This document shows, piece by piece, positions 1-56,067 of a stretch of 56,067 bases of DNA (positions are counted from its first letter, which is position 1; every line of letters begins with the position of its first letter). Below the pieces are notes generated by a model, which was not told the origin of the DNA, did no database searches, and saw only the letters and a program-made list of their open reading frames with translations. Both the position numbers and the translations under genes were made by a program. Source of the DNA: an uncultured Oscillospiraceae bacterium (GTDB taxonomy: Bacteria > Bacillota > Clostridia > Oscillospirales > Oscillospiraceae). The stretch spans positions 1 to 56,067 of the forward strand of contig CAZEPQ010000001.1 in assembly GCA_964514175.1 (NCBI GenBank), given 5' to 3'.

Positions 1-1
1 G

Positions 2-457
2 ATCAATGGCATGCTTGGCAGCATCGACGCGAATCAGGGGGATTACCTTCTGGGGTGGGACACCGATGAATTTCCCTTTGATGTGTATGAGACAACCATG
101 TGTATGTACGAAGTGCTGAAGGCCGGAGGACTTACCGGAGGCTTTAACTTCGATGCCAAGAACCGCAGACCTTCCTACACTGCGGAGGATATGTTCCAGG
201 CCTACATCCTTGGAATGGACGCATTTGCGCTAGGTCTCATTAAGGCCGCCAAACTGATCGAGGACGGACGAATTGATCGTTTCGTGGAAGAACGCTATGC
301 AAGCTACAAAAGTGGGATCGGAGCGAAAATTCGTTCCGAAGAAACCACGCTGGAGGAATTGGCTGCTTATGCAGAGAATATGGGCGCACCTCAGTTGCCC
401 GGATCCGGTCGTCAGGAGTATCTCGAAAGCATTGTAAACCAGGTGTTGTTCTCCTGA
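2..457 (+). CDS. xylA: xylose isomerase, C-terminal ~150 aa (5-prime end lies outside the window)
   Basis: The frame is open from the window edge. The translation [31 protein letters not shown]...[11 protein letters not shown] matches the conserved C-terminal part of class II xylose isomerases. A xylulokinase gene follows directly. Confidence 0.9.
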
Positions 458-470
458 AAGGAGCGAAGCC

Positions 471-1949
471 ATGTACGACATTGGAATTGACCTTGGAACT
501 TCCTCGGTAAAATTACTGTTGCTCTCCCGGCAGGGCCAGGTCATAAACACCGTCAGCCGCAGCTATCCCATAGAATTTCCCCATCCCGGCTGGTCTCAGC
601 AAAATCCGGAGGATTGGTGGAATGCGATTCTGGACGGAATGCCTGCACTGCTGAAGGATCTCGATCCTGCAAGAATTGGCGGTATTGGCGTAGCCGGTCA
701 AATGCATGGATTGGTTGCACTGGATAAGGACAATCAGGTGATCCGTCCTGCCATTCTATGGAACGATGGCCGGACTGCGGAAGAAACGGTATATCTCAAT
801 GATAGAATCGGAAAGGAGTTCCTTCTCGAGCATACAGGAAATATCGCCTTTGCCGGATTTACCGCCCCGAAGCTACTGTGGATGAAGGCAAACGAGCCAG
901 AAGCCTTTTCCAGGATTGCTAAGGTAATGCTGCCCAAGGACTACGTTAACTATCGGCTGACAGGACAATTTACCACAGACTACTCTGACGCGGGGGGCAC
1001 CCTGCTTCTGGATGTCCAGCACAAACGCTGGAGCCTGGAAATGCTGAACATCTGTGGCCTCACAGAAGCAAATATGCCGGAGCTGCACGAAAGCCACGAT
1101 GTGATCGGAACGATTCTCCCGGCTGTAGCCGAAACATTGAACCTTCCCCCCACAGTTACGGTGGTCGCAGGGGCTGGGGACAATGCGGCAGCCGCCGTCG
1201 GCACCGGGTGCTTGCAGGAGGGCCAGTGCAACCTTTCCCTCGGAACATCGGGAACCGTGTTCCTTCCTTCCAATAGATTCCTGATGGATAAGGAGAATGC
1301 CACCCATGCATTTTGCCACGCCACAGGGAAATATCATCTCATGGGATGTATGCTTTCGGCGGCCTCCTGTCTGAAGTGGTGGACTGAAGAAATTTGTAAA
1401 ACCACAGACTATGCCGGTCTCCAGAACGAAATTTCGTCAGAACGACTGGGAAAGAATCATGTCTATTTCCTGCCATACCTGATGGGAGAGCGGGCTCCCC
1501 ACAACGACCCCTACGCCCGTGGAACCTTTGTCGGCATGACAATGGATACCTCTCGGTCTGATATGACGCAGGCAGTTCTGGAAGGAGTCGCCTTCGCATT
1601 CCGCGATATGCTGGAAGCGGCAAAAGCCCTTGGCCTCCGGATTGAGAAAAGCACCCTGTGCGGTGGTGGGGCCCAGTCGGATATATGGAAAGAGATTTTG
1701 GCGAATGTACTGAACGTCCGGCTGGACTTGCTGGAGGAAGAACAGGGTCCCGGACTGGGGGCTGCAATCCTCTCCGGGTTTGGCCGCGGCATCTATACCA
1801 GTCTCGCGTCCGCATCGGAAGCCACTGTCCGCATTGTCGGAACGGTAGAACCGGAGCAGCCTCTGGTTTCCGCATATTCCAGATGCTATCAAAGATTCCG
1901 GATGCTTTATCCTGCACTGCAAGGCGTATTCGCAGCAACGGAAGGATAA
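471..1949 (+). CDS. xylB: xylulokinase (FGGY carbohydrate kinase family)
   Basis: 492 aa. N-terminal MYDIGIDLGTSSVKLLL is the FGGY phosphate-binding motif; GAGDNAAAAVGTG and C-terminal CGGGAQSDIW motifs are present. The start lies 13 nt after the xylA stop and is preceded by AAGGAG. Confidence 0.9.
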   Translation: MYDIGIDLGTSSVKLLLLSRQGQVINTVSRSYPIEFPHPGWSQQNPEDWWNAILDGMPALLKDLDPARIGGIGVAGQMHGLVALDKDNQVIRPAILWNDGRTAEETVYLNDRIGKEFLLEHTGNIAFAGFTAPKLLWMKANEPEAFSRIAKVMLPKDYVNYRLTGQFTTDYSDAGGTLLLDVQHKRWSLEMLNICGLTEANMPELHESHDVIGTILPAVAETLNLPPTVTVVAGAGDNAAAAVGTGCLQEGQCNLSLGTSGTVFLPSNRFLMDKENATHAFCHATGKYHLMGCMLSAASCLKWWTEEICKTTDYAGLQNEISSERLGKNHVYFLPYLMGERAPHNDPYARGTFVGMTMDTSRSDMTQAVLEGVAFAFRDMLEAAKALGLRIEKSTLCGGGAQSDIWKEILANVLNVRLDLLEEEQGPGLGAAILSGFGRGIYTSLASASEATVRIVGTVEPEQPLVSAYSRCYQRFRMLYPALQGVFAATEG

Positions 1950-2025
1950 ACCATTCACAACAGGAATGCACTTACACTTTGTGTATGCAGATAATACGTA
2001 CAAATCACAAAAAGGAGATGTTGTT

Positions 2026-3678
2026 ATGAGCAAAAAGATTTTGGCAATGATTCTGGCTCTGACCATGGCGCTTGGCCTGCTGGCCGGCTGCGGTGGAACT
2101 ACAGAATCCGCAAGCGTTGCTGAATCGTCCGCAGCAACTTCCACAGCAGAAGCCCCGGAAGCTGTCGAAGCACCCGCTGTAGAGGAAAGCGAAGCACTTT
2201 CCACCGGTGGATTGGAGCTGCCTCTCGTAGACGAGCCCACAACCCTGACACAGTGGTGGGGCGGATTTAACAGCGACGAGCTTGGCATTGCCACTCCCGC
2301 AGAGGTTCTGGTTTCCATAGAGGCTGAGAAACGCACCGGAATCCATGTGGACTACATCGTTTGCGGCGAAAGTGCCGCGGCTGAAGTAGGCGCCATTATG
2401 TATGCCGCTGGCGACTACTGCGACATGATTTCCGGCGGTATGGTCACCTACACCGGTGGCTTTGAAAAGGGTGTTGAGGATGGCATTTACATCGAACTCA
2501 ACGACATCATTGATGAGTACTGCCCCAACTACAAGGCAATCCTTGAGGCTGATCCTGACGTGGATAAGAATGCCCGTACAGACAGCGGCAAGATCATTGC
2601 TTTCTATCAGATCGCTGACAATCCCCAGTGGCCCTGGTTTGGCGTTCTCGGCCGCGGTGACTGGCTGGAAGAGCTGAATATGGACGTCCCTGTTACCTAT
2701 GACGAGCTCCATGATGTACTGGTCGCATTCAAGAGCGAAAAGGGCGCAACCTATCCCATCGAAATCGGCTCCAGCGGCTACGGCTGGTGGTACAACTTCC
2801 TGGCAGGCTGCGGCGTGACCAACTCCTGGATGCAGATCGATGGCGAGGCTATGTACTCCCCCGTACAGGACGGCTATCGTCAGTATCTGGAGATCATGTC
2901 CTCCTGGTACGAAGAAGGTCTGGTCAACCCCGACTTTATGTCCATCAATCTGGGTGACACTACCAACATCGTCAACGGTACTGCCGGTGTGTTCCTTGGC
3001 CAGTACAACGATTGCGACACCTTCACAAAGATGATCGACGGAGCCAATGTCATCGGCTTCCCCGAACCCCGTCTGAACGCAGACGACGTAATCCACGTTG
3101 GACAGGTTAACGGCCGCATCGGCACCACCAGCAAGTGGGTCGCTATCTCCGCAAGCTGTAAGACTCCCGAGCTGGCAGCTCAGTGGATCGACTATGCATA
3201 CTCTCCCGAGGGCGAGCTGCTCAACAACTTTGGCATCGAGAACGAGACCTTCGTGTATGATGAGAACGGCGAAATTCAGTTCACCGAACTGATCACCGAC
3301 AATCCCGATGGTCTTTCCTTTACCAACGCCATGTGGCGTTACCTGGATGGCTGCTCCGGTGTGAGAAGCTACATCTGGGAGCGTGAGCTTCTGGTTGCCA
3401 GCGAAAACTCCAAGGCCTGCGAGGATACCTGGGCACACGACGGCGCTTACATTGTTCCTGACATGACCACACCTACCGCTGAGGAGAGTGCTGAGCAGTC
3501 TGCAATCATGGGCGATGTAGAAACCTATGTGAACGAAATGACGCTGAAGTTCATCACTGGACAGGCTGAACTCAACGATGACACCTGGAGTGAGTACTGC
3601 GACTATATTTACAGCCTCGGTCTGCAGGATGCCATTGACATCGAGCAGGTCGTAATGGATCGTTACTATCAGCGCTGA
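2026..3678 (+). CDS. large extracellular solute-binding lipoprotein (ABC family-1, LplA/YtcQ-like), no permease adjacent
   Basis: AAAGGAG sits 7 nt upstream of the ATG at 2026. Signal peptide plus lipobox MSKKILAMILALTMALGLLAGCGG, then an acidic linker ESSAATSTAEAPEAVEAPAVEESEAL. About 550 aa, typical of polysaccharide/oligosaccharide binding proteins. The ORF-track start at 1966 lacks an RBS. Confidence 0.85.
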   Translation: MSKKILAMILALTMALGLLAGCGGTTESASVAESSAATSTAEAPEAVEAPAVEESEALSTGGLELPLVDEPTTLTQWWGGFNSDELGIATPAEVLVSIEAEKRTGIHVDYIVCGESAAAEVGAIMYAAGDYCDMISGGMVTYTGGFEKGVEDGIYIELNDIIDEYCPNYKAILEADPDVDKNARTDSGKIIAFYQIADNPQWPWFGVLGRGDWLEELNMDVPVTYDELHDVLVAFKSEKGATYPIEIGSSGYGWWYNFLAGCGVTNSWMQIDGEAMYSPVQDGYRQYLEIMSSWYEEGLVNPDFMSINLGDTTNIVNGTAGVFLGQYNDCDTFTKMIDGANVIGFPEPRLNADDVIHVGQVNGRIGTTSKWVAISASCKTPELAAQWIDYAYSPEGELLNNFGIENETFVYDENGEIQFTELITDNPDGLSFTNAMWRYLDGCSGVRSYIWERELLVASENSKACEDTWAHDGAYIVPDMTTPTAEESAEQSAIMGDVETYVNEMTLKFITGQAELNDDTWSEYCDYIYSLGLQDAIDIEQVVMDRYYQR

Positions 3679-3691
3679 TATGATGCTTCCC

Positions 3692-3728
3692 GGCAGGCGC
3701 AAGGCATAAGCTTGCGCCTGCCCTTTTC
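3692..3728 (+). terminator. rho-independent terminator after the binding-protein gene
   Basis: 12-bp GC-rich stem ggcaggcgcaag / cttgcgcctgcc followed by cttttc. Confidence 0.6.
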
Positions 3729-3752
3729 ATTTCAACGCTACAGGAGGGCACA

Positions 3753-6641
3753 ATGAATTATCCAGATTTTTTCAGAAAACAGGATCGCAGGATTGAATCC
3801 GAGGAAGTAACTCAGAAAAAGATTGAGGCATTGATTCGGGCAATGACACCGGAGGAAAAGCTGAGTCTGTGCCACGGTGAGGCAAAAAATCCCGAAGATG
3901 TTGGCCAGATGGGAAATGGCGGCTATATGCCAGGTCTCCCCCGGCTGGGCGTTCCAGAAATTCGGATGTATGACGGCCCGGCGGGGGTTACATCTGTATA
4001 TGAAACCACTGGTCTGCCGGTACAGCAAATTCTCGCATCGACCTGGTCTCCGGCACTGTCCCGCGCGTTCGGCACTGTTATGGGCAGCGAAAATGTCTCC
4101 TTCTCCGGCAACTGTCAGTTAGGCGCGCAGTTCGATATCAATCGAATCCCACATTTCGGCCGGGGCAGAGATATGCTGGGAGAAGATCCCGTGCTCGCCG
4201 GAGAAATGGCGGCGGAACAGACCCAGGGGATTCAGGCAGAGGGTGCTGTGGCCACGTTGAAGCACTTTGCCGCATATACCCAGTCCGGCTCCCCGCTTGC
4301 CAGCGCTGATTGCCAGATCGGAGAGCAAACTTTACACGAAATGTACCTGAGGCCCTTTGAAGCCGCCTGCGCCAAGGGCGGTGCCGCCGCAATCATGTGT
4401 ACTTACAATAAGATCAACGGAAAATGGGCCGCCTCCAATTCCTATCTTCATCAGTATGTACTGCGAGATCTTTGGGGGTTTCAGGGTGCGGTCATGTCCG
4501 ACTGGGGTGCAACGCACCGGCTCTGCACTCATTTGGGTATGGACATTGAGATGCCCTATGGCATGTACAACAGCAACGAGCGTATTCTAAAAGGAATCGA
4601 CGAAGGAAAAATGACATGGACAGACGTGGACAACGCTTGTCGTCATGTCCTCAATGGCCTCGCTTCCTGTGGTTATCTCAGTCTGGTTCGGCTGGATGCA
4701 GACGGTGAGGTAATGGCTGATGAAACCAGAACCATTCCAATCCACACCACGGACACCTATGCAGAGGACGTGAAAAACGGCCTCTTGGACAAAAATGCAG
4801 AAACCGCATATGAAGTTGACATTAAGGGCATTACGCTGCTCAAGAACGATTCGCAGATGCTTCCTTTGCAGGAAACGGATACGATTGCAGCCATTGGCCT
4901 TGGCGCTGTCAATCTGGTCTCCGGATATGATCAGGAGCGTTCCTTTGGCCGAATCAATCGCATGATCAGTCCCGCGGATGCATTGGGCCAGCAACTTCCC
5001 AATGTAACCTCGGCAGTTGCCATTGACGTAGTAGGATCTGCAATCCCTCAGGACGCACTGTATCAGGATGCCGCTTGCACAAAGCCCGGACTTATTCGCT
5101 CTTACGGAATCTCCGAGGCAGACGGCGAATGCCCACCGAACTTTGGCCCCGGCGGCGCAGGCCAGGAGTTCAACGGTGTCCCCGTATTTGCCGAGGATGA
5201 TGCCGACGACGATCACTACGAGGTAGATATGGCCGTTTCTATCTGCACGCCCAATGCGGCAGCAGATATGCCCGGACAGGAAACCGGCACACGAGTCTGT
5301 GTGGATGATCGCATTGAATTTCTCTGCAAATCCGAAAATCCCGCCGATCCCTATCACAACGGCCCGGAGGGAACCGCTTTTGGCTTCGGCGATGCCTATA
5401 CGTGGAAGGGCTATCTCCGAGTGCCGGAAAGCGGCACCTACACGCTGGCGATCCACGCCATCGGTGGTCAAACCGCATTCCGTATCGCCTTGGATGGTGA
5501 GAACTATGAGTTCGTGGGCAACACGAATACCCGTGAGGGTACCCACTGGGCCTGGGGCGGTATCGTTCCTACCAAGGAAGGTATGGATATTCAGTCCAGA
5601 TTGCTTTACTTGGAAGCCGAGAAAGCATATCCGATCCTCGTCTTTGCCAGAGGAACTATGCCGCACAAGGATCTGCAGGTGCGACTGGCATGGATCACCC
5701 CGGCTCAAAAGAAACTGAACTATGAAACAGCACTGAAAGCTGCAGCAACAAACAAAAAGGTCCTGCTCTTTGTTAACAGCAAGAAGGAAGCGGAAAGCGG
5801 TATGATGACATTCCCCGTGACCACTGTAAGCCTTCGGCTCCCTGACGAGCAGGAGCAGTTGCTTGCAGATGTGATCCGCACCGCAAAGGAACACGGAAAC
5901 CGAGTGGCTGTATGCCTCTTCAACTCTGTGCCAGTGGTCATGGAACATTGGATCGACGATGTGGATGCGGTGGTTGAAGCCTGGCTTCCCGGTCAGGAAG
6001 GTGGACGGGCTTTGGCTGATCTGCTTACCGGAAAGAGAAACTTTACCGGTAAACTGGCTCAGTCTCTGCCGCGGAATGACGATGACACGCTGATCACAGA
6101 TACCCCTGAGCATAAAATCCGCCGACACGATGGTTTTACTGACGATGGCAATCATTTGGTAGTAGAATTCAGCGAAGGGATCTTCTTTGGATACCGCTGG
6201 TATGACATTACCGGGCGCAAGCCTATGTTCCCGTTTGGCTATGGACTGAGCTATACTACTTACACTTATTCCAATCCTCAGGTGAATATCTCCGGTAGAA
6301 ACGTTTCTGTCTCTGTAGACATTACAAACAGCGGCACCGTTTCAGGGGACGAGATCGTACAGGTTTACATAGGTGCTGGCACCGTTCCCGCGTATGCACA
6401 GGTGGCAAAAAAACAGCTCGTAGCCTTCCAGCGCGTCGAAGCGCTACAGCCCGGAGAATGCAAAAGAATTACGCTGCACATTGACCCCCGCAACCTTTGC
6501 TTCTGGGATAAGGCATCCGAAGTTGCTGTGTCCTCCTGGGGCACACTGGGAAAATGGCTGCCGGTTACCGGCGAAAGAGAAGTTTTTGTGGGCGGCAGTT
6601 CTCAGGATCTTCTTTGCGCCGGAACCATCAAAATTTCATGA
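3753..6641 (+). CDS. glycoside hydrolase family 3 beta-glucosidase/xylosidase with PA14-like insert
   Basis: 962 aa. KHFAAY motif, nucleophile motif GAVMSDWGA, PA14-like segment YTWKGYLRVPESGTYTLAIHAIGGQTAFRIALDG, and C-terminal FPFGYGLSYTTY plus an Fn3-like tail. Confidence 0.85.
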   Translation: MNYPDFFRKQDRRIESEEVTQKKIEALIRAMTPEEKLSLCHGEAKNPEDVGQMGNGGYMPGLPRLGVPEIRMYDGPAGVTSVYETTGLPVQQILASTWSPALSRAFGTVMGSENVSFSGNCQLGAQFDINRIPHFGRGRDMLGEDPVLAGEMAAEQTQGIQAEGAVATLKHFAAYTQSGSPLASADCQIGEQTLHEMYLRPFEAACAKGGAAAIMCTYNKINGKWAASNSYLHQYVLRDLWGFQGAVMSDWGATHRLCTHLGMDIEMPYGMYNSNERILKGIDEGKMTWTDVDNACRHVLNGLASCGYLSLVRLDADGEVMADETRTIPIHTTDTYAEDVKNGLLDKNAETAYEVDIKGITLLKNDSQMLPLQETDTIAAIGLGAVNLVSGYDQERSFGRINRMISPADALGQQLPNVTSAVAIDVVGSAIPQDALYQDAACTKPGLIRSYGISEADGECPPNFGPGGAGQEFNGVPVFAEDDADDDHYEVDMAVSICTPNAAADMPGQETGTRVCVDDRIEFLCKSENPADPYHNGPEGTAFGFGDAYTWKGYLRVPESGTYTLAIHAIGGQTAFRIALDGENYEFVGNTNTREGTHWAWGGIVPTKEGMDIQSRLLYLEAEKAYPILVFARGTMPHKDLQVRLAWITPAQKKLNYETALKAAATNKKVLLFVNSKKEAESGMMTFPVTTVSLRLPDEQEQLLADVIRTAKEHGNRVAVCLFNSVPVVMEHWIDDVDAVVEAWLPGQEGGRALADLLTGKRNFTGKLAQSLPRNDDDTLITDTPEHKIRRHDGFTDDGNHLVVEFSEGIFFGYRWYDITGRKPMFPFGYGLSYTTYTYSNPQVNISGRNVSVSVDITNSGTVSGDEIVQVYIGAGTVPAYAQVAKKQLVAFQRVEALQPGECKRITLHIDPRNLCFWDKASEVAVSSWGTLGKWLPVTGEREVFVGGSSQDLLCAGTIKIS

Positions 6642-6658
6642 ACAGGAGGAATTCCATC

Positions 6659-8830
6659 GTGAACGTTAGCTACTTACAAAACCCCAATGGTCCAACTCTG
6701 GGCTACTGCGATGTACCTATTTTACAGCAGGATGGTTTGTTTTTTAAAAATCTCAGTCGAACAGGGAATCTGCTCCCCTACGAAGATTGGCGACGCTCTC
6801 CGGAAGAGCGTACCGAGGATTTAGTCAAACGCCTTTCTCTGCAGCAAATGGCTGGCCTCATCATGCACCGCCTGTTAGGTGCGCCCAACAGCGGTGGAGA
6901 CGATTACGAAGAATCCTTTATTCATGCCTTTGGCATTATGGACGGGCTTGTGGACGTAGAGGACATTTGTGCCCAGCGGAATGAGATTCAGGAAAAGATG
7001 GAGTCCTTACCCTTTGGAATCCCGGCACTGATCACCGATGAAGGTGTCAACTACAGCGACGATTCTGTCCGTTCCAGTAGTTTCCGAAATGCCGGCGATC
7101 TGTTTTCAAAGTGGCCGGAGCCCTTGGGTATTGCGGCAACCTTTGATCCGAAGTATGCCCTTGGCTGGGGAACCGCCGCTTCCAGAGAGTACCGGGCTAC
7201 AGGCATTACGGTTGCACTGGAGCCACAGATCGACGTGGCAACAGAACCCAGATGGAATCGGTTTTATCAGACCTTTGGAGAAGGAGTAAAGCTGGTTACT
7301 GACATGGGAAGAGCCTTCATCGACGGCTTGCAGACTTCAGAGGGCGACCGTGAAATCCGGGATGGCTGGGGCTATGACAGTGTCTGTGCGACTCCCAAGC
7401 ATTTCCCAGGCGGGGCAACTGGCGAAAGTGGCCGTGACGCACATTTCAACTACGGGAAATACGCCGTATATCCCGGCGGTAATTTCGAAATGCACCTGAA
7501 ACCTTTTGCCGAAGGCGCCTTTCAGTTAAATGGCCCCACAAAGTCCGCCGCATACATTATGCCTTACTATACCGTATCTTATGGTCAGGATCCGGAAAAC
7601 GGCGAAAATGTGGGCAACGGTTTCTCTTCCTATATGCTGCAAACGCTGCTGAGAAAGCGGCTTGGCTTCACAGAGGGTATCTTCTCCGACTTTGGCATTA
7701 CTCCTGAGCCTGCCAACGGCACATTTATGACCGGTCGCTGCTGGGGCATTGAAGAATACTCCGATGAAGCCAAACGGCTAAAGGGCTGGCTGGCAGGAAT
7801 CTGCACCTATGGCGCCGATGACGATTTCCAGTCAATGCAGAAGGCTGTCTCCATTGCGGTAGAGCGCTATGGAGAAGCGTACGTAAGAGGCAAGCTAGAA
7901 GAAACCGTAAAGCACATGCTCCTTCATGGCTTCAAACAGGGCATGTTCGAGAACCCCTACTTAGACGCAGATCGCTCCGCACAGATTCTTGCAGACCAAA
8001 ACGCGCGAATGAACGGCTATGAGGCACAGTTAAAATCTCTTATTCTCTTGAAAAATACCAACAACACTTTGCCGATCAGCGAACGGAAAAAGGTTTACAT
8101 TCCCAATCGCACCCGCTCCGCACAGGCCAGTGCCCTGGATTTGCGATTTGCAGTGGGATTGGATGCCCTTGAGGCTGCGGAATACCTGCCGGTAAAGGAA
8201 TCCATCGTAGCGGATTACTATGACCTGGTAGCAACACCGGAAGAGGCAGATTTCGCAGTTGTATTCATGGAATCTCCTGAATCTGGTTCCGGATGGTCCC
8301 GGGCAGATAAGGAAGCCGGAGGCAACGGTTATCTGCCAATTAGCCTGCAATATCGCCCCTATACCGCAGATACCGCAAGGACTGTGAGTTTGGCAGGCGG
8401 TGATCTGTTCGAGGATTTCACGAACCGCAGCTATCGCGGAAAGTCCACCGCCACCACAAACGAATCTGATTTGGATGCCTTGCTGAACACGAAAGCACAG
8501 ATGGGGAATAAGCCCGTAATAGCGGTGCTGACTTTTTCCCGCCCAACCATTCCCGCAGAGTTCGAGCCTTATTGCGACGCAATCGTAGCTCACTCCGGCG
8601 TACAGACTGCGGCTGTAATGGATATACTCTCCGGCAAGGCCGAACCATCAGGCTTGCTCCCCTGTCAGATGCCTGCCAATATGGAAACTGTGGAAAGCCA
8701 GTTTGAGGACGTTCCCTTTGACATGGAATGCTATACTGACAGTAACGGCAATACATACGATTACGCCTTTGGCCTGAACTGGAACGGTGTAATCCAGGAT
8801 TGGCGAACCGAAAAGTACGGCCGAATTTGA
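6659..8830 (+). CDS. glycoside hydrolase family 3 protein (second, divergent copy)
   Basis: KHFPGGATGESGRDAH and GIFSDFG motifs, with a C-terminal alpha/beta domain. AGGAGG (6644-6649) lies 9 nt upstream of the GTG at 6659. An alternative ATG at 6638 overlaps the upstream stop (ATGA) but has no RBS. Confidence 0.8.
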   Translation: MNVSYLQNPNGPTLGYCDVPILQQDGLFFKNLSRTGNLLPYEDWRRSPEERTEDLVKRLSLQQMAGLIMHRLLGAPNSGGDDYEESFIHAFGIMDGLVDVEDICAQRNEIQEKMESLPFGIPALITDEGVNYSDDSVRSSSFRNAGDLFSKWPEPLGIAATFDPKYALGWGTAASREYRATGITVALEPQIDVATEPRWNRFYQTFGEGVKLVTDMGRAFIDGLQTSEGDREIRDGWGYDSVCATPKHFPGGATGESGRDAHFNYGKYAVYPGGNFEMHLKPFAEGAFQLNGPTKSAAYIMPYYTVSYGQDPENGENVGNGFSSYMLQTLLRKRLGFTEGIFSDFGITPEPANGTFMTGRCWGIEEYSDEAKRLKGWLAGICTYGADDDFQSMQKAVSIAVERYGEAYVRGKLEETVKHMLLHGFKQGMFENPYLDADRSAQILADQNARMNGYEAQLKSLILLKNTNNTLPISERKKVYIPNRTRSAQASALDLRFAVGLDALEAAEYLPVKESIVADYYDLVATPEEADFAVVFMESPESGSGWSRADKEAGGNGYLPISLQYRPYTADTARTVSLAGGDLFEDFTNRSYRGKSTATTNESDLDALLNTKAQMGNKPVIAVLTFSRPTIPAEFEPYCDAIVAHSGVQTAAVMDILSGKAEPSGLLPCQMPANMETVESQFEDVPFDMECYTDSNGNTYDYAFGLNWNGVIQDWRTEKYGRI

Positions 8831-8903
8831 CATAAGCAACTGAAATACGGCATAAAACCTCGAGGCTTTTCCTGTCTTTGTGCGGCCGTTGAGCACACCA
8901 AAA

Positions 8904-8938
8904 AATGCGCCTACCGCGTTCGTTGCGGTAGGCGCATT
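8904..8938. terminator. bidirectional hairpin terminator between the convergent GH3 and flavodoxin-like transcription units
   Basis: 14-bp perfect stem aatgcgcctaccgc / gcggtaggcgcatt. An A-run lies on the left side (a T-run on the minus strand); the T content on the right is weaker. Confidence 0.55.
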
Positions 8939-9121
8939 GTGATTTAGATATAAACCTGGCAGGTCAGGTCTTGCCACTGGTTGCGGCGGAGGATCTGTCC
9001 GTTGGCTTGGCGGAACTTCTTAGCTTCCTCGAAACCGATGGAAAATTCGAAGTACAGCTTATGCCTCCCCAGTTTTGATAGCAGCCTGGGCCGCGGTTAA
9101 GTACGGGCCGTTCTCACAAAG

Positions 9122-10024
9122 TTATGCAATACAGGTATACATGGAGTAAGGCGGTCTGGGATCGCCGGAAATCGTCAGGAAATGGTCCTCAATGATTTCC
9201 TCCAGGAAGATCTTTGCCTTGGCGATATCGCGGGGGGTGGGGCGACGCTCAAAGTCGTAGTGCCACATTCTGCAGCCGGGTCTGCCGCAACCCAGAGGGT
9301 CATTGTCCCCCATCATGCGGAAGCCTTCTCCGAAGCTGTCTTCATCTTTGGTGCCGGAGAGCTTTTTCAGCATGCGGAGCTGCTGCTTATCGTACACTTT
9401 GAATTCCTCTGCATCGGGATTCTCTTTAAAGCGTTGCATGAGTGCCTGTGCCTGATCGATGTTGATATTCAGCTTCTCTGCCAGATTGTCCACGGACTCA
9501 TGACGGAGCTCCTTGCCGGGGCAGGCGAATTTGCCAACTGTGCGGACACCGTTGACACGCATGTGCTCCACCAGAACCTCAATGGCCCCGATAACTTCCG
9601 CAGGGCCAACACCACTGCCGCCGTAGGTAGCAAAAACCACACCGTACAGGGTTTTGCAGAATTCGCCCTTGGCGCCGGGAGCAGAATAGCCCTGAGGGGG
9701 CGCCACGACACCGGGGATTCCGGGACCCATTTCCGGCGGCTTGCTGCTTTTCATGTTCTCAAGACCACATAGCCACTTTGTGCCCTGAAGACCCATGACT
9801 TCGTTAACTTCTTTATAGGGCAGTCCGGCAATGACAGGACTGCCAAGCAGGACTAGGTCATAATCTCGGATAAAGACAGGATCCTGGTCCCAGTCCCGGC
9901 TGGGCTCGATTTTCACCAGATCTGTTTCAAAGCCGTAATCGATACAGACTTCCTGAAAGGCCTTAGCGATTAACTCAGTATTTCCGGTGATGGAGCCATA
10001 CAATACCAGTGCTTTTTTGCTCAT
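9122..10024 (-). CDS. long flavodoxin-like protein, paralog F1 (300 aa)
   Basis: N-terminal ALVLYGSITGNTE is a flavodoxin FMN phosphate loop. YGGSGVG...VNGVRTVGKFACPGKE core. A Gly/Pro-rich insert and a ~100 aa C-terminal extension ending DPRPPYSMYTCIA. AAGGAG RBS. Confidence 0.7.
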   Translation of the reverse strand: MSKKALVLYGSITGNTELIAKAFQEVCIDYGFETDLVKIEPSRDWDQDPVFIRDYDLVLLGSPVIAGLPYKEVNEVMGLQGTKWLCGLENMKSSKPPEMGPGIPGVVAPPQGYSAPGAKGEFCKTLYGVVFATYGGSGVGPAEVIGAIEVLVEHMRVNGVRTVGKFACPGKELRHESVDNLAEKLNINIDQAQALMQRFKENPDAEEFKVYDKQQLRMLKKLSGTKDEDSFGEGFRMMGDNDPLGCGRPGCRMWHYDFERRPTPRDIAKAKIFLEEIIEDHFLTISGDPRPPYSMYTCIA

Positions 10025-10085
10025 AATAACTCCTTTTTAAAATCGGGAGTGCTGCATTTACAGCACTCCCGATGATTGTGTTAGA

Positions 10086-11861
10086 TCATCTTGCAAGGAA
10101 ACGGTCGTAAGCGTCCTGATAAATCTGGACGATGTCTTCCAGCCCCATTTCCACAAGCTGCTGACGGAATGCATCGTATTCGTCCATGCTGTTGGCACCG
10201 GTGATGAACTTCAGAATGTTCTCGGTGAGCATAGTGCTGATATCGCTGAACACTGCTGCATAGGTGTCGCTTTCCTCAGAGGTCAGAGAAACGAAATCCA
10301 CCGGGTAGGAATAGTTCTCTTCGATTGCAACATTCCATGCGTCGGCGAACGCCTGCTCCTGCTCAGTGAAGGTGTCCACATAGCGGGTGTAGTCTTCCAT
10401 GAAGGCGCCATACTGGAGGGTGTAGATATACACAGCGTTATCCATGGTCATGCCTTCGGCGTTATTGGTAATCACGTCGGTGAAATGAGGGACACCGTCG
10501 GCATCATAGGTAAAGGATACATCCTCCACACCGTAGTTGGCGAGCAGAGAACCGGCGGGGGAGAAGAAGTAGTCCAGGCAGGTGAGCAGGGACTCAAGCT
10601 CCTCGGCAGTAGCGGAAACAGTCCAGTGGTTTACTGCTGCCAGAGCCTGACCGCCTTCATAATCGAAGTCGTAGGCCTGACCGAAGTGGAGGGCGTCGCC
10701 CTCGTTGATAACAGGCTGGGGAGCGGGAGAAAGCTGGAATCCTTCGGTAGCGGACTGCTCATTGTAGGTACTCAGCATGGAGGAAGCGGAGTAGAAGTAA
10801 CCGGTTTCGCCGTTGATAATAGACTGGGTGCACATCTGGAACATGGAGATGCTCTCAATGTCCTGCACGATGAGACCCTCGCTATACCACTGGGACAGCA
10901 TGGTGAGATAATCCACATACTCATCCTCCAGCATAGCAAAGCGAACCTCGCCATCCACCACGTACAGGGGGAGGCTGACCTTGGGGTCGGTGGTCATATA
11001 ACCGTTAATGCCATAGCCCCAACCGAAGGAGCCCATGGACCAGGTGCCGGAGTTGTTCAGAAGCATGGGGGAAACAGCGCCCTTTTCACTCTTGAAGGCG
11101 GCTAACACATCATGGACCTCCTCATAGGTGGAGGGGATCTCAAGGTTCAGCTCGTCCAGCCAGTCCTGACGGATCATCATGCCTTCGCCGGCGGAGTTGT
11201 TTGTACGGATCATGTACAGTGCGGCGACATAGCCCTCGTCAGTGGTCAGAGCCTTCTTGATCATTTCATTGGTATTGATAGCGGTCATATAGTTCTGGCA
11301 GGAATCCATGTAATCCATAAAGTTTACAAAGATCTCGTCCTCAATGGCAGAGGTAACGCTGCCATTGTAATAACTCAGACCGTTGTCGGTGATGTCAGGG
11401 ATATCGCCGGCAGCCAGCAGCAGATTGAAATTTTCGGCTGCGGCGGAGGGATGGGAGTTGTTAAACTCTACCTGGATTCCAGTGCGACTCGTCCATTCCT
11501 GGATGACCTGATTGTCCTCGTATCCGTCAATAAAGCTGGATACGCCGGGGTTCAGACCCACGAGGAAGGTGTAGGTGGGGGAGTCTGTGATAATGGGGAG
11601 CTCATAATCGAACAGAGCAGGGATTTCCTCCACCGGGGTCTCCTCAGCAGGAGTCTCTTCGGCGGAAGACTCTTCGGCAGGTGCTTCCACGGCGGGCTCT
11701 TCCACGGCAGGCGCTTCCTCAGTAGCCTCCTGGGTGGAGACCTCAGCATCTGCAGCAGACTCAGCAGACGTGGAGCTTTCTGAAACAGTCTGACTACCGC
11801 AAGCGGCAAAACTGAAGATCAGAACGGCTGCCAGAAGCAGAGCTAGAATTCTGGATTTCAT
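10086..11861 (-). CDS. large extracellular solute-binding lipoprotein (ABC family-1), orphan
   Basis: MKSRILALLLAAVLIFSFAACGS lipobox, a ~60 aa acidic Glu/Ala/Pro linker, 591 aa. AAGGAGG RBS. Confidence 0.85.
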   Translation of the reverse strand: MKSRILALLLAAVLIFSFAACGSQTVSESSTSAESAADAEVSTQEATEEAPAVEEPAVEAPAEESSAEETPAEETPVEEIPALFDYELPIITDSPTYTFLVGLNPGVSSFIDGYEDNQVIQEWTSRTGIQVEFNNSHPSAAAENFNLLLAAGDIPDITDNGLSYYNGSVTSAIEDEIFVNFMDYMDSCQNYMTAINTNEMIKKALTTDEGYVAALYMIRTNNSAGEGMMIRQDWLDELNLEIPSTYEEVHDVLAAFKSEKGAVSPMLLNNSGTWSMGSFGWGYGINGYMTTDPKVSLPLYVVDGEVRFAMLEDEYVDYLTMLSQWYSEGLIVQDIESISMFQMCTQSIINGETGYFYSASSMLSTYNEQSATEGFQLSPAPQPVINEGDALHFGQAYDFDYEGGQALAAVNHWTVSATAEELESLLTCLDYFFSPAGSLLANYGVEDVSFTYDADGVPHFTDVITNNAEGMTMDNAVYIYTLQYGAFMEDYTRYVDTFTEQEQAFADAWNVAIEENYSYPVDFVSLTSEESDTYAAVFSDISTMLTENILKFITGANSMDEYDAFRQQLVEMGLEDIVQIYQDAYDRFLAR

Positions 11862-11910
11862 TGTAGTACCTCCTTGAAATTTGTATTCTATAAATGAATT
11901 ATAGACAGGT

Positions 11911-13398
11911 TCAAAGCGACGAGATATACTCTGCCGCGTTTTCTCCGGCCATAAAGCTGGAGTTCAAAGCCCAGGTCAACGATGTCATGCCCAGCCAACC
12001 CAGTTCGCTACACCAACCGCTGGCACTGTCGCCGGAGGCGTAAAGGCCGGGGATCGGTGTACGCCAGTCGTCCCGGATGACCTGCATCTTCTCGTCAATG
12101 GAGATGCCACCATGGGTACACTGATTAAACCTCATCATTTTCATGGCATAGAAGGGTGCGGTTTTGACCGGGCAGCGAAGATACTGGGGATCCTTGTACA
12201 TCTCTTCATCAACGCCGTTTTCGCAGTAGCGGTTGTAGTTGTCCAATGTGGTCTTCAGCACCTTGGAATCACAGCCGATAAAGGCGGCGAGTTCCTCAAT
12301 GGTTTCTGCACGGCAAATTCCGTTGACCTTCTTCATGCCGTGGAAATCCGTAGAGCCGGCAGCGATGGTTTCCTCCAAGTCCTTGCGGAGGGTAACCATG
12401 CGAGGGATCTCCTTCTCGTTGGGGACATAGCGCTTGTTGAGACGAAGCTCCTCCACGAGGGGTTCAATGGCGGCATCATCAAAGATTGCATAGCAGGTGG
12501 CATCAGGCTGATTGGCAGCGGCGAAATAACCATCATTGCCCAAAACCTCGGGCATGAATCTACGGCCCATCTTGTTTACTACAACGGAAAGGGGATTCAG
12601 CGCAGCCTCGCTGATACTCATGGGGCCGTGATGCGAGGGACCACCCACGACAATATCCACATGGGGATCCGGCCTGGAGCCTGCAGCCAGAGCCATTTTG
12701 ATTCCGTCACCGGTATAGGTGTGGAAGTTGATATCCATCTCCCAAGGCTTCTCCGGATCAAAGAATCTTGCACAGTATTTTTTCTTCATCTCACTGTCAT
12801 CACAGAAGCCGCCAGCAGCAATGATTACTGCCTTGGCCTCAATGGACAGCTCCTCACCATCCTTTGTGGTGGCGGTGGCACCAATGACTGTGCCATTCTC
12901 GTCCTGAATCAGAGTTTTTGCCGGGGTTTCCAGCAGGATCTGAATACCGCGCTCTTTTGCCTGTGCAGTGACCTCGTCAATAATTGCGTCGCCCATATTC
13001 TCGGTCTTTTTGCTGTTGCGCTTGACGTAGCCGTTCTTCAGCAGGAAACAGCGGTCACGCTCCGGGACAATGTCTGCAACGATACCCTTGGACTCCACCC
13101 ATTCCATAAAACGGCCAGATACCTCAACAAAAGCGCGAACCACGTGGGCATCTGCGGCCCAGCCGGACTTTTCCATAATCTCTGTGAAGAGAACACCCTT
13201 TGTGTGGTAGCAGTTCATTTCCTTCTGGCGTTTTGTCTCCACAGCACTGACGCCGCAGGCCATGACGCTGACACCGCCGACACGCTTCTGCTTTTCCAGA
13301 ACAACAATGTCATTCACGCCGCACTCGCTGGCCCTCAGCGCGCCGATAAGTCCGGCTCCGGCGCCGATGACCAGAAGATCTGTCTTCATCGTTTTCAT
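11911..13398 (-). CDS. FAD-dependent oxidoreductase (FAD_binding_2: fumarate reductase / 3-ketosteroid dehydrogenase / urocanate reductase type)
   Basis: DLLVIGAGAGLIGALRASECGVNDIVVLEK dinucleotide fold and C-terminal PIPGLYASGDSASGW flavin motif. 495 aa with no signal peptide. GGAGG RBS. Confidence 0.8.
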   Translation of the reverse strand: MKTMKTDLLVIGAGAGLIGALRASECGVNDIVVLEKQKRVGGVSVMACGVSAVETKRQKEMNCYHTKGVLFTEIMEKSGWAADAHVVRAFVEVSGRFMEWVESKGIVADIVPERDRCFLLKNGYVKRNSKKTENMGDAIIDEVTAQAKERGIQILLETPAKTLIQDENGTVIGATATTKDGEELSIEAKAVIIAAGGFCDDSEMKKKYCARFFDPEKPWEMDINFHTYTGDGIKMALAAGSRPDPHVDIVVGGPSHHGPMSISEAALNPLSVVVNKMGRRFMPEVLGNDGYFAAANQPDATCYAIFDDAAIEPLVEELRLNKRYVPNEKEIPRMVTLRKDLEETIAAGSTDFHGMKKVNGICRAETIEELAAFIGCDSKVLKTTLDNYNRYCENGVDEEMYKDPQYLRCPVKTAPFYAMKMMRFNQCTHGGISIDEKMQVIRDDWRTPIPGLYASGDSASGWCSELGWLGMTSLTWALNSSFMAGENAAEYISSL

Positions 13399-13431
13399 GT
13401 GATTGCCTCCATTTCTGTTACAATTGCATCC

Positions 13432-15477
13432 TTATGGCAGGATCATTAGGTTTCCACAATAGGTTTTACCGGGAGTGATCTCAACGGCAGTACCGTCCAC
13501 ATACATTTTGCCGTTGATCTTACAGTCCGCACCGAGCTCCAGACGGCTGAGGTAGGATACCTTCGTGGGACTCCATGTGCTCTTGTTCTCCAGAACAAGG
13601 ATCATTCCGTTGCTTACTGTGGGCGCAGGCTCCGCCGCGACATTACCAATTTCGTAGTAAGTGTCCTGTGTGATTTGCTGGCCCGGGGCAACGTTGATAT
13701 GGAACTGTGTCGCGGAAGAAATGCAGCCGTGAATCTGAACCGCATCGCCATGTACGCACAGATTTTGGCCGACCTTCCAACGGGAGTTATAAATGTCCCC
13801 CTGCAATGCCATGTCTGCAAACCGGACGTGCAGGGTGTATTCGGCGTCCGGATCAGAGACGTCCAGATCGGTTTTTACAGGGATCACCTCAGGAATCGTG
13901 AAGCCTGTGAGATTTGGATTACCTGCATCGTCACTTTCCATCAGGTGCAGCAGTACGCCATTTTCGCTGGAAAGCTTTGCACCGGAAGCCTGAATCCTTG
14001 TGGTGACCTCTTTCCCGGGCATGCTCTTGATCAGGAATACTGCCTGCCCGCTGTGAAACTCGGTTCCGGGTTCAAGGGTACAGTGGCCGCCCTGATTGCT
14101 GTGAATAAGGACTGCATTTTTTCGGGCATGAATCACTGTGGGAGCGTTGCGGCGATCCTCCGGGATTTCCGGATAGAGCTTGCCTGTATTTTCTTCGCTA
14201 GCAGGACCGAAGGTGCTTCCACAGAAGCCGCCGCCGATGACAACACCGTAGCTGGGAACAGTGATGGTTGTTCCGTAGAAGTAATCCTCCACACCCATAT
14301 CGCAATAGGCACCGTAGCCGCTTTCTCCGGTGATTGTGGCGGTTGTGTTGATGCAGGTCAGCTTTGATCCACGCCAGGAACCGTCGGTGGATAAAGCACC
14401 CCAGTTTTCGCTGAAAATATCGCAGTTGAGATATGTGCCGTTTGCCCATTCCAGCAGATTTGTGGTACGAAGATTTCCTTTGAGTCCCAGCGGCCAGGGG
14501 ACCTTGTTCATAACACCCACCGGGAAATCCGTGGTTGGGCCATCGTGGCCGTGGATCGTTACATTCTTTATCAGTGCGCTACAGTGACCACCAAGCCAGA
14601 TACCGGTACGGATAGAGCCAATGGTGTCAATCCGGGCGCCGTCTACGATGACTTCAGAGTCTCCGGTGACCATGATGCCAGCACCGTAGCCCGCAAAGTC
14701 GTCTCCGCCGTGACCATCCAAATCCAGCGTGGTGTTTTTTAATTCATATCTGGAGTTGTCGATTACGATGGGATTGAAGTAATCGTTGTGGGAGTGTATG
14801 ACCAAATTCTGGGACTGATCTGCATCGAATCTACCGTCGCAAATTGCCGCATTGACAGAACTACTTCCCACCTTTCCGTCCTGGATACAAAGGGCGGTCC
14901 GGGCCTCATACATATCAAACATGTGTGTAATCTCGTAGCTGGGGACAACAGAGAAACAGACATTTCCGGTGTAGGTTTTCCCGGCCTCAATCCGGGTTTC
15001 GATGCCGTCAACCGTCAGCGTTACCTGCTTGCCGGCAGGGGCAGCAATAAAGTGATTCTCCGGAACGGTATACCGATCACAGCAGAAAGAATCCTGCAGC
15101 AGAATCAGCCCCTGCTTCTGCATTTCGTCATAGCAAATTCCGGCGGCTTCATCCCGGGTCATTTCCCCTTGTGGCATGCGAAATTCTGGCAGAAGCAGCC
15201 GGACGGCAGCTTCCATGGCGGGGATGTCGGCAGGGGCTTCCGGAGCAAACTGATACGCCTCTCCTGCTTTGATCGCAGAGATCAACTTGAAATTGTACAG
15301 GAACCTGGCAGCCTCTTTGTTTTTGATCTGCGGATAGTCCTTGAGCACGTCTAGCTTTGCCGGCGGTACCGGCGGAGCGCCGGGCGGAATCATGGGACCG
15401 TCTCCCATAACGCCGCATCCGCCTGCGGCAAAGAGCATTGCGGCGCGGAGTATACGAAACAATCGTTTTTTCTTCAT
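13432..15477 (-). CDS. secreted/lipoprotein-like parallel beta-helix repeat protein, paralog P1 (681 aa), function unknown
   Basis: N-terminal MKKKRLFRILRAAMLFAAGGCG is a signal with a weak lipobox. Periodic Gly/Asn/Thr-rich ~22-25 aa repeats. LDGHGGDDFAGYGAGIMV motif is shared with the protein at 38788-40245. AAGGAGG RBS. Confidence 0.55.
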   Translation of the reverse strand: MKKKRLFRILRAAMLFAAGGCGVMGDGPMIPPGAPPVPPAKLDVLKDYPQIKNKEAARFLYNFKLISAIKAGEAYQFAPEAPADIPAMEAAVRLLLPEFRMPQGEMTRDEAAGICYDEMQKQGLILLQDSFCCDRYTVPENHFIAAPAGKQVTLTVDGIETRIEAGKTYTGNVCFSVVPSYEITHMFDMYEARTALCIQDGKVGSSSVNAAICDGRFDADQSQNLVIHSHNDYFNPIVIDNSRYELKNTTLDLDGHGGDDFAGYGAGIMVTGDSEVIVDGARIDTIGSIRTGIWLGGHCSALIKNVTIHGHDGPTTDFPVGVMNKVPWPLGLKGNLRTTNLLEWANGTYLNCDIFSENWGALSTDGSWRGSKLTCINTTATITGESGYGAYCDMGVEDYFYGTTITVPSYGVVIGGGFCGSTFGPASEENTGKLYPEIPEDRRNAPTVIHARKNAVLIHSNQGGHCTLEPGTEFHSGQAVFLIKSMPGKEVTTRIQASGAKLSSENGVLLHLMESDDAGNPNLTGFTIPEVIPVKTDLDVSDPDAEYTLHVRFADMALQGDIYNSRWKVGQNLCVHGDAVQIHGCISSATQFHINVAPGQQITQDTYYEIGNVAAEPAPTVSNGMILVLENKSTWSPTKVSYLSRLELGADCKINGKMYVDGTAVEITPGKTYCGNLMILP

Positions 15478-15596
15478 TATAGTCCTCCTTTTAATTTAAT
15501 TATAGCAAACCCTGTTTCATTTGTATTTGTTCTGTGATACAATAATTAAGGAGAATCCGATAAATTATTGTGACCGCAGACCAAGGAGGGGTAGGG

Positions 15597-16793
15597 ATGC
15601 TGAAAGAGAAGCAACTGGCGCTGTACCGCGCACTAAACTTTGAAAACCTCGAACAGCTTTTGACCTGCGCAAAAGAAAACTTTGATGACAGCGTGTATAT
15701 ATTGGACGGAAATCTAAACCCGCTTCTGGCAAGTCAGATTCTGGCCATAGAGCAAGATCGACCTCTGATCCGAAAACTGCATCCCCTGGACAGAATGTCC
15801 CCGCATCAGCCCGTTGTGGAAACTGACCGGGATGGACGGAAATGGATCATTGGCGCGGTATATCGGCAGAGCATTCCGGTGATCATTGTTGCGGCCTATC
15901 GATGTGATAGCTGGGACAAGGATTGTCTTCCGCTTTGCCATACCCTACTTGAAACGTTGGATCTGTGGCTTTCGGCGCAAAGTCCGAGGAATATGCTGTA
16001 CAGAAGGACAAGCAGTGTGTATATTAATTTCTTCACAGAGCTTCTGTATGAGAAAATCGTCAATCGGGACCTGCTACATCAGCGACTGCAGCAGATGTCC
16101 TTCACGCCTCCGGAAGAATTCTGTATCATGCTGATTGACTTTCAGGCCCATGAGACTATGGATGTCTCCTCTGCCCTTGCGGCTGAATTTGTAACGGAGC
16201 TGCTGGATTGTCCCATGTTCTGTTTTCACAACAATAACTTGATATTCCTGGTGGATACCACCACAAAAGCCCCGTGGAGAGATGAAATTGAGAAAGATCT
16301 GAGTATGCGTCTGTCCCGCTTCGGGCTGCAAGCCAGTTGCAGCCTCAGCTGTACCGATCTGTTCCTGATTCCAAATGCCTTTTCAGATGCCCAACGGACA
16401 CTGGATCTGGGACGCCGTCTGCGACCGGAGGTGGAACTGTACTTTGCTGCAAGATACATGACATACGTTATGTTGGATTTGGCCTCGCAGCAGTTGACCA
16501 TCACAAAGAGTATCAACCCTGCTATGCTGACGATTCTGGAATATGATCGGAAACATGGAACCAATCTTATGATGACGCTGTATGCCTATCTCAGACATAT
16601 GCGCAATCCCGAAGCAGCGGCCAGACAACTAAAAATACATAAGAACACGTTCTATTACAGAATGGGGATCATCAGGCAGTTTCTGGATGCTCCCTCTCTG
16701 GATGACGGAGAGATGATCATGCAGCTGATGATGTCTTTCCACATTATGTTTTTCAACGGTATGATCTCTCCACTGCCAGATTCCAATATTTGA
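15597..16793 (+). CDS. PucR/CdaR-family transcriptional regulator
   Basis: C-terminal PucR-type HTH LYAYLRHMRNPEAAARQLKIHKNTFYYRMGIIRQFL. AGGAGG sits upstream of the ATG at 15597. Divergent from the beta-helix operon. Confidence 0.75.
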   Translation: MLKEKQLALYRALNFENLEQLLTCAKENFDDSVYILDGNLNPLLASQILAIEQDRPLIRKLHPLDRMSPHQPVVETDRDGRKWIIGAVYRQSIPVIIVAAYRCDSWDKDCLPLCHTLLETLDLWLSAQSPRNMLYRRTSSVYINFFTELLYEKIVNRDLLHQRLQQMSFTPPEEFCIMLIDFQAHETMDVSSALAAEFVTELLDCPMFCFHNNNLIFLVDTTTKAPWRDEIEKDLSMRLSRFGLQASCSLSCTDLFLIPNAFSDAQRTLDLGRRLRPEVELYFAARYMTYVMLDLASQQLTITKSINPAMLTILEYDRKHGTNLMMTLYAYLRHMRNPEAAARQLKIHKNTFYYRMGIIRQFLDAPSLDDGEMIMQLMMSFHIMFFNGMISPLPDSNI

Positions 16794-16796
16794 AAC

Positions 16797-16835
16797 AAAC
16801 AGACCGTTCTGACTGTGTGTCGGAACGGTCTGTTT
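16797..16835 (+). terminator. hairpin terminator after the PucR gene
   Basis: 13-bp stem aaacagaccgttc / gaacggtctgttt directly after the stop codon. Short T tract. Confidence 0.5.
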
Positions 16836-17368
16836 GAATGACGGGCGGAGCCGGAGGCCTAGACGGAAAACCTAGGGGTATCTGATGTCAGAATCAACCT
16901 GTGCGGTCAAAGCCGAATACCGACTTTTCAAATTTATGATGTTGAAAAACAGCAAAGAAGATATTTTGACCCCTCCCATGACCAATAGTCACGGACTTCC
17001 AACGCACGCTTACGCGTGAATGCCTGCTTTAGGCAGGCGGACTACCTTTCCACCGTACGACCTCAACTCAGTAGCTGACAGGTTTCCGCCGCCAACACCG
17101 CATTGAGGTTAACATAATATTTGCATAGTAACGTCTTATTTATTATCCATGGTTTCTATAATTTTCCTCAGATCATTTTTTGATTTAGGGCCAATTGTAT
17201 AATCAAGTTGAACATTGAATGGAAAACCCATAGGGGTCTCTCTCGTGGTAGAATGTAGTCGACCAAAACAACATCACCAAGGAGAGATTGCCCTATGGAT
17301 CAGTTGGATTATACTCCAAAACCGGAGCGCGGTAAACACCTTTCCTAGCCATTTTTTAGAAACACAGC

Positions 17369-17412
17369 AAAAAACCTCGAAGCATATCAATCAAGAATGC
17401 TTCGAGGCTTTT
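17369..17412 (-). terminator. rho-independent terminator of the minus-strand NTF2/SBP/OYE operon
   Basis: 11-bp stem cctcgaagcat / atgcttcgagg followed on the minus strand by TTTTTT. Lies 90 nt downstream of the OYE-like stop. Confidence 0.7.
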
Positions 17413-17501
17413 CCTGTCTAATTCTTAGCTACACCTCGGCTTCTGCTTCTGGCTGCAGCTCTCTGCTCCGAAATCCCCAGAACAGCGCTTTCCCGACTCC
17501 G

Positions 17502-19490
17502 TCAGATCTGGGCTGCGGCAGAGAAGGCCCCTCTTGTACATGTGTGAATATTCCCCACCCGATTGCAGTCGCCAATGGCAAAGAACTGGTCGGCACAACC
17601 GGCAAACGCTACGGCCTCCTGCTGTAAGGGCCGCATTCCGCCGCAGGCCACAACGGAGTCTCCTTCCACGGTCACTTCCACGCCATCTGCATCCAGATAG
17701 GTGACAGTCCGGTCTGTAACCGCCACAGTCTTCGCATGGGTAATCGCCCGAAGCTGCTTCTGCTCCCTAAGAGCATTCTCCAGCCCACTGTAATAGTGCG
17801 AGAACTGAGCGTCGGTTGCCAGGCGCTCCCGGCGGGTAAGAATCGTAACCTGATGGCCGCACTGGGCCAGATACAGGGCTGTCTCCGTGGCGGACTCAGA
17901 GCCGCCCACCACGATCACGTGGCTTCCAAGGGCAGCCTCCCCGCCGAAAACAGCTATGTGCGTCAGAACGTCCGCGGAATTCGCACCCTGAACGGCAGGC
18001 TTCTTGGGAACTGCACCGACTGCGGCAATCACCGCATCATAGCCCATGGCCTGAATTTCCCCAGGCGAGGCTTCTTTTCCAAGGTATACAGTGACCCCCT
18101 GCTTCTCCATCTGCTTCTCCAGGTATTCCCGGAATCGGCGAATGGGCCACTTGAACTTTGCGTAGTCCGCATGGAGCATTTGGCCTCCAAGCTTTTCCGT
18201 CTTTTCATAGAGGTCTACCAGATGCCCTCGTTTGCGACATTCCAATGCAGCCCACATACCGGCAGGACCGCCGCCGATCACAGCCACCCTCTTGGGTTCA
18301 GAGCTGTCCGGGATCATCCGGTCGATCTTATGCTCAAGGCCCATAGTCGGGTTGACATAACAAATAACATTATCACGGCAGTGGCAACGATTACACTTGA
18401 GACAGGGCACCACGTCCTCTCCCCGGCCCTGCTTAAGCTTTTCACCATACTCCGGATCACAGATAAAGGCTCTTGCCACAGCAATCAGGTCTGCCCTTCC
18501 CTGGGCAATACATTCCTCCATAAAGGCGGGATCCTGGAAGCCGCCGTTGGGAGCTGTAAGGATATTGATACCGGCCTTCTTAACGGCCTCAGAGTACCGC
18601 AGCGTCAGGGGTTCCTGCTCCTCGGTATAGTTCAGGCCCGTGGGATGGGCCAGATCCATATCCGGGGCACGGAGCTGCAAAATATCTACCAGGCCTTCCC
18701 AGCCCTTGCAGTACCCCAGGAAATCCTCCAGGGTATATCCGCCCAGTTCCTCACCGGAAACCTGGGCCTCAATGAGAAAGTCCTGACCGCAAAGTTCCTT
18801 CACCCGACCAAATACGGCCTGGGTCAAAGCCAGCTTGTCCCCATACTTGTCCGTACGGCGGTTATGCACCGGAGAAAGGGATTTGGCCAGCAGGGAATTC
18901 CCGTAGGACATATAGAAGCAGACCATGTCAAAGCCCATCTGATAGAATGCATAGGCCTTCTGGGCCAGCAGCTCCACCAGATGATCCAGTTCCTCCGTAC
19001 TTGCCACATGGGTCTTCATGGGCGGACCCATCATTGGACGCCCCGCCGGCATCTCTGACAGAGTCAGATTCCTCGGCTCAATGCCCATCATAGAAGCAGA
19101 TGCCAGAGAGCCATAGAAATGGATCTCGTCCGTCATATGGGAGTAGTATAGCTTACATCCCCGGGTCTCCGCCTCCAGGTTTCCCATGCCTGGGCCGCCA
19201 AAGCTGCCAACGCCCCAGATATCCGGGCCGGCAGGGCCACCGGGACCGGGGCCCATTCCTCCGCCGGCATCTCCAAAGAAGGGATCACTTTTCCAGTCGG
19301 CGCCCTGACAGGTCACCACCGCGGCCCCGGACCGGGCCAACTGGGCCATATGGGTAATCATTGCCTCGCCGGGATAGTTCTCATCTCCCTGGAATGCGCC
19401 GGAGACACTGCGGGTCACAAGCAGACGGTTTTTCAGCAGCCGTCCTCCCACCAGAATGGGAGAAAGCAAATTCTTATATTCAGGTGCCAT
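17502..19490 (-). CDS. atypical OYE-like / 2,4-dienoyl-CoA-reductase-type Fe-S flavoprotein (OYE1)
   Basis: N-terminal TIM-barrel OYE signature LLSPILVGGRLLKNRL. Cys cluster CLKCNRCHCRDNVICYVNP (4Fe-4S). VAVIGGGPAGMWAALE and VVGGSESATETAL dinucleotide folds. AAGGA sits upstream of the ATG at 19490. The ORF-track start at 19550 would overlap a hairpin. Confidence 0.85.
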   Translation of the reverse strand: MAPEYKNLLSPILVGGRLLKNRLLVTRSVSGAFQGDENYPGEAMITHMAQLARSGAAVVTCQGADWKSDPFFGDAGGGMGPGPGGPAGPDIWGVGSFGGPGMGNLEAETRGCKLYYSHMTDEIHFYGSLASASMMGIEPRNLTLSEMPAGRPMMGPPMKTHVASTEELDHLVELLAQKAYAFYQMGFDMVCFYMSYGNSLLAKSLSPVHNRRTDKYGDKLALTQAVFGRVKELCGQDFLIEAQVSGEELGGYTLEDFLGYCKGWEGLVDILQLRAPDMDLAHPTGLNYTEEQEPLTLRYSEAVKKAGINILTAPNGGFQDPAFMEECIAQGRADLIAVARAFICDPEYGEKLKQGRGEDVVPCLKCNRCHCRDNVICYVNPTMGLEHKIDRMIPDSSEPKRVAVIGGGPAGMWAALECRKRGHLVDLYEKTEKLGGQMLHADYAKFKWPIRRFREYLEKQMEKQGVTVYLGKEASPGEIQAMGYDAVIAAVGAVPKKPAVQGANSADVLTHIAVFGGEAALGSHVIVVGGSESATETALYLAQCGHQVTILTRRERLATDAQFSHYYSGLENALREQKQLRAITHAKTVAVTDRTVTYLDADGVEVTVEGDSVVACGGMRPLQQEAVAFAGCADQFFAIGDCNRVGNIHTCTRGAFSAAAQI

Positions 19491-19504
19491 ATTCTCGTCC
19501 TTTC

Positions 19505-19541
19505 TGAAAATCCCCTCCGGGATTTGTATTCCCGGAGGGGA
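19505..19541 (-). terminator. intra-operon hairpin (partial terminator/attenuator) between the binding-protein and OYE1 genes
   Basis: 11-bp stem tcccctccggg / cccggagggga followed on the minus strand by TTTT. Confidence 0.5.
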
Positions 19542-19553
19542 CCGTTTCAACGA

Positions 19554-21299
19554 TCAGCGCTGGAGGTAACGGTCGTATGCGGCCTGATATACCTCGATGC
19601 ACTCCTGCATACCAAAGTCATCCATGGTCTGCTTATAGGTAGCAAAGCTTTCCTCCGTGAGGGGCTCGCCGCCGGTAATGTACTTCAGGGACATCTCTTC
19701 CACATAGGTGGTAATATCACCGATGTAGGTAGAGTATACAGAGCTTTCGTCTGCATTGAGAGATGCATAGCCGGGATAGTTGCAAGCGGTGTCGGAGTTG
19801 GTGAGCCAGTTCTTCCGAGCTTCCAGCTGAACCTCAGTGTAGTTGGAGTCGGTCTTGGCGTTGAGGATATAATAACCGCCGCCGTTGAACTCACAATATA
19901 CGGAGATCGCAATATCAAATGCCATGTCAGGGTTGTTTACAACCAGATCGGTAAACTGGGGATTGCCGTCGGCATCTCGCTCCCAGGACTTGCCTTCGAT
20001 GCCGTAGTTGGCCAGCAGGCAGCCTTCCTCGGTGTACCAGTAGTTACACCATGCCATGGCCAGTTCAGGATCGGAGCAGTTTGTGGAGATAAAGTTGCCG
20101 CCTCTGGTATCTACCTTGCTGGTAACAGTGGAGAAGTGGGTAGTTGCACCTTCTTCGCCGGCAGGCACAGGCAGACCGGAGATTGCGAAGTTGGGATCCG
20201 TAGAGGTCTCGCTGCTGTAGGAACGCATCTCATTGAGAGAGTTGAACCATACGCCAACCTGGCTGTTATTGACCATATCGCTGGGCGGGAACTGCTGAGA
20301 AGCAGACTGGGCAGCAAAATCGGAATAGAGCAGGCCCTCAGTAAACCAGCGGTTCATCATAGTCAGATAGTCATAGAAGCCGTCCTCATAGAAGCCATAC
20401 TTTACAGTATCGTCTTCCACATAGAAGCCGGGAGAAATGCCGTAGCCTGCAGTGGTTTCCACCACATAGCCAGCAGGATTGCTCCAGTAAGGAGCAGGTA
20501 CATTCAGCTCATTCTTGAACGCGATCAGAGCCTCTTCCAGTTCTTCATAGGTAGAGGGCATTTCCATGCCAACCGCATCCAGATAGTCGGTACGGATAAT
20601 CAGACCACCATTGACGGAACGGGCTTCGTCGTTAATTCCGCAGAAGGAGGGGATATAACCTGCATCCGTATGTACAGCCAGATTCACCTCTTCGTCGCTG
20701 TACAGATAATTGCAGTAATCGGGTGCAAATTCCTCCAGCTTGTCGGAAAGATCCATAATAATCTCGTCTTCCACAGCGCCTTCTACAGAGCCGGAATACT
20801 GGGAACCGAAGCCATAGATAATATCGGTGTAGTCGCCGGAGGCGATCATTAGCTGGAACTGCTCAGAGGCATTCACCAGAGAGAAGCCAACTACCTGAAT
20901 ATTCACGCCCACAGCCTCGTTAATTGCCAGATAAATTTCCTTATTGGATACATCGTCCAGGAAATTGGGCACAAAGGGCGGATAGCTGTACCAGTAGGTC
21001 AGGGTCTCAGAACCATCCGCTACGGGATAATTCAGGGAATCCAGCACCACAGGTCCTTCCTCTGCGGGTTCTTCCGCTACGGGCTCTTCCACCACGGACT
21101 CTTCCACGGGGGGAGCCTCTTCCTCGGGGGCCTCTGCAGTTGCTTCCTCTTCCACAGGAGCAGCTACTTCAGCTTCCTCGACTGTACTTTCCACCGCTGC
21201 GCTTTCAGGGGTGGACTCTGCCACGGATTCAGAGCTGCCGCAGGCCACCAGGCCAAAGAGCAGGCACAAAACCATCAGCAATGAAATTAGTCTCTTCAT
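19554..21299 (-). CDS. large extracellular solute-binding lipoprotein (ABC family-1), orphan
   Basis: MKRLISLLMVLCLLFGLVACGSS lipobox and an acidic linker EEAEVAAPVEEEATAEAPEEEAPPVEE. GGAGGAA lies 6 nt upstream of the ATG at 21299. Confidence 0.85.
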   Translation of the reverse strand: MKRLISLLMVLCLLFGLVACGSSESVAESTPESAAVESTVEEAEVAAPVEEEATAEAPEEEAPPVEESVVEEPVAEEPAEEGPVVLDSLNYPVADGSETLTYWYSYPPFVPNFLDDVSNKEIYLAINEAVGVNIQVVGFSLVNASEQFQLMIASGDYTDIIYGFGSQYSGSVEGAVEDEIIMDLSDKLEEFAPDYCNYLYSDEEVNLAVHTDAGYIPSFCGINDEARSVNGGLIIRTDYLDAVGMEMPSTYEELEEALIAFKNELNVPAPYWSNPAGYVVETTAGYGISPGFYVEDDTVKYGFYEDGFYDYLTMMNRWFTEGLLYSDFAAQSASQQFPPSDMVNNSQVGVWFNSLNEMRSYSSETSTDPNFAISGLPVPAGEEGATTHFSTVTSKVDTRGGNFISTNCSDPELAMAWCNYWYTEEGCLLANYGIEGKSWERDADGNPQFTDLVVNNPDMAFDIAISVYCEFNGGGYYILNAKTDSNYTEVQLEARKNWLTNSDTACNYPGYASLNADESSVYSTYIGDITTYVEEMSLKYITGGEPLTEESFATYKQTMDDFGMQECIEVYQAAYDRYLQR

Positions 21300-21322
21300 T
21301 AACAATTCCTCCATTCCTTAAT

Positions 21323-22219
21323 TTACAAACGGACGCCGCCCTTAACAATGGATGCCAAGGCAGAATACCGTTTTGTGATGTCGTTGTGGCCGGGAGCATA
21401 GGAATTCTCGTCGTCCAGGGTCTTGTAGGGCTCCGGCCAAGGCACCGTATTCTGAACAAGCTGGGTCATAGATGCATTGTTGTGCAGAGGACCCACATCC
21501 GTACAGGGAGGGCCTCCAAACTGTCCCCTGGGCTTCACGGGACGGAATCCGCCGGGGGCACCGCCCTGGCCTTCGCCGCCTGGGCCTGCATCCGCCTTCT
21601 TCTCTTCCTGGGGCGGAGGACCGAAACCGGGTCTGGGATGCACTTCCTCATCGTACATCTTCTGTCCCCAGTTGCTTGTTCCGTATTCCGATCCGACATC
21701 GGGGCACACATGCTCGTGGAAGTAGTACCACTTGCCATCCGTCTCATCGTAGGCAAAGTCAGAGCCATAACGTTCCCAGAGGAATCCGCCGTTACGGACC
21801 TTATTGGGGCTCATTCTGGCCATCATCGTACCGGGGGTCAGGTAGCAGCTTCTGCCGGTCTTTCCGTCCTCGGCCACCTCGATAACGCCGGAGGCCAGAC
21901 AGTGTAGGGCCGTGCAGCCTACGCTGCGTGCATCGAAGTAGGAAGCTCCCTTATAGTTCAGGATGTGGTTGCAATAGCGCTCGTAATAGCCCTCCTCAGG
22001 GTTAATAACGGAGCCAAACCAGACTTCGTCCCAGCCTACCATGCGTCCAAAGAAGTGTGCCCAGGTCACGTCTTCTCCGCGATACCAGATGGCGTCCCAT
22101 TCCTCCTTGGAATAGCCCATGCCGTGGGTGTATGCATGCCAGGCTTTGACCTGTTCGATTTCCTGAGCGCCGATTGCATTGTGCAGGCGCTGTTCGAAGG
22201 TCAGATTCTGATAGATCAT
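21323..22219 (-). CDS. NTF2-like (SnoaL_4-type) protein, subfamily C, copy 1, with Gly/Pro-rich segment
   Basis: GGGAGGG RBS before the ATG at 22219. IEVAEDGKT, WERYGSDFAYDETDGKWYYFHEHVCPD, GP-rich stretch GPPPQEEKKADAGPGGEGQGGAPGG, and tail PWPEPYKTLDD. Confidence 0.7.
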   Translation of the reverse strand: MIYQNLTFEQRLHNAIGAQEIEQVKAWHAYTHGMGYSKEEWDAIWYRGEDVTWAHFFGRMVGWDEVWFGSVINPEEGYYERYCNHILNYKGASYFDARSVGCTALHCLASGVIEVAEDGKTGRSCYLTPGTMMARMSPNKVRNGGFLWERYGSDFAYDETDGKWYYFHEHVCPDVGSEYGTSNWGQKMYDEEVHPRPGFGPPPQEEKKADAGPGGEGQGGAPGGFRPVKPRGQFGGPPCTDVGPLHNNASMTQLVQNTVPWPEPYKTLDDENSYAPGHNDITKRYSALASIVKGGVRL

Positions 22220-22232
22220 TTCGTTCCCTCCC

Positions 22233-23000
22233 TTACTTGTACAGGCCAATCTTATAGCAGGCAGGCTTTCCGTCTGCGTTGTAGGCCTTGGTGTTGTCGA
22301 AGGAGTAATAGGGTCGGGGCAGGCGCTCCCAGACGTCTACCCAGCCGTACAGAGAGTCATAAGCCACATCCCGGATCGTAGGATCGCCGCAGGCCTGTTC
22401 GACAATGTCTGCGCCCCAGGGAGCTTCGGGATCCAGATCGCCGTAGGACTTGCCGGCGGGGATAATGTGATCGTAGGTAATGAGCAGATGCCAGATCTTC
22501 CAGGTGTCATCCTCTTTTTTCAGATCCGCAAAGACTTTGGCAAAGGTAAAGTTGCTGTCAGAGCTGCCTTCGGCATCGCCCACACAGTAAAGACCGCAAT
22601 CGTAGCCGATATATTTGGCGGTAAGGCCGTCCCCTGCCAATTCAATGTAGGGCGTATTCATTGTGTGAACGAAGGATGCGCCATAGCCCAGGTTTTTCTC
22701 GCTGAGCTCCACGCCCTTCTTCTCATGGTACAGCTTCAGGTTGTCCACGCGGGCATCATACTGATCCTTCACATAGTGCTTTATGATATTCTCCAGGCCT
22801 ACGTAATAGCCGTTGTTATAGCCCAGAGACGCAGTTGCCAGATTTTCTTCCTTAGAGACCCAAAGCTCCGTGATGCAACGGCGGCGGTCATCGTTGGCGG
22901 TATAGTATGCATAGCGGTTTAAAAGATCCTTGATCTCTTCCTTGTCCCAGAGCCGCCAAACCTGCTCCTCAGGGGTCAAATGTAAATTCATTTCTGCCAT
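22233..23000 (-). CDS. NTF2-like (SnoaL_4-type) protein, subfamily B, copy 1
   Basis: EEIKDLLNRYAYYTANDD helix-1 motif, LWVS...TASLGYNNGYYVG, and DDTWKIWHLL terminal strand motif. AAGGAGG RBS. Confidence 0.7.
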   Translation of the reverse strand: MAEMNLHLTPEEQVWRLWDKEEIKDLLNRYAYYTANDDRRRCITELWVSKEENLATASLGYNNGYYVGLENIIKHYVKDQYDARVDNLKLYHEKKGVELSEKNLGYGASFVHTMNTPYIELAGDGLTAKYIGYDCGLYCVGDAEGSSDSNFTFAKVFADLKKEDDTWKIWHLLITYDHIIPAGKSYGDLDPEAPWGADIVEQACGDPTIRDVAYDSLYGWVDVWERLPRPYYSFDNTKAYNADGKPACYKIGLYK

Positions 23001-23014
23001 GGATTCTGCCTCCT

Positions 23015-23743
23015 TTACACGCTGTAGCTGAAGGTTTCAGCAAAGGTCTTGTATGGCTCCGGTACCCGAGGCGAGGGGGTAAAGGGGCGATCGGCCCGAT
23101 AGGTTTCCCGCAGGGTGCAGGGCTTTGTAGGAGCCGGGAACTGCAGGGAAGCCATCTCCGCAAAAGCGGGATCTACAGGCAGCGCTTCCGGCGTGTCCGT
23201 CAGATTGAGACCCTGGCGGCAATCCACTTCATGGAGGTCCAGCATATGCCAGATCTTCCAGGTGCCGTCCTCCAGGATAAAGTCCACGGCCCAATAGCTG
23301 AAATCCCAGAAGGAAACAGGGCCTGCTTCTGTGACCTTTTCCACCAGGCCACGAACCACCCAAAGTCCCTTGGCAGTCTGAAGATCGTCAGCTACCTCCA
23401 CCACCTGCGTATCTATGGGACGGTAGGATATCTGCCCAACGCCGAAGCATTCCTCGTCAGATTTATCCCCCAGTTTCTCCGGGAAGCGGGCCTTAATGAG
23501 TCGGCTTGCCAGAGCGATTTCCTCAGCCAGTGCGCTGTAATAACCTTTCACCGCCTCCTGGCCCAGATAATAGCCTTCATTGACACCAAGGCTCACATCC
23601 TCACGGCTGCTCCAGAATTTCGCCAGAGCGCCCTCCTGCTTGATGCAATAGCTTTGGGAATACTTACCCATAATGTTCTGGACCTCGCGGCGGATTTCCC
23701 AGCGGGTCAGAAGATGCTCCGCTGTAAAGTCTTTTTTTCGCAT
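23015..23743 (-). CDS. NTF2-like (SnoaL_4-type) protein, subfamily A, copy 1
   Basis: FWSSREDVSLGVNEGYYLGQEAVKGYY, GPVSFW, EDGTWKIWHML, and tail VPEPYKTFAETFSYSV. Confidence 0.7.
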   Translation of the reverse strand: MRKKDFTAEHLLTRWEIRREVQNIMGKYSQSYCIKQEGALAKFWSSREDVSLGVNEGYYLGQEAVKGYYSALAEEIALASRLIKARFPEKLGDKSDEECFGVGQISYRPIDTQVVEVADDLQTAKGLWVVRGLVEKVTEAGPVSFWDFSYWAVDFILEDGTWKIWHMLDLHEVDCRQGLNLTDTPEALPVDPAFAEMASLQFPAPTKPCTLRETYRADRPFTPSPRVPEPYKTFAETFSYSV

Positions 23744-23863
23744 GATATCCCTCCTAGTGCGTATGTAAAATACATCCAGTGAACAATATAATTATATATG
23801 ATGGAGGGGGGCCGAAAAAGAACCACAATTGGAGATTTCAAGCCAGAATTTGACTAAAGGCTC

Positions 23864-23892
23864 TTGAAGCCATCTGGAATTACAGGTATAAT
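23864..23892 (+). promoter_or_regulatory. sigma-A type promoter for the AraC regulator gene
   Basis: TTGAAG (23864-23869), 17-nt spacer, TATAAT (23887-23892). Lies 30 nt upstream of the ATG. Confidence 0.45.
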
Positions 23893-23921
23893 TACAGTGA
23901 CGCAAAACAGGAGGAATTCGC

Positions 23922-25244
23922 ATGGCTCAGGTAAGAAATTTAGAGGAAGAATGCCGCATTCTTCAGGCGGAAAATGCCCGGCTGCGGCAGGAGTGCCTGA
24001 AATATCGGCAGCAGGAACTAATGGAACATCTGCTCCGGGGAGAGTTTGTCTCCGGCCAGAAGATCCGTGCGGATCTCCACGAAGTAGGGATCGATCTGAC
24101 AAAGGATTCCTATATCGAATTGTATGTGAACGTACTTATGCTGCCCCCAGCCCCCGAAGGGCCCCCGGATGACATAGGGCTTCCCCCTGTGGACTTTAAA
24201 GCCATATATGAGGACGGCATCTCCGGTCTGATCCGGCAATGCTACCCGGATTCCTTTGCGGTTTCGGCCCGTTGCGGTTCCGGGATCGTGGCGATTTTGC
24301 AAATGGATCGAGTCTCCGGCGCCCTGCCGGAACAGATGGATCCCGGCAATTTCATAGATTCACTGAACGCAAAGGCCCTGGAATTGGCAGATGCCCTCAG
24401 CAGGGACCACGGAATCGAGGTCTTTGTGGCCATCAGCCGACCACATCACGGTGTTGACGGCATTCCCGATGCCCATCAGGAGATCCTGGAAATCGACAAC
24501 TATCGCGCGGTAATGGGAATCGACGTACCCGTACTCTGTTACCACGATTTCGAAATGGCAGAAGCGGACAATAACGGAGACTATACGATGCTGCGGATGG
24601 AGCAGCAATATCTCAGCAGCGTTGAGCTGGGGGAATACGAACAGGCCCGTCAAATCCTGCAAAGCATGATCGACCAGGAATTCCGCCATGCGGTCCCCTC
24701 GCTTTTCTCCCTGCGCTACAAGCTGTCTGCAAAGCTGGGCTTGCTTCTCATCACGCTTGAAAAGTTCCAGGAAAAAGAGCAGGTAGCGGTTTTTGACGAG
24801 GTGTTCCATCTTCAGAAATCCCTGACCCAGGAAGATCTGACTTTGGAGGATCTTCGCTCGAAAATAGATCTGATTTTCACCCATATCAAGGCATATACGG
24901 AGCAACAGAAAAATCCCAAATGGATGAATCCGCTGCTCAGCTATGTGGACGAGAACTATACCCGACCTGATCTCAACGTGGCATCCATTAGCGTGGTCTT
25001 TCAGCTCAATCCCTCCTATTTGACCCGGGAGGTAAAGCGCTGCACGGGCAGCAGTCTACTGGAGCTGCTGCAAAAGAAACGATTGGATCACGCCATAGCC
25101 CTCATTGACAGCGGTGCCAGCATGGCACAAGCCGCAACCCAAAGCGGCTTTGGCGATATTCGTTCCATGCGGCGTGCCTTCCAGAAATATGTGCAGGCCA
25201 CGCCTCAGCTATACTTCGATGAGCGCCATAGATCTGGGGAATGA
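23922..25244 (+). CDS. AraC-family regulator with long receiver-less N-terminal domain (AraC-1)
   Basis: 440 aa. C-terminal double HTH ...LNVASISVVFQLNPSYLTREVKR...AQAATQSGFGDIRSMRRAFQKY. The N-terminus has a coiled-coil-like LEEECRILQAENARLRQECLKYRQQEL. AGGAGG RBS. Confidence 0.85.
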   Translation: MAQVRNLEEECRILQAENARLRQECLKYRQQELMEHLLRGEFVSGQKIRADLHEVGIDLTKDSYIELYVNVLMLPPAPEGPPDDIGLPPVDFKAIYEDGISGLIRQCYPDSFAVSARCGSGIVAILQMDRVSGALPEQMDPGNFIDSLNAKALELADALSRDHGIEVFVAISRPHHGVDGIPDAHQEILEIDNYRAVMGIDVPVLCYHDFEMAEADNNGDYTMLRMEQQYLSSVELGEYEQARQILQSMIDQEFRHAVPSLFSLRYKLSAKLGLLLITLEKFQEKEQVAVFDEVFHLQKSLTQEDLTLEDLRSKIDLIFTHIKAYTEQQKNPKWMNPLLSYVDENYTRPDLNVASISVVFQLNPSYLTREVKRCTGSSLLELLQKKRLDHAIALIDSGASMAQAATQSGFGDIRSMRRAFQKYVQATPQLYFDERHRSGE

Positions 25245-25316
25245 GCGTTTCGAGGTCTGCATCCTGAAGAAAATCGGTGAAAGCTCTACTCTAAAAAACG
25301 CCTCTCTCAGTCAAAA

Positions 25317-25348
25317 GGACCTGTTGCAACGTTCGCCGCAACAGGTCC
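25317..25348. terminator. bidirectional hairpin between convergent AraC-1 and OYE2 genes
   Basis: 11-bp stem ggacctgttgc / gcaacaggtcc with T-rich flanks on both strands. Confidence 0.5.
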
Positions 25349-25468
25349 TTCGTATTCGGTTCTCTGTGAGATAAGGCTTTGTGAATAGCCATAAGCCAAT
25401 ACGTCTTGCTCCTTGAAGCCACGCCCAAAGGCTAGACTTTAGACATAGCCGCCCGGTTTTCCTGTTTC

Positions 25469-27424
25469 CTACAGCACCCTCAGGGCACCGAAATAAGCCG
25501 TATGGGTGGCATCATAGATGTTATTCCCGCCCTCGCAATCACCTACAGGGATGACACCCCGGGCATACTTCTCCTGAAGGGACTCCAACAGTATCCGCCG
25601 GGGCTTGACTCCCAGCGCTACGATGCAGGTATCCGCGGAGACCGCAGCCTGGCCATCCCGGGTCTCCAGAACCGCGCCGGTCCCGGTGAACTCTAGGATG
25701 CGATGCTCCGGCAGAAGGGTCACACCTTCATTCTTCAGGCACTGCATCAGATCCAGTCGAGGGAAATAGGGCATTCCGTCGGCAAACCGTTCCTCCGGAA
25801 GCAGATCGCAAACGGTCACATTGTGTCCCTCCCGGCGGAGGCTCAAGGCACATTCCAGGCCGGCAGAACCACCGCCACAGACCAAAATATCCTTGCCCAG
25901 CAGACTGTGGTCGGCCTCAGCGTCATGGAGCATTACCACGTTTCCGCCGTCAATGCCGGGGATGCCCGGACGGAGATATTCGGATCCAGTGGCAACGATG
26001 ACTGCATCGGGGCCGAAGGCCTCCACCATATCTGCGTTTACTTCTGTGTTCAGACGAATTTCCGCACCGCAGGTTTCGGCGGAATGGACCAGCCATTCAA
26101 GATATTTTTTCATATATCCCTTGCAGGAAGGCGCTGCCGCGTCAATGAGCAGACCGCCCAGCCGGTCAGAGCGCTCGCAGAGAATGACCTGATGGCCCCG
26201 CTGGGTCAGCGTCACAGCGGCGGTGATGCCTGCCGGTCCGCCACCCACCACAAGAACCTTTCTTGCGGCTTTGGGAAGGGGCAGTGCGCGAATGTCCTGC
26301 TCAAAACCGAGGGCAGGATTTACGGCACAGTGAATGGCCTTGCCCCGGGCGGAGTTGTCGATACAGCCCCGATGACACCGGAGACAAGGACGAATGTCCT
26401 CCTGACGTCCCGCAAGGCATTTGTCCACCATCTGATTGTCGGAAAGGTACGCCCGTGCCATGCAGATAACATCCGCCGCACCGGAGGCGATGACCTGCTC
26501 TGCCTCATCGATTGTACTGAAATTTCCTACGGTGGCCACAGGCTTTTTCACTCGCTGCTTGACTTTTCGGGCATATTCCACGTTGAGCATGGGTTCCCGC
26601 AGGAAGGTGGGCAGGGTGTAGATGCCTGCATCGTTGTAGACGATACCTCGTGAAACGTGAATCAGATCCACATATCCCTGTGCGGCTTCTATGAAGTCGA
26701 GAGATTCCTCCAGCTCCAGAGCGCCAGGGGTCATCTCCGTGGCAGAAACACGAAGTTCAATGGCTACCTTCGGCCCTACGGCCTCCCGGACAGCCTGGAT
26801 GACCTCCAATGGGAAGCGGCGGCGGTTTTCCGGGCTTCCGCCGTATTCGTCCGTACGGAGGTTGCTCAAGGGAGAGAGAAACTGTCCCAACAGATTGTTA
26901 TGGGCAGCGTGAATCATCACCATGGGAAAACCGGCAGATACCGCATGCTGAGCAGCAGTGACAAACTGTTCCTTCACCCGTGCCATATCTTCCTCGTCCA
27001 TGGGGCGCACATTCTGGCTGCATCGGGGAAAAGGCACTGCTGAAGGCGCAATGGCAGGACCGGAGATCAGATGATCCTTGGCGCCTCGCCCGGAGTGATT
27101 CAGCTCCACGGACAGTACCGCACCGTTGTACCGGGCAGCCTCCGCAAGACGGATCATACCGGGAATACTGGTATGCCGGGCAATGTTCATCGTTGCCATA
27201 AAAGCGCCGCCCAGATCGTCATCCACCTGCGTGTCGCCGATGGTCACATAGCCAACGCCGCAGCGCGCCTGCATGGTAACGAATTCTACCATGGCATCGG
27301 TAACGGTGCCGTCAATGGTGCATTGATTGCAGACCATGGGCGCAAAGCCCAGCCGGTTCTTCAGCGTCACCGGCCCGATCTTCAAAGGTGAAAATACATG
27401 CGTATAGGATTGCTTCTCCAGCAT
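25469..27424 (-). CDS. OYE-like / 2,4-dienoyl-CoA-reductase-type Fe-S flavoprotein (OYE2, canonical)
   Basis: 651 aa. FSPLKIGPVTLKNRLGFAPM, HAAHNNLLGQFLSPLSNLRTDEYGGSPENRRRF, Cys cluster CLRCHRGCIDNSARGKAIHCAVNP, and VLVVGGGPAGITAAV plus ILVCGGGSAGLECAL folds. Confidence 0.9.
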   Translation of the reverse strand: MLEKQSYTHVFSPLKIGPVTLKNRLGFAPMVCNQCTIDGTVTDAMVEFVTMQARCGVGYVTIGDTQVDDDLGGAFMATMNIARHTSIPGMIRLAEAARYNGAVLSVELNHSGRGAKDHLISGPAIAPSAVPFPRCSQNVRPMDEEDMARVKEQFVTAAQHAVSAGFPMVMIHAAHNNLLGQFLSPLSNLRTDEYGGSPENRRRFPLEVIQAVREAVGPKVAIELRVSATEMTPGALELEESLDFIEAAQGYVDLIHVSRGIVYNDAGIYTLPTFLREPMLNVEYARKVKQRVKKPVATVGNFSTIDEAEQVIASGAADVICMARAYLSDNQMVDKCLAGRQEDIRPCLRCHRGCIDNSARGKAIHCAVNPALGFEQDIRALPLPKAARKVLVVGGGPAGITAAVTLTQRGHQVILCERSDRLGGLLIDAAAPSCKGYMKKYLEWLVHSAETCGAEIRLNTEVNADMVEAFGPDAVIVATGSEYLRPGIPGIDGGNVVMLHDAEADHSLLGKDILVCGGGSAGLECALSLRREGHNVTVCDLLPEERFADGMPYFPRLDLMQCLKNEGVTLLPEHRILEFTGTGAVLETRDGQAAVSADTCIVALGVKPRRILLESLQEKYARGVIPVGDCEGGNNIYDATHTAYFGALRVL

Positions 27425-27456
27425 AAAAACGACCTGCCTTTTCTAGGGTTTTCCTT

Positions 27457-27485
27457 ATTATAAATTCTGGACGGAAAGAAAGCAA
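27457..27485 (-). promoter_or_regulatory. sigma-A type promoter for OYE2
   Basis: On the minus strand: TTGCTT, 17-nt spacer, TATAAT. Lies ~30 nt upstream of the ATG at 27424. Confidence 0.5.
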
Positions 27486-27645
27486 GGGTACGACGGGGAA
27501 ATACTCCCGTATCATCTCGATACAGGGGTATCATATGGGGCTGAGATCGCCACGCTCTTCCTCTGCCTCGGGAAAACCTGAAAACCTCTCGCCTAAAGGC
27601 AAATAAGTGCAGCAAAAGCTCTGTCAGAAGGAACTTTCGTCACAC

Positions 27646-27682
27646 AAAAACCGTTGCCGGACTTTCGTCGGCAACGGTTTTT
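27646..27682 (-). terminator. rho-independent terminator after flavodoxin-like F2
   Basis: 14-bp stem aaaaaccgttgccg / cggcaacggttttt with a T-run on the minus strand. Lies 24 nt after the F2 stop. Confidence 0.7.
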
Positions 27683-27705
27683 GTTGGGGGGCATATAAAG
27701 GAAAA

Positions 27706-28617
27706 TCAGCTGATGCAGGTATACATGGCATAGGGCGGTCTGGGATCGCCGGTGGTGGTGAGGAAGTAGTCCTCGATGATCTCTGCCATAAAGATCTTCG
27801 CCTTGGTCAGGTCACGCTTAGAGGGGCGCTTGGCCATATCATAGTGCCAGAAGGTGGAGCCGGGTTTACCGATGCCCAGAGGATCGTTGCTCTCCAGCAT
27901 AGAGTAGTCATCCTCCACGGCCATGTACTTTTCGATGACGGCAGTCTTTTCCGGATCAGAAGTAAACTCCTCTGCTTCGGGCTCGATGCTCCAGCGCTGG
28001 AGCATGGCCTGTGCGTCGGCAATGTTGATACCAAGTTCCTTGGCACAGCCGTCCACGGCCTCGTGACGCATCTCCTTGCCGGGGCAAGCAAACTTGCCTA
28101 CGGTACGGACACCGTTGACACGGAGCAGTTCTTCCAGAACGGCCAAGGTACCCTGGCACTCAGGCTCGCCAACACCGCTGCCACCGTAGGTGGTATAGAC
28201 CACGCCGTAAATCGTGGGAAGATGATCGCCCTTGGCGCCGGGGGAACCGGTGGCAACGGAGGGGGCAACGATGCCGGGAACGCCGGAATGATTCATCAAA
28301 CGGGCAATGGGATTCTTTTCGGGATCACCGGGATTACTGGGGTTGGAAGTAGTACCCATAATATTACGACCGCCGGTAAGGCCCAGGAGCTGATAGACCT
28401 CCTTATAGGGAAGACCGGCAACGATCAGGCTGCCCAGCACAACGATGTCATACTCCCAGAAGTAAACAGGATTTGCGGCCCAGTCCTTCTTGGGGGTGAT
28501 CTTCTCACAGCGAACTTCAAAGCCGTATTCTTCCAGAACCTCAGCCATGGCCTTGCCAACCATTTCGGTATTACCGGTGAGGGAGCCGTACAGGACTACC
28601 GCTTTACGTTTTTTCAT
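27706..28617 (-). CDS. long flavodoxin-like protein, paralog F2
   Basis: AVVLYGSLTGNTE, YGGSGVG...VNGVRTVGKFACPGKE, and tail DPRPPYAMYTCIS. It aligns along its full length with F1, and nucleotide-level similarity is visible near the 3-prime ends. GGAGG lies 9 nt upstream of the ATG at 28617; the ORF-track TTG at 28623 is too close to the RBS. Confidence 0.7.
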   Translation of the reverse strand: MKKRKAVVLYGSLTGNTEMVGKAMAEVLEEYGFEVRCEKITPKKDWAANPVYFWEYDIVVLGSLIVAGLPYKEVYQLLGLTGGRNIMGTTSNPSNPGDPEKNPIARLMNHSGVPGIVAPSVATGSPGAKGDHLPTIYGVVYTTYGGSGVGEPECQGTLAVLEELLRVNGVRTVGKFACPGKEMRHEAVDGCAKELGINIADAQAMLQRWSIEPEAEEFTSDPEKTAVIEKYMAVEDDYSMLESNDPLGIGKPGSTFWHYDMAKRPSKRDLTKAKIFMAEIIEDYFLTTTGDPRPPYAMYTCIS

Positions 28618-28814
28618 AGTCAATTACCTCCATTTTTGATCGTCAAGTTGCGATGCATCCATGTTGTTATTTTGAGTGTATCATACTTTCTTCCATGGAA
28701 CAATCGGCAAGTATTAAAAACATCCCAGATTTTAAACCCCAAAAACAAAACATCTTGTTTTTTTAATTCAACTGTGGTACTAATAAGAAAAATCACCCAA
28801 TATGGAGAATAAAC

Positions 28815-30074
28815 ATGGCACACACCGAATCCAAACAGGCTTATTTCACGCCTTTTGATCCATTTAACACCCCTTACGCGGCACGGCTTCTGGGAAATCT
28901 GCTACTGTACTCCGATCAATTGAACCGAACCCCGGAGTTAAATGACCCGGAATTAGAGTTTTTACTGGACTGCTCCGGCTTTGGCCTTTTAATTTGCTCG
29001 GCAGCCTATGGCAGTGGATCGCCCAAAACCCTTCGGGAGCATGTACTTCAGCAGGAGGAAGCCTACGGCATCCTGTCGGAGGCGCTGCACCGGGGGACGG
29101 AAGAAAAATACTTCGCCATCACGGCAGAGCTTGAAAATCAGTTGGTAGCCCTTTTGATCCCTCGGGATAAAAAGCCGTTGTCTGAGGACGATTTTTCACG
29201 GCATCTCTCGGAAATTCTGGATGAATGCCTGGGGCATCTGACGGAACAGCGTAGGATTCCTGTATACAGCGTTTACAGTTTACAACCGGAGCTAAAACGA
29301 CTCAGCCACAGCTATATCCGAATGAAAAACGCCATCGTATTTCTGAATTACATTGAATCCGGCGCAGGCATCCTGACCCGATTAGCGGAGCTGGAAACCA
29401 AAGGGCACATTGGCCTGTGGAATCAGATGGAAGCTGGCAGCATGGCCTTTGTAGAAGCCTTTATCCAGGATGACGTTAGTGCGGCCCAGGCCCAGGTGGA
29501 TGAGATAATCGAAGCCATTCTTGCCTGGATCCCACCTTCAAAGGACAGTCTGATGACGGACATACAGTATTACTTCGACACCATTCTGAATCGGCTATCC
29601 TCTCGGTTTGGAAACGATGTGATCCAGGGGGTATCAGTGACAGAGGCAATCTTTGAGAGCACCAGTCTGCAGCATCTGCGGGAGAATCTCCGGGAAGTAG
29701 TCCAGGCTATGTTCCGGAATATGCAAAAAAAAGCCTCCAAAGATACTCGCAGTCTGTTCCTGGATGTGCAGAACTATATAGATGAACACATCCGAGACTA
29801 CACCCTTTCGGCCGGAAGCGCCGCAGCTCATTTTGGGCTAAGTCCCCAATTGCTATCGATCCAGTTCAAGAAGTGTTTTGGCGTAACACCCAGTCACTAC
29901 ATTGAACTACGGCGGATCGAACTGATCCAGCAGGACCTGATCTCCACAGACCTGCCCATTGAGAAAATCTGTCATCGGGTCGGTATGGGCAGCGTATCCA
30001 CCCTTCATCGGGTGTTTCAGAAGCACTGTGGACAAAGTCCAGGGGCATTCCGTAGAAACGCAAAATCCATATAA
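28815..30074 (+). CDS. AraC-family regulator with long receiver-less N-terminal domain (AraC-2)
   Basis: 419 aa. C-terminal HTH pair ...LSAGSAAAHFGLSPQLLSIQFKK...IEKICHRVGMGSVSTLHRVFQKH. Divergent from F2. Confidence 0.85.
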   Translation: MAHTESKQAYFTPFDPFNTPYAARLLGNLLLYSDQLNRTPELNDPELEFLLDCSGFGLLICSAAYGSGSPKTLREHVLQQEEAYGILSEALHRGTEEKYFAITAELENQLVALLIPRDKKPLSEDDFSRHLSEILDECLGHLTEQRRIPVYSVYSLQPELKRLSHSYIRMKNAIVFLNYIESGAGILTRLAELETKGHIGLWNQMEAGSMAFVEAFIQDDVSAAQAQVDEIIEAILAWIPPSKDSLMTDIQYYFDTILNRLSSRFGNDVIQGVSVTEAIFESTSLQHLRENLREVVQAMFRNMQKKASKDTRSLFLDVQNYIDEHIRDYTLSAGSAAAHFGLSPQLLSIQFKKCFGVTPSHYIELRRIELIQQDLISTDLPIEKICHRVGMGSVSTLHRVFQKHCGQSPGAFRRNAKSI

Positions 30075-30188
30075 TAGCAGAATATCAGGAGCAGAGCATA
30101 CGAAAAGATGCCCGGCTCCTGATATTCTTATAATTCATAGATTTAATGAATTTTATGAAATTGACAACACAGCCCATGGGTGATAAAC

Positions 30189-31091
30189 TCACTCTATAGA
30201 GGCATAAAAACTTGCAATTTCGTTGTAAAATGACAGCGCCGCGGCGGGAAAGTGATGCCCCTTGCGGAACGTGACGCCGATCGTTTTTTTCGAGAAATTG
30301 TCAGCCAGCTTCACATGGCAAATCTTATAGGTGGGAGCGTGCGCAAGGAAGACGGAGACACCCTCGGTAATAGAGTGGGGCGTGATCTCCACGGCCCGGC
30401 CTGCGCCGATGAGATATCCCGCGATATCGGTATCGTAGCCCTCATAGAGGATCTTTGGCTCAAAGCCTGCCATGTGGCACAGATCCAGGGTGGCGTTATT
30501 CATTCCATAGCCCAAATTCGTCGTAATAAAGTGATCCTGGGCAAAGTCACTGAGATAGGCATATTCCCTGTTTGCCAGTGGGTGGGATTCCGGTACCAGC
30601 ATGGTCAGATGATCCTCATACATAGGATGCCATACAAGATCCTCACCGGGAATCTGATCCGTACTGAGGCAAAAATCCACCGTGCCGTGCATCAGACTGG
30701 TACTCATCTGCTCCTTGGATTGCAGCAGACAATACATGCAGACCTCTGGGTTTGTCAGCATAAAGTCCCGTACCAGATGCTTAATAAATACATCCGCACT
30801 GACGCCCACCCGGACGGTCTTATCCTGGAGCCCCGCCATGCTGCGGACTTGATACATACCGCTTTCCAGGTTTACCAATGCCTGAGATCCATACTGGAGC
30901 AGGGTCTGACCGTAGCGGTTGACCCGGATTCCGCTGCCGTGGCGGTCCAGCAACTTGACCCCCAACTCGTTTTCCAGCTTTGCGATGGATTTCGACAGCG
31001 TGGACTGAGTCACATGCAGCGTTTCAGCTGCACGGGAAAAGCTTTCCATTCGGGCAATTTCTTTCAAATAGATGAGCTGTTGAATTTCCAT
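30189..31091 (-). CDS. LysR-family transcriptional regulator
   Basis: 300 aa. N-terminal HTH MEIQQLIYLKEIARMESFSRAAETLHVTQSTLSKSIAKLE. Divergent from the ABC operon. Confidence 0.9.
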   Translation of the reverse strand: MEIQQLIYLKEIARMESFSRAAETLHVTQSTLSKSIAKLENELGVKLLDRHGSGIRVNRYGQTLLQYGSQALVNLESGMYQVRSMAGLQDKTVRVGVSADVFIKHLVRDFMLTNPEVCMYCLLQSKEQMSTSLMHGTVDFCLSTDQIPGEDLVWHPMYEDHLTMLVPESHPLANREYAYLSDFAQDHFITTNLGYGMNNATLDLCHMAGFEPKILYEGYDTDIAGYLIGAGRAVEITPHSITEGVSVFLAHAPTYKICHVKLADNFSKKTIGVTFRKGHHFPAAALSFYNEIASFYASIE

Positions 31092-31109
31092 ATTGAAGCC
31101 CCCTCGGCT

Positions 31110-31123
31110 TTATCTTAGCATAA
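31110..31123. promoter_or_regulatory. candidate LysR box (T-N11-A type dyad)
   Basis: TTATcttagcATAA dyad in the LysR / operon intergenic region. Confidence 0.3.
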
Positions 31124-31165
31124 CCCCATTTTTAAGGCAATCTTTTTTGTATGGGAGGACAGAAA

Positions 31166-32197
31166 ATGAAGAAATGTGCTGTAGTTGGTCTGGGCGCCAT
31201 TGGCTGTCTGGTGGGTGCAGGCTTGATCCACGGCGGGGAGGATGTGACCCTGATCTCCGCATTCCAGAAGAAAAAAGCGGAATCCTTAAACGCCTCAGGT
31301 CTGCGACTTACCGGTGACGGAACGGATTTCCGTGTTCCGGTGAAGGCCAGATTCCTGGGCGATATGACCCTGGAGGAACAGTTTGACGTAATCTTCCTGG
31401 GACTTAAGTCCAACGATCTGGAGACTGTGATCCCCAGGCTTCTGCCCCATTTAAAGCAGGATGGCTGCATTGTCAGCCTGCAAAACGGCATCAACGAGGA
31501 ATATCTCGTATCTCAGGCCGGAGAGGGCCGTGTTGTCGCTGGCACCACCTTTGCCGGAGGTCGGCTGATCGCTCCGGACCACATGGAAAGCCACGAAGGC
31601 CACTTCTATGTGGGTGAGACAAACGGAACCGTAACGGAACGGACGAAGGCTGTGGCCCAGATGCTCAGCAAGGTTCGGCCCACGGAGGCCACAGCCCAGA
31701 TCCGGGGCTATCAGTGGGACAAGCTGGCAAGAGTATGCCTTTCCGTGCCCTCCGCCACCATTTCGGGGCTACATCTTGGCTCTGTATTCATGGAGCCCAA
31801 GCTGCAGAAGCTTTTTGCCCTACTGGCACTGGAGCTGTTCCGAGTGGCAGAAGCCGACGGTGCCCCCAGAGTCACCGTTGAGGAAAAGACCGAGGAGGAA
31901 TGGAAGAAAGTCCTCACCGGGGAGCTTACCGGCCTGGAAGGTCGTGTAGATTCCTGGCCTCCCGGAATCGTGGATGCATACACCGCCGATATCCAGAAGG
32001 GCAGGCCCCTGGAGATCGGCTTCACCAACGGCGCCGTAGTCCGTTTGGGTGAAAAGTATGGCGTACCGACGCCCATAAACCGCTTCATGGTAGAGACCAT
32101 CTTTGCCATTGAAGCAGGAAAAGAAACCCGTGGATTTCATCAGGTTCAAAAGGCATTGTCGCTGGCTGGAATCTCCGAGCCGCTGCTGGGCCAATGA
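31166..32197 (+). CDS. 2-dehydropantoate 2-reductase family (ApbA/PanE-like) NAD(P)-dependent oxidoreductase
   Basis: MKKCAVVGLGAIGCLVGAGL Rossmann motif directly after a GGGAGG RBS. About 343 aa, typical of the KPR family. Confidence 0.75.
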   Translation: MKKCAVVGLGAIGCLVGAGLIHGGEDVTLISAFQKKKAESLNASGLRLTGDGTDFRVPVKARFLGDMTLEEQFDVIFLGLKSNDLETVIPRLLPHLKQDGCIVSLQNGINEEYLVSQAGEGRVVAGTTFAGGRLIAPDHMESHEGHFYVGETNGTVTERTKAVAQMLSKVRPTEATAQIRGYQWDKLARVCLSVPSATISGLHLGSVFMEPKLQKLFALLALELFRVAEADGAPRVTVEEKTEEEWKKVLTGELTGLEGRVDSWPPGIVDAYTADIQKGRPLEIGFTNGAVVRLGEKYGVPTPINRFMVETIFAIEAGKETRGFHQVQKALSLAGISEPLLGQ

Positions 32198-32241
32198 ACC
32201 GGGATGTCCTGATATGAACTTTCTTTGAAGGAGGAAACAAA

Positions 32242-33885
32242 ATGAAAAAACTCATTGCGCTGCTGCTGGCTCTGACCATGGTTCTCGGTCTGTGTGCTTG
32301 TGGCGGTGACGCTGCCAGCACTGCTTCTGCTGCAGAAAGCACCGCTGCTGAGGCGTCCACTGAGGCTGCGGCTGCTCCCGAAGCAGATGCCGCCACCGAA
32401 ACCGAAACCGAGCCTGAGATCGAAGCTGAAGCTGCTCCCGTCGAGGACTCCGCTGAGCCCGAAACCCTGACTGTCGGCACCATGGACACCACCGACACCT
32501 TTGACCCCTGCCTTGCTTCCAGTTGCCGTATCGGCCTGATGATGGTTTACGACACCGTTCTTCAGCTGGACTACGAGACCCAGGAGGTCAAGCCCTGCAT
32601 CGCCACCGACTGGGAGTGGGTGGATGACACCACTCTGAAGCTCACCATCCGTGACGACGCTGTCTTCTCCAATGGCGACACCCTGACCCCCGAGGACGTT
32701 CTGTACTCCCTGTCCCGTTTCGTCTATGAGAACGACACCTTTGACCCCGGCTATGACAACATTGACTTCGACAACTGCACCATCGAAGGCAACGTCCTGA
32801 CCCTGAAGCTCCTGTCCGTGGACGCTGACTTCCTGGCTAATCTGGCCAATGACCAGTGGGCATCCGTTGTATGTAAGGCATATGTGGAAGCCAACCCCGA
32901 CTCCTGGTGGGACGCTCCCTGCGGCACCGGCGCTTACATCTGCACTGAGAACGCTGAAGGCTCCCATTCCAGCTATGAGCTCCGCGACTCCTACTGGGGA
33001 GAGATGCCTGATGCAGAGTATGTGGAGATCCGCCACTATTCCGAAGCTACTACCCTGATCGCTGACTTCGAGAACGGCGTTCTGGACATTGCACTGGACG
33101 TGGGCGAAACGGACTATCTGGCAGCTCTGGACGGCGTCTACGGCGAGGACGTCCAGACTCAGATGTACTCCACCTACGACGTTATTTCCGTACAGCTTCC
33201 CGAATACAACCCCACTTTTGACGACATCCGTGTCCGTCAGGCTATCGCAATGGCCATCGACTACACTGCTTTCACCAACGCTGTCTACGGTTCCCTGGGC
33301 ACCGTTTCCGATTCCTTCGCCATTGCCGGCATGCAGTACTACAGCTCCATCGGCGTGCATGAGTACAATCCCGAGCAGGCAAAGGCTCTGCTGGCTGAGG
33401 CCGGTGTTGAAAACCTGGAAATGAAGCTGGTCATTCCTTCTACCCCCTCCAACGAGAAGGCTGCCGTTATCCTTCAGGCATTCATGGCTGAGATCGGCAT
33501 CACCCTGAACGTGGAGTCCTATGACTTTGCAACTGCAATTCCCATTCTTATGGCCAACGGCACCGATATCTCCATCGGCGGCACCGGCGGCGGTACTTAT
33601 CTGATCTCCACCCTGATGGACAGCATCAGCATGTACAACACCAATGGCGCTGCAAGCGTCACCGATCCCGAATTCAACGGACATCTGGACACTGCTCTGG
33701 CAACTGTCGACGAAGAAGTCCGTGCCGCAGAGTACAAGGCTGCTCAGCAGTGGATCTTCGACAACTGCCGTACCATTCCCATCGCTTCTGCCAACGCTGT
33801 CAACCTGTACCATGGCAACATCGAGTACGTTCCCGGTCTGGTTGCCCGTACTCCCGACCTGAGCGCTGTCGTTATCACCGGCTGA
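32242..33885 (+). CDS. ABC substrate-binding lipoprotein, family 5 (peptide/nickel/opine type)
   Basis: MKKLIALLLALTMVLGLCACGG lipobox, an acidic linker, and 547 aa. Followed by Dpp/Opp-type permeases. Confidence 0.85.
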   Translation: MKKLIALLLALTMVLGLCACGGDAASTASAAESTAAEASTEAAAAPEADAATETETEPEIEAEAAPVEDSAEPETLTVGTMDTTDTFDPCLASSCRIGLMMVYDTVLQLDYETQEVKPCIATDWEWVDDTTLKLTIRDDAVFSNGDTLTPEDVLYSLSRFVYENDTFDPGYDNIDFDNCTIEGNVLTLKLLSVDADFLANLANDQWASVVCKAYVEANPDSWWDAPCGTGAYICTENAEGSHSSYELRDSYWGEMPDAEYVEIRHYSEATTLIADFENGVLDIALDVGETDYLAALDGVYGEDVQTQMYSTYDVISVQLPEYNPTFDDIRVRQAIAMAIDYTAFTNAVYGSLGTVSDSFAIAGMQYYSSIGVHEYNPEQAKALLAEAGVENLEMKLVIPSTPSNEKAAVILQAFMAEIGITLNVESYDFATAIPILMANGTDISIGGTGGGTYLISTLMDSISMYNTNGAASVTDPEFNGHLDTALATVDEEVRAAEYKAAQQWIFDNCRTIPIASANAVNLYHGNIEYVPGLVARTPDLSAVVITG

Positions 33886-33978
33886 TCTACTATCCCAACA
33901 AAAAGCGACCGAGGGGTGCGGGTCTTCACCCGCACCCTCATTCTTTCGGTTTCATATATCCCACACTGAGGTGATCTT

Positions 33979-34959
33979 ATGGCAAAATATATCCTTCGCA
34001 GACTGCTTTGGATCATTCCTGTTATGCTGGGCGTAATTCTGATCGTGTTTACCATCAACAGATTCTCTCCCGGCGACCCTGTGGCCGCAGAACTGGGCGG
34101 CAGCTACACGCAGGAACAGTATGACGCAAAGAAAGCGGAGCTGGGGCTTGACAGGCCCTTCTTTGTACAGTTTGCAGACTATATCAATGGTATCGTAACA
34201 GAGGGCGACCTGGGCAAGTCCTACCATACCGGACTTCCTGTGGCACAGTCCATTCTGGAGCGTCTGCCCGTCACATTTAAGCTGGCTATTATTTCGATTC
34301 TGATTGCGGTGGGCTTTGGCGTTCCCTTTGGGGTCATCTCCGCCACAAGACAGAACTCGATTCTGGACCGGGGCGTCACCTTCTTCTCCCTGGTTTTTGC
34401 GGCAATGCCCGGCTTCTGGCTGGCCCTTATGCTAATGATCGCATTTTCCATCAATATAAAAATCTTCCCTGCCTCCGGCACGGAGACCTGGAAGCACTGG
34501 ATACTGCCCGCACTGGCTTCCGGCACCTCCTTTATCGCATCCATCACCAGAATGACCCGTTCCTCCATGCTGGATGTGGTCCGTCAGGACTATATCACCA
34601 CAGCTCGTTCCAAGGGCCAGAAGGAGGGTGTGGTCATTCGGAAGCATGCTCTGCGGAATGCACTGATTCCCGTTATCACCACCGTTGGCACGCAGCTTGG
34701 TATTCTGGTTGCGGGCTCCGTAGTAGTCGAGACCATCTTTAATATGAATGGCCTGGGCTCTCTGATGATGACTGCCATCAACAATAAGGATTACCCCGTA
34801 ATTGAAGGCATCGTGCTGGTTCTGGCGGCTTTGATCTGCCTCATCAACCTGATCACCGACTTGGTGTATGGTTTCGTGGATCCCAGAATCATGGCCCAGT
34901 ATACCACAGGCAAGAAAAAGAAAGCGAAAACTGCTGAGAAGGGAGGCGCTGAAGCATGA
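33979..34959 (+). CDS. ABC permease (DppB/OppB-like)
   Basis: 326 aa. MAKYILRRLLWIIPVMLGVILIVF N-terminus and multiple TM segments typical of the family. Confidence 0.9.
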   Translation: MAKYILRRLLWIIPVMLGVILIVFTINRFSPGDPVAAELGGSYTQEQYDAKKAELGLDRPFFVQFADYINGIVTEGDLGKSYHTGLPVAQSILERLPVTFKLAIISILIAVGFGVPFGVISATRQNSILDRGVTFFSLVFAAMPGFWLALMLMIAFSINIKIFPASGTETWKHWILPALASGTSFIASITRMTRSSMLDVVRQDYITTARSKGQKEGVVIRKHALRNALIPVITTVGTQLGILVAGSVVVETIFNMNGLGSLMMTAINNKDYPVIEGIVLVLAALICLINLITDLVYGFVDPRIMAQYTTGKKKKAKTAEKGGAEA

Positions 34960-35846
34960 CCGATGTAACGAATAGCCCTTCTGCCCAGGTGGAGCAGAAC
35001 CGCAAGCGATCCCAGTTCCGGGATACCTGGCGCCGACTCAGAAAGAACAAGCTGGCAATGCTGGGACTTGCCATTGTACTGATTCTGATCCTGGCAGCTA
35101 TTTTTGCTGATTTCATTGCACCTTACGATCCTGCGGCGCAGGACCTTCTGCATATGCGTGAGATGCCCAGCAAGGAACATCTGCTGGGCACTGACGAGTA
35201 TGGTCGAGATATCCTGTCCCGTATTATCTACGGCGGCAGAGTCTCTCTGCTGGTTTCTGTCCTGGCCATCATCTTCGGTCTGGTGTTGGGCGGCATCTTT
35301 GGCATTTCCGCCGGTTATTTCGGTGGTATCTATGACGGTCTTGTCATGCGTCTGATGGATATTATGATGGCAATTCCAGGCTTCCTTTTGGCGGTATGTA
35401 TATCGGCGGCCCTGGGCGGCGGCGTTACCAATACAGCGTTGGCCATCGGTATCGGCTGTATACCGGGATATGCCCGATTGTTCCGTGCGCTGGTGCTGGG
35501 CATTCGGGACCAGGAGTACATCGAGGCAGCCAAGGTCACCGGCTCCTCCAATGCACGAATCATGTTCCGGCAAATCCTGCCCAACATTCTTTCCACCGTC
35601 ATCGTGGATACGACCCTCCGGATTGGCGGCTGTATTCTAATGATCTCCTCCCTGTCCTTTGTGGGCCTGGGCGTTCAGCCGCCCACACCGGAGTGGGGCT
35701 CCATGGTCTCCGCAGGCCGCAGCCTGATCCGTTCCTTCTGGCCTCTGGCGACCTTCCCCGGCCTGGCCATTATGCTGACCCTGTTTGGATTCAATCTTTT
35801 TGGCGACGGACTCCGGGATGCTCTGGATCCCAAGCTTAAGCAGTAA
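34956..35846 (+). CDS. ABC permease (DppC/OppC-like)
   Basis: 296 aa. The start overlaps the upstream stop. HLLGTDEYGRDILSRIIYG motif. Confidence 0.9.
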   Translation: MTDVTNSPSAQVEQNRKRSQFRDTWRRLRKNKLAMLGLAIVLILILAAIFADFIAPYDPAAQDLLHMREMPSKEHLLGTDEYGRDILSRIIYGGRVSLLVSVLAIIFGLVLGGIFGISAGYFGGIYDGLVMRLMDIMMAIPGFLLAVCISAALGGGVTNTALAIGIGCIPGYARLFRALVLGIRDQEYIEAAKVTGSSNARIMFRQILPNILSTVIVDTTLRIGGCILMISSLSFVGLGVQPPTPEWGSMVSAGRSLIRSFWPLATFPGLAIMLTLFGFNLFGDGLRDALDPKLKQ

Positions 35847-35858
35847 GGGGGGCGCGAC

Positions 35859-36839
35859 ATGAACGAAAAAATTCTTGAGGTACGCGACCTGTCCGTTCAC
35901 TTCTTCACAGAGGATGGCGACGTTGCGGCTGTAAACAGCATGAATATCTCTCTGGAGCGTGGAGATGTACTGGGTCTGGTGGGTGAAACCGGCGCAGGCA
36001 AGACCACCACCGCCAAGGCCATCCTCCAACTGATCCAGTCACCTCCCGGCAAAATCACCTCGGGTGAGATCCTCTTTGAGGGAGAAAACTTACTGGAAAA
36101 ATCGGAAAAAGAGATGCAGAAAATCCGTGGCGGCAAGATCTCTATGATCTTCCAGGATCCTATGACTGCACTGAATCCAGTCCTTTCTGTGGACGAGCAA
36201 ATCGCTGAGGTCATCCAGCTCCACAACGATGTGTCCAAGGCAGAATCCATTCAGAGAGCCCTGGAAATGCTGGAGAAGGTAGGCATTCCCGCATCCCGTG
36301 GCAAGGACTATCCCCATCAGTTCTCCGGCGGCATGAAGCAGCGTGTGGTCATTGCCATGGCCCTGGCATGCAACCCAGCCCTTCTGCTGGCAGACGAGCC
36401 TACTACAGCCCTGGATGTCACCATTCAGGCACAGGTACTGGACATGATGAAAGGTCTGAAGGACGAATTCGGCACATCCATGATTCTCATTACCCATGAC
36501 CTGGGCGTTGTAGCGGAGACCTGCAACAAGGTAGCCGTTATGTACGCCGGCGAGATCGTGGAATTTGGCACACTGGAGCACATTTTCCGCAATGCAAGCC
36601 ATCCCTATACCAAAGGCCTGTTTGCATCCCTGCCCAGCCTGGATCGAAAGGAGCGGCGGCTCCAGCCCATTCCTGGCCTGATGCCCGACCCTGCCAATCT
36701 TCCCGCAGGCTGTAAGTTTAATCCCCGCTGCAGCCAATGCCAGGAAGGAAACTGTGACGCACAGGCTCCCGCCATGGCAGAAATCGAGCCCGGACATTTT
36801 GTCCGCTGCCATCTAATGAACGGAAAGGAGGACGCATAA
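35859..36839 (+). CDS. ABC ATP-binding protein (DppD/OppD-like)
   Basis: Walker [10 protein letters not shown], signature FSGGMKQR, Walker [13 protein letters not shown], and a C-terminal oligopeptide-type extension. Confidence 0.9.
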
Positions 36840-37804
36840 TGGCACCCCAGCTTGAGGTTAAGAATCTGAAAAAGTACTTTAAGACTCCCTCCGGCATGCT
36901 CCATGCCGTTGATGACGTTTCCTTCACCATCGAGGCAGGCAAGACTCTGGGTGTCGTTGGCGAGTCCGGCTGCGGCAAGTCTACCCTTGGCCGTACCGTT
37001 CTGGGACTCCACGATGCCACCGAGGGAGAGGTTCTCTTTGAGGGCAAGCCCATTTCCGGCGGCAGCAGAAAGGAACGGAAGGAGCTGCGGCGGAATATGC
37101 AGCTCATCTTCCAAGACCCCTTCTCCTCCCTGAATCCCCGCTACTGTGTTTCTGAGCTGATCGCAGATCCTCTGAAAATCTATAAGGAATATAAGAACAA
37201 GGCAGATTTGCAGGATAAGGTTTACGAGCTGATGGATACCGTTGGCCTTGCCAGAAGACTGGCCTATGCCTATCCCCACGAACTGGACGGCGGACGCCGC
37301 CAGCGGATCGGCATTGCCCGGGCACTGGCCCTGAATCCCAAGTTCATCGTCTGTGACGAGCCGGTATCCGCTCTGGATGTGTCCATTCAGGCACAGATCC
37401 TGAATCTTCTCCAGGATCTCCAGGAGGAGAAAAAGCTCACCTATATCTTCATCACCCATGACCTGTCTGTCGTAAAGCATATTTCTGACGACATTCTGGT
37501 TATGTATCTCGGCACCGTAGTGGAAAAGTGTCCCTCGGATGACCTGTTCGAGGAGCCTCTGCACCCCTACACCAAGGGACTGTTGTCTGCAATTCCCATC
37601 CCTAACATTGATGTGAAACGGGAAAGGATTCTGCTCCAGGGTGAGCTCTCCTCGCCTGTGGATCCCAAGCCCGGATGCCGGTTTGCAGGCCGTTGCCCCT
37701 ACGCAACGGACAAGTGCAGAGCCGAATCCCCTGCGCTGGAGGAAGTAAAGCCCAATCACTTTGTTTCCTGCCATCACGTTCGGGAAATCAACGATAAAAT
37801 TTAA
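36839..37804 (+). CDS. ABC ATP-binding protein (DppF/OppF-like)
   Basis: Walker A GESGCGKST, signature LDGGRRQR, Walker B FIVCDEPVSALD. TAATG start/stop overlap. Confidence 0.9.
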   Translation: MAPQLEVKNLKKYFKTPSGMLHAVDDVSFTIEAGKTLGVVGESGCGKSTLGRTVLGLHDATEGEVLFEGKPISGGSRKERKELRRNMQLIFQDPFSSLNPRYCVSELIADPLKIYKEYKNKADLQDKVYELMDTVGLARRLAYAYPHELDGGRRQRIGIARALALNPKFIVCDEPVSALDVSIQAQILNLLQDLQEEKKLTYIFITHDLSVVKHISDDILVMYLGTVVEKCPSDDLFEEPLHPYTKGLLSAIPIPNIDVKRERILLQGELSSPVDPKPGCRFAGRCPYATDKCRAESPALEEVKPNHFVSCHHVREINDKI

Positions 37805-37816
37805 GGAGGATCATCC

Positions 37817-38653
37817 ATGGCAACAGTAATGAACCCCAGAAGAGTTCTTCTGATGTACGCAACCATGACAAAAAATACCCAGAAAATCGCCGAGTGCTTC
37901 AAAGAGACCTTTGAGCATTACGGCTGGGAGGTCACCTTTGTAAAGGTGGCCGGCAGCACTGACTGGGCAGGACTTCAGGATCAGCTCTACTTTGACGACT
38001 ACGATCTCATTTGCCTGGGCAGCCCCATCGTAGGCGGCTTCCCGCTGCAGTCTGTCATCAAAGCCTTCTCCTTTGGCGCAGGCGGCGCTCTGGAGAAGGA
38101 GGTCCAGGACAACCTGAACAGCAAGAAGGCCGATGCCGCGGCAGCTGCCAAGAAGCCCGAGGGCGCTACCTGGAGACGTACCAAGGCTCCTTCTCCCGGT
38201 ATGGCGGATCACGCTGCTCGCAGACCTTACGGCATCGTATTTACCACCTACGGCGGCGGTTTCTATGGCACCGACGAAGCAACCTGTACCCTTGAAACCC
38301 TGAAGATGTACCTAAAGCTCAACAACGTGGATGTAATTGGACGCTTCTCCTGTGGCGGCAAGGAAACCGGCCCTGCGGGGTATCCTCTGGGTGTGAAACC
38401 CAAGAAAGATTTTGTCCCCGGCAAAAAGAACGTAGGGGAAGATGCAGACATCTGCGATGCCGTACTCTATACCATGGGTGACGGCACTCAGGTTCCCGGT
38501 TCTTACTTTGTCCACTATGACAACGACAACAAGCCCGGTCCCAGAGAACAGATGAAAGCCAAAGCCTTTATCGCCGATATCATCGAAGACTTCTTCATGA
38601 CCTATGACGGCGTGCCCAATCCCCCCTTGTCCGAAATCGTATCCCTCAGTTAA
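37817..38653 (+). CDS. long flavodoxin-like protein, divergent paralog F3
   Basis: It shares its architecture with F1/F2: VLLMYATMTKNTQ, DYDLICLGSPIVGG, TTYGGGFYG, IGRFSCGGKE, and AKAFIADIIEDFFMT near the C-terminus. The phosphate loop is degenerate. AAGGAGG RBS. Confidence 0.6.
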   Translation: MATVMNPRRVLLMYATMTKNTQKIAECFKETFEHYGWEVTFVKVAGSTDWAGLQDQLYFDDYDLICLGSPIVGGFPLQSVIKAFSFGAGGALEKEVQDNLNSKKADAAAAAKKPEGATWRRTKAPSPGMADHAARRPYGIVFTTYGGGFYGTDEATCTLETLKMYLKLNNVDVIGRFSCGGKETGPAGYPLGVKPKKDFVPGKKNVGEDADICDAVLYTMGDGTQVPGSYFVHYDNDNKPGPREQMKAKAFIADIIEDFFMTYDGVPNPPLSEIVSLS

Positions 38654-38787
38654 GGCTTCTGCCGAAAGCTGTCCATATCCGTTTTGGGTATAAACTTGTC
38701 CCATGCGGATAAGCCAGATGCCTCCCCTTCGGCAAACAACATGCTCGAAGAGGAGATACTCCACCTTAAATTTCAGGAGGCATTTTT

Positions 38788-40245
38788 ATGTCAAAAGTAT
38801 ATGTACCCTATGGATTGGCGGCCACCTGCGGCCCCGGCTGTCGTGCGGAAATCATTCCGGGAAAGGGCGGCTTCGGCGGTCCCCCCGATGTGTATCCTCT
38901 GCCGGACAACTATTGCTCTCCTCTTGCGGAACTGCCGGACTGGTTTACCTATGAGCCTCAGGCAGAAATCAGCCGGGAAGGGATTCAGCTGGGAGAAAAA
39001 GCTCAGATCCAGGGAACTCTCTCTGCGGAGCTTGCACAGGACATCACCATGAAAATTGACGAGCCCGGCGTCAACGGATTCGTTGTTAATGATGACTGTA
39101 AATATACCATCCGTAACGCAGTCATTGAACTCAACGGTGATGGCGTAGACGATTTTGCCGGCTACAGTGCCGGTGTCAAAGCGGCAAACTGCTCCACTGT
39201 GGTGCTGGAAAACACAAAGATTACCACGTCCGGTATCATCCGTCCCTGCACCTCTGCCACAGAGTACTCCACCATGATCATTCGCAACTGTGAACTCAAT
39301 ACCCTTGGCGGCCATTTGGACAAAACGCAGCCTGTCCGTCCCGGGGCAGGAAAAGCCATGAAGGAGCCACCTCCCGGCCTGGGGATCGGCGGAAATTGCC
39401 GTACGCATCTGTCCGTAGGCGATTCACATACCTATTTTTACGATTCCAAAATCTACGCAGAGGGTTGGGCCGGTCTTTCCACCGATGCGTGCTACGGGGA
39501 TCTCTATCTGGAAGCAAACCGCTGCGACGTGGAGATTCGTGGACTCGGCTATGCATCCTACTGCGACAACGGGGGCAATGTGGTACTCAACGATTCCAGA
39601 CTGAAAGCCACCGTGGGCGTGATCGTGGCAGGACAGTGCCGCGAATATCTCAATCGGTGTACCCTTGAAGCGGACCATTACGGCGCTCTGATCCACAGCG
39701 TCCACGGCAACACCCATCAGCTTGCAGAGCTTTCTGTAAACGGCGGTCGAATCCATACGGGCAGAGAATGCATGCTCATTAAGAGTCATAACGCATATCT
39801 GGACATTCGGGGTGCCGAGCTAACCTCTGACATTGGGACCCTGATTCATACCGTGGTAAATGACGACGCACATACAACGGAGCTTCCGGAATATGAACCG
39901 GTATACGGTGTAAAGGTTGCCCTTTCCGATATGACGGTGGAGGGAGATATTATCCACGAGGATGTTCAAAGAACGATGTCCCTTACCATGAAGCATGTAA
40001 ACATGCGGGGTCGGATTGAAAATGCTATCCTCGTCATGGATCCGGCAACCACTTGGGTTGCTACCGAAGATTCCCACGTGACAGTTACCGCCACAGGCCC
40101 TGTGGGTAATATCGATGCATTGGAGGGAGTTACAGTCTACGTCAAGGGCGATGTATATGCTCCTGGCACGGTTTTGAATCTCCCCTCTGGCGGCAAGCTG
40201 ATTTCTGTAGATATTCCACCCCAGCATCTGGAGTTATCCTTCTAA
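38788..40245 (+). CDS. parallel beta-helix repeat protein, paralog P2 (485 aa, no signal peptide), function unknown
   Basis: LNGDGVDDFAGYSAGVKA, PPGLGIGGNCRTHL, WAGLSTDA and GYASYCD align with P1 (13432-15477). AGGAGG RBS. Confidence 0.55.
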   Translation: MSKVYVPYGLAATCGPGCRAEIIPGKGGFGGPPDVYPLPDNYCSPLAELPDWFTYEPQAEISREGIQLGEKAQIQGTLSAELAQDITMKIDEPGVNGFVVNDDCKYTIRNAVIELNGDGVDDFAGYSAGVKAANCSTVVLENTKITTSGIIRPCTSATEYSTMIIRNCELNTLGGHLDKTQPVRPGAGKAMKEPPPGLGIGGNCRTHLSVGDSHTYFYDSKIYAEGWAGLSTDACYGDLYLEANRCDVEIRGLGYASYCDNGGNVVLNDSRLKATVGVIVAGQCREYLNRCTLEADHYGALIHSVHGNTHQLAELSVNGGRIHTGRECMLIKSHNAYLDIRGAELTSDIGTLIHTVVNDDAHTTELPEYEPVYGVKVALSDMTVEGDIIHEDVQRTMSLTMKHVNMRGRIENAILVMDPATTWVATEDSHVTVTATGPVGNIDALEGVTVYVKGDVYAPGTVLNLPSGGKLISVDIPPQHLELSF

Positions 40246-40309
40246 GGGGTGCCATATCCCCAAACCCGCACAAGCATACAGAACCACTAACCTTTTGAGA
40301 AATACGAAA

Positions 40310-40351
40310 CAGGGGCGATTTTGCGAGAGTTTTCTCACAAAATCGCCCCTG
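40310..40351 (+). terminator. hairpin terminator after the ABC/flavodoxin/beta-helix operon
   Basis: ~18-bp stem caggggcgattttgcgaga / tctcacaaaatcgcccctg with one mismatch. The T tract is weak. Confidence 0.45.
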
Positions 40352-40599
40352 ACTCGTCTGTTATTCTGGCGAATACCACAAATCATCGGACTGCCTCTTT
40401 TTTTCTGCAATCTAAATTCAAGTAGGATAAGTTTGGCAGCGTACTACCCCGGGGGCCAATAAAAGCTTGTGGGCATCCTCCACATCTCGTTTTCCCGCTT
40501 TTATGCCTCTACCCCTCTTATTTCCCCCTATCGCTCACGAATGTCTGCAGGATAAAGTAAAAACGACATTGCGTTACACATGAATTGAAGGGATTTCAG

Positions 40600-40628
40600 T
40601 TGTGATTTACTTCCGCCTGCGCTATAAT
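40600..40628 (+). promoter_or_regulatory. sigma-A type promoter for AraC-3
   Basis: TTGTGA, 17-nt spacer, TATAAT (40623-40628). Confidence 0.45.
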
Positions 40629-40684
40629 AGACATCGAGATCGAAATATCTAACCGTCGAATCAATGACACAAAGAGGTAGCAGA

Positions 40685-41929
40685 ATGAGACTATCAGAAT
40701 GTATTTTCTACACGGGAACCGAAAAAAGAACCTTCTCGGACTATGTTAGGGCTCGGGATATGGTTGACGAACTGTTTACTCACTCCGATGGCTTATCTGA
40801 GCTGTACCTGGCAGAACTTCAGGCGGTTGGGGTCGATTTGCCGAAGCCGCCCATCCGGGTCATTACCATAACCCCTGCCATGGGAACAGAGACATTTTCC
40901 ATTCAGCATGCGGAAACCTTTGCAAAGGACATGATGGATGCGCTGCCGAGATATCTTAGGACACACGGCCTTTTCTATTACATTAACAGCCGCATTCAAG
41001 GCGTAGTCGCCGAAGATTCAGCTTTTGGAATTCAGGATATTTATTTGGGCCTAAAGGAACTGGTTGCCGGAGCGGGTGGAGTTCGTACGCCCCATGCGTC
41101 TATCAGCAATCGGTATGACTCCCTGTGGGAGATTAGCCGTGGCTGTGAGGAAAACCAGGAAGCCCATGTATTTGCACGGTTTCTTCAGAAACCTGTAGAG
41201 CTGCTGGTACAGCCGAAGGATCTGCATCTTCAGGGGGATGACATACCCCAGGACGAGGACGAGGAATTCTTTGGTCAGATTTCCCAGAAGATCTGCAATG
41301 CCATGGTGACAGAGGACCGGGAGCGGGTTCACAGGGCATTAGACGAAGCCCTGCATTTTATGGTCGGCAAATTCCCACGGGTCTCCGGGGTCCATATGCG
41401 TGCGCTTCGATTCTGCCATGCGCTGGAACTGACGCTGGTGGGAGCAGACCTGATCGACAGGCTGTTTATCCAGCAGTTTCGGCTGTTACAGGAGGTTATC
41501 GAGGCCGAAAACGAACATGCACTTCGAGAAACCTTCCACAAGAAAATGGATGAGATTTGCGACTATGCCCAGCAGCGCAAGGATCTTCAGCAGAGTGCCC
41601 ATATGCGTCAGATCATGGAATACATTGAGCGGAATTTGACAGACTCCATGTTATCCATTGCAAGCATTGCAGAGAATTTTCACATGACCGAGGAAAAGCT
41701 GTCCTCCACCTTCCGTGGCTACTTCCAGGAAAGCATTCCCAATGTCATCCACCAGAAACGGGTAGAATACATCAAAGAGCAACTTCTGACCACGAAGAAA
41801 TCTGTTCGTGATATCTGCTTTGATGCAGGCTATATCAGCATTGCCACCATGAACCGGGCGTTTTCCAGGATCGAGGGAATGTACCCCGGACGGTATCGGC
41901 AGGAATATCGCAAAAGGAAAGGAATATGA
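40685..41929 (+). CDS. AraC-family regulator with long receiver-less N-terminal domain (AraC-3)
   Basis: C-terminal HTH pair ...LSIASIAENFHMTEEKLSSTFRG...VRDICFDAGYISIATMNRAFSRI. AAAGAGG sits upstream of the ATG at 40685. An alternative ATG lies at 40664. Confidence 0.85.
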   Translation: MRLSECIFYTGTEKRTFSDYVRARDMVDELFTHSDGLSELYLAELQAVGVDLPKPPIRVITITPAMGTETFSIQHAETFAKDMMDALPRYLRTHGLFYYINSRIQGVVAEDSAFGIQDIYLGLKELVAGAGGVRTPHASISNRYDSLWEISRGCEENQEAHVFARFLQKPVELLVQPKDLHLQGDDIPQDEDEEFFGQISQKICNAMVTEDRERVHRALDEALHFMVGKFPRVSGVHMRALRFCHALELTLVGADLIDRLFIQQFRLLQEVIEAENEHALRETFHKKMDEICDYAQQRKDLQQSAHMRQIMEYIERNLTDSMLSIASIAENFHMTEEKLSSTFRGYFQESIPNVIHQKRVEYIKEQLLTTKKSVRDICFDAGYISIATMNRAFSRIEGMYPGRYRQEYRKRKGI

Positions 41930-41933
41930 TTGT

Positions 41934-41960
41934 AAGGACGGCCTGCGGGTCGTCCTTTTT
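41934..41960 (+). terminator. terminator after AraC-3
   Basis: Stem aaggacg / cgtcctt followed by TTTTT. Confidence 0.55.
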
Positions 41961-42000
41961 GCTCATTTTCGGGCAAAACTGCTCATTTGGGAGTCTTATA

Positions 42001-42029
42001 TTTACATTAATTTGTGCCTTTTTTATAAT
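42001..42029 (+). promoter_or_regulatory. near-consensus sigma-A promoter of the plus-strand NTF2 operon
   Basis: TTTACA (42001-42006), 17-nt spacer, TATAAT (42024-42029). Lies ~70 nt upstream of the first NTF2 gene. Confidence 0.55.
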
Positions 42030-42097
42030 TTAGATGTATCACTGTTTCTGAATAGAGCTTTTTCTGAACAGCTCCATCCTACAGAAAGCGAGGTCGA

Positions 42098-42841
42098 ATG
42101 ATGAAATCTTTAACAAGCGAGCAATTGGTCGGTATCTTTGAGGATCAGCGAGATTTAAAAAATCTCATGGGTAAGATCTGCTATACCATCCTCCTGAAGC
42201 AGGAGAAGGATATGGTTCAGCAGTTCTGGTCCCAAAGAGCGGACGTTTGCCTGGGCACCAATGCAGGTTATTATGACGGCGCTGATGCGGTCAAGGGATA
42301 TTACGAGGCTGTCCATCAGCACACAGTGGAGGCAACTGAATTTCTGAAAAAGGCTTTCCCGGATCGGATGGGAAAGCTTACCGAAGAGGAACAGTTCGGC
42401 GCCGGCTCCATGGACGTCAAGCCCATGGATACCGCCGTCATTGAGATCGCCGGAGACGGGGAAACCGCCAAGGGAATCTGGTATTCTCGTGGCACCTACA
42501 ACGATTTGACAGAGCAGGGACCTCTGGCCTTCTGGAAGCTGGGCGTCTATGCCTGTGACTTTGTCCGGGAAGATGGTCAGTGGAAGGTATGGCATATGCT
42601 GAATCTGACGGACGTACTGGTTCCCGGCGGAAGAAGCTGGGCAGACGCCGAAATCGAGCCCTATCCCGATCTTCCGGAATGGGCCGGGGCCAAGTCCTTT
42701 GTACCTCCGGCACCCAATCGTCCCCAGGTATTGCGGGAGGTTTATTATCCAGGCCGCCCCATGGCACCCCTGCCGGAGCCCCCGGTGCCCTATGAGACAT
42801 TTGCCGACACATTCTCCTACGGCTGCGAAAAGGAGGCTTGA
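42098..42841 (+). CDS. NTF2-like protein, subfamily A, copy 2
   Basis: FWSQRADVCLGTNAGYYDGADAVKGYY, GPLAFW, EDGQWKVWHML, and tail PVPYETFADTFSYG. Confidence 0.7.
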   Translation: MMKSLTSEQLVGIFEDQRDLKNLMGKICYTILLKQEKDMVQQFWSQRADVCLGTNAGYYDGADAVKGYYEAVHQHTVEATEFLKKAFPDRMGKLTEEEQFGAGSMDVKPMDTAVIEIAGDGETAKGIWYSRGTYNDLTEQGPLAFWKLGVYACDFVREDGQWKVWHMLNLTDVLVPGGRSWADAEIEPYPDLPEWAGAKSFVPPAPNRPQVLREVYYPGRPMAPLPEPPVPYETFADTFSYGCEKEA

Positions 42842-42843
42842 AC

Positions 42844-43617
42844 ATGAATTACTACGAGGACAGACAGTATACCGATGATGAATTGATCATTCGGGTAATG
42901 GATAAAGAAGAAATTAAAAAACTCATGGCCCGCCGTGCCTTCTACTATGCAGGTGACCAGCGCCGCCGGGAGCTGGATGAACTGTGGGTCAGCACCCCGG
43001 AATACAAAACATCCGCATCCTATGGCCGCAACTGGGGTTATTATGTGGGCATGGATTCCATCGCAAATTATTATGTGATCGAACACACCAAAAAGCAGTA
43101 TGCGCTCCTTGAGGCCATTCATGCGGTTAAGCCTGAGGTGGAAGTGAACAATCTGAACCTGGGCTACGGCGCCTGTTCCTTCCATACTGTGACCACCCCC
43201 ATGATCTACATTGCCGGAGACGGAAAAACTGCCCGTGGCCTGTGGTATACCCCCGGACACGAAACCCTGATGCAGCCGGATGGCACCGCCAAGGCCTACT
43301 GGACCATGGACAATATGGCTGCTGACTTTGTTAAGGAAAACGGTCAGTGGAAGATCTGGCATCTGGTCGTGTGCAGCGACTTCTTTGTGGAAGCCGGAAC
43401 AGACTTTAAGACCGGCACCCTGGAACCGCTGACCGGACCCGATCCCTTCCGGGATGAGTTCGGCACCCCTGACATCCCCATGACGGTCCACAATCCCCGC
43501 TATAATCTCTCTGACAACTATCCCCCCATGCCTCTGCCTTATGACACCTACACTGTAGCCGGAAGCATGGCGCCGGAGGGACATCCCAACTATAAGAAGG
43601 AGGTTCTGAAACGATGA
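42844..43617 (+). CDS. NTF2-like protein, subfamily B, copy 2
   Basis: AGGAGG (42831-42836) lies 7 nt upstream of the ATG at 42844. EEIKKLMARRAFYYAGDQ, LWVS...SASYGRNWGYYVG, ENGQWKIWHLV. Confidence 0.7.
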   Translation: MNYYEDRQYTDDELIIRVMDKEEIKKLMARRAFYYAGDQRRRELDELWVSTPEYKTSASYGRNWGYYVGMDSIANYYVIEHTKKQYALLEAIHAVKPEVEVNNLNLGYGACSFHTVTTPMIYIAGDGKTARGLWYTPGHETLMQPDGTAKAYWTMDNMAADFVKENGQWKIWHLVVCSDFFVEAGTDFKTGTLEPLTGPDPFRDEFGTPDIPMTVHNPRYNLSDNYPPMPLPYDTYTVAGSMAPEGHPNYKKEVLKR

Positions 43618-44522
43618 AGACCCATCTGAGCTTACATCAGCGCATCCATAACGCCGACGGCAGCCAGCAGATTGAGAATCTCAAAGCCATCCATGCCTAT
43701 ACCCACGCCAGAAACTGGCCTGTGGAAGAATGGGATAACATTTGGGACCTGTCTGACGATTGCTCCTGGGCCCACGGCTTTGGCCGGTGGAGAGGCGGCT
43801 ATAAGGTCTATCTGAACTCCGTGACCGAGTGGGACATTCCTACCTTCACAAACTACATGAAGCTCTATAAGCTCTATCCCGATGTTATGGGTATGGATCC
43901 CAGACCTCTAAACTTCTCTCCCGTGCATAATCTCTCCAGCGAGATCATCGAGGTGGCGGACGACGGAAAGTCTGCCCGTGGCGCTTTCCTGACCCCCGGC
44001 AACATCTATGAATACTTGAAGCCTCAGCAGCGCCGCCGTGCCATCTTCATGTGGGAGCGCTATGGCGCCGACTTCGTCTGTGACGAGAACGGACACTGGA
44101 AGTACCTCCACGAGCATGTCTGCCCGGATTTCCAGGGCAACTATGACGACGCAAACTGGGGCCTAGAGGCATATCATCTTGCCACAAATCCCAATATGCG
44201 CAACTCCGCATCGCCTCCCCCGGATGCGGATGCAGCCGGTGCCGGCCCCAACAGTGTCAACTCCACCCCCAAGGATAAGGGCGAAGGCGGACCCGGTGGT
44301 CCCGGTGGCCCTGGCGGTCCTGGCGGAGCAGCACCGGAAGGCCCTCCCCCGGATACCGGTGGAGCTGGCCCGAGAGATATGATGCTGGATGATCCCGGCC
44401 CCCTGCATCGGGAGTATGAGTTCCTGATGCCCATTCAGAACACCTGTCCCTGGCCCGAGCCCTACGAGACCCTGGACAATAACAACACCTATACACCTTT
44501 TATCGGAAAAGACCGCCTGTAA
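43614..44522 (+). CDS. NTF2-like protein, subfamily C, copy 2, with Gly/Pro-rich segment
   Basis: ATGA overlap with the B2 stop. IEVADDGKS, WERYGADFVCDENGHWKYLHEHVCPD, GEGGPGGPGGPGGPGGAAPEGPPPD, and tail PWPEPYETLDNN. Confidence 0.7.
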   Translation: MKTHLSLHQRIHNADGSQQIENLKAIHAYTHARNWPVEEWDNIWDLSDDCSWAHGFGRWRGGYKVYLNSVTEWDIPTFTNYMKLYKLYPDVMGMDPRPLNFSPVHNLSSEIIEVADDGKSARGAFLTPGNIYEYLKPQQRRRAIFMWERYGADFVCDENGHWKYLHEHVCPDFQGNYDDANWGLEAYHLATNPNMRNSASPPPDADAAGAGPNSVNSTPKDKGEGGPGGPGGPGGPGGAAPEGPPPDTGGAGPRDMMLDDPGPLHREYEFLMPIQNTCPWPEPYETLDNNNTYTPFIGKDRL

Positions 44523-44543
44523 CGAAAGAAAGGAGACCTGCAA

Positions 44544-45434
44544 ATGACTGTTGAAGAACGCCTGGAAATTCTCGAAAAACAAGTTCAGCGCAACAAGGAC
44601 TACAATGAGATCCAGAATCTAATGGCCCGGTATGAATTCTTCCATTCCTGCGGACAGGATTCCTACATTGCCCGGAACCTCTTTGCCTACTGGCATCCCG
44701 ATGCAAATTCTGAATATGGGCCTCTGGGCGTGTTCGATGCCCAGGGATCTGTGGATTTCTTTGATAACCAGTCCTGCATGATGACCGACGGCACTTTCTA
44801 CCGTCCCGCCAAGGGTAACGCTATCATCCATCAGGTCACCACCCCCTGCATTGAAATTGCAGAGGACGGCATGTCCGCCAAGGGCACCTGGCTTTCCATC
44901 GGCGGCGAGCTTATGGGCGGCGATATGTACATGGGCCCCATGATCGCCCCCGGAGAGGAACTCCCCGCAGAGATGCCCAAGCCCCCCATGCCTCCTGCCG
45001 GCGGTGAAAAGAAGGAAGGCCCTCCGCCCCAGCAGGGCAGCGGCTTCCGCATCGACTTTGCCTACTATGCCGAGGATTTCATCAAGGATGAAAACGGCAA
45101 GTGGTGGATCCTCCATCACCATGTCTGTGACCGCTGGACCGCAGAGCTGGATACGGATTTCCTCCGGAATGTGAAATCCGGTCAGAAGAAGGCGCGGGAA
45201 TGGATGACCCAGGAGAAGATCGACGCCGCAAAGGGTCAGCCCGCAAAGCCCGGCGCACAGCCTTCTGCACCCACCACCTACCATTACGAGCTGGATAAGG
45301 ATCATGGCATTCCTTACTTCCCCGTGCCCCCAGAACCCTACACCACCCTGTCCGAGGCAAAGAGCTTCCTGCCTCAGGATTGGACCGATACCTATGACTT
45401 TATGAAAAAATTCCTAGATGAGGGGAATTTGTAA
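44544..45434 (+). CDS. NTF2-like protein, fourth type (D), BaiE-like N-terminus with internal Pro-rich insertion
   Basis: MTVEERLEILEKQVQRNKDYNEIQNLMARYEFF, IEIAEDGMSAKGTW, DENGKWWILHHHVCD, insert PMIAPGEELPAEMPKPPMPPAGGEKKEGPPPQQG, and tail PPEPYTTLSEA. AAAGGAG RBS. Confidence 0.7.
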   Translation: MTVEERLEILEKQVQRNKDYNEIQNLMARYEFFHSCGQDSYIARNLFAYWHPDANSEYGPLGVFDAQGSVDFFDNQSCMMTDGTFYRPAKGNAIIHQVTTPCIEIAEDGMSAKGTWLSIGGELMGGDMYMGPMIAPGEELPAEMPKPPMPPAGGEKKEGPPPQQGSGFRIDFAYYAEDFIKDENGKWWILHHHVCDRWTAELDTDFLRNVKSGQKKAREWMTQEKIDAAKGQPAKPGAQPSAPTTYHYELDKDHGIPYFPVPPEPYTTLSEAKSFLPQDWTDTYDFMKKFLDEGNL

Positions 45435-45473
45435 TCCGGCGCACTCATCAAAACTAAGTAAAGGAGAATTGTT

Positions 45474-47177
45474 ATGAAGAAATTACTCGCACTGCTGCTT
45501 GCACTTTGCATGGTATTCTCTCTGGTTGCCTGCGGCGGCGCTGCCAGCACCGCTGAAGAAGCCACCGCTTCTGCCGAAGAGACCCAGGCTTCCGAGCCCG
45601 TTGCAGAAGAAGCTCCGGCCGTGGAGGAGGCTGCTCCTGTCGAAGAAGCACCCTCTGCCGCAGAGGAAGCCCCTGTTGAAGAGGCCGGCCCTCAGAAGGT
45701 TGCGGTTGAGCTTCCCATCGTGGATGAGCCCACAACCTATACCATCTGGTACAGCGAACCCTTCGCAGAATATGTTGAGAATCCCGCAGAGGATGTTGGC
45801 GTGTTCGTTTCTCTGGCAGAGCGCACGAATATCAGCTTTGAGTTCAACCTGGCAAGCGTTGATACTGCCAGTGAGAAGTTCCAGCTCATGTTTGCATCCG
45901 ATGACCTGCCCGATGTGATCACCGATGCCATGCAGTATTATTCCGGCAGTATCGACGATGCTGTTTACGAGGATGCATTCCTGTATGATTACTCTGGCGA
46001 TCTCGACTCCATGCCCAACTACAGCTACACCCTGAATCAGTATGTGGAAGCCAAGAAGACCCTGACCAGCGAATCCGGCGCCATGGTATCCTTCCCTGAA
46101 ATGTATGAAGACATCGGCGATATTGATGGATTTATGATTCGCAAGGACTTCCTGGAAGGCTCCGGCCTGGATATTCCCACCACCTACGAAGAGTTCCATG
46201 AGCTCCTGACCGTAGTTTACAATCAGACCGGCGCAGGCCTGGGCCTGTCCTCCTCCGGCGGCGACAGCAAGCTGGGCGCAGGCTTCGGCATCAACACCGG
46301 CCTGGATGACGAGGATATTTCCGGCTGGTACCTGGACGGCGATACCGTTATGCTGGGCATCCTCCAGCCCGAGTTCCTGGATTACCTTGAGATGGTAAGC
46401 GAATGGTATGCTGAAGGCATTATTTATCAGGACTTTGTAAGCCTGGATCAGGCTGATCTGTCCGGTATTTTCAGCGGCCAGGTTTCCATTAACATTAAGG
46501 TTCCTGAAATCGTGGAAGTTTCCAACAAGGTTATCGGCGTTGAAATGGTAGCTATGGCTATGCCTCGCCAGAACGCTGGTGACGAGCTGCACATCTGCGG
46601 CGGCGCTACCTCTTGCCTGATGGATGCAAACTGCTGGAGCATTAACGTAAATGTTGACGACCCCACGCCTCTGCTTCAGCTTATCGACTACATGTACTCT
46701 GACGAGGGCTACTACCTGATGAACTACGGTGAGGAAGGCTTCTCTTATAACATGGTGGATGGCGAACCTGTTTTCACCGACATTGTTATCGCAAATCCCG
46801 ACGGTTACGATTATGCGCTGGCTGCTTATCTGTACGCCACCTCCAACCGTACTCGCCTGCCCTTCCTCAGCGACTATGACCGTTGCTTCGCACAGTACAC
46901 CGATGCTCAGTGGGATGCCATCAACATCTACGCAGAGGACTGCGACCATGCTGCTGACTTCCCCAACGGTGCTATTATGACCACCGAGCAGAAGGAAGCC
47001 TATAATACTGTTGCTTCCGATATTTCCACATATATCGCAGAACACGTTCTGAAGTTCATCTATGGCCAGACCGACCTGTCCGAGTGGGACGCATTTGTCC
47101 AGACCCTTTACGACATGGGCATCGAAACTGCCATTGCTGCAAAACAGGCTGCATACGACGATTATCTGGCTGCCTAA
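45474..47177 (+). CDS. large extracellular solute-binding lipoprotein (ABC family-1), orphan
   Basis: MKKLLALLLALCMVFSLVACGG lipobox, an acidic linker EEATASAEETQASEPVAEEAPAVEEAAPVEEAPSAAEEAPVEE, and 567 aa. AAAGGAG RBS. Confidence 0.85.
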   Translation: MKKLLALLLALCMVFSLVACGGAASTAEEATASAEETQASEPVAEEAPAVEEAAPVEEAPSAAEEAPVEEAGPQKVAVELPIVDEPTTYTIWYSEPFAEYVENPAEDVGVFVSLAERTNISFEFNLASVDTASEKFQLMFASDDLPDVITDAMQYYSGSIDDAVYEDAFLYDYSGDLDSMPNYSYTLNQYVEAKKTLTSESGAMVSFPEMYEDIGDIDGFMIRKDFLEGSGLDIPTTYEEFHELLTVVYNQTGAGLGLSSSGGDSKLGAGFGINTGLDDEDISGWYLDGDTVMLGILQPEFLDYLEMVSEWYAEGIIYQDFVSLDQADLSGIFSGQVSINIKVPEIVEVSNKVIGVEMVAMAMPRQNAGDELHICGGATSCLMDANCWSINVNVDDPTPLLQLIDYMYSDEGYYLMNYGEEGFSYNMVDGEPVFTDIVIANPDGYDYALAAYLYATSNRTRLPFLSDYDRCFAQYTDAQWDAINIYAEDCDHAADFPNGAIMTTEQKEAYNTVASDISTYIAEHVLKFIYGQTDLSEWDAFVQTLYDMGIETAIAAKQAAYDDYLAA

Positions 47178-47192
47178 ACCATAGGAATTACA

Positions 47193-47246
47193 AGGTGCTG
47201 TCTCAAAATGATTCTCAGGAATCAAAAGAGGCAGCACCTCTTTTTT
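47193..47246 (+). terminator. rho-independent terminator of the plus-strand NTF2/SBP operon
   Basis: 12-bp stem aggtgctgtctc / gaggcagcacct followed by CTTTTTT. Confidence 0.65.
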
Positions 47247-47405
47247 ACAATCAGACGCAACAAAGAATTTGCATCAGTGGTAGATTCTTTTTGCATTTGT
47301 GGTACAATAATACCGTGAAGAAGTATACCGCCTGGCATACTTTTATATTTTGTGTCTCTGAGAACGGCCCCGTCGTTCCCAAAGAAAAGGAAGGAGAACG
47401 AGGTA

Positions 47406-47831
47406 ATGTATGAAATCGAAAAGGTAATTCACGCCGGGATCAGCGTTTACAACATGCAGCAGAGCCTTGCGTGGTACGCCGATAATCTGGGGTTTCAGTT
47501 GCTCAGGGACGACGGCTTTATCCCCCCGCTGGAAGCACATATATGTTTTTTGGAGAAAGACGGTTTTCAGATTGAACTGTTTGAGTACAAGACCCCCAAA
47601 CCGCTGCCCACGGATCGCCTCATGCCAAATTCAGACCTGCAGACAGTCGGTACAAAGCATATCGCCTTTTCCGTAAAAGGCATGGATGAATTAAAAAGCA
47701 AGCTGGTACAGAACGGTACCGAAATTGCACTGGAAACAGAGATGAACGGCACGCGTGTGCTATTCATCCGGGACTGTAACGGCGTGCTGATCGAGCTTCT
47801 GGAACCTCCCCAGGAAGAAGTCACCCTGTAA
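47406..47831 (+). CDS. VOC / glyoxalase-bleomycin-resistance-dioxygenase superfamily protein
   Basis: 141 aa. IHAGISVYNMQQSLAWYADNLGF...HICFL...GFQIELFE...GTKHIAFSV...NGVLIELLE shows the paired beta-alpha-beta-beta-beta pattern. GGAGAA RBS before the ATG at 47406. Confidence 0.8.
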   Translation: MYEIEKVIHAGISVYNMQQSLAWYADNLGFQLLRDDGFIPPLEAHICFLEKDGFQIELFEYKTPKPLPTDRLMPNSDLQTVGTKHIAFSVKGMDELKSKLVQNGTEIALETEMNGTRVLFIRDCNGVLIELLEPPQEEVTL

Positions 47832-48097
47832 AAACAATTTGCGTTCAGAGGCATCTGGGGACGGTTGTGCTGGCCGAAAAGGACAGAGCAGAGCCTGAAT
47901 ATGACCACCGCCCCTTTCGAGCTGGGTGTGTAGAGTCTGTGCAAACAATATACCGCTGGTCGGAGCAGTCCATGACTTCACCTGTCTGCAAGTGGGAAAG
48001 AACTATTTTTTCTACCCACTCAGAAAACTATAATGGGGTTATGAAAGGAAATCGTTATGCGGCGCAGATCCGGAAATTGTTGTGTATCTGCACTGAT

Positions 48098-48152
48098 AAC
48101 AAAAGACCTCCCAAAAGTAGACCTTGGTATTTCCTTGGTTTACTTTGGGAGG
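48098..48152 (-). terminator. terminator after the CoA-transferase gene
   Basis: Stem cctcccaaaagta / tactttgggagg (one bulge) followed on the minus strand by CTTTTG. Confidence 0.5.
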
Positions 48153-48209
48153 ATCTTATTACAGATTATCGTCCGGTCTTTATGTGCAATGCGGCACCGC
48201 CTTCTTGCA

Positions 48210-49517
48210 TCAAATATATCCCAGCTTTTTCGCTTCAAACCGCAATTCATCCCGGAACGCCGGGTGGGCAATCTGGATCAACTGCATAGCTCGTTCCTTC
48301 ACCGTGCGGCCACGCATATATGCCACACCGTACTCGGTGATGATGATATCCGCAATATTCCGGGAAATGGTCACCACAGAACCGGGTGTCAGGATGGGCT
48401 TGATCTTGGAGATCGTCCCGCTCTTAGCCGTGGATGCAATGGCAATGATTCCCCGGCCTCCTTTGGAGTGCTGCGCACCGTATGCAAAGTCAAAAGCACC
48501 ACCGGTACCGGAATACTGCTTCGGGCCCATTGTCTCTGAGCAGATCTGTCCAGTCAGGTCAATTTCCATAGCAGTATTGATGGAAACCATGTTATCGATG
48601 CGGGAAATTACGAAGGGATCGTTGGTATAGCTGGCCTGCCGAAACCAGGTTTGGGGATTGGAAGACATGATGCGGTAAAGCTTTTCATCCCCAAGAATGA
48701 AGTTGCCCACATGCTTTCCAGTGTCTATATTCTTTCTGGCACCGGTAATAACACCCGCCTCGATCAGATCGCCCATGACCGGCGTGAACAGCTCTGTGTG
48801 CAGGCCCAGATCGTGCTTATCAAAGAAGGAGTTACCCACGGCATCCGGCATGCCTCCCAGCCCCAACTGAATGCAATCTCCATCGTGAACAAACTCTGCG
48901 GCGTAAGCGCCAATTTGCAGATCTATCGCACTGGGCGTGCTTCGCACGTTGTAGATGGTGGCAGGATAATCTGCCTCTACGATCAGATCTACATTCTCCA
49001 GCGGAATCTCCAGCGCACCGGGGAACCGGGGCAGATTGGGACTAACCTCTAGTATCACCGTTTCTGCGTGAAGATAGGCGTCTTCCTCCCACATGCCACT
49101 GCCGGAGATTGAGAAATCTCCGTTTTCGTCCATAGGTGTAGCCGCGGCGATAAATTTGTGAACGATAGGCTTGTAGTCCGTTCTCCGCCGCATCATGTCA
49201 TGGAGGTTAGAGGGAAGATGAGATGCAATCCCCATCTCATGGCACCTGCGCAGTGCTCCGTCGTAGAGGTGGCAGACCAGATTCAGGCGCCCCTTCAACT
49301 CCGGCATCTCCATAAAGGGATAAACGTATCCGCTGCCCCGTTTTCCTTTAACAAGCTCAATGTCCTGCAGCTTCGGTGCAACCCGGTGAAAATTCTCGTA
49401 GAACAACTGCGGCTCACAGAGCTCGCCGCCTCCGCAGATTACATCCCCGTCCTGTAACAGGGCAAGCATGTCTTCCACAGTACCAGTTTTATTTATATAT
49501 TCTTTCTGCAAATCCAC
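48210..49517 (-). CDS. acetyl-CoA hydrolase/transferase family protein (4-hydroxybutyrate / butyryl-CoA:acetate CoA-transferase type)
   Basis: 435 aa. GDCIQLGLGGMPDAV, NTAMEIDLTGQICSE (catalytic Glu region) and SGTGGAFDFAYGA motifs. GTG start with GGAGG 11 nt upstream. Confidence 0.85.
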   Translation of the reverse strand: MDLQKEYINKTGTVEDMLALLQDGDVICGGGELCEPQLFYENFHRVAPKLQDIELVKGKRGSGYVYPFMEMPELKGRLNLVCHLYDGALRRCHEMGIASHLPSNLHDMMRRRTDYKPIVHKFIAAATPMDENGDFSISGSGMWEEDAYLHAETVILEVSPNLPRFPGALEIPLENVDLIVEADYPATIYNVRSTPSAIDLQIGAYAAEFVHDGDCIQLGLGGMPDAVGNSFFDKHDLGLHTELFTPVMGDLIEAGVITGARKNIDTGKHVGNFILGDEKLYRIMSSNPQTWFRQASYTNDPFVISRIDNMVSINTAMEIDLTGQICSETMGPKQYSGTGGAFDFAYGAQHSKGGRGIIAIASTAKSGTISKIKPILTPGSVVTISRNIADIIITEYGVAYMRGRTVKERAMQLIQIAHPAFRDELRFEAKKLGYI

Positions 49518-49740
49518 AGTGTAAAATACCTCCTCATTTTAGCTCCGCTAATATCATATCACAAACCGCCAAGCATTCGCAAGGAACGAAATATGACCTT
49601 TAAACTTTGCGGCCGCCTTTCTGTTTTGCGTCTTTTTCTCTTCTAATCTCCATTGTACCCTTTTGCGTCCTCTTTGGGGGCGCTTATTTTTTCGCACATT
49701 TCCTTTTTGCTCAATACAAAATCGTGACACTTTTGCATAT

Positions 49741-49772
49741 GAAAAATTCCGGCAGCGAAACCGCTGCCGGAA
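49741..49772 (-). terminator. rho-independent terminator after NTF2-C copy 3
   Basis: 11-bp stem ttccggcagcg / cgctgccggaa followed on the minus strand by TTTTT. Lies 14 nt after the stop at 49786. Confidence 0.7.
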
Positions 49773-49785
49773 CGGATGTAAGCTA

Positions 49786-50790
49786 TCAGGGTTTCTTCTT
49801 GGGCTGAGCACCCTTGTTCTCACCCAAACCTACGCAGTAGTGAACCTTCACATCATCCAGCGTAACGAAGGGTTCCGGCCAAGGGGTGGAATCCTGTGCA
49901 GGCTGAACGGGAGACCAGGTCTGGTGGGATGCGGGCAATCTGCCCTGCTTGGGGCCCTCTGCCATCTTGGAATAGGCCTGCCCCTTCTTGGGGGCACTGC
50001 TGGGACCACCAGGAGCACCGCCAGGACCACCAGGAGCACCGCCGGGACCGCCGGGAACACCGCCAGGACCACCTGCTGCACCAGGCGCACCACCAGGACC
50101 GCCGGGAGCACCGCCAGGACCACCGGGAGCACCGCCAGGACCACCTGCTGCACCAGGCGCACCACCAGGACCGCCAGGGCCACCACCATTGCCGCCGGGC
50201 TGGGGACGTCCGCCGCCCTTAAACTTATTGTAGCAGTCAATGGCAAAGTTGGTAACATCCTGTGCACCGCCAGCATCATTGAGCACGCACTCGTGGAGGA
50301 TCTTCCAGAAACCATCCTCACGGACGTAGTCCTCACCGTAACGTTCCAGCATCCAGACAGCCATCTGCTTACCGCTGGTGGAGATACGGCGGTAGAGCAT
50401 ACCGGTGGAGTAGAACAGGGCACGGGCGGTCAAGAGATCCTCGCCAACCTCAACGATGGGAGTACCAATGGCGTGGAGAGAATACTCGGAAAGAGGCAGG
50501 GGATCCATATTCACGGTCTCGGGATACATCTCGTTGAAAACCTCAAACATCCGGCGGCCACCGCCCTCAAGACCATTGGCCCAGTTGGTCATAACTTCGT
50601 CACGGCCATAGTTGCCGGTCATATTGTAGCCCCAGTACAGGTCATCCCGGTACTTGGCCCAGAAAGTTTCGATCTCCTCGGTGGTGTGGCCGGAGGCATG
50701 AAGGATCGCATGCCATGCGTGAACCTTTTCACAGTTCTGACCAGCTTCAATTATGGCCAGCTTTGTCTCTAAATCAATGTTTTTTCTCAT
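49786..50790 (-). CDS. NTF2-like protein, subfamily C, copy 3, with long (GGPGGAP)n repeat
   Basis: AAGGAGGG RBS. VEVGEDLLT, LERYGEDYVREDGFWKILHECV, a ~65 aa Gly/Pro tract, and tail PWPEPFVTLDD. Confidence 0.7.
   Translation of the reverse strand: MRKNIDLETKLAIIEAGQNCEKVHAWHAILHASGHTTEEIETFWAKYRDDLYWGYNMTGNYGRDEVMTNWANGLEGGGRRMFEVFNEMYPETVNMDPLPLSEYSLHAIGTPIVEVGEDLLTARALFYSTGMLYRRISTSGKQMAVWMLERYGEDYVREDGFWKILHECVLNDAGGAQDVTNFAIDCYNKFKGGGRPQPGGNGGGPGGPGGAPGAAGGPGGAPGGPGGAPGGPGGAPGAAGGPGGVPGGPGGAPGGPGGAPGGPSSAPKKGQAYSKMAEGPKQGRLPASHQTWSPVQPAQDSTPWPEPFVTLDDVKVHYCVGLGENKGAQPKKKP
50010..50215 (-). repeat. imperfect tandem coding repeat (72-nt super-period built from 15/21-nt GGPGG / APGGPGG units)
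   Basis: acctgctgcaccaggcgcaccaccaggaccgcc occurs at 50071 and again at 50143. All six reading frames stay open across the tract. Confidence 0.8.
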
Positions 50791-50802
50791 GATGATCCCT
50801 CC

Positions 50803-51570
50803 TTAGCCTTTGTAGCCCGGGTTGCCCTCCAGGCCATTGCTGATGGTATCCGCGAAGGTCGCATGCTCCATGGTAAGCTCCGGATAGGGGAAGTAGTTGT
50901 AGAAAGAGGTATATGCCTCGAACTTCTCCGTGGGCTCGCCAAATTCCTTCTCCAGATACTTGTCGCAGGGAGTAGTCTCCTCGGTCTTCAGAGTGGCATA
51001 GGGGAAGCCGGGACGCAGGGCAAAGTCTGTACCTGCGAAATAGTGCCAGATCTTCCACTGACCATCCTCGTAAACCAGGTCAGCGCCGCAGCGCTGGTTG
51101 TCCCAGTAGCAGTCGGTCTCGGTGTCGTTTGCGGGGTTGATCTCATAACCAATGGAATACCATGTGACCTGAGCGGTCTTGTTATCGTCAGAGATGACGA
51201 TCATATAGGTGGTAAAGGGATGGCAGACATCGGTGCCTACGCCGCCGAAGGGATTGCTGTCCACATAGTACTTACGGATATTCTCAATACCCACATAGTA
51301 GCCCCAGTTACGGCCATAGGAAGCAGTGTCAGCCTGCTCCTTGGTCCACAGGGTATCGATAATCTCAGCGCGACGGTTGGCATGCTCCAGATAAGCCTTT
51401 TTGGAGAGGACCTTCTTTACTTCCTCCACCTGGTAGGCGCGCCAAGCACGAACTTCGGGAGAGAAGTCCTCGGGCTTGGAATTACTGGGCTTCATATGAA
51501 TCATGGACTGGCACTCATATCTGTCATAAGTTCCGCCAAAGGCTTCATGGGTTGTATACTTGAATTCCAT
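50803..51570 (-). CDS. NTF2-like protein, subfamily B, copy 3
   Basis: LWTKEQADTASYGRNWGYYVGIENIRKYYV and EDGQWKIWHYF. GAGGAGG RBS. Confidence 0.7.
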   Translation of the reverse strand: MEFKYTTHEAFGGTYDRYECQSMIHMKPSNSKPEDFSPEVRAWRAYQVEEVKKVLSKKAYLEHANRRAEIIDTLWTKEQADTASYGRNWGYYVGIENIRKYYVDSNPFGGVGTDVCHPFTTYMIVISDDNKTAQVTWYSIGYEINPANDTETDCYWDNQRCGADLVYEDGQWKIWHYFAGTDFALRPGFPYATLKTEETTPCDKYLEKEFGEPTEKFEAYTSFYNYFPYPELTMEHATFADTISNGLEGNPGYKG

Positions 51571-51584
51571 TATTTAGCCTCCTC

Positions 51585-52310
51585 TCAAATACCGTAGCTG
51601 AAGGTCTCAGCCAGGGTGGTGTAAGGAACAGGCATCTGCGGTGGCTCCTGATAAGGCCGATCCACGCTGTATGCCTTATAAACTTCCTTCTGGACATTGG
51701 GAACAGGCTCAGGAATGTCGAAGGCAGCAAACTCTTTCAGCTCGGGATACTTGCTTTCTTCGGTCCAGGGCTCTGCACAGGGATGATCAATATCCACTGC
51801 GTACAGCAGGTTCATGATCTTCCACTCGCCGTCTTCAATAACCAGATCCGCAGCCATGTAACCGATCTTCCAAATACTCAGAGGGCCTCTGGAAGTGACG
51901 CGGGTATCTGCTGCCTGGAACTGCCAGAGCGCCTTGGCACTCTGCATATCCTCGGCTACTTCAATGATGGGAGAGTGCATATCGGTACCTTTGACATAGC
52001 CGGCACCAAACATCTCTTCCTCGGTCTTTCCCTTCACCTTGTCGTGGTCTGCCCACTTTTCCATAACAAGTTTGGTAAGCTTTTTGGCATTCTGAAGTTT
52101 CTGATCGTAGTAGCCCTTTACAGCCTCTGCGCCCTTAAAATAACCATTGTTAAATCCCAGGCACACATCCTCGCTCTTGCTCCAAAACTGGGGAACCAGA
52201 TCATAGTCTGCAAGCATGTCGCAGTGTGCGACTTTACCCACAATATTCTGGACCTCGCGAATGATCAGACAACGGTCTGCCATTTCCTGCGCCGTATACT
52301 GTTTGCTCAA
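51585..52310 (-). CDS. NTF2-like protein, subfamily A, copy 3
   Basis: TTG start at 52310, 7 nt after AAAGGAGGAA. FWSKSEDVCLGFNNGYFKGAEAVKGYY, GPLSIW, EDGEWKIMNLL, and tail PVPYTTLAETFSYGI. The longer ORF-track version (to 52577) has no RBS and would overlap the HxlR gene start. Confidence 0.7.
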   Translation of the reverse strand: MSKQYTAQEMADRCLIIREVQNIVGKVAHCDMLADYDLVPQFWSKSEDVCLGFNNGYFKGAEAVKGYYDQKLQNAKKLTKLVMEKWADHDKVKGKTEEEMFGAGYVKGTDMHSPIIEVAEDMQSAKALWQFQAADTRVTSRGPLSIWKIGYMAADLVIEDGEWKIMNLLYAVDIDHPCAEPWTEESKYPELKEFAAFDIPEPVPNVQKEVYKAYSVDRPYQEPPQMPVPYTTLAETFSYGI

Positions 52311-52551
52311 CGTAATTCCTCCTTTAATAATGTTTTCCGAGACCAAGTGAATCTCGGTCTTTCTATTTCTAAATTTACCTAGAACAAAGGAAAAGGTCAA
52401 GAACGCACATTTTGATGACAATGAGTAGTTTCCCCCATTTTGGGGTGTTTTCCGAACTTTTTGACACATTTGAAAAGAATGTGCGAGAATTGAAAAGCCG
52501 CAAAAAAGGGATATAAAGTATAATTTAATCAGGCAGAAAGGAGGCGTTGAC

Positions 52552-53163
52552 ATGGTCTTTGCACAGAATTCCGGCACACATCCCCATATGGACTCGCTAA
52601 ATGGGAAATGGAAATTGGAGCTTCTGTATCACCTTTCAAGGGGAACTGTCCGCTGGAGCACCCTGACCCACAGCATTCCAAAAGCCGCACCGAACGTACT
52701 GACCCGACAGCTTCGCAAGCTGGAGACAGACGGGCTGGTGCTGCGGATCGTTACCTCTGCCCAACCGCCTCAGGTCATTGAGTATACGCTGTCAGGCCAG
52801 GGACGCCGGCTCGTTCCTATGCTGGAAGCTCTGGCTCGCTGGGACAAAACCTATCACAAAAACACGGAAACCGCTCCGGACTTTTCTGACTGTCAACGTG
52901 TCCTGTCCAGTCGTTGGATGCTACCCATCCTAACGCTACTTTCTGTCCCCCTGCGCTTCGGGAGCATTCAGGCCCATTTTGAAAACCTCTCGCGCGGCGT
53001 ATTAGCCGCCCAACTGGGCGAGCTACGGGATATGGGCTTTGTTTATCAGAAGCGCTATGACATATTCCCACCTCGGGTTGAATACGTTCTGTCAGAAAAA
53101 GGACGTGATTTCCTGGATATCCTACTGCCGAATGCCACAAAAAAGCCTGCCGAAAATGCATAA
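52552..53163 (+). CDS. HxlR-type winged-helix regulator with two tandem HxlR domains
   Basis: First half GKWKLELLYHLSRGTVRWSTL...LTRQLRKLETDGLVLR...VIEYTLSGQG. Second half SRWMLPILTLLSVPLRFGSI...LAAQLGELRDMGFVYQ...RVEYVLSEKG. AAGGAGG RBS. Confidence 0.75.
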   Translation: MVFAQNSGTHPHMDSLNGKWKLELLYHLSRGTVRWSTLTHSIPKAAPNVLTRQLRKLETDGLVLRIVTSAQPPQVIEYTLSGQGRRLVPMLEALARWDKTYHKNTETAPDFSDCQRVLSSRWMLPILTLLSVPLRFGSIQAHFENLSRGVLAAQLGELRDMGFVYQKRYDIFPPRVEYVLSEKGRDFLDILLPNATKKPAENA

Positions 53164-53210
53164 ACGGGTGTGCTGCAAAAAGCCTTGCAGCACACCCGTT
53201 GGTCGTATTA

Positions 53211-54494
53211 TCATTTTTTCTGCCGTAGCTTACCGGGAGCCACTCCCTCCACATTGGTAAACGCACGGTACATGGTAGCCAAGCTACAGTAGCCCACTGC
53301 CTCTGCAATGTCCTGAACGGAATCATTTGTGGTCAGCAGCAATTCTTTGGCCTTCTTAACTCTGGTTCTATGCAGAACATCGTTGATGCTCTCACCAAAG
53401 TATTGCCGGAAGGACTCTGCCGCATCTCTGGGTTTGAGTTTAAATTCTCTTGCCACCGCTGCAATCCCCATGTTCATGTCCGTGGCGTTATTTTCTACAT
53501 ACTTCTTTATATCCCGCATAAGCCGATCGTGTCGCTGCTCCGAACGGAGTTTGGCATGCTCCACCAATCGCTGCGCAATGGTCTCGCTGACCGCAAGGTA
53601 GTCCTTCAAATTGTGCCGGGACACCAGTTCGCGGCTAAAGTCGATCTGGGAAATATATCTCCAATCCGCCAGGTCCTGCTCCGCCAGCCGGTATTGCAGC
53701 AGCGAAATAAACCGGTTGGTAGTGAGATCCAGCGTTGTGGGATAGGGCATGCCAATGCTGTTTTCGGCAATCTTCTGGAGTTGCTCCTGTATGTACTGCT
53801 GTGCAGTCTGAACATCTCCCGCCTGAACACTGCCGCAGATCCGCTCTGTTGACTGGAAGAATGTCTGCTCAAACTGAGAACGCTGTCGAACATCTGAAAG
53901 CTTGTCCAGGGCATTGTCTGGGATCACATAGGCCTGTGGTATCTTATCCACGTAGAAGTTCCGGCTCTTTTCCACATCCTGCAGCATATTGTAGGCGGTC
54001 TCTATTCCCTCAACCATCTCCCATCGGCCACTTACGGTAACGTAGGCCCGGAAGCCCAGCGCTTTCTGGGCATATTGCACTGCCTCACAACACGCCTCCG
54101 TCACCTTCTCATCCTGATCCCCGGTATAGAGAATGCCGAACATGTAGCCCATCAATAGCACCAAAATGCCACCGGGCGTATCCTTCAGCTCCACGACCAA
54201 ATGCTCCCGCAGGGCACTGTACATATTCAGCTGACAGTTGTGTCGATAGCGACCGGACAAGGCTCGGACTCCGGGCTCCGCCAAGGTATACTGCACCACG
54301 CGAAACGCCCTGTCAGGAAGATCAAACCCCAAATATCTCAGCCGATCCTGAATGTCCCTACCCATGGCGCCTGCTCTTAAAAGCAAAGCGCTGATGACAC
54401 CGTAAAGTTCATCCGGGATTGACTGCTGTGCATATGCGCCGACACCGATTATGGACGGATGATCGATATCCTGACACCAGTGTTGAAATTCCAT
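53211..54494 (-). CDS. AraC-family regulator with long receiver-less N-terminal domain (AraC-4)
   Basis: 427 aa. C-terminal HTH pair ...MGIAAVAREFKLKPRDAAESFRQ...VQDIAEAVGYCSLATMYRAFTNV. AGGAGGGGG RBS. Confidence 0.85.
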   Translation of the reverse strand: MEFQHWCQDIDHPSIIGVGAYAQQSIPDELYGVISALLLRAGAMGRDIQDRLRYLGFDLPDRAFRVVQYTLAEPGVRALSGRYRHNCQLNMYSALREHLVVELKDTPGGILVLLMGYMFGILYTGDQDEKVTEACCEAVQYAQKALGFRAYVTVSGRWEMVEGIETAYNMLQDVEKSRNFYVDKIPQAYVIPDNALDKLSDVRQRSQFEQTFFQSTERICGSVQAGDVQTAQQYIQEQLQKIAENSIGMPYPTTLDLTTNRFISLLQYRLAEQDLADWRYISQIDFSRELVSRHNLKDYLAVSETIAQRLVEHAKLRSEQRHDRLMRDIKKYVENNATDMNMGIAAVAREFKLKPRDAAESFRQYFGESINDVLHRTRVKKAKELLLTTNDSVQDIAEAVGYCSLATMYRAFTNVEGVAPGKLRQKK

Positions 54495-54752
54495 AATCCC
54501 CCTCCTGTCCTTATGCGGATAAGCTAGTGCAATTATACCACATTTTCATGAAAACAGATACCATTAATATGTATTTTTTGCAAACAATATGGGCTCCTCA
54601 AATCTCGCTCTGTCTTCTCATTTCCTGCGAAAAGGGGGCATATGCCCATTGTCACCGGTTTGTACCTTCTTGACGGAAGCCCATGATCTGGGGAATAATG
54701 GGGGTGTAATCGGAAACCAAGCGGACTTTCCACACGACAGGAGGAATTTATT

Positions 54753-55652
54753 ATGGCAGAAATCAAACGCTTTAACTTTAATCAGGTAGCAGCAGATCTC
54801 GGCTATGTGGCTGAGCCTACTCCCGGCGGACCCGGCGGTAAGCCCGCAGGCGGTCCTGGTGGTCCTGGCGGCGGTCCTGGCGGTCCTGGCGGTCCTGGCG
54901 GCGGCCCTGGTGGTCCCGGTGGTGCCCCTGGCGGTGGTCCTGGCGGTCCCGGTGGTGCCCCTGGCGGTCCCGGCGGCGGCCCTGGTGGTCCCGGTGGTGC
55001 CCCTGGCGGTGGTCCTGGCGGTGGTCCTGGCGGTCCCGGCGGCAAGCCTGCTGGCGGCGCTCCCAACTTCAGCGACCCCGAGCTTATCCGCAAGAATGCA
55101 CTCCGCTTTAAGGCTATGTGGCCCGATGAGCGGTCCATGAAGCTCATCAACGAGTATTTTGTTGATTACGAGAAGTCCGGCGAACCCATCGACTTCGAAG
55201 GCCACTCCATCTGCTGGGCTATGATCGCACTTCAGCAGAAACTTCTGAAGAATACCGTCTACATGTACATGCCGCCCTTCGGCAAGAGCCTGGATCTTGT
55301 CCCCATGAAGCGTGTAGCTGAGCCTCAGGATAACCCCATGATGAAGTTTGATGTTACAGAGCAGGGCGACGACGTCCGCATTGTTGTAACACTGTTGGGT
55401 GGCGGCAATCCCGATCCCTTCCAGATGCCTCTGAGCGACGTTGAGATCAAGGAAATCGGTTCCGGCAAGAACATCTGGCTGGAACTGGTGGGCGGACACT
55501 TCCTGTTCATGTTTGCTTTCCCCAAGACCTTTGGTGCAGACTGCAACACCATGTACTATAAAGAAGGCGGAGAGACTTGGTACTGCGTAGCTTCCAATAC
55601 CCCGGATGTCAACGTGGGCGACAAGCCTGAAAAGAGTCCCTTTGAGGCATAA
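54753..55652 (+). CDS. hypothetical protein: ~80 aa Gly/Pro repeat N-terminal region plus ~200 aa unknown C-terminal domain
   Basis: AGGAGG RBS. (GGPGG / APGG)n from residue ~24 to ~103, then a non-repetitive domain NFSDPELIRKNALRFKAMWPDERS...WYCVASNTPDVNVG. I recognised no family motif. Confidence 0.6.
   Translation: MAEIKRFNFNQVAADLGYVAEPTPGGPGGKPAGGPGGPGGGPGGPGGPGGGPGGPGGAPGGGPGGPGGAPGGPGGGPGGPGGAPGGGPGGGPGGPGGKPAGGAPNFSDPELIRKNALRFKAMWPDERSMKLINEYFVDYEKSGEPIDFEGHSICWAMIALQQKLLKNTVYMYMPPFGKSLDLVPMKRVAEPQDNPMMKFDVTEQGDDVRIVVTLLGGGNPDPFQMPLSDVEIKEIGSGKNIWLELVGGHFLFMFAFPKTFGADCNTMYYKEGGETWYCVASNTPDVNVGDKPEKSPFEA
54826..55060 (+). repeat. imperfect tandem coding repeat (75-nt super-period)
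   Basis: ggccctggtggtcccggtggtgcccctggcggtggtcctggcggt occurs at 54903 and again at 54978. Open in all frames on both strands. Confidence 0.8.
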
Positions 55653-56067
55653 TTAGCATAGACTCTCATACCCTATCCTCTTTCCTTTAACCATTGGGCG
55701 GACACGCATAGACGTGTCCGCCCAAATGCTATGACATACAAAAAGGGAGAACCATTTACATTTTTGTTCAGTCGCAGATCCACATCCTCAACTTGCTTGG
55801 CGTATAGGTCGTCCTGAATTGCGAGAAATCTGTTTCCTGCCGATACTGTCATCTGCCCTCTGGGCCTCCGAGCCAGCGCTACGGCGGTAGATCAGCTCCG
55901 CGGGCAAACTCCCACCTCATCCCCATCGGCGGCTGTACGAAGCCTCAGCAGGTCACACAGGCTGTTCGCAGTGGCTACGATGCCGCAATTGTATTAGATT
56001 GATACCACAAAACGGGGCTGTTGCAAAATGCAAATTTTTGCAGCAGCCCTTCCTTATCTCCAACATA

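Follow-up and report, generated by a model that had tools for sequence, protein, structure and literature searches.

Multigene families expanded within a single locus raise the question of whether their members work as one unit, and on what. Such a locus occupies positions 9122-55652 of the 56,067-nucleotide stretch of DNA analysed here (the window), from an uncultured Oscillospiraceae bacterium of the gut or rumen, where the same few gene families recur in successive modules. We examined the gene content of the window with Pfam and NCBIfam, and assigned paralogy by all-vs-all BLASTP.

The region contains 10 NTF2-like (SnoaL_4) genes, 3 flavodoxin-like genes, 2 genes for FadH/OYE-type Fe-S flavoenzymes and 2 for beta-helix proteins, together with 3 for orphan SBP_bac_1 lipoproteins. 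An Opp system, a fumarate-reductase-type flavoprotein and a CoA-transferase occur once each, and the 7 regulators comprise four of AraC type and one each of the PucR, LysR and HxlR types. The counts of NTF2, flavodoxin-like, OYE, beta-helix, FAD and CoA-transferase genes given in the original prediction were confirmed, and its arrangement of regulator-linked modules was borne out, with seven regulators rather than six. For one small family to have ten paralogues in 46 kb is far beyond chance, and the predicted expansion of a paralogous toolkit in regulator-linked modules is supported.

Three paralogous NTF2 triads

Nine of the ten NTF2-like genes form three paralogous triads, A-B-C. Triad 1 (21323-23743, reverse strand; A1 23015-23743, B1 22233-23000, C1 21323-22219) has intergenic gaps of 13-14 nt and SnoaL_4 matches in A1 and B1. 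Triad 2 (42098-44522, forward strand; A2 42098-42841, B2 42838-43617, C2 43614-44522) shows 4-nt start/stop overlaps, carries SnoaL_4 matches and is followed by the fourth paralogue, D2 (44544-45434), and triad 3 is again on the reverse strand (49786-52313; A3 ~51585-52313, B3 50803-51570, C3 49786-50790). SnoaL_4 was matched in 8 of the 10 genes; C1 and C2, which have no Pfam match, were placed by paralogy (37% identity for C1/C2 and 30% for C2/C3), backed for C2 by its predicted NTF2 fold. All A, B and C proteins share a C-terminal arm whose end reads P-x-P-Y-x-T-[FLY]...[ST]-Y. An NCBIfam scan of eight of the ten NTF2 paralogues (all but A3 and B3) gave no match to any model.

Redox, transport and regulatory genes around the triads

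Both FadH/OYE-type flavoenzymes are encoded on the reverse strand. OYE2 (25469-27424) combines Oxidored_FMN (E = 3e-61) and Pyr_redox_2 domains with a C-x2-C-x3-C-x11-C motif; its best NCBIfam model is BaiCD (417 bits against a cut-off of 825), the bilirubin-reductase (BilR) and mycofactocin-OYE models score about equally and likewise under their cut-offs, and in the PDB it is matched best by 2-naphthoyl-CoA reductase (6QKG) and FadH (1PS9). OYE1 (17502-19550, probably starting at an ATG near 19490) has OYE and Pyr_redox_2 domains, a Gly/Pro insert and an atypical Cys cluster. The soluble fumarate-reductase-type flavoprotein (11911-13398, reverse strand; FAD_binding_2, Pfam E = 1.4e-45) most resembles the vinyl phenol reductase VprA among NCBIfam models (196 bits, under the cut-off of 600), and flavocytochrome c fumarate reductase and urocanate reductase among PDB structures. 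A PanE/ApbA-type NAD(P)H ketoreductase (31151-32197, forward strand) was recognized by Pfam and NCBIfam.

The flavodoxin-like proteins are Fld1 (9122-10024, reverse strand; 300 aa, Flavodoxin_1 26.4 bits), the last gene of module 1, with a YGSITGNTE loop, a Gly/Pro insert and a C-terminal extension; Fld2 (37817-38653, forward strand; 278 aa), 30% identical to Fld1 and matched by NCBIfam flavodoxin models (E = 7e-6); and Fld3 (27706-28623, reverse strand; 305 aa, Flavodoxin_3 29.4 bits), upstream of OYE2. A longer ORF antisense to Fld3 (27607-28812, forward strand), which masks it, was rejected as spurious. BH1 (13432-15477, reverse strand; 681 aa), the first gene of module 1, has a signal or lipoprotein-like N-terminus and is 27% identical to BH2 (38788-40245, forward strand), a cytoplasmic right-handed beta-helix protein (AF2 model pLDDT 90.9) with no close relative in the PDB.

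Of the orphan SBP_bac_1 lipoproteins, SBP1 (10086-11861) and SBP2 (19554-21314) lie on the reverse strand and SBP3 (45474-47177), a paralogue of the others and of SBP0 (below), on the forward strand; SBP1 has the lipobox FAAC, and those of SBP2 and SBP3 are readable. An Opp-type ABC importer (SBP_bac_5, OppB, OppC, OppD and OppF) spans 32242-37804 on the forward strand. Most regulators diverge from the genes beside them: the PucR-type regulator (15570-16793, forward; HTH_30 and GGDEF_2) from module 1, AraC1 (23922-25244, forward) from triad 1, AraC2 (28815-30074, forward) from Fld3-OYE2, the LysR regulator (30189-31091, reverse) from module 4, and a tandem HxlR-type (MarR/DUF24) regulator (52552-53163, forward; HxlR E = 1.5e-36 over two matched stretches, RrpA/RrpB-like) from triad 3. 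AraC3 (40664-41929, forward) belongs to module 5, and AraC4 (53211-54494, reverse) is divergent from a gene at 54753-55652 (forward) whose product joins a ~95-residue (GPGG)n N-terminus to a 190-aa domain, with no match in Pfam or NCBIfam. The remaining genes encode a VOC/glyoxalase-fold protein (47352-47831, forward; Pfam and NCBIfam) and a family-I CoA-transferase of the acetyl-CoA hydrolase/transferase family (48210-49517, reverse; AcetylCoA_hyd_C), which resembles butyryl-CoA:acetate CoA-transferase at a score under the family cut-off.

The predicted Gly/Pro-rich tracts were recovered by a scan of 20-residue windows, with at least 55% Gly+Pro in the 54753-55652 protein, C1-C3, D2, OYE1, BH1 and BH2, and in none of the regulators or transporters. 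In C3, which holds a long (GGPGGAPG)n linker, and in the 54753-55652 protein (repeats at 54849-55043), the tracts correspond to tandem DNA repeats of 72-75 nt.

Close relatives carry the modules in other combinations

Upstream, on the forward strand, lie a C-terminal fragment of xylA outside the cluster (2-457; phmmer match to xylose isomerase structures, E = 6e-49), an xylB-like FGGY sugar kinase (471-1949; FGGY_N and FGGY_C), the sugar-operon lipoprotein SBP0 (1966-3678; SBP_bac_1, 28-33% identical to SBP1-3) and two GH3 glycosidases (3753-6641 and 6554-8830; Glyco_hydro_3 and Glyco_hydro_3_C). These genes and the cluster are convergent, meeting at 8830/9122, and the proposed tie between them amounts to adjacency. 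Elsewhere, only 2 of the 85 triads have a GH3 gene nearby. The region bears no mark of a mobile island: its G+C content (0.49-0.57) is continuous with the flanking sugar genes, without a step, no tRNA gene was found in the window, and no integrase or transposase families were found among the scanned window ORFs.

Nor was the idea of 46 kb inherited as one unit borne out; close relatives reshuffle the modules. The "mix and match" description does hold, with relatives carrying the same parts in other combinations: one locus reads AraC / 279-aa / SBP-OYE1'-A2'B2'C2'-SBP3' (L080), in another an A2B2C2-SBP3 module abuts A1B1C1-SBP2-OYE1 (L077), and a third places Fld2'-BH'-SBP-ferredoxin-Fld3' alongside a triad (L085). 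Two units are conserved: the A-B-C triad and, less so, the Fld2-BH2 pair, which recurs in L010 and L085.

The triad is strictly conserved across uncultured genomes

We identified 85 triads at 79 loci in 58 uncultured MAGs, mostly Oscillospiraceae, from human gut, rumen and deer. In all 85 the genes follow the order A-B-C on one strand, and almost all A-B and B-C gaps fall between -4 and +19 nt, a tight spacing consistent with translational coupling. The three subunits have correlated pairwise distances (r = 0.87-0.90), and the fourth paralogue D is present in some loci. We found no curated family and no paper describing the triad, which is a previously undescribed, strictly conserved NTF2-fold gene trio. 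Most C homologues are 245-260 aa long and have no Gly/Pro linker, which is therefore dispensable.

The neighbourhoods are variable. Within four genes on either side of the 85 triads we counted LysR (27), SBP (25), OYE (24), Opp (21), FAD_binding_2 (10) and BH (9) genes. A gene of the DAPG/phloretin-hydrolase family, found nowhere in the window itself, directly adjoins the triad at five loci (L026, L045, L054, L061 and L062), one of which (L026) also holds an OYE gene; at L084, a BH homologue adjoins a DAPG hydrolase gene and an Amidohydro_2 gene. As OYE genes lie near only 28% of triads and DAPG hydrolase genes near only 6%, both the coupling to reduction and the polyphenol assignment discussed below may fit only a subset. 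Some triads adjoin TRAP or GntP carboxylate transporters, which suggests acidic substrates and speaks against the reading proposed below.

Subunit C retains residues aligned with a catalytic set

In profile searches with A and with C, the sole PDB match was LdpA (E = 1.4e-7 and 1.6e-6), and LdpA was also the top Foldseek match of the C2 model (AF2, pLDDT 81.8), with scytalone-dehydratase-like proteins, LinA, BaiE and gallate decarboxylase next in rank. LdpA is a strictly diastereomer-specific, cofactorless homotrimer stabilized by its C-terminal arm, and its activity requires H97, D40, E143, Y35 and Y147 (PMC9942872). The alignment is remote (18-20% identity) and spans the H97, E143 and Y147 region, not D40 and Y35. 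Within it, the counterparts of H97, E143 and Y147 are His105, Glu148 and Tyr150 of C (C2 numbering), none of which varies among 83 sequences, whereas the same columns read K/G/F in A and H (64%)/G/I in B; judged by this alignment, C is the one subunit in which the His, Glu and Tyr of the catalytic set are kept. The statement that the chemistry could not be read from the sequence therefore needs qualifying, given these residues and the five triads beside a phloretin-hydrolase-family gene. C also carries six invariant His (27, 31, 54, 105, 166 and 265), which could form a metal site instead of serving cofactor-free catalysis.

A proposed model of eliminate-then-reduce cassettes

We tentatively favour, at not quite an even chance, a reading of the region as seven separately regulated "eliminate-then-reduce" catabolic cassettes for related small molecules, most likely plant phenolics, with the triad as their core. 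On this reading the product of the triad is probably a lyase or dehydratase of three subunits that needs no cofactor and acts with flavin reductases on plant polyphenol-type compounds. By likeness to the homotrimers LdpA, LinA and BaiE, A, B and C would assemble as one heterotrimer, with C as the catalytic subunit and A and B as degenerate partners. Cofactor-free acid/base beta-elimination or ring opening, via an enolate or quinone-methide intermediate, would yield a conjugated C=C bond. Reduction of this bond would then fall to the FadH/OYE-type Fe-S flavoenzymes encoded nearby, or to the fumarate-reductase-type flavoprotein, with the flavodoxin-like proteins as likely electron-transfer partners, and would make the compound a sink for electrons. 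The substrates, delivered by the SBP lipoproteins and the Opp system, would most likely be aglycones of the flavonoid, dihydrochalcone, lignan or lignin-dimer type, or glycosides of these, and each cassette would be induced by its own AraC, LysR, PucR or HxlR regulator.

The same genes may be read differently. A, B and C could be three independent, co-transcribed homo-oligomeric NTF2 enzymes, for successive steps or different stereoisomers, with no heterotrimer at all: their solved relatives LdpA, LinA and BaiE are all homotrimers, the diastereomer specificity of LdpA implies that stereo-variants could need several enzymes, and some loci have a fourth paralogue. We find this doubtful. Of the residues essential in LdpA and invariant in C, the Glu is missing from both A and B and the His from A as well, the C-terminal arm motif is common to all three, and 1:1:1 co-occurrence in fixed order (85/85) with 4-nt overlaps is as expected of subunits needed in equal amounts. 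It is very unlikely that the NTF2 proteins are non-enzymatic, for example carriers passing hydrophobic substrates to reductases in a multi-enzyme assembly tethered by the Gly/Pro tracts. Many NTF2-fold proteins bind ligands only, A and B have no obvious catalytic sets, and the tracts are confined to enzyme-like cluster proteins; however, the LdpA-aligned residues of C are invariant, the majority of triads have no nearby reductase, and the linker is missing from most C homologues.

A further alternative, which we consider unlikely, is a Bai-like toolkit, in which NTF2 dehydratases or isomerases and FadH/OYE enone reductases would act on steroids, bile acids or triterpenoid/saponin aglycones, like BaiE with BaiCD and BaiH. 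The bai regulon includes a FAD_binding_2 protein and a CoA-transferase, as does this cluster, the flavoprotein has weak 3-ketosteroid dehydrogenase model matches, BaiCD is the top model of OYE2, and a Foldseek search with C2 returns BaiE structures among its matches. Yet the BaiCD score is half its cut-off and roughly equalled by other models, SDR/HSDH and CoA ligase genes are missing from the cluster, and the CoA-transferase is of family I, whereas BaiF and BaiK are of family III. Moreover, LdpA and not BaiE is the sole sequence-level PDB match, the NTF2 paralogues scanned match no NCBIfam model, and the DAPG-hydrolase neighbours point toward polyphenols.

Comparison with known systems

The triads and their neighbours can be compared with several characterized systems. 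LinA and scytalone dehydratase share with the triad proteins the fold and, on our favoured reading, a trimer-type architecture and a His-centred acid/base mechanism, but are homotrimers of 150-170 aa with no detected sequence-level similarity to them. The Fld3-OYE2 pair recalls BilR/BilS, where a FadH/OYE-type reductase gene also lies beside a flavodoxin-family gene, and both the BilR long form (370 bits against a cut-off of 750) and BilS (E = 0.002) are among the NCBIfam matches, though far short of the cut-offs. The Fld proteins, which carry an insert and a C-terminal extension, also differ in being twice as long as a flavodoxin. In the bai operon, the NTF2-fold 7-alpha-dehydratase BaiE makes a conjugated enone that the FadH/OYE-type Fe-S flavoenzymes BaiCD and BaiH reduce; OYE2 has the same domain architecture and BaiE is a fold match of C2, but the cluster has no BaiCD-level score, HSDH, CoA ligase or family III CoA-transferase, and its NTF2 proteins, in triads, are about 80-160 aa longer than BaiE (164-168-residue chains in the fold search).

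LdpA, the diarylpropane (erythro-DGPD) gamma-formaldehyde lyase of Novosphingobium and Sphingobium (PDB 8ABT, 8ABU, 8ABV, 8ABW; PMC9942872), shares with the triad proteins an NTF2/SnoaL_4 fold, a length of about 250 aa and a long C-terminal arm. It is, however, a single-gene homotrimer of aerobic sphingomonads, whereas the triad comprises three diverged paralogues, always together, in strict-anaerobe hosts; only one of the three keeps the aligned catalytic residues, C has additional invariant His residues, and the D40 and Y35 equivalents are not alignable. In the gut flavonoid pathway, found in Eubacterium ramulus and Flavonifractor, chalcone isomerase acts first, an Fe-S enoate reductase next and phloretin hydrolase last (PMC7862272); the fold of the bacterial chalcone isomerase is unrelated (PMC9694015). 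That pathway and the cassettes would both combine an eliminase that opens a ring with an ene-reductase of Fe-S/FAD type and a hydrolase acting on a C-C bond, a functional equivalence that is conjectural. Phloretin hydrolase is absent from the window, but five related loci combine a triad with a gene of that family, a parallel to the gut flavonoid route that we count in favour of the polyphenol reading.

The NTF2-like genes form a conserved three-gene unit

We mapped the window by combining an ORF listing with Pfam and NCBIfam scans and a direct reading of the translations. This map bears out the gene inventory of the original prediction for 9122-55652, namely ten NTF2-like, three flavodoxin-like, two OYE-type and two beta-helix genes, 4+1 binding proteins, one FAD oxidoreductase and one CoA-transferase, but raises the number of regulators and modules from six to seven. 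Module 1 places a PucR regulator divergent from the beta-helix protein BH1, a FAD_binding_2 protein, the SBP_bac_1 lipoprotein SBP1 and the flavodoxin-like Fld1. Similarly divergent are AraC1 from the NTF2-like genes A1-B1-C1, SBP2 and the flavoenzyme OYE1 (module 2), AraC2 from Fld3 and OYE2 (module 3), LysR from PanE, SBP_bac_5, OppBCDF, Fld2 and BH2 (module 4), an HxlR-type regulator from A3-B3-C3, with the CoA-transferase downstream (module 6), and AraC4 from a protein whose N-terminus is (GPGG)n (module 7); in module 5, AraC3 precedes A2-B2-C2-D2, SBP3 and a VOC protein. A longer, spurious antisense ORF covers the third flavodoxin-like gene (27706-28623, minus strand). Spurious long ORFs of 390-584 aa, at 27607-28812(+), 32146-33813(-), 36605-37777(-) and 45483-47237(-), lie antisense to Fld3, SBP_bac_5, OppD/F and SBP3; none of the four matches a family, and a naive gene caller would be misled by them. 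Rfam and tRNA scans found no RNA genes in the window.

All-versus-all BLASTP showed that the ten NTF2-like genes are not a random set, and fall into three classes plus the singleton D2. Identities were 37-44% within A1/A2/A3 and 30-37% within B1/B2/B3; C1 and C2 are 37% and C2 and C3 30% identical, while C1 and C3 share a short local match restricted to the C-terminal arm region. The gene order in the window is always A, then B, then C. Old paralogues also make up the remaining parts (Fld1/Fld2 30%, BH1/BH2 27%, OYE1/OYE2 28%, SBP0-3 28-33%).

We scanned an A-type alignment against one genome per species (GTDB set) and obtained 219 confirmed matches, the best 80 of which correspond to 79 loci in 58 assemblies. 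Every one of the 58 assemblies behind these best 80 matches is a MAG of an uncultured organism, in most cases under an Oscillospiraceae label; the sources are the human gut (Hadza and Nepali samples among them), the rumen and deer. The same loci of the best 80 matches contain 85 triads, every one of them (85/85) ordered A-B-C on a single strand, with A-B and B-C gaps nearly all between -4 and +19 nt and a 4-nt start/stop overlap as the commonest spacing. Pairwise distances among A, B and C correlate across triads (r = 0.87-0.90), and the three genes therefore duplicate and diverge together. Typical Oscillospiraceae-type triads occur in eight loci (L006, L010, L027, L034, L048, L053, L073 and L076) of 'cleanbin' MAGs whose records are titled Bacteroidaceae, Barnesiella, Prevotella, Bacteroides or Flexilinea, titles that likely reflect mis-binning or mislabelling.

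The conserved unit is the A-B-C triad. The observation behind the original prediction, a supercluster of mix-and-match redox, NTF2 and binding-protein modules beside glycoside genes, was confirmed; its interpretation is supported in part and sharpened, in that the triad, and not the 46-kb block, is what is conserved. The C family is small: among 1.84 billion representatives, the C-type profile retrieved 94 clusters (50% identity) at E<=1e-30 and 860 at E<=1e-3. Where family members carry source names, these are 'hypothetical protein' or 'nuclear transport factor 2 family protein' only, and NCBIfam returned zero families at E<=0.01 for A1, A2, B1, B2, C1, C2, C3 and D2. Literature searches on NTF2/SnoaL proteins in Oscillospiraceae or the gut, or in connection with flavonoids or lignans, turned up no relevant work. 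What had not been described is the obligate triad of three paralogues; the coupling of NTF2-fold eliminases to ene-reductases is itself of a known kind.

Modules are recombined in close relatives

The 'mix and match' description proved accurate: in the closest relatives (L002, L006, L077, L080-L083 and L085) the modules are recombined while the parts remain clustered together. The 46 kb as one conserved unit does not hold, the supercluster being specific to this genome. The comparison covered species-level relatives; exact-sequence look-ups for A2, the VOC protein and the 54753 protein matched no record. In L077, AraC3-A2B2C2-SBP3 directly adjoins AraC1-A1B1C1-SBP2-OYE1 (identities of 77% for A2, 86% for C2 and 91% for C1), and the 17 kb that separate these two modules in the window are missing, as is D2. 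L002, L006 and L080-L083 carry the arrangement AraC / 279-aa / SBP2'-OYE1'-A2'B2'C2'-SBP3'. The 279-aa protein (L080 3681-4520, plus strand), which has no Pfam match and a Rossmann-like VLVVGQGGAAVQAA N-terminus, opens this SBP-OYE-A-B-C-SBP operon of the closest relatives and has no counterpart in the window. L085 combines Fld2'-BH'-SBP-ferredoxin-Fld3' (91% identical to Fld3) with another triad and an OYE gene.

A horizontally acquired or mobile island was considered and rejected. Within the window, G+C stays at 0.49-0.57 with no step at 9 kb, there is no tRNA gene, and no integrase or transposase family was found among the ORFs scanned with Pfam.

The proposed link to glycoside utilisation held at the level of adjacency. 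A plus-strand sugar operon (2-8830), comprising a C-terminal xylA fragment (E 6e-49 against xylose isomerase structures), an FGGY kinase, the 570-aa SBP_bac_1 lipoprotein SBP0 and two GH3 enzymes, converges on module 1; a wider linkage, however, was not borne out, with GH3 genes near 2 of 85 triads (best 80 of 219 matches). The only real link between the GH3/xyl genes and the cluster is the paralogy of SBP0 with SBP1-3, which would fit glycosylated ligands and proves nothing.

The triad resembles the cofactorless lyase LdpA

The A and C profiles match a single solved protein family, that of the diarylpropane lyase LdpA (8ABT, 8ABU, 8ABV, 8ABW), with E-values of 1.4e-7 and 1.6e-6, respectively. 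An AF2 model of C2 (43614-44522; mean pLDDT 81.8, core above 90) has the alpha+beta cone of the NTF2 fold and an extended C-terminal arm (residues 251-302, pLDDT 78-97). Its best Foldseek matches are 8ABV and 8ABT (E 1.6e-8), followed by a putative scytalone dehydratase, LinA, BaiE and a gallate decarboxylase. LdpA is a cofactorless NTF2-fold lyase that dehydroxylates and deformylates a lignin beta-1 dimer via a quinone methide, forms a homotrimer held by a C-terminal arm lying on the neighbouring subunit, and requires H97, D40, E143, Y35 and Y147 for activity (PMC9942872).

The LdpA-type His/Glu/Tyr set is present in C and lacking in A and B. H105, E148 and Y150 (C2 numbering) align on LdpA H97 (motif I), E143 and Y147 (motif II) in the HMMER alignment and are invariant in 83 C sequences; the same columns read K/G/F in A and H (64%)/G/I in B. 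The D40/Y35 region of LdpA lies in N-terminal helices outside the HMMER alignment, where C has invariant E21, H27, H31 and E39 and a Y29 conserved at 90% or more in the 83 sequences. A, B and C alike carry the arm motif P-x-P-Y-x-T-[FLY]...[ST]-Y. From the obligatory 1:1:1 co-occurrence, the tightly spaced or overlapping genes, the shared arm and the degenerate active sites of A and B, we infer that the triad is a heterotrimer with C as its catalytic subunit.

Six histidines are conserved in the 83 C sequences, five strictly (H27, H31, H105, H166 and H265, the last in the arm, within the motif D-P-G-P-L-H) and H54 at 90% or more. As this exceeds the needs of an acid/base dyad, the extra histidines might form a metal site or belong to an active site completed in trans.

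Reductases and other partners of the triad

Both flavoenzymes have the FadH/OYE architecture, in which an Oxidored_FMN barrel is followed by a Cys cluster and a Pyr_redox_2 FAD/NAD(P)H domain. In OYE2 (Oxidored_FMN E 3e-61; Pyr_redox_2 E 5e-29) the cluster, read directly, is C-x2-C-x3-C-x11-C, and the best solved relatives are 2-naphthoyl-CoA reductase and FadH. OYE1 (17502-19550, minus strand) keeps the domain order with a cluster of C-x2-C-x2-C-x-C-x5-C, unlike the FadH type of OYE2, and strong divergence, together with a Gly/Pro insert, marks the first 180 residues of its FMN barrel. Against the NCBIfam models, OYE2 scored 417 bits for BaiCD (cut-off 825), 370 for the BilR long form (750) and 403 for mycofactocin OYE (793), OYE1 scored lower, and neither reached equivalog level for any of the three. 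For the FAD_binding_2 protein, the nearest matches are vinyl-phenol reductase and the soluble fumarate and urocanate reductases, again below cut-off.

The flavodoxin-like proteins are long (278-305 aa), with Pfam scores barely at the cut-offs (26.4 vs 25; 29.4 vs 27.5) and covering the first 60-80 residues only. The FMN phosphate-binding loop (T/S-x-T-G-x-T) reads SITGNT in Fld1 and SLTGNT in Fld3 and is altered in Fld2 (TMTKNT). In L085, a 56-aa 2x[4Fe-4S] ferredoxin (11499-11669, plus strand) lies between an SBP lipoprotein gene and the gene 91% identical to Fld3, which suggests a part in low-potential electron transfer for these long flavodoxin-like proteins. The beta-helix model is confident (pLDDT 90.9), and its structural matches are only generic (beta-helix lyases, glycosidases and adhesins, TM <=0.41) and give no functional assignment. 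The Fld2-BH2 pair recurs in L010 and L085 and is therefore probably a second functional unit.

The lipobox Cys and acidic linker of the SBP lipoproteins were read directly; SBP_bac_1 scores exceed the cut-off for SBP0-2, and SBP3 is placed by paralogy only. Pfam scans detected no CUT1-type or cognate permease genes for these lipoproteins anywhere in the window. The regulator divergent from triad 3 (52552-53163, plus strand; 203 aa) consists of two HxlR-type winged-helix units in tandem and is most like the redox-responsive RrpA/RrpB models, below cut-off; one triad in L060 has a similar regulator nearby. The signals sensed by HxlR/DUF24 regulators are formaldehyde or quinone-type electrophiles, and an LdpA-like reaction would release species of these kinds.

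Within four genes on either side of the 85 triads (best 80 of 219 matches), we counted LysR 27 times, SBP_bac_1 lipoproteins 25, FadH/OYE flavoenzymes 24, Opp 21, FAD_binding_2 10, beta-helix proteins 9 and AraC 8. A census of otherwise unassigned same-strand neighbours added, as further conserved partners, only recurring TRAP and GntP transporters, a DAPG/phloretin-hydrolase-family protein and unrelated housekeeping genes. The hydrolase-family protein is the only recurrent enzyme among them, and its gene directly adjoins the triad in L026, L045, L054, L061 and L062. Separately, a Saccharofermentanales MAG (L084, 9464-11613) carries a BH2 homologue between an Opp system and two enzyme genes, an Amidohydro_2 gene that follows it and a DAPG/phloretin-hydrolase-family gene on the opposite strand. 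Two Opp systems and two 5_nucleotid_C proteins border these enzyme genes, and the locus, which has no NTF2 triad, has the look of one for polyphenols or aromatic acids.

Gly/Pro-rich tracts

The Gly/Pro-rich tracts remarked on earlier are real in the 54753 protein, C1-C3, D2, OYE1, BH1 and BH2, and more weakly in Fld1, and they are limited to the enzyme-like proteins of the cluster. Since tandem DNA repeats of 72-75 nt underlie those of C3 and the 54753 protein, that of C2 is the sole disordered stretch of its AF2 model (pLDDT <50, residues 197-250), and most C homologues (245-260 aa) have none, we read the tracts as lineage-specific, slippage-generated flexible linkers and not as a defining feature. 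The 54753 protein itself (54753-55652, plus strand), encoded by the first gene of the AraC4-paired module, joins a ~95-residue pure (GPGG)n N-terminus, with 75-nt tandem units at 54849-55043, to a 190-aa domain; the whole protein had zero Pfam or NCBIfam matches. Some 400 bases without an ORF separate its gene from the window end.

Discussion

We propose that each triad would act as a substrate-specific, cofactor-free beta-eliminase or ring-opening lyase, that the flavoenzymes, with the flavodoxin-like proteins, would reduce the conjugated product, and that the lipoprotein SBPs and the Opp system would import the substrates. The function and quaternary structure of the triad are both predictions from sequence, and it is with no more than moderate confidence that plant phenolics are favoured as the substrate class. 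The main chemical rival is a Bai-like pathway acting on steroids or bile acids, to which the appearance of BaiE among the structural matches of C2 might point. That likeness, however, is at the level of the fold (ranks 14-26 in Foldseek), none of the eight NTF2 paralogues scanned matched an NCBIfam family, and Pfam scans found no baiB, baiA or baiF-type genes in the window. Ring-hydroxylating dioxygenase beta-subunits were rejected as an identity for the NTF2-like proteins, there being no alpha subunit and the hosts being anaerobes. A link to stilbene reduction gained no support either, because resveratrol reductase is reported as a separate ene-reductase class.

In its most specific form, which we advance as speculation more apt to fail than to stand, the triad would be the first heteromeric NTF2-fold enzyme, a catalytic C with two pseudo-enzyme paralogues, multiplied in uncultured gut and rumen Oscillospiraceae as oxygen-independent, substrate-specific C-O or C-C lyases that open flavonoid C-rings or cleave lignan or lignin-dimer linkages and pass unsaturated products to Fe-S ene-reductases as electron sinks. 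If the heteromeric-lyase reading is true, a major route by which polyphenols are broken down anaerobically would have gone unrecognised, the NTF2-fold enzyme repertoire would extend to hetero-oligomers, and the histidine cluster of C could reflect either completion of the active site in trans or a type of metal centre new for this fold. To our knowledge, genes have yet to be assigned to most of the conversions that polyphenols, lignans and lignin fragments undergo in the gut and rumen, and the Oscillospiraceae carrying such cassettes are abundant and uncultured. The three-gene triad, its predicted catalytic residues, the partner reductases and the candidate substrates make up a testable gene set and an entry point for assigning genes to these conversions; one lineage would here build many substrate-specific cassettes by shuffling a few parts.

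Compared with known systems, LdpA is a homotrimer of one gene product, whereas the gene organisation of the triad suggests a three-gene hetero-oligomer. OYE2 has the full family architecture of BaiCD, bilirubin reductase and mycofactocin OYE, and scores equally on all of them, below cut-off. Chalcone isomerase opens the C-ring in the known pathway of flavonoid breakdown in the gut (PMC7862272). In bile-acid 7-dehydroxylation, BaiE acts with BaiCD and BaiH to eliminate and then reduce, the same order of events that we propose for the triad cassettes.

Follow-up and report, generated by a model that had tools for sequence, protein, structure and literature searches.

Three NTF2-like genes, A, B and C, are kept in one order in cassettes that occur three times in the window (the whole 56,067-nucleotide stretch of DNA that was analysed) and 72 times elsewhere, and the position of a gene in its cassette predicts its clade perfectly; such conservation of order and clade structure is far beyond chance. 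Judged from alignment, A, B and C are anciently diverged full-length paralogues. On a slight balance of probability, we read A-B-C as a heterotrimeric, cofactor-free eliminase or isomerase with C as the catalytic subunit, feeding reductases in the catabolism of plant phenolics.

Cassette organization and distribution

All nine genes that the earlier note had assigned to three A-B-C loci were recovered where it had placed them. The cassette genes, with the fourth paralogue of cassette 2, are as follows.

23015..23743, minus strand: A1, gene 1 of cassette 1; 242 aa, LdpA-like NTF2 core and C-terminal arm, the arm ending in PEPYKTFAETFSY
22233..23000, minus strand: B1, gene 2 of cassette 1; 255 aa, SnoaL_4
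21323..22219, minus strand: C1, gene 3 of cassette 1 and its predicted catalytic subunit; 298 aa (start ATG 22219), Gly/Pro-rich linker, then PWPEPYKTLD tail
42098..42841, plus strand: A2, gene 1 of cassette 2; 247 aa, AlphaFold pLDDT 94
42844..43617, plus strand: B2, gene 2 of cassette 2; 257 aa from ATG 42844
43614..44522, plus strand: C2, gene 3 of cassette 2; 302 aa, with core 1-197, disordered Gly/Pro linker 198-253 and confident tail 254-300
44544..45434, plus strand: D2, fourth NTF2-like paralogue, after C2; 296 aa, PEPYTTL tail
49786..50790, minus strand: C3, gene 3 of cassette 3; 334 aa, long GGPGGAPGG linker
50803..51570, minus strand: B3, gene 2 of cassette 3; 255 aa
51585..52310, minus strand: A3, gene 1 of cassette 3; 241 aa from TTG 52310

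The B2 reading frame is open from TTG 42838, and the start is most likely ATG 42844. The genes are tightly coupled, as had been noted, with spacers of 11-14 nt or 4-nt overlaps, and a GGAGG-type ribosome-binding site was found at every A, B and C gene of the window, the site at A2 being weaker. The proteins of the four classes are 241-334 aa in length. They had been described as roughly twice the size of BaiE-type enzymes; the real ratio to BaiE and LinA is ~1.5, and their size equals that of LdpA.

An all-versus-all BLASTP comparison of the window proteins gave identities of 37-44% (A-A), 30-37% (B-B) and 27-39% (C-C) within the classes and of 24-29%, still significant, across A, B and C. The cassettes are thus old copies of the whole three-gene unit and not recent duplicates. 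Using hhalign, A and B (E = 2e-59) and C and B (E = 6.5e-33) were collinear over their full length, including the arm.

The gene-neighbourhood search proposed in the earlier note showed the A-B-C order in other genomes: it was kept in 72 further cassettes, from 79 loci, nearly all in MAGs of uncultured Oscillospiraceae from gut and rumen. In a neighbour-joining tree, gene positions 1, 2 and 3 formed three clean clades (71/71/71) and D2 was positioned outside the A+B clade. The view that a whole cassette was multiplied, with A, B and C distinct, therefore holds, with three orthogroups plus D. No cassette lacking one class was found among the 79 loci where enough sequence was present. Genes within the cassettes overlap or stand at most 19 nt apart. 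The median distance between A and B is 2 nt, and ATGA overlaps join them in 22 of the 72 cassettes; an overlap of B and C is seen in 44, and the other B-C spacers are of 18 nt or less.

Fold, active-site residues and assembly

Pfam SnoaL_4, profile-profile comparison and AlphaFold models searched with Foldseek agree on an NTF2/SnoaL-like fold, as had been proposed. Matches to SnoaL_4 or the NTF2-like clan had been expected for all ten proteins. Six exceeded the gathering score of PF13577 (24 bits): A2 (40.3), A3 (25.8), B1 (34.9), B2 (43.0), B3 (40.4) and C3 (31.4 bits). A1 (21.7) and D2 (23.2 bits) were slightly below it, and C1 and C2 gave no PF13577 match in the Pfam profile search. C was placed in the A/B fold by profile-profile comparison with a probability of 99.8-100%. 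The AlphaFold models of C2 (core pLDDT ~90) and A2 matched structures with the NTF2 fold (an alpha+beta cone with three helices against a curved sheet) with a Foldseek probability of 1.00.

For both models the first-ranked Foldseek match was LdpA, followed by LinA, BaiE and scytalone dehydratase-like proteins. These three are trimeric acid-base enzymes. The A2 model aligned with LdpA over 233-248 columns, i.e. over the full length with the arm, and profile searches against the PDB gave E values for LdpA of 3e-7 (A), 3e-6 (C) and 9e-4 (B). LdpA (formerly LsdE; PDB entries 8ABT, 8ABU, 8ABV and 8ABW), known from Novosphingobium aromaticivorans and Sphingobium sp. SYK-6, is a lignin beta-1 diarylpropane lyase, an NTF2-fold protein of 251 aa which forms a homotrimer clasped by C-terminal arms (PMC9942872). 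It converts erythro-DGPD to lignostilbene and formaldehyde.

A, B and C consist of an NTF2/SnoaL cone of ~180 aa and a C-terminal arm of 60-150 aa, in which the tip is conserved and the linker ranges from ~0 to 90 aa. Because the LdpA trimer is clasped by such arms, the 'Pro/Gly-rich tails' described previously are interpreted as oligomerization arms. The tail motifs reported for the classes are conserved, but they are not class-specific, PxPYxT[FL] being common to A, B, C and D.

Active-site positions were compared using LdpA numbering, checked against Asp36, Tyr31, His93, Glu139 and Tyr143 of SpLdpA. In C2, His105 corresponds to the catalytic His93, Glu148 to Glu139 and Tyr150 to the substrate-binding Tyr143; each is invariant in all 80 C sequences, as are His27 and His31. 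The position of Asp36, the partner of His93 in the motif I dyad, is occupied in C by Ala, Gly or Ser, beside the invariant His31, in an alignment that is uncertain here; extending the alignment without gaps puts an invariant Val at the Tyr161 position and shows no conservation at that of Gln166. The motif II triad Glu139-Tyr161-Gln166, described as exclusive to LdpA, is thus represented in A, B and C by the Glu alone, and in C alone. A has Lys or Arg at the catalytic His position in 77 of 91 sequences and carries invariant polar residues of its own (Asn22, Asn55, Asp120, Lys125 and Asp154), B has a His at this position in 58 of 90 (64%), and both lack the Glu139 equivalent. The three predicted subunits are accordingly non-equivalent at the level of sequence, only C keeping the catalytic His and Glu with the substrate-binding Tyr. 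Since these residues are gone from A, and of them only the His remains in B, A and B are probably scaffold and/or specificity subunits; given the His of B and the invariant polar residues of A, they could also be catalytic.

The pockets of A and B are variable, NTF2 cones are often small-molecule binders and FoTO1 is described as an NTF2-like accessory protein of plant Taxol biosynthesis. A-B-C might on these grounds be a non-enzymatic cytoplasmic carrier or chaperone of hydrophobic aglycones, handing them to reductases or sensing them for regulators. We consider this improbable: more than ten His, Glu, Asp, Arg and Tyr residues, including the equivalents of the catalytic His and Glu of LdpA, are strictly invariant across 80 C sequences that are otherwise only ~45% identical, and such invariance indicates conserved chemistry rather than varied binding.

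Two natural fusions were found. P0427 joins A and B (244 bits with the A profile, famA, and 250 bits with the B profile, famB); the C gene behind it overlaps it by ATGA, and FAD_binding_2 and OYE-type reductases are encoded nearby. P0462 joins a C-like and an A-like protein. Translational coupling and the A-B fusion indirectly suggest that A, B and C probably form a mixed heterotrimer, and coupled paralogues together with this fusion argue for a heteromer over a homotrimer. A, B and C would be produced in equal amounts from one translationally coupled operon and would assemble into a single pseudo-threefold heterotrimer, corresponding to the LdpA homotrimer but with mixed subunits, in which each PxPYxT[FL] arm tip clasps the adjoining subunit. 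C would bear the acid-base site, made up of the His, Glu and substrate-binding Tyr equivalents and further invariant His, Glu and Arg residues, and A and B would provide scaffold and/or specificity.

Alternatively, the three could be separate LdpA-like homotrimers that catalyse successive cofactor-free steps on one substrate and are co-inherited as a pathway operon. The NTF2 cone is complete in every protein, each carries a separate arm, the characterized relatives examined are all homo-oligomers, and the His of B and the invariant polar residues of A would fit active sites of their own. This arrangement nevertheless appears unlikely, as A has neither the His nor the Glu equivalent, the 1:1:1 order is strict with stop/start overlaps in most cassettes, A-B and C-A fusions occur naturally, and no class is lost from any locus with sufficient sequence.

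Neighbouring genes and candidate function

The genes beside the window cassettes are as follows.

17502..19550, minus strand: FadH/NCR-type flavin/FeS ene-reductase paralogue; 682 aa, divergent N-terminal OYE domain with a Gly/Pro insert
19554..21314, minus strand: AlgQ-like family-1 solute-binding lipoprotein; 586 aa, lipobox LVAC, acidic linker; 8 nt after C1
23922..25244, plus strand: AraC-family regulator, divergent from A1; 440 aa
25469..27424, minus strand: FadH/NCR-type ene-reductase; 651 aa, OYE + Pyr_redox_2
40664..41929, plus strand: AraC-family regulator, upstream of cassette 2; 421 aa
45474..47177, plus strand: AlgQ-like solute-binding lipoprotein; 567 aa, 39 nt after D2
48210..49517, minus strand: AcetylCoA_hyd_C-type CoA-transferase, downstream of cassette 3; 435 aa
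52552..53163, plus strand: HxlR-type regulator, divergent from A3; 203 aa
53211..54494, minus strand: AraC-family regulator, upstream of cassette 3; 427 aa

The window cassettes thus adjoin a binding lipoprotein, a flavin reductase or a CoA-transferase, in agreement with the earlier description, and two GH3 glycosidases also lie in the window. The AraC regulator that each cassette was said to own is present here but is lineage-specific, LysR and PucR being commoner elsewhere. The nearest solved structures of the 651 aa ene-reductase are 2-naphthoyl-CoA reductase and 2,4-dienoyl-CoA reductase, and those of the solute-binding lipoprotein bind oligosaccharides.

FadH/NCR-type ene-reductases, FAD_binding_2 reductases, AlgQ-like lipoproteins and LysR, AraC or PucR regulators recur beside the cassettes. 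A large binding lipoprotein was counted at 23-28 loci, LysR at 17 and OYE+Pyr_redox_2 at 14-19, and FAD_binding_2 accounted for 13 of the 116 nearest neighbour genes. OYE-A-B-C operons were found at three loci (L084, L056 and L083). In L028 the order is PucR, ene-reductase, phloretin-hydrolase-like gene, D-A-B-C and ApbE, with the phloretin-hydrolase-like gene directly upstream of D; this was the one locus identified for the phloretin-hydrolase-type family DAPG_hydrolase, which supplied only three of the 116 nearest neighbour proteins. A BD-FAE esterase adjoins C in L010. The AcetylCoA_hyd_C-type CoA-transferase adjoins cassettes at two further distinct loci (L003/L015, on one contig, and L008).

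The catalytic role of C, the type of reaction and the class of substrate are, like the heterotrimer, inferred. The complex would carry out a cofactor-free elimination or isomerization of an imported plant phenolic, candidate reactions being dehydration, cleavage of a benzylic C-O or C-C bond, or ring opening via an intermediate of quinone-methide or enone type. The adjacent FadH/NCR-type or FAD_binding_2 flavoenzymes would then reduce the activated double bond so formed, and each cassette, together with a binding lipoprotein and a regulator of its own, would make up one substrate-specific module. Against this assignment, the neighbour families are generic, steroids, bile acids and CoA thioesters being substrates of FadH-like and FAD_binding_2 reductases too, and the CoA-transferases beside some cassettes point to acid or CoA-ester substrates. 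The catabolic modules for imported compounds proposed in the earlier note fit the neighbour census as far as plant compounds and a dehydratase, isomerase or ring-opening step are concerned; the steroid and bile-acid option found little support.

In that option, the cassettes would be BaiE-like or ketosteroid-isomerase-like modules which dehydrate or isomerize CoA-linked or free steroids or bile acids, with BaiCD/BaiH-like flavoenzymes reducing the products. BaiE 7-alpha-dehydratases are among the Foldseek matches, OYE+Pyr_redox_2 (the architecture of BaiCD and BaiH), FAD_binding_2 and CoA-transferase genes are neighbours and the hosts live in the gut. We nevertheless give it a low probability: by sequence as well as by structure the proteins clearly match LdpA better, the solved structures closest to the reductases are those of NCR and FadH, the neighbours included no further bai-type genes, the binding proteins transcribed with the cassettes are AlgQ-like and of the oligosaccharide type, GH3 glycosidases and phloretin-hydrolase-like and feruloyl-esterase-like genes lie nearby, and rumen and deer MAGs account for many of the loci.

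Comparison with known systems

The flavonoid pathway of Eubacterium ramulus and Flavonifractor plautii comprises chalcone isomerase, enoate reductase and phloretin hydrolase. L028 brings together an ene-reductase, a phloretin-hydrolase-like protein and D-A-B-C, the cassette standing where the ring-opening isomerase would be expected; the likeness would be one of functional analogy only, at a single locus. The bacterial chalcone isomerase fold is unrelated to the cassette proteins, and no chalcone isomerase structure was among the best 50 Foldseek matches of the C2 or A2 model, which were all NTF2-type folds.

BaiE is an NTF2-fold (SnoaL_4-type) dehydratase, also from a gut Firmicute, encoded in the Clostridium scindens bai operon (baiB, baiCD, baiE, baiA, baiF, baiG, baiH and baiI). 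It is trimeric, and its conjugated product is reduced by the OYE+Pyr_redox_2 flavoenzymes BaiCD and BaiH, a dehydratase-then-ene-reductase logic shared with A-B-C. However, BaiE is a single gene product of ~166 aa without a long arm, whereas A, B and C are of 241-334 aa with arms; in structure it matches both models less well than LdpA does, and no bai-type gene set was seen near the cassettes, where binding proteins, AraC/LysR regulators and reductases stand instead. LinA (gamma-hexachlorocyclohexane dehydrochlorinase) and scytalone dehydratase are homomeric proteins of ~150-170 aa which act on other substrates and lack the PxPYxT[FL] arm.

LdpA is closest. It shares with A, B and C a length of ~250 aa and an NTF2 cone with an extended C-terminal arm, and C retains the equivalents of His93, Glu139 and Tyr143. 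Its chemistry is cofactor-free acid-base catalysis on plant phenolic dimers; both LdpA and the related beta-5 deformylase PcfL work via quinone methides (PMC12997858). Identity to LdpA is only ~20%, so the chemistry of A-B-C may differ. In C, Tyr161 and Gln166 of motif II are not conserved, and the Asp of the His-Asp dyad has no reliably placed equivalent. The partners also differ: the next step after LdpA is oxidative cleavage by lignostilbene dioxygenase, whereas those of A-B-C are flavin reductases. LdpA is a single protein forming a homotrimer in aerobic sphingomonads, whereas A-B-C comprises three obligate paralogues (with D in some loci) in anaerobic Oscillospiraceae. No paper describing a three-gene NTF2-like system was found in a literature search. 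The earlier remark that no characterized three-component NTF2-like enzyme of such organization is known needs qualification, as LdpA matches the cassette proteins in size and build and is the best match in sequence and structure; what is new in A-B-C is the three-paralogue version of this LdpA-like build.

Three cassettes in the window and their relatives

The earlier note had described three loci at which three different NTF2-like genes follow one another in the order A-B-C. All three were recovered by ORF listing and translation (A, B and C denote the classes at operon positions 1, 2 and 3; the digit denotes the cassette).

Cassette genes and the fourth NTF2-like gene of the window
23015-23743 (-), A1
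22233-23000 (-), B1
21323-22219 (-), C1
42098-42841 (+), A2
42838/42844-43617 (+), B2
43614-44522 (+), C2
44544-45434 (+), D2, fourth NTF2-like gene (class D), directly behind C2
51585-52310 (-), A3
50803-51570 (-), B3
49786-50790 (-), C3

Genes within a cassette are separated by 11-14 nt or overlap by 4 nt, no two cassette genes of the window share a reading frame, and each is preceded by a GGAGG-type ribosome-binding site. For B2 this site suits ATG 42844 better than TTG 42838. A longer form of the A3 ORF (330 aa from GTG 52577) is unlikely to be genuine; homologues begin at the position of TTG 52310. No RNA element was detected with Rfam anywhere in the window.

Pfam SnoaL_4 was detected in A, B, C3 and D2 (slightly below threshold in A1 and D2) and gave no match in C1 or C2; NCBIfam returned zero matches for the nine A/B/C proteins. 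Identities in an all-versus-all BLASTP were 37-44% (A-A), 30-37% (B-B) and 27-39% (C-C) within classes and 24-29%, still significant, between them. The claim that a whole cassette was multiplied is thereby backed: the three cassettes are old duplicates of the entire unit, and the classes A, B and C are likewise paralogues of ancient origin. This was confirmed by aligning their profiles over the full length, C-terminal tail included, with E values of 2e-59 (A with B), 6.5e-33 (C with B) and 2e-28 (C with A).

When one genome per species was scanned, 217 relatives of A emerged. The 79 best loci (numbered L, their proteins P) come nearly all from MAGs of uncultured Oscillospiraceae/Clostridiales of human gut, rumen and deer origin, with a minority labelled Bacteroidaceae, Prevotella, Barnesiella or Flexilinea. 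At every one of the 79 with sufficient sequence the order A→B→C holds, so that the synteny to be looked for outside this genome is present. Multiple cassettes on one contig are common (e.g. L017, L021, L040, L058, L063, L064 and L078), with at most three per 17-kb locus; the window has three inside ~31 kb. A neighbour-joining tree was calculated from 68 locus triples and the window's three, labelled by operon position alone. Positions 1, 2 and 3 formed three clean clades (71/71/71) and D branched outside A+B, in agreement with the predicted three groups plus D. Across 72 cassettes the A-B spacer had a median of 2 nt with an ATGA overlap in 22, B and C overlapped in 44 of the 72, and the other spacers were ≤18 nt.

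A search of 1.84 billion proteins with the C profile returned 845 representatives at E ≤ 1e-3 and 95 at E ≤ 1e-30; the family is genuine yet niche. The source proteins are named just 'hypothetical protein' or 'nuclear transport factor 2 family protein', and even with an ordinary function the family would merit an annotation of its own.

Kinship with LdpA and the residue pattern

In a PDB profile search A, C and B each matched one solved family (E values of 3e-7, 3e-6 and 9e-4, respectively), the lignin diarylpropane lyase LdpA (8ABT/8ABU/8ABV/8ABW), a homotrimer clasped by C-terminal arms. The AlphaFold model of A2 had a pLDDT of 94.1 and that of C2 77.6 overall (core ~90, tail 254-300 ~85), with residues 198-253 of C2 forming a disordered Gly/Pro linker. 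LdpA was the top Foldseek match of both models; the A2 match spans 233-248 columns and thus includes the arm. LinA, BaiE, scytalone-dehydratase-like proteins and a fungal gallate decarboxylase followed below it. LdpA is a 251-aa NTF2 enzyme without a cofactor that turns a beta-1 dimer of lignin into lignostilbene and formaldehyde via a quinone methide (PMC9942872), and the related NTF2 enzyme PcfL carries out the same reaction type on a beta-5 dimer (PMC12997858).

The core-plus-arm build of LdpA is common to A, B, C and D, and the arm tip PxPYxT[FL] is conserved in all four. The linker between core and tip of C ranges from ~0 (homologues of ~245 aa) to ~90 Gly/Pro-rich residues (C3 and P0144), and the tip is constant whatever the linker length, as expected for a tethered peptide docking on a partner.

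Low-complexity Gly/Pro inserts of the GGPGGAPGG type are present in all three window C proteins; D2 and the N-terminal domain of a 682-aa ene-reductase have shorter stretches rich in Pro and Gly. Most C homologues elsewhere have ~245-255 aa and no insert, P0144, P0148 and P0206 being among the few with one; the inserts may reflect a lineage habit of lengthening flexible linkers. Some C homologues are long, at 450-530 aa (P0186, 463 aa; ORFs L031:9518-10873, L064:9459-10982 and L068:13948-15546), and P0186 has an additional C-terminal domain of ~210 aa behind the arm tip.

Residue equivalences were taken solely from HMM and hhalign alignments. The numbering of the HMM alignments to LdpA is secure: shifting the SpLdpA chain by 21 restores the published Tyr31, Asp36, His93, Glu139 and Tyr143. 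The aligned His of NaLdpA is residue 97, and H97Q is an inactive mutant (PMC9942872).

Residues of C, A and B equivalent to LdpA positions
His93 (catalytic): C, H105 in 80/80; A, Lys/Arg in 77/91; B, His in 58/90
Glu139: C, E148 in 80/80; A, variable (n = 91); B, variable (n = 90)
Tyr143: C, Y150 in 80/80; A, Phe in 49/91 and Tyr in 17/91; B, mostly Ile/Val (n = 90)

E21, H27, H31, E39, E113, D117 and R122 are likewise invariant in the 80 C sequences. No C counterpart of Asp36 could be placed in the alignment, and Tyr161 and Gln166 of LdpA are unconserved in C when the HMM alignment is extended without gaps. C is therefore not an LdpA orthologue, yet it is LdpA-like in chemistry class. Judged by these residues, the A, B and C subunits are not equivalent. 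A possible metal site in C was considered because of the invariant His cluster. A carrier without catalysis fits less well than a trimer whose active site lies in C.

The statement that the system has no characterised counterpart stands in part. Nothing is new about the fold, the chemistry class or a trimer clasped by arms, and LdpA is a characterised relative of the kind that the earlier note itself would have counted against the statement; the obligate operon of three paralogues is undescribed in the literature found. The literature searched likewise held no description of a division of labour among the subunits, of the multiplication of the system in uncultured Oscillospiraceae of gut and rumen, or of its coupling to reductases and dedicated binding proteins.

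Probable mixed complex and natural fusions

Indirect evidence is consistent with a mixed A-B-C complex: strict 1:1:1 co-occurrence and order, translational coupling, natural fusions, the loss of catalytic residues from A, and homology to an arm-clasped trimer. P0427 (499 aa, L085:1455-2954) is A fused to B, with 244 bits to famA on its N-terminal half and 250 bits to famB on its C-terminal half; a C gene comes next, overlapping it by ATGA, and the opposite strand nearby carries FAD_binding_2 and OYE-type reductase genes. P0462 is a fusion of C-like and A-like domains. Three separate homotrimeric enzymes working in sequence would be a less fitting account than the mixed complex.

Natural two-domain fusions of NTF2 paralogues comprise A-B, C-like with A-like, and two more distant ones. 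P0427, P0462, P0449, P0479, P0487 and P0502 make up a group of NTF2 fusions and single-domain relatives, which could represent the ancestral single-gene (homotrimeric) state; single-domain relatives exist that unite the C-like WERYG and B-like WKIWH motifs. P0487 has an EF-hand-like N-terminal region and a Gly/Pro linker ahead of its NTF2 domain. Both P0487 and P0502 begin with a hydrophobic signal-peptide-like segment and so may be secreted. P0282 at first sight also joins A to B, but with its truncated A and junk linker it is more like the product of a frameshift or of faulty gene calling, and P0427 was preferred. An EthD-domain protein (L085:3685-4362) is encoded directly behind the A-B fusion and C genes.

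Neighbourhood and proposed route

At the left end of the window (471-8830, +) lie an FGGY sugar kinase, an AlgQ-like solute-binding lipoprotein (SBP, 570 aa) and two GH3 glycosidases of 758 and 962 aa, the longer with a PA14 insert. This set fits the removal of sugars from imported plant glycosides before they reach the reductase and NTF2 modules. The next block holds a flavodoxin-like gene, a 591-aa SBP, an FAD_binding_2 gene, a 681-aa protein and a PucR regulator. The cassette-1 block consists of a FadH/NCR-type ene-reductase (682 aa), an SBP (586 aa), C1-B1-A1, AraC and a second ene-reductase (OYE+Pyr_redox_2, 651 aa), followed by a flavodoxin-like gene, AraC and LysR regulators, and then ApbA and a complete Opp transporter. 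A flavodoxin-like gene, a beta-helix protein and AraC precede the cassette-2 block of A2-B2-C2-D2, an SBP (567 aa) and a VOC-family protein; the cassette-3 block is CoA-transferase, C3-B3-A3, HxlR and AraC.

Neighbouring features in the window
1966-3678 (+), 10086-11861 (-), 19554-21314 (-) and 45474-47177 (+), four paralogous SBPs, ~570-590 aa
9122-10024 (-), 27706-28623 (-) and 37817-38653 (+), flavodoxin-like paralogues, 278-305 aa, 30-52% mutual identity
13432-15477 (-), beta-helix protein, 681 aa
38788-40245 (+), beta-helix protein, 485 aa, related to the former (27% identical)
17502-19550 (-), ene-reductase, 682 aa
32242-37804, Opp-type system
47352-47831 (+), glyoxalase/VOC-family protein, 159 aa, between the cassette-2 SBP and the CoA-transferase
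52552-53163 (+), HxlR-type regulator, 203 aa, tandem, divergent from A3

With HxlR next to A3 in addition to AraC, cassette 3 has two candidate regulators. The four SBPs are 29-33% identical and carry the lipobox LVAC, then long acidic linkers rich in Ala, Glu and Pro; those of 586 and 567 aa start 8 and 39 nt behind their cassettes. Among solved structures they are closest to oligosaccharide binders, AlgQ1/2 included. No family-1 permease or ATPase lies beside any of the four, and the Opp-type system is the sole complete ABC transporter in the window.

The closest solved relatives of the ene-reductase are 2-naphthoyl-CoA reductase and FadH. In the 682-aa protein Pfam covers the second half of the OYE domain only (residues 180-377), and its FMN domain may be degenerate or strongly diverged; the protein is 73% identical to the same-position reductases in L005 and L009. 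The flavodoxin-like and beta-helix set, in which Pfam signal is nearly absent, may be another uncharacterised redox module of catabolic islands. The flavodoxin-like gene at 37817-38653 adjoins the 485-aa beta-helix gene, a pair also found in L013; the 681-aa protein has relatives in eight cassette loci, and in L084 a 609-aa protein with a faint Beta_helix match adjoins an ene-reductase. The ORF 27607-28812 (+, 401 aa) was rejected as spurious, being antisense to the flavodoxin-like gene 27706-28623 (-), of junk-like composition and without a Pfam match.

Elsewhere, the same large SBP lies beside cassettes in 23-28 other loci, LysR regulators in 17 and OYE+Pyr_redox_2 reductases in 14-19, and FAD_binding_2 accounts for 13 of the 116 nearest genes. 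Further recurrent neighbours are Opp components, AraC, PucR and carriers of the TRAP or GntP type; NCBIfam returned LysR models alone for the neighbour set. The reductase shares one operon with the cassette in L084, L056 and L083. The order in L028 is PucR, ene-reductase, a 155-aa protein, a phloretin-hydrolase-like protein (DAPG_hydrolase, E 1e-70), D-A-B-C and ApbE. This was the one DAPG_hydrolase neighbour of three to be located, BLASTP having missed the other two. The ApbE flavin transferase directly behind D-A-B-C (L028:10485-11582) may point to reductases in some modules that carry covalently bound flavin and possibly act outside the cytoplasm. In L010 a feruloyl-esterase-like BD-FAE gene lies behind C.

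In the proposed route an imported plant glycoside or phenolic would be bound by the lipoprotein and then deglycosylated. Judged by homology and conserved residues, the next step would be a cofactor-free elimination or isomerisation to a quinone methide or conjugated enone, catalysed by the A-B-C trimer at an active site in C; operon association suggests that this product would be reduced by the adjacent flavin/FeS ene-reductase or FAD_binding_2 enzyme. Plant phenolics are the best guess for the substrate class. Some cassettes have a CoA-transferase beside them, which points to acids or CoA esters as their substrates. Modules for steroids or bile acids fit less well; like the carrier and the three homotrimers, they match the residue pattern, fusions or neighbourhood more poorly than the A-B-C trimer acting on phenolics.

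The full reading, the most novel one, is rather unlikely. A-B-C would be an obligate asymmetric heterotrimer (C catalytic; A and B diverged for specificity or scaffold) and the first heteromeric NTF2/SnoaL enzyme. It would form quinone methides or enones without a cofactor from plant phenolic dimers, lignans or flavonoids and pass them to FadH-like ene-reductases, an unrecognised anaerobic reductive route of benzylic C-O/C-C cleavage. Dozens of 'polyphenol utilisation' modules, each made up of a binding lipoprotein, a regulator, A-B-C and a reductase, would then exist in uncultured gut and rumen Oscillospiraceae.

Many bacteria that transform lignans, lignin fragments and flavonoids are uncultured Oscillospiraceae, and to our knowledge the enzymes with which strictly anaerobic gut and rumen bacteria transform these compounds are mostly not yet known. 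Conserved, multiplied within genomes and found in operons with ene-reductases, the cassette is a concrete, clonable candidate for this missing anaerobic chemistry. LdpA, LinA, BaiE and scytalone dehydratase are trimeric NTF2 acid-base enzymes; if the full reading is true, A-B-C would be the first of these to have turned into a three-paralogue complex with division of labour, which would bear on enzyme evolution and NTF2-based enzyme design. The proposed pairing of cassette and reductase would follow the same logic as BaiE with BaiCD/BaiH, and as chalcone isomerase with enoate reductase.

Follow-up and report, generated by a model that had tools for sequence, protein, structure and literature searches.

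A conserved AraC-linked operon of an uncultured Oscillospiraceae bacterium encodes three NTF2-fold proteins that are probably subunits of one enzyme

Operon layout and regulatory sequences

The window, a stretch of 56,067 nucleotides from an uncultured Oscillospiraceae bacterium, carries on its minus strand a gene cassette (cassette 1) for three NTF2-fold proteins (A1, B1, and C1), a lipoprotein solute-binding protein (SBP1), and an Fe-S flavoenzyme (OYE1), in that order, with a hairpin ahead of OYE1, a terminator behind it, and a regulatory gene, AraC-1, transcribed divergently. All of the open reading frames that an earlier note on this DNA had listed for the cassette are present. The A1/B1, B1/C1, and C1/SBP1 spacers measure 14, 13, and 23 nt, and the gap of 63 nt between SBP1 and OYE1 contains the hairpin. 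This arrangement is more than a chance one, and the same layout, with a divergent AraC gene followed by A, B, C, SBP, and OYE, is repeated at orthologous loci of uncultured Oscillospiraceae (L002 to L005); the order A, B, C, SBP, OYE is also found at orthologous locus L001.

AraC-1 (positions 23922 to 25244, plus strand) encodes an AraC/XylS-type regulator of 440 amino acids with a C-terminal HTH_18 domain (Pfam matches to HTH_18 at 1.9e-15, HTH_AraC, and GGDEF_2). Its N-terminal GGDEF_2-like domain is presumably ligand sensing. Orthologues with 63 to 66% identity occupy the same divergent position in L002 to L005. The promoter proposed for this gene, TTGAAG-17 nt-TATAAT (23864 to 23892, plus strand), is indeed present and scored 10 of 12 matches in a consensus scan; in five orthologous loci its −10 box is invariant, and its −35 box reads TTGAAG, TTGCAG, or TTGCGG. 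The operon promoter likewise has the expected TATAAT −10 box (23791 to 23796, minus strand), invariant in all five aligned loci, and a poor −35 sequence (TTTTTC), which fits a dependence on an activator. Phylogenetic footprinting of the window with L002 to L005 revealed an operator-like block of about 43 nt, GTCArATTCTGG-N4-AAATC-N3-AATwGTGG-N2-CTTnTTC (23812 to 23854, minus strand), that abuts and overlaps the weak operon −35 and is maintained within otherwise variable intergenic sequence. This block is probably the binding site of AraC-1. A search for known RNAs found no riboswitch or other such element at cassette 1.

The GC-rich intercistronic hairpin (19505 to 19541, minus strand) and the intrinsic terminator of the operon (17369 to 17412, minus strand) both fold stably, as had been proposed. 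The former (ΔG of −30.8 kcal/mol, z = −4.8) is followed by AUUUU, with just four U's downstream, and the latter (−30.3 kcal/mol, z = −7.4) by UUUUUU. Hairpins of unrelated sequence occupy the position between SBP and OYE in L001, L002, and L005, and, among the orthologous loci compared, L003 and L004 have none. The hairpin probably acts as a partial terminator or as an mRNA-stabilizing element that sets the ratio of the upstream genes to OYE1. The proposal of a single AraC-controlled operon is supported by the tight spacing and by the −10 boxes of both promoters, the ribosome-binding site, and the ∼43-nt block, all of which are kept across the five loci. Moreover, OYE starts about 10 nt past the SBP stop codon in L003 and L004, leaving no room there for a separate OYE promoter.

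Fold and active-site residues of A1, B1, and C1

A1 (23015 to 23743, minus strand; 242 amino acids) scores 21.7 bits against Pfam SnoaL_4, slightly below the cutoff. Its AlphaFold2 (AF2) model has a pLDDT of 93 and an ordered C-terminal arm that ends in the motif PEPYKTFAETFSY. B1 (22233 to 23000, minus strand; 255 amino acids) matches SnoaL_4 with 34.9 bits. C1 (21323 to 22219, minus strand; 298 amino acids) matches nothing in Pfam or NCBIfam and was recognized as a divergent NTF2 unit by its BLASTP matches to B2 and A2 and by its fold (AF2 pLDDT of 77); a disordered Gly/Pro linker separates the core from the arm tip PWPEPYKTLD. C1 starts at the ATG at 22219, which has AAAGGAGG just upstream and gives the length of the orthologues; a TTG at 22249 is not its start. 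Among the orthologues, no protein is better conserved than C (90 to 93%).

Foldseek searches with A1 and C1 both retrieved LdpA as the best match (3e-11 for A1, over approximately 230 to 240 alignment columns), followed by LinA, BaiE, and scytalone-dehydratase-like proteins. C1 additionally matched fungal gallate decarboxylase, and the A1 matches also included NTF2, Nxt1/Nxf1, the CaMKII hub, and PhzA/B. In a PDB profile search, LdpA was the sole significant match of the A, B, and C families (at 5e-7, 3e-7 [2.8e-7], and 0.07, respectively). In their models, A1 and C1 thus share the fold of LdpA, BaiE, and LinA, which are homotrimeric SnoaL_4 lyases. LdpA (LsdE) is the erythro-DGPD γ-formaldehyde lyase of sphingomonads (PDB 8abt to 8abw) and forms a homotrimer in which the C-terminal arm binds the protomers together (PMC9942872). 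Without any cofactor, it catalyzes an elimination on a phenolic substrate. The NTF2 cone and the C-terminal extension of about 80 residues, which in LdpA grips the adjacent protomer, are shared, and the long arm and its tip motif are common to classes A, B, and C. The same fold is found in LinA, scytalone dehydratase, and fungal gallate decarboxylase, cofactor-independent lyases of the SnoaL_4 clade that use a His-based acid-base catalyst on substrates with keto or phenol electron sinks (PMC9942872). Unlike the proteins described here, each of these is encoded by a single gene, lacks the PEPYxT arm tip, and has no link to an SBP or a reductase. Elimination or lyase chemistry is what the nearest relatives carry out, and the rearrangement that the earlier note assigned to these proteins finds no backing among them.

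The catalytic residues of LdpA are His97/Asp40, Glu143, Tyr35, and Tyr147 (PMC9942872). At the His97 position, histidine is present in all 43 class C sequences (H106 in C1) and in 29 of 43 class B sequences (H112 in B1), and 33 of 43 class A sequences, A1 among them, carry K or R. The Tyr147 position is tyrosine in 43 of 43 class C sequences (Y151 in C1) and hydrophobic in A and B; B1 has no counterpart of the Glu143/Tyr147 pair. Hence only class C has the catalytic His and the oxyanion Tyr in every sequence, the His being lost in A, whereas single-unit outgroup proteins retain both. In C1 these residues belong to an invariant, His-rich pocket (H28, H32, H55, H106, E149-R150-Y151, H168-E169, D174, and H246). 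A Glu lies on the same strand, although the correspondence of Glu149 to LdpA Glu143 depends on the alignment (HMMER pairs it with a gap, and MAFFT places it two residues off). An Asp at the Asp40 position was found in none of the three classes, and the Tyr35 position is His in class C, so the chemistry may differ from that of the known clade members. Further differences from LdpA are the low identity (13 to 20%), the aerobic sphingomonad host as opposed to the anaerobic Firmicute here, and the single-gene homotrimer as opposed to three diverged paralogues that always occur together. These residue patterns suggest that C is probably the catalytic subunit. A and B each hold invariant polar residues of their own and may thus be catalytic in their own right.

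The A-B-C trio as a conserved unit

The paralogues sort into three orthologous classes, and 80 complete trios were found in 66 of the 80 fetched loci, always in the order A, B, C and with varying partner genes. The trio is therefore the conserved core, to which changeable partners are added. No publication and no model of Pfam or NCBIfam covers it. Its family is also common in rumen metagenome-assembled genomes (MAGs). The trio genes of the window overlap by 4 nt or are separated by 12 to 14 nt. The distance matrices of A, B, and C correlate with r = 0.86 to 0.90, a value reached in none of 500 permutations, and the nearest-neighbor trio agrees between classes in 63 to 71% of cases. Natural fusions were also found. 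In P0312, from a cluster of eight members, an A and a B unit are joined (242 and 255 bits); in locus L081 a C gene comes next, overlapping it by 4 nt, and FAD_binding_2 and OYE genes are the flanking genes. P0358 joins a C-like to an A/B-like unit. L050 and L037 contain a second trio of paralogues, which indicates that the units come in threes.

The restriction of the invariant His and Tyr to C, the fusions, the fixed gene order, and the co-divergence suggest that A1, B1, and C1 are probably three distinct subunits of one enzyme and not enzymes for three consecutive rearrangements. PhzA/PhzB of Pseudomonas phenazine biosynthesis, an NTF2-fold enzyme of two paralogous chains, one of them catalytically impaired, offers a precedent for such a construction. 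It is, however, a heterodimer of nearly identical paralogues that catalyzes a condensation, belongs to another NTF2 subclade, and forms no trio.

It is also conceivable, though unlikely, that the three proteins are homo-oligomeric enzymes for three successive steps of isomerase, dehydratase, or cyclase type on the imported compound, whose product is reduced by OYE1, as in the pathway of the earlier note. Each class has its own invariant polar residues, and the characterized members of the clade are single-gene enzymes, LdpA being a homotrimer (PMC9942872). Co-divergence and a fixed gene order would likewise be expected of a conserved three-step pathway, and correlated divergence would follow equally from simple operon co-inheritance. 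Against three separate enzymes stand the missing catalytic His of A and oxyanion Tyr of A and B, which the single-unit outgroups retain, and the A-B and C-A/B fusions. The recurrence of the units in threes, an arm tip common to all classes of the kind of arm that mediates the LdpA trimer, and gene overlaps and gaps typical of complex subunits argue in the same direction.

Solute-binding protein SBP1

SBP1 (19554 to 21299, minus strand) is a family 1 extracellular solute-binding lipoprotein of 581 amino acids (Pfam SBP_bac_1), which begins MKRLISLL at 21299, carries an LVACG lipobox, and has a long acidic linker. Its nearest solved relatives, AlgQ1/AlgQ2, Smon0123, and FusA, identify it by sequence as a large-cavity ABC receptor. 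Cassette 1 contains no permease or ATPase gene, which makes SBP1 an orphan receptor, and a permease pair stands beside just 1 of 43 related SBP genes. The import step of the earlier note is incomplete in this respect.

Reductase OYE1 and its link to the trio

OYE1 (17502 to 19490, minus strand; 662 amino acids) has the architecture of 2,4-dienoyl-CoA reductase and BaiCD, with a TIM barrel, a Cys cluster, and an FAD/NAD(P) domain. Pfam matches Pyr_redox_2 and Oxidored_FMN, the latter confined to residues 160 to 357. The best PDB matches are 2-naphthoyl-CoA reductase (NCR; 6qkg, 1e-55) and 2,4-dienoyl-CoA reductase (DCR, FadH; 1ps9, 4e-36), which share the three modules and the Cys cluster for a [4Fe-4S] center; NCBIfam matches to BaiCD, BilR, and the mycofactocin OYE all fall below their cutoffs. 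DCR and NCR keep the β3 motif QxxHxGR, whereas the OYE1 subfamily lacks this motif, the β5 Arg, and the HxxH/N pair. It has FYMSY, SMMxIEP, and IEAQ in place of the canonical flavin and substrate motifs, together with invariant Fe-S cysteines and a GGGPAG motif, and the lineage of OYE1 also has a Gly/Pro-rich insert. Several canonical FMN contacts are missing, so flavin binding and chemistry are uncertain, and the comparison with FadH and NCR gave nothing that points to a CoA-ester substrate. OYE1 is, by its sequence, a member of a distinct, conserved OYE subfamily; it was rightly called atypical, but it is not degenerate: a broad subfamily maintains its unusual motifs.

Of 41 trios, 13 have a gene of OYEa, OYEc, or FAD_binding_2 type no more than 3 kb away, among them very divergent trios (L016, L026, L056, L061, and L081), and the reductase is thus an optional partner. 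An Oscillospiraceae MAG (L085) has AraC, SBP, and OYE in a row without any trio. Because about two-thirds of the trios have no flavoenzyme nearby and the SBP-OYE pair occurs without them, coupling of elimination to reduction is not obligatory and could be coincidental here. The trio enzyme and the SBP-OYE pair may accordingly be two independent modules that act on compounds of the same inducer family, though not sequentially on one molecule, with the reductase acting, for example, directly on the imported compound. The hairpin that sets OYE1 apart from the upstream genes would agree with this, as would the separate occurrence of the two modules. We nevertheless regard such independence as distinctly improbable: OYEa-type genes accompany very divergent trios (L012, L016, L026, L040, L056, L061, and L073), the A-B fusion of L081 has OYE and FAD_binding_2 genes beside it, and in cassette 1 the SBP gene separates C from OYE inside a single transcription unit whose layout is kept across orthologues.

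Proposed function

The reading that we prefer, with about an even chance of being right, is that cassette 1 is an AraC-activated catabolic operon for one hetero-oligomeric, cofactor-free lyase with C as its catalytic subunit, together with a receptor and a reductase. A1, B1, and C1 would be nonequivalent subunits, most likely in a 1:1:1 heterotrimer, of an enzyme in the SnoaL_4 lyase/dehydratase clade of LdpA, BaiE, LinA, scytalone dehydratase, and fungal gallate decarboxylase, each subunit gripping its neighbor with the long arm by analogy with LdpA. The active site of C would comprise the invariant His as general base, the Tyr of the oxyanion hole, and the nearby Glu, and additional invariant His, Asp, and Cys residues could serve as metal ligands as well. 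As the His is lost in A and the Glu/Tyr pair in B, these two may be scaffold or specificity subunits. The lyase would act on an enolizable or phenolic substrate by eliminating water, an alcohol, or a similar leaving group, and the resulting conjugated enone or quinone-methide-type compound would be reduced by OYE1, for a net reductive dehydroxylation. SBP1 would bind the substrate extracellularly and hand it to an ABC translocator encoded elsewhere. On sensing the substrate or a product, AraC-1 would act at the conserved operator block to switch on the promoter with the weak −35, and the internal hairpin would keep OYE1 expression below that of the genes before it. A bulky, plant-derived substrate is probable, the indications being a similarity to LdpA that is weak, the kind of SBP, the GH3 genes in the vicinity, and the gut or rumen as habitat; such operons may help gut bacteria to break down dietary plant compounds. 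From the import, rearrange, reduce pathway of the earlier note, the linkage of operon, SBP, and flavoenzyme is retained; there is no permease in the cassette, three rearranging enzymes are unlikely, and the reduction is optional.

The closest functional analogy to elimination followed by reduction is bile acid 7α-dehydroxylation in Clostridium scindens, where one regulated operon of a gut member of the Clostridia encodes BaiE, an NTF2/SnoaL_4 dehydratase that yields a conjugated enone, and the Fe-S OYE plus Pyr_redox_2 flavoenzymes BaiCD and BaiH that reduce it. BaiE is a homotrimer without the long C-terminal arm. BaiB, BaiA, BaiF, and BaiG are all missing from cassette 1, and the bai operon uses a proton symporter, whereas cassette 1 has an extracellular SBP.

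A nonenzymatic trio, serving as a cytoplasmic ligand-binding or carrier complex that, for instance, holds a hydrophobic substrate for the reductase or reports a ligand to AraC-1, is very unlikely. Many NTF2-fold proteins (NTF2, Nxt1/Nxf1, and the CaMKII hub) only bind ligands or proteins, and A and B have lost catalytic residues, but every one of the best matches in fold and sequence is an enzyme, trios often have no reductase to serve, and C, the most conserved protein, keeps invariant His, Tyr, and Glu at catalytic positions along with further His, Asp, and Cys. Least probable of all is a bai-type bile acid or steroid pathway with BaiE-like dehydratases and a BaiCD/BaiH-like steroid reductase, which the BaiE fold matches, the BaiCD model hits of OYE1 and a neighboring OYE, a CoA-transferase in cassette 3, and the gut host might suggest, since those hits score 215 and 417 bits against an equivalog cutoff of 825, BaiE, with chains of about 165 amino acids, is shorter than A1 and C1 (242 to 298) and came after LdpA in the two fold searches, the other bai genes are absent, the family is common in rumen MAGs, SBP1 resembles oligosaccharide binders, and GH3 glycosidases are encoded nearby.

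Organization and regulation of cassette 1

ORF listing and translation recovered the five consecutive minus-strand genes that an earlier note had read from the sequence. These encode three NTF2-fold proteins, one of each of the classes A, B and C, namely, A1 (23015-23743, 242 amino acids [aa]), B1 (22233-23000, 255 aa) and C1 (21323-22219, 298 aa), followed by the solute-binding lipoprotein SBP1 (19554-21299, 581 aa), with the N terminus MKRLISLL...LVACG, and the OYE-type flavoenzyme OYE1 (17502-19490, 662 aa). The first codon of C1 is the ATG at 22219, with AAAGGAGG just before it. The TTG at 22249 was ruled out as its start, since the ATG is favored both by this ribosome-binding site (RBS) and by orthologues of equal length (298 aa). 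Intergenic spacers are 14, 13 and 23 nt, and the last gap, of 63 nt, holds a hairpin. Three ORFs of 327 to 500 aa run antisense to the operon genes on the plus strand (17736-19058, 19350-20852 and 20924-21907) and were discarded as shadow ORFs, homology support being absent; in a genome of 53% GC, such ORFs could mislead an automatic gene caller.

The layout, with a divergent AraC gene followed on the opposite strand by A, B, C, SBP and OYE, is kept in four orthologous loci (L002 to L005), and a fifth (L001) keeps the A, B, C, SBP and OYE order. Identity to the proteins of the window is highest for C (90 to 93%), followed by A (82 to 84%), B (79 to 89%), OYE (71 to 85%) and AraC (63 to 66%). 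For SBP it is approximately 68% in L002 to L005 and only 41% in L001.

AraC-1 (23922-25244, plus strand) matches the Pfam families HTH_18 and HTH_AraC. Its promoter, TTGAAG-17-TATAAT, lies at 23864-23892 on the plus strand, as had been claimed, and the operon side indeed presents a −10 element with a poor −35, the TATAAT at 23796-23791 being invariant across five loci. When the regions between the AraC and A genes are aligned for the window and L002 to L005, both −10 hexamers and the RBS prove invariant, as do most positions of a block of approximately 43 nt (23812-23854) that adjoins the poor −35 on the operon side. This block is a plausible candidate for a class-II AraC operator on the basis of its conservation and position. 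AraC-1 thus presents the features of an AraC/XylS regulator, with a C-terminal double helix-turn-helix, a divergent layout and a conserved putative operator by a weak −35. Another minus-strand promoter match, TTTACA-16-TATCAT (23769-23742), has a −10 that covers the start codon of A1 and therefore cannot drive this gene, making the footprinted TATAAT the better candidate for the operon promoter. No Rfam riboswitch or leader RNA family was found at E ≤ 0.1 between 15000 and 28000, and the intergenic region contains only short, weak repeats.

The hairpin in the SBP-OYE1 gap (19505-19541, minus strand; −30.8 kcal/mol, z = −4.8) is followed by only four U's, and the minus-strand terminator hairpin that ends the operon (−30.3 kcal/mol, z = −7.4) by a six-U tract. 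Hairpins of unrelated sequence occupy the same gap in L001, L002 and L005. L003 and L004 have none, and there the OYE gene begins approximately 10 nt after the SBP stop codon, which supports co-transcription of the two genes. The proposal of a single operon running through the hairpin thus gains comparative support, and the pattern suggests that the hairpin modulates expression and does not terminate the operon.

The A-B-C trio is the conserved unit

The window holds two further trios. Cassette 2 (42098-47177, plus strand) consists of A2, B2, C2, a fourth unit (D2) and an SBP gene, with an AraC gene at 40664-41929. Cassette 3 has A3 (about 51585-52310), B3 (50803-51570) and C3 (49786-50790) on the minus strand, accompanied by a CoA-transferase (48210-49517) and an AraC (53211-54494). 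Within these trios, neighboring genes either overlap by 4 nt or are separated by 12 to 14 nt. All-against-all BLASTP within the window gave identities among the cassettes of 38 to 44% for A, 30 to 37% for B and 27 to 37% for C, and of only 23 to 30% between classes. The three classes are therefore distinct and old, and do not stem from recent tandem duplication.

An A-family profile scan of species-representative genomes retrieved 147 loci, mostly labelled as uncultured Oscillospiraceae or Clostridiales metagenome-assembled genomes (MAGs) from human gut and rumen, and several MAGs contributed three or four loci each. The Bacteroidales-type names on a minority of them are read as presumed binning or taxonomy errors. 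Eighty loci were fetched and their ORFs labelled by means of the proteins of the window; 66 of these contain a total of 80 complete trios, and the order A>B>C never varies. The genes around the trios do vary. Where both flanks were available (41 trios), a regulator (LysR, AraC, PucR or HxlR) lies within 3 kb in 63%, a binding protein in 44% and a flavoenzyme (OYEa, OYEc or FAD_binding_2) in 32%. The gene directly 3′ of C is most commonly an SBP (19 loci); the remainder is heterogeneous (GntP permeases, MatE, aldo-keto reductase, hydrolases and others), with no second consistent partner at this position. The conserved unit is therefore the trio and not the whole cassette. An exhaustive search of 1.84 billion cluster representatives with the C-family profile retrieved 672 clusters at E ≤ 1e-3, 83 of them at E ≤ 1e-30. 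No NCBIfam model matches A, B or C, the source databases hold no informative names for these proteins, and a literature search found no paper describing the A-B-C arrangement.

A, B and C are related to LdpA, and C retains the equivalents of its His97 and Tyr147

AlphaFold2 models of A1 (pLDDT 93) and C1 (pLDDT 77) present the alpha+beta cone of the NTF2 fold and match LdpA, LinA and BaiE with a Foldseek probability of 1.00. The best match of both is LdpA, the gamma-formaldehyde lyase of sphingomonads, which A1 matches at 3e-11 over about 230 to 240 alignment columns, C-terminal arm included. Behind it come LinA, BaiE and scytalone-dehydratase-like proteins and, for C1, fungal gallate decarboxylase. 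PDB sequence searches with the family profiles returned LdpA only (A, 5e-7; B, 3e-7; C, 0.07). BaiE, a chain of approximately 165 aa, was not retrieved by sequence searches of the PDB and is only a lower-ranked match by fold, and none of the three classes has an NCBIfam match. The Pfam family SnoaL_4 (PF13577; gathering score, 24 bits) matches B1 (34.9 bits) and, below the threshold, A1 (21.7 bits); C1 has no match, and its paralogue C3 scores 31.4 bits. Rieske dioxygenases and SnoaL2-type two-component hydroxylases require oxygen. A role as Rieske beta subunits was judged unlikely because an alpha subunit is absent and the host is presumed to be a strict anaerobe, and a SnoaL2-type role was judged unlikely on the latter ground.

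LdpA is a homotrimer in which an extended C-terminal arm reaches the neighboring monomer and stabilizes the assembly, and its active site comprises the acid-base dyad His97-Asp40, Glu143 as proton donor to the leaving hydroxyl, and an oxyanion hole formed by Tyr35 and Tyr147 (PMC9942872). Enzymes of its clade carry out cofactor-free dehydration, dehydrochlorination, decarboxylation or deformylation of substrates in which a keto or phenol group serves as electron sink (PMC9942872). A, B and C each have a C-terminal arm, with the common tip motif PxPEPYxT(F/L).

The three classes differ in their active-site residues, as seen in an alignment of 43 sequences per class with a fragment of SpLdpA and four single-unit outgroup proteins. 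At the position of His97, histidine is found in all 43 C sequences, in 29 of the 43 B sequences and in the four outgroup proteins, whereas A has lysine or arginine (33/43). The column of Tyr147 is tyrosine throughout C and the outgroup (43/43 and 4/4), valine or isoleucine in B, and phenylalanine, valine or tyrosine in A. That of Tyr35 is histidine in C (43/43), arginine or histidine in B and in the outgroup, and tyrosine, phenylalanine or methionine in A. The dyad aspartate occurs in no class at the aligned column (glycine or alanine in C, alanine or serine in B, leucine or isoleucine in A, and serine, alanine or cysteine in the outgroup), in a helix 1 whose alignment is less certain; C has the invariant H28 and H32 on this helix. 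C also presents an invariant W-E-R-Y-G, in which a glutamate stands two residues ahead of the tyrosine; HMMER places it, via a gap, at LdpA Glu143, and MAFFT offsets it by one beta register. Besides H32, the further invariant residues of C are H55, H168-E169, D174 and H246, and C172 is found in at least 90% of the sequences. Together, these residues suggest that C keeps most of the ancestral catalytic set and has added to it, and that A and B have lost most of it. The His-rich pocket of C could equally be a metal site.

Evidence for joint action of A, B and C

Several relatives join the units in one chain. P0312 (499 aa, in a cluster of 8 members) is a naturally occurring fusion of A with B, in which the A family matches the N-terminal half (242 bits) and the B family the C-terminal half (255 bits). 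In its locus (L081), a C-class gene follows directly 3′ with a 4-nt overlap, a B-C pair lies 5′, and FAD_binding_2, OYE and SBP genes flank it. P0358 combines a C-like with an A/B-like unit, and two units are fused in P0346 as well. In two rumen MAGs, a second paralogue trio lies directly upstream of A-B-C (L050, 7159-9274; L037, 1401-3516), which indicates that units of this family come in threes. Its units are 45 to 50% identical to one another and each has the catalytic histidine and a W-x-K-Y. Relatives with a single unit also occur, one of them in a Desulfobacteraceae MAG. Besides signal peptides they bear EF-hand motifs, their scores against the three classes are about equal, and they retain every motif, which fits a homo-oligomeric ancestor.

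The distance matrices of A, B and C correlate with r = 0.86 to 0.90 across 75 trios, a value reached by none of 500 permutations, and the nearest-neighbor trio agrees between classes in 63 to 71% of cases. Trios thus duplicate and diverge as units, a pattern that would arise from operon co-inheritance alone. From the fusions and the trio pattern, we infer that A, B and C form one heteromeric NTF2-fold lyase, in which C would be catalytic and A and B auxiliary. Three independent enzymes acting in sequence are, given the fusions and the replacements in A, a less well supported reading than a single heteromeric lyase.

OYE1 belongs to a divergent subfamily of Fe-S flavoenzymes

OYE1 combines a TIM barrel with an FAD/NAD(P) domain. 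It matches the Pfam families Pyr_redox_2 (91 bits) and Oxidored_FMN (52 bits; cutoff, 27 bits), the latter over residues 160 to 357 only, and aligns over its full length with 2-naphthoyl-CoA reductase (NCR, 6qkg; E = 1e-55), its best PDB match, ahead of Escherichia coli 2,4-dienoyl-CoA reductase (DCR, 1ps9; 4e-36). It retains RTDxYG, GGGPAG and the [4Fe-4S] cysteines C363, C366, C369 and C377, which are invariant in its subfamily and in a canonical neighbor. The canonical flavin and substrate contacts of beta3, beta4 (HxxH/N or the DCR tyrosine) and beta5 are absent from OYE1. The beta3 motif QxxHxGR of the canonical neighbor, DCR and NCR (Q-I-(L/M)-H-T-G-R in the last two) is replaced by SASMMGIEPRN, the beta4 pair HxxH/N by FYMSY (FYMSYGN) and the beta5 arginine by glutamine (IEAQ). 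Moreover, the beta1 P-M is missing, and a Gly/Pro-rich insert without canonical counterpart occupies residues 73 to 103 approximately. A large-database search and alignment showed that these replacements are conserved at 42 to 49% identity across members from Firmicutes and Deltaproteobacteria. The description of this reductase as atypical therefore extends to a whole subfamily, and a decayed pseudoenzyme was rejected; the conservation of the motifs argues for strong constraint and against degeneration.

Three relatives of OYE1 from Deltaproteobacteria and related MAGs (P0463, P0480 and P0489) carry twin-arginine (RRQFL) signal peptides, implying exported Fe-S flavoenzymes, and one twin-arginine relative (L084) adjoins a flavodoxin/ferredoxin-domain protein. 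A relative with 49% identity sits in an AraC>SBP>OYE unit without a trio, and two more distant members have neither trio nor SBP nearby, so that reductase and trio are separable modules. A chance combination of two independent modules in one operon would have this distribution too; with the shared operon kept in the orthologous loci, this explanation is less well supported than a coupling of OYE1 to the trio.

The window holds further flavoproteins. A canonical OYE/Fe-S flavoenzyme (25469-27424, minus strand), convergent to AraC-1 and 27.5% identical to OYE1, aligns over its whole length with the BaiCD model (417 bits; cutoff, 825). Three paralogues of about 280 to 305 aa begin with a flavodoxin-like domain and lie dispersed between the cassettes (9122-10024 and 27706-28623, minus strand; 37817-38653, plus strand); the two that were compared are 30% identical. 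They could be electron carriers for the flavoenzymes.

Binding proteins and import

SBP1 combines an SBP_bac_1 match with an LVACG lipobox, as in extracellular lipoprotein receptors, and is related to the large-cavity oligosaccharide receptors AlgQ1/AlgQ2, Smon0123 and FusA. It is one of four orphan SBP_bac_1 lipoproteins of 570 to 590 aa in the window (1966-3678 and 45474-47177, plus strand; 10086-11861 and 19554-21299, minus strand). These are about 30% identical mutually and adjoin GH3 glycosidases, an FAD_binding_2 flavoprotein and NTF2 trios. Cassette 1 lacks the two permeases and ATPase of an importer, the window contains no CUT1 permease, and among the 80 loci only 1 of 43 SBP genes (in L071) lies next to an adjacent BPD_transp_1 pair. 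Of the import step in the "import, rearrange, reduce" pathway put forward in the earlier note, the receptor is thus present, and translocation needs a component encoded elsewhere. The four orphan lipoproteins suggest that many receptors share one translocator. The GH3 glycosidases and sugar kinase at 471-8830 hint, as context only, at glycosidic plant compounds.

Proposed function of the operon

The best-supported reading is an AraC-activated eliminate-then-reduce operon with a heteromeric lyase. It would encode a substrate receptor (SBP1), the lyase A-B-C and an Fe-S flavoenzyme (OYE1) that would join in the conversion of a probably plant-derived compound, a logic analogous to that of BaiE with BaiCD/BaiH in bile-acid 7-alpha-dehydroxylation. 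The analysis shows the anatomy and conservation of the cassette, the folds, the differences in residues between the classes, the fusions and the co-divergence; how the subunits assemble, the type of reaction, the link to OYE1 and the substrate are inferences. A non-catalytic binding complex, compatible with the residues of A and B, is a less well supported view of the trio, given the invariant residues of C. Membership in a true bai-type steroid pathway was set aside as unlikely, as OYE1 scores 215 bits against the BaiCD model (cutoff, 825) and A, B and C have no NCBIfam match; OYE1 likewise falls short of the equivalog cutoffs for BilR (243 versus 750) and the mycofactocin-associated OYE (247 versus 793).

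A bolder version, which we consider unlikely, is that the trio is the first obligate heterotrimeric NTF2-fold enzyme, with C possibly metal dependent and the arms and pockets of two degenerate paralogues, A and B, setting specificity, within a phenolic-lyase toolkit often coupled to flavoenzymes. If so, the multicopy trios would be an oxygen-independent lyase toolkit of uncultured gut and rumen Oscillospiraceae, acting on benzylic C-O or C-C bonds of plant phenolics (lignans and lignin-derived dimers), and the coupled Fe-S flavoenzyme subfamily, equally uncharacterized, would reduce the quinone-methide or enone products.

The superfamily of every component is known, and there are precedents for the logic of the operon. 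For the asymmetric and invariant A-B-C trio, in contrast, neither the literature nor Pfam or NCBIfam offers a description or family model, and the rewritten OYE subfamily is likewise undescribed. Oscillospiraceae are abundant in the gut and mostly uncultured, and their metabolism is largely inferred from genomes. The trio is a compact, easily recognized genetic unit, present three times in this window alone, whose copies tend to have their own regulator and often their own binding protein. A heteromeric, cofactor-free lyase would extend this NTF2 enzyme clade to asymmetric hetero-oligomers and supply candidates for the genes behind anaerobic conversions, so far unexplained, of dietary phenolics or steroids, and with three small soluble proteins the problem would be directly testable. 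The conserved OYE/Fe-S subfamily, with its rewritten flavin-site motifs, is of interest to ene-reductase enzymology.

Additional proteins of the cassettes

D2 (44544-45434, plus strand, 296 aa), the fourth NTF2-like unit of cassette 2, lies between C2 and the SBP gene, shows weak SnoaL_4 similarity and contains a Gly/Pro-rich insert; a D-like gene is also found in L065. A glyoxalase/VOC-fold gene (47352-47831, plus strand) comes after SBP2, and the CoA-transferase at the end of cassette 3 (minus strand) is of the AcetylCoA_hyd_C type. Some cassettes may thus have CoA esters as substrates or require epimerization or isomerization.

The protein encoded at 54753-55652 (plus strand, 299 aa) has no Pfam or NCBIfam match. 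On visual comparison, the domain at its C terminus looks similar to the extra one on the C-class unit of P0246 (471 aa), and BLASTP labelling placed a homologue just 5′ of a trio in L031. This protein is a possible additional partner in the function of the trio.

Low-complexity Gly/Pro-rich segments of the (GGPGGAP)n kind recur across otherwise unrelated cassette proteins. They form linkers in the C-class proteins (21323-22219, minus strand, aa 198 to 228 approximately; 43614-44522, plus strand; 49786-50790, minus strand) and also occur in OYE1, in D2 and at the N terminus of the 299-aa protein. GGPGG inserts at other positions are also found in distant OYE relatives from L016 and L061.

The genes at 13432-15477 (minus strand) and 38788-40245 (plus strand) encode paralogues that are 27% identical over about 390 aa. 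The former has a lipoprotein-like N terminus, and only the latter has a weak, subthreshold match to the Pfam family Beta_helix. Genes related to this pair adjoin trios in L004, L022, L032, L054, L061 and L080.

Follow-up and report, generated by a model that had tools for sequence, protein, structure and literature searches.

An operon of four NTF2-like paralogues, most similar to a lignin-dimer lyase, and a solute-binding lipoprotein in an uncultured gut Oscillospiraceae bacterium

The 56,067-nt contig CAZEPQ010000001.1 of an uncultured gut Oscillospiraceae bacterium (assembly GCA_964514175.1), which was analysed over its whole length and is referred to here as the window, contains three cassettes of the paralogous genes A, B and C. 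The stretch 42001-47246, which holds the second copy, is one operon with a promoter, five co-oriented genes and a terminator:

42001-42029, + strand: operon promoter, with the -35 element TTTACA at 42001-42006, a 17-nt spacer and the -10 element TATAAT at 42024-42029
42098-42841, + strand: A2, 247 aa, NTF2-fold, SnoaL_4
42844-43617, + strand: B2, 257 aa, SnoaL_4; the open reading frame opens at TTG 42838
43614-44522, + strand: C2, 302 aa, divergent NTF2-like
44544-45434, + strand: D, 296 aa, fourth paralogue, LdpA-like enzyme type
45474-47177, + strand: SBP2, 567-aa lipoprotein
47193-47246, + strand: intrinsic terminator, hairpin and U-run

The terminator is as strong as a preliminary description of this DNA had stated, with a folding energy of -27.8 kcal/mol (z = -5.5) ahead of the U-run. 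The same description had called the genes ATGA-coupled, which is true of the B2/C2 junction (43614-43617) but of no other, since A2 ends with TGA at 42839-42841 before the ATG at 42844, and gaps of 21 nt and 39 nt separate C2 from D and D from SBP2, respectively; each downstream gene is preceded by a ribosome-binding site. ATG 42844, downstream of the ribosome-binding site AAGGAGG, is the most likely start of B2 and gives a protein of 257 aa, the length also obtained by an independent gene call on locus L085, and TTG 42838 is therefore unlikely as the start. A Pfam search returned no domain match for C2, and D scores 23.2 bits for SnoaL_4, marginally below the 24-bit cutoff. Copy 1 has an SBP lipoprotein gene as well (19554-21314, preceding its reductase gene), so that the real differences of copy 2 are those already recognised in the preliminary description, namely the absence of a reductase and the additional NTF2-like gene D.

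The promoter lies in a 168-nt intergenic region (40% GC), 97 nt upstream of the A2 start, and is the sole sigma-70 match of at least 11/12 on both strands of the whole window, where 0.36 would be expected by chance. Upstream, in the same orientation, lies the gene of the regulator AraC3, which has its own promoter-like site and terminator, as had been noted before, and is followed by a direct repeat:

40600-40628, + strand: AraC3 promoter-like site, TTGTGA-17-TATAAT, 10/12
40664-41929, + strand: AraC3, 421-aa AraC/XylS-family regulator
41934-41962, + strand: AraC3 intrinsic terminator, hairpin at 41934-41957 (10-bp stem, 4-nt loop) and then a T-run
41960-41968, + strand: distal direct repeat TGCTCATTT, putative AraC3 half-site
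41980-41988, + strand: proximal direct repeat TGCTCATTT, starting 20 bp after the distal one and ending 12 nt before the -35 element

The C-terminal part of AraC3 is HTH_18/HTH_AraC, while the N-terminal ~300 aa match no characterised type. Orthologues of AraC3 (48-60% identity) are found upstream of most copy-2-type cassettes.

The cassette belongs to a large unstudied family that is most like the lignin-dimer lyase LdpA. The proteins had been described as BaiE-like, which stands at the level of the fold; however, the best structural match of A2 and D is LdpA (8abt/8abu/8abv, E = 1e-10 to 1e-11, with alignments that span nearly the full length and take in the arm), in agreement with sequence searches, and BaiE ranks second for D and about thirteenth for A2, after LdpA, Rv3472 and LinA. 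LdpA of Novosphingobium aromaticivorans and Sphingobium sp. SYK-6 (8ABT, 8ABU, 8ABV, 8ABW) is an erythro-DGPD gamma-formaldehyde lyase (diarylpropane lyase), which dehydroxylates and deformylates a phenolic lignin dimer without a cofactor via a quinone-methide intermediate; it forms a homotrimer joined by the C-terminal arm, and H97, D40, E143, Y35 and Y147 are essential (PMC9942872). The likeness to the operon proteins comprises the size of ~250 aa, the NTF2/SnoaL_4 core and the long trimer-holding C-terminal arm, as well as the equivalents of His97, Glu143 and Tyr147, which are invariant in C (H105, E148 and Y150), and Y30, H96, D171 and Y175, which D keeps. By contrast, the identity is just 18-24%, an Asp40 equivalent is missing or ambiguous, of the LdpA-specific Glu-Tyr-Gln triad only a part remains (Val stands in for the Tyr, and the Gln position shows no conservation), and C and D have Gly/Pro-rich insertions. 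Moreover, LdpA is a one-gene homotrimer of aerobic sphingomonads, whereas the host here is an anaerobic gut Firmicute with three always-linked paralogues, two of them without the catalytic set, in an operon that adds an SBP and an AraC regulator. BaiE, the bile-acid 7-alpha-dehydratase (4LEH, 4L8O, 4L8P), is likewise a trimeric, cofactor-free dehydratase of the SnoaL_4 fold from gut Clostridia, and its N-terminal helix resembles that of D in sequence, including the Tyr30 position, but it is the weaker match, its modelled chains of ~165-168 residues are too short for a long LdpA-like arm, and its gene belongs to the bai operon, a context that is absent here. LinA (gamma-HCH dehydrochlorinase) and scytalone dehydratase are further structural matches (E = 1e-6 to 1e-4) and are NTF2-fold eliminases with a His-Asp dyad, LinA being trimeric; both differ in being armless and homomeric, with unrelated substrates and genomic contexts.

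The A, B and C types are orthologous among the three cassettes of the window, while the identity between the types is just 25-30%. The order A-B-C was found in all 91 cassettes scored (91/91, from 80 genome loci), nearly all of them in uncultured Oscillospiraceae, and the gene counts A:B:C are 105:102:100. At L065 a natural A-B fusion ORF is followed by C, and other members of the superfamily include tandem two-domain proteins. All types are under purifying selection, with dN/dS values of 0.04-0.06 for C, 0.07-0.09 for B, 0.13 for A and 0.09-0.13 for D; C is the most constrained gene, with 90-91% amino-acid identity. Residues were mapped by matching family alignments to LdpA with hhalign and counting columns, in profile alignments of 20-29% identity. 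Among A, B and C, only the C family retains the LdpA acid/base residues: H105, E148 and Y150 are present in 98/98 sequences, and in C2 these three, together with H27, H31, H54 and R149, are invariant or nearly so among the 98 homologues, while the equivalents of D40 and Y35 in C are ambiguous in the profile alignment. B keeps just the His of the set (H116, 69% of the family) and A keeps none, since the His falls into a deletion and the remaining positions are variable. Val occupies the position of LdpA Tyr165 in both C2 and D; at the Gln170 position C2 has Gln and D has Thr, and the C family as a whole is variable. In D, Y30, H96, D171 and Y175 are invariant and the position of D40 is Ser or Thr. 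The models of A2 (pLDDT 91) and D (pLDDT 84) show the fold, to which D adds a further helix at the C terminus and, at about residues 124-167, a Pro-rich loop of ~45 aa. The arm motif P-x-P-Y-x-T is common to all four types, with the form YYPGRP...PxPYxTFxxTFSYG in the conserved arm of A2 and PWPEPYETL, behind a Gly/Pro-rich linker, in C2. A and B retain several invariant polar residues and may possess active sites of a non-canonical kind.

SBP2 has a signal peptide and the lipobox LVAC, followed by an Ala/Glu/Pro-rich linker, and is an AlgQ/Smon0123-like family-1 solute-binding protein. Its best PDB sequence matches are AlgQ1/AlgQ2 and Smon0123 (1Y3N, 1J1N, 5XS8, 5GUB), which align over ~450 residues (E = 1e-21 to 1e-28) and fall into the same large (>480 aa) SBP class. 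Their operons, however, include permeases and their ligands are acidic oligosaccharides, whereas the lipoprotein SBP2 is an "orphan" whose gene shares an operon with those of cytoplasmic NTF2-fold proteins. Since no permease genes were found near SBP2, its role in uptake is an assumption.

Taken as a whole, the model that we favour has about an even chance of being correct. A sigma-A promoter would drive the single operon, with AraC3 activating it through the two direct repeats. A2, B2 and C2, as ancient paralogues of the extended NTF2-fold (SnoaL_4) family with long C-terminal arms, would assemble 1:1:1, such that the site for acid/base catalysis and the oxyanion hole is complete in C alone (H105, E148 and Y150, plus H27 and H31). 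The degenerate partners A and B would contribute their conserved arms and cores to the trimer and, perhaps, to the pocket for the substrate. D would act apart from them as an LdpA-like enzyme from a rare lineage, with a catalytic set of its own and probably homotrimeric; only in that lineage would it add a related second step, an elimination, lyase or isomerase reaction. Anchored at the surface, SBP2 would capture the substrate and pass it to a transporter encoded elsewhere.

Judging from the retained residues, A2 is probably a non-catalytic subunit and C2 the probable catalytic one, and we infer that A, B and C form a heterotrimer with one catalytic subunit. The constant order and near-equal gene counts, the common arm motif, the L065 fusion and the tandem two-domain proteins speak for such an assembly. 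In phenazine biosynthesis, PhzA and PhzB, the products of neighbouring paralogous genes, form an NTF2/KSI-fold heterodimer, one of the two having lost residues needed for catalysis; the PhzA/PhzB pair is a dimer rather than a trimer, with another subfamily and chemistry, and serves as an analogy only. Three separate homotrimeric enzymes for consecutive steps would be in line with the homotrimeric state of all the characterised relatives (LdpA, BaiE, LinA), with a ribosome-binding site for each gene and with the polar residues that remain invariant in A and B, but such an arrangement is unlikely, given that A and B lack the essential His/Glu/Tyr of LdpA, apart from the His in part of the B family, that the 1:1:1 ratio and the order are fixed despite the low identity between the types, that A and B are naturally fused at L065, and that constraint is unequal among the genes and strongest on C. 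As for D, it had been described as a distinct conserved type, and this is borne out: its best paralogue match is B2 (26%, E = 7e-9), and other assemblies contain orthologues of 80-88% identity within an identically ordered set of genes. A decayed copy of A, B or C was excluded by the dN/dS, the LdpA-like catalytic set of its own and these same-order orthologues. The suggested comparison of four-gene with three-gene versions in other genomes revealed both, with the order A-B-C-D-SBP recurring at L081/L086, L082, L085 and L087, while the closest orthologous cassettes (A2 73-85% identity) have no D-type ORF in the cassette or the fetched flanks and a C-SBP gap of less than 160 nt. Because these closest cassettes are without D and the more distant D-like genes, from environmental metagenomes, are solitary and without A-B-C, D is probably an accessory enzyme and not a fourth subunit. 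It is improbable that D is an obligate subunit of an A-B-C-D hetero-oligomer whose specificity is unlike that of the three-subunit cassettes, even though D is co-transcribed and tightly spaced between C2 and SBP2, every D or D' gene found in gut genomes adjoins an A-B-C cassette, and D has the arm motif in common with A, B and C and the strand motif LH(E/H)xVCxD in common with C. Against this, besides the D-less cassettes and the solitary genes, the loci that carry D are not monophyletic in the A-B-C tree, D'-type genes adjoin cassettes at varied positions (upstream, downstream or with a reductase gene between), D has a full catalytic set of its own, and its same-fold relatives are trimers.

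The regulation and the substrate can be weighed in a similar manner. AraC/XylS activator-dependent promoters have direct repeats abutting the -35 element and the regulator gene adjacent. At araI1-I2 and for XylS at Pm two direct repeats lie about two helical turns apart and abut the -35, and the regulator gene adjoins the regulated promoter, as AraC3 does here. The operon differs in its repeat spacing of 20 bp and in that AraC3 has an N-terminal domain of no recognised type, and the AraC3 sites are putative. The repeat motif has just one intergenic occurrence in the window, and at the copy-2 orthologous loci that show it the repeat is conserved in register, the distal copy at L081 being degenerate (ATCAATT). 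The -35 is kept as TTTAC(A/T) among the copy-2 orthologues, in differing flanking sequence, while the -10 varies (TACGCT, TACACT, TATGCT, TAAATT, TATAAT), L004 being the sole orthologue that also has the perfect TATAAT. Such a conserved repeat and -35 with a varying -10 fits activation by AraC, with AraC3 as the probable activator of the operon via the two putative sites just upstream of the -35. The perfect -10 could permit substantial transcription without the activator. The preliminary description had read the promoter, which it located correctly, as a possible sign of repression or high basal expression. A constitutive or repressor-controlled promoter, with near-consensus hexamers giving high basal expression and AraC3 dispensable, would agree with the 11/12 match, the best in the window, with the terminator that insulates AraC3 from the operon, and with a direct repeat in the 5' UTR (42042-42071) that could serve as an operator. 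This 5' UTR repeat is not conserved, however, and the orthologues speak against the proposal, which we consider of low probability: those with weak -10 elements (TACACT, TATGCT, TACGCT, TAAATT) keep the upstream repeat at a fixed distance (12 nt) before the conserved -35, the classic layout of an activator site, and position 3 of the -35 is off consensus in every orthologue with the element. That the cassettes would be BaiE-type dehydratase modules for reductive dehydroxylation of steroids or bile acids, with the OYE/FAD proteins corresponding to BaiCD/BaiH and the CoA-transferase to BaiF, is very unlikely. The rank of BaiE for D, the alignment of the N-terminal helix of D to BaiE, the 215 bits of RED1 on the BaiCD model and the CoA-transferase gene following copy 3 would point in this direction, but LdpA is closer in both sequence and structure and has the arm that the shorter BaiE apparently lacks, the RED1 score compares with a BaiCD cutoff of 825 bits and is exceeded by other models, other bai genes were not found within the window, and copy 2 is without reductase or CoA-transferase. 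Furthermore, rumen, deer and chicken MAGs are rich in the cassette family, and the structures nearest to SBP2 are oligosaccharide binders. For the favoured model, our guess from such circumstantial evidence is a plant-derived phenolic substrate, possibly glycosylated: the solitary D-like genes adjoin pyrogallol-hydroxytransferase-like molybdoenzymes, FAD_binding_2 proteins and flavodoxin-like proteins, and the window also encodes GH3 glycosidases, OYE/FAD reductases, FAD_binding_2 and flavodoxin-like genes.

Copy 2 is an operon of five genes which, according to the ORF listing and Pfam scans, all lie in the same orientation downstream of an AraC-family gene. The promoter, the five genes and the terminator named in the preliminary description are borne out by the ORF, Pfam, promoter and terminator evidence. 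A2, B2 and C2 represent three linked types of NTF2-fold paralogue (A, B and C), D is a fourth, and SBP2 is a binding lipoprotein:

40600-40628: promoter-like site of AraC3
40664-41929 (+): AraC3, regulator gene (ORF listing and Pfam; HTH_18, 61 bits; HTH_AraC)
41934-41957: terminator hairpin of AraC3
42001-42029: operon promoter TTTACA-17-TATAAT, in an AT-rich spacer of 168 nt
42098-42841 (+): A2, 247 aa; SnoaL_4, 40.3 bits
from a likely ATG start at 42844 (+): B2, 257 aa; SnoaL_4, 43.0 bits
43614-44522 (+): C2, 302 aa; without Pfam match
44544-45434 (+): D, 296 aa; SnoaL_4, 23.2 bits against a cutoff of 24
45474-47177 (+): SBP2, lipoprotein of 567 aa
47193-47246: operon terminator; fold -27.8 kcal/mol, z = -5.5, with U-run

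The ATGA coupling that had been proposed for A2, B2 and C2 stands only for B2/C2, the one junction with an ATGA overlap. A2 ends with the TGA at 42839-42841 and B2 most likely starts at the ATG at 42844, as indicated by the ribosome-binding site AAGGAGG in front of it and by an independent gene call of 257 aa on an identical contig (locus L085); C2 and D are separated by 21 nt and D and SBP2 by 39 nt, each with its own ribosome-binding site. Long ORFs on the minus strand (e.g. 45483-47237, 584 aa, and 42817-43584) were rejected as shadows of the coding strand. Gly/Pro-rich low-complexity linkers (GGPGGPGG...) are found in C2 and in C3 (49786-50790), the C-type gene of the third cassette of the window, and give rise to long spurious ORFs in other frames and on the opposite strand, e.g. 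49663-50772 (+) and 49988-50233 (+). The operon terminator is followed by a gene of the VOC/glyoxalase family (47352-47831, +), with a likely start near 47406 corresponding to 141 aa; the gene has the same position in L085, where it was called as 141 aa.

The operon promoter is the sole match to sigma-70 at 11 or more of 12 positions on both strands of the 56 kb window, with 0.36 expected by chance. Upstream of it, a direct repeat of TGCTCATTT is located at 41960-41968 and 41980-41988 (20 bp from start to start), and the proximal copy stops 12 nt short of the -35 element. When the upstream regions of copy-2 orthologues were anchored on the -35, a common layout emerged, namely (T/A)(G)CTCATTT, about 13 nt, CTCAT(T/C)T, 12 nt, TTTAC(A/T), 17 nt and TAnnnT, in which the repeat is kept in register among those loci that show the motif. 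Matches to the two-copy repeat with at most one mismatch per copy occur twice in the window, the one at the operon promoter being the only intergenic one. The -10 element varies among the orthologues (TACACT, TATGCT, TACGCT, TAAATT, GATAAT), and TATAAT is found only in the window and in the related locus L004. An AraC-family gene adjoins the operon, and most copy-2-type cassettes have an AraC3 orthologue upstream. Direct repeats that abut the -35 near an AraC-family gene and are spaced by about two helical turns are the classic layout of an activator site. Thus the two spaced repeats, the conserved but imperfect -35 and the adjacent regulator gene suggest that the operon is more likely to be activated by AraC3 than to be constitutive or repressed. 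The preliminary description had read the near-consensus promoter as a possible sign of repression or high basal expression, which the conserved repeats at the -35 and the varying -10 disfavour; the perfect -10 is lineage-specific and may increase basal expression. The 5' UTR carries a further direct repeat, CTGTTTCTGAATAG / CTTTTTCTGAACAG (42042-42055 and 42058-42071), that is not conserved in orthologous loci. No riboswitch or leader RNA was found in an Rfam scan of 40000-48000, where every match was far under the gathering score.

With respect to the fold, Pfam PF13577 (SnoaL_4, gathering score 24 bits) is matched above the cutoff by A2 and B2 and narrowly missed by D, and C2 is without a match. 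AlphaFold models of A2 (pLDDT 91.3) and D (pLDDT 83.8; low confidence in a Pro-rich loop at about residues 124-167 and in the tail) have the alpha+beta cone fold of NTF2, with three helices on a curved sheet, and retrieve over 100 chains of this fold from the PDB (E <= 1e-3); C is linked to the fold by profile alignment only. Sequence searches of the PDB retrieved only the diarylpropane lyase LdpA (8ABT, 8ABU, 8ABV and 8ABW, entries whose identity PMC9942872 confirms) for A2, and LdpA together with the bile-acid 7-alpha-dehydratase BaiE for D. LdpA is also the best structural match of both models, at E = 1e-10 to 1e-11 and nearly full length (226-292 Foldseek columns aligned to LdpA chains for D, 230-245 for A2). 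It is followed by BaiE, a putative scytalone dehydratase, LinA and gallate decarboxylase for D, and by Rv3472 and LinA, ahead of BaiE, for A2. In LdpA the NTF2 core is followed by a long C-terminal arm (about 70 residues), a build that A2 and D share; across the four proteins Motif I is incomplete and Motif II only partly kept. BaiE is compact, at about 170 aa, and has no arm (A2, B2, C2 and D have 247-302 aa, with arms). It is encoded in a bai operon with BaiB, BaiCD, BaiF, BaiH and others: Pfam and NCBIfam annotation of the window revealed no bai operon, and the reductase of copy 1, another A-B-C cassette, reaches 215 bits on the BaiCD model against a cutoff of 825. The label "BaiE-like" is correct as regards the fold but needs revision, LdpA being closest for both A2 and D and the bai context missing. 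A, B, C and D are members of the NTF2/SnoaL_4 superfamily that would work most like cofactor-free eliminases or lyases of the LdpA, BaiE and LinA type. They are not orthologues of these three enzymes, as judged from an identity of only about 20%, which does not imply orthology, from the state of Motifs I and II and from the lack of a bai context.

The window contains two further cassettes, and an AraC-family gene is located beside each of the three:

23743-17502 (-): copy 1, A1-B1-C1-SBP1-reductase
about 52310-49786 (-): copy 3, A3-B3-C3, then a CoA-transferase gene

All-against-all BLASTP of the three cassettes yielded clean A, B and C orthology groups, with identities between copies 1 and 2 of 44% (A1-A2), 37% (B1-B2) and 37% (C1-C2). 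The longest ORF of A3 (51585-52577, -, 330 aa) is probably overcalled, and alignment with A1 and A2 together with an AGGAGG ribosome-binding site indicates a TTG start at 52310, giving about 241 aa; a promoter-like site TTGACC-17-TAAATT is present upstream of A3. A word-indexed protein search returned 242 homologues of A2 at E <= 1e-5. None of the 120 listed, nor any of the listed homologues of D, has a functional name, the few named being "hypothetical protein"; eight clusters that were looked up returned no names, and A2, B2, C2 and D match no NCBIfam model. A scan of one genome per GTDB species revealed at least 486 relatives. The best 80 loci belong almost entirely to uncultured Oscillospiraceae/Clostridiales MAGs, often several to a genome; the samples are human (Hadza and Nepal among them), chicken, deer and rumen. 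Assignment by BLAST of every ORF of these 80 loci gave the order A-B-C in 91 of 91 cassettes, with A:B:C gene counts of 105:102:100. Genes for OYE/FAD reductases and AraC regulators are frequent neighbours in the 80 loci, and 17 of 67 scorable cassettes are directly followed by an SBP gene, with 7-10 of 74 having one upstream. In the literature on SnoaL/NTF2-like gut or Oscillospiraceae proteins, no description of the cassette family was found, the LdpA paper being the only relevant result.

The residues essential in LdpA are the His97-Asp40 dyad (Motif I), the acid Glu143 (Motif II) and the oxyanion-hole tyrosines Tyr35 and Tyr147. Its reaction includes a benzylic dehydroxylation that leads to a quinone methide; the enzyme is a homotrimer of one gene product and acts on erythro-1,2-diguaiacylpropane-1,3-diol (PMC9942872). 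Family alignments built from the loci (A, n=106; B, n=99; C, n=98; D and the related D' group, n=9) were each aligned to NaLdpA residues 9-183 by hhalign with probabilities of 92-98% (92% for C), and the catalytic columns were counted. All 98 sequences of C have H105 (= His97), E148 (= Glu143) and Y150 (= Tyr147), and little or no variation is seen at H27, H31, H54, D95, R97, E113, R122 and R149; at 90-91% identity, C is moreover the most conserved protein of the operon. In D/D', Y30 (= Tyr35), H96, D171 and Y175 are found in 9 of 9, H96 being the His97 equivalent. This histidine is kept in 69% of B and is absent from A owing to a deletion, and the Glu143, Tyr35 and Tyr147 positions are variable in both A and B. 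The Asp40 position is occupied by Ser/Thr in D, Leu in A and Ala in B, the alignment of C being of low confidence there. The remaining residues of the LdpA triad are only partly kept: Tyr165 is replaced by Val in both C2 and D, and Gln170 is matched by Gln in C2, without a fixed residue in the C family, and by Thr in D. A strand motif LH(E/H)xVC(P)D is common to C and D and absent from A and B, and the arm motif P-x-P-Y-x-T is conserved in all four types. We infer from this distribution a 1:1:1 heterotrimer of A, B and C, in which C would be catalytic and A and B degenerate partners. The occurrence of linked paralogues in threes, together with an A-B fusion, argues for such a heteromer rather than for a homotrimer like that of LdpA. 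The fusion, a 523-aa ORF at L065 9992-11563, consists of A-type and B-type domains joined by a linker of about 30 residues and is followed by a C gene; it is either natural, as a Rosetta-stone protein, or the product of a frameshift in the assembly of this MAG. Two-domain proteins are also present elsewhere in the superfamily. The C-type genes at L010 7763-9367, L011 8274-9854 and L076 11459-12982 are extended by a Gly/Pro-rich linker of great length and by a further C-terminal domain (about 190 aa) that resembles none of the A, B, C and D references.

D matches the A, B and C groups weakly (best BLASTP match B2, 26% identity, E = 7e-9). Its orthologues (80-88% identity) occur in few assemblies, in the arrangement A-B-C-D-SBP wherever context is available:

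L081 and L086: with upstream AraC gene
L082: without upstream AraC gene
L087
L085: identical D protein and same gene order; probably the same organism as the window

Copy 2 has its closest orthologues in L001, L003-L009, L014 and L084 (A2 identity 73-85%), where the arrangement is A-B-C-SBP or A-B-C, into which D would not fit. An HMMER profile search of 1.84 billion representative proteins placed true D in essentially one 50%-identity cluster plus a fragment, the next match being the D' group (P0126, E = 2e-44), ahead of a tail of weak relatives. D' shares about 38% identity with D, is without the Pro-rich loop (about 45-50 residues) and the 21-residue C-terminal helix, and in the loci examined is always accompanied by an A-B-C cassette and an OYE/FAD reductase gene (RED), in varying order: D'-RED-A-B-C, RED-D'-A-B-C or D'-A-B-C-RED. 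Distant D-like genes (26-28% identity to D) were found in soil, sediment and wetland metagenomes with no A-B-C nearby. Stand-alone genes of this kind in environmental metagenomes (L102 1319-4896, L108 2453-5095, L100 7615-9855, L110 3283-5769) neighbour pyrogallol-hydroxytransferase-like molybdopterin enzymes with Fe-S subunits, FAD_binding_2 and flavodoxin-like proteins, a gene set typical of anaerobic phenol metabolism. The selection on copy 2 was estimated against the L081 and L082 orthologues:

dN/dS of copy-2 genes
A: 0.13
B: 0.07-0.09
C: 0.04-0.06
D: 0.09-0.13
SBP: 0.18-0.20

The weak paralogue matches, the conservation of the catalytic residues and the low dN/dS reject an origin of D as a recent duplicate of A, B or C, and likewise as a decayed one, which would have undone its description as a distinct type. 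In a neighbour-joining tree of concatenated A+B+C, the D-carrying loci (n=3) do not form a clade, which rejects a single gain of D in one clade. On this evidence D is a distinct, conserved type, but probably accessory. The role of a fourth subunit implied earlier is at odds with the closest cassettes being without D, with the scatter of the D loci in the tree and with distant D-like genes that stand alone.

SBP2 begins with MKKLLALLLALCMVFSLVAC and is built from a lipoprotein signal (...SLVAC; lipobox LVAC), a linker rich in Ala, Glu and Pro and a large SBP domain of family 1. The nearest solved relatives are Smon0123 and AlgQ1/AlgQ2 (E = 1e-28 to 1e-21, the best being 8e-29 over residues 107-561), which bind glycosaminoglycan disaccharides and alginate oligosaccharides, respectively; SBP1, which matches SBP_bac_1, is a paralogue with 30% identity. 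The operon holds no cognate permease or ATPase genes, the only ABC system of the window is of the Opp type (32242-37804), and about 1.1 Mb of related loci contain only two permease-like ORFs with an EAA motif. Since no cognate permease is encoded near SBP2 and the related loci hardly ever carry permeases, the SBPs can be regarded as "orphans"; SBP2 would capture the substrate at the cell surface for a transporter encoded elsewhere. Genes for large family-1 SBP lipoproteins are present four times in the window, at 1966-3678 (+), 10086-11861 (-), 19554-21314 (-) and 45474-47177 (+), with no CUT1-type permease.

The substrate is the weakest step and the evidence for it is circumstantial. Anaerobic metabolism of plant phenolics, possibly with uptake of glycosides, is suggested by the chemistry of LdpA on p-hydroxyphenyl compounds, by the flavin ene-reductases that recur beside the cassettes, by the GH3 glycosidases, FAD_binding_2 and flavodoxin-like proteins of the window, and by the molybdoenzyme and FAD_binding_2/flavodoxin-like neighbours of the stand-alone D-like genes. 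A steroid or bile-acid role, to which the analogy with BaiE points, is less likely. A joint reading, possible but tentative, is that A-B-C forms an undescribed obligate heterotrimeric NTF2-fold enzyme, deployed as substrate-specific phenolic modules, with D as a second recruited lineage. C would be the catalytic subunit, A and B paralogous pseudo-enzymes, and the C-terminal arms would lock the trimer, which would perform a cofactor-free benzylic dehydroxylation or C-C lyase reaction on plant phenolics such as lignans, lignin dimers or stilbenoids. In uncultured Oscillospiraceae of gut and rumen the cassette has multiplied, with many divergent copies in a genome. Each copy would be one such module, usually accompanied by an AraC regulator of its own, an orphan binding lipoprotein and/or a flavin ene-reductase, and D would be a self-sufficient second enzyme lineage taken into a few cassettes.

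What appears to be new is a cassette of three obligately linked paralogues in which the catalytic residues are asymmetrically conserved, together with its massive expansion in uncultured Oscillospiraceae. These bacteria are abundant in human and animal guts, and to our knowledge almost nothing is known about their transformation of dietary plant compounds. If the cassettes encode heteromeric LdpA-like lyases or dehydratases that work with flavin reductases, they would represent a new anaerobic route for polyphenols, lignans or lignin fragments and a clear case of enzyme evolution through subunit duplication and degeneration. Concrete targets are the catalytic residues of C2, the AraC3 operator, the natural three- and four-gene variants and the A-B fusion.

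The region between copies 1 and 2 of the window (25469-40245) encodes a second OYE/FAD reductase, a further AraC regulator, LysR, a PanE-like reductase, the Opp transporter, a flavodoxin-like protein and a beta-helix protein. Two ORFs among the reductase, SBP and regulator genes are without Pfam match, 13432-15477 (-, 681 aa) and 27607-28812 (+, 401 aa). The copy-1 and copy-2 cassettes, about 17 kb apart in the window, are directly adjacent in the related MAGs L004, L006 and L009. The loci L005, L014, L018, L053, L060, L064 and L078 carry Barnesiella, Bacteroidaceae, Bacteroides sp. or Flexilinea labels and are probably mis-binned, since their cassettes are 73-77% identical to (L005, L014) or otherwise typical of Oscillospiraceae loci.
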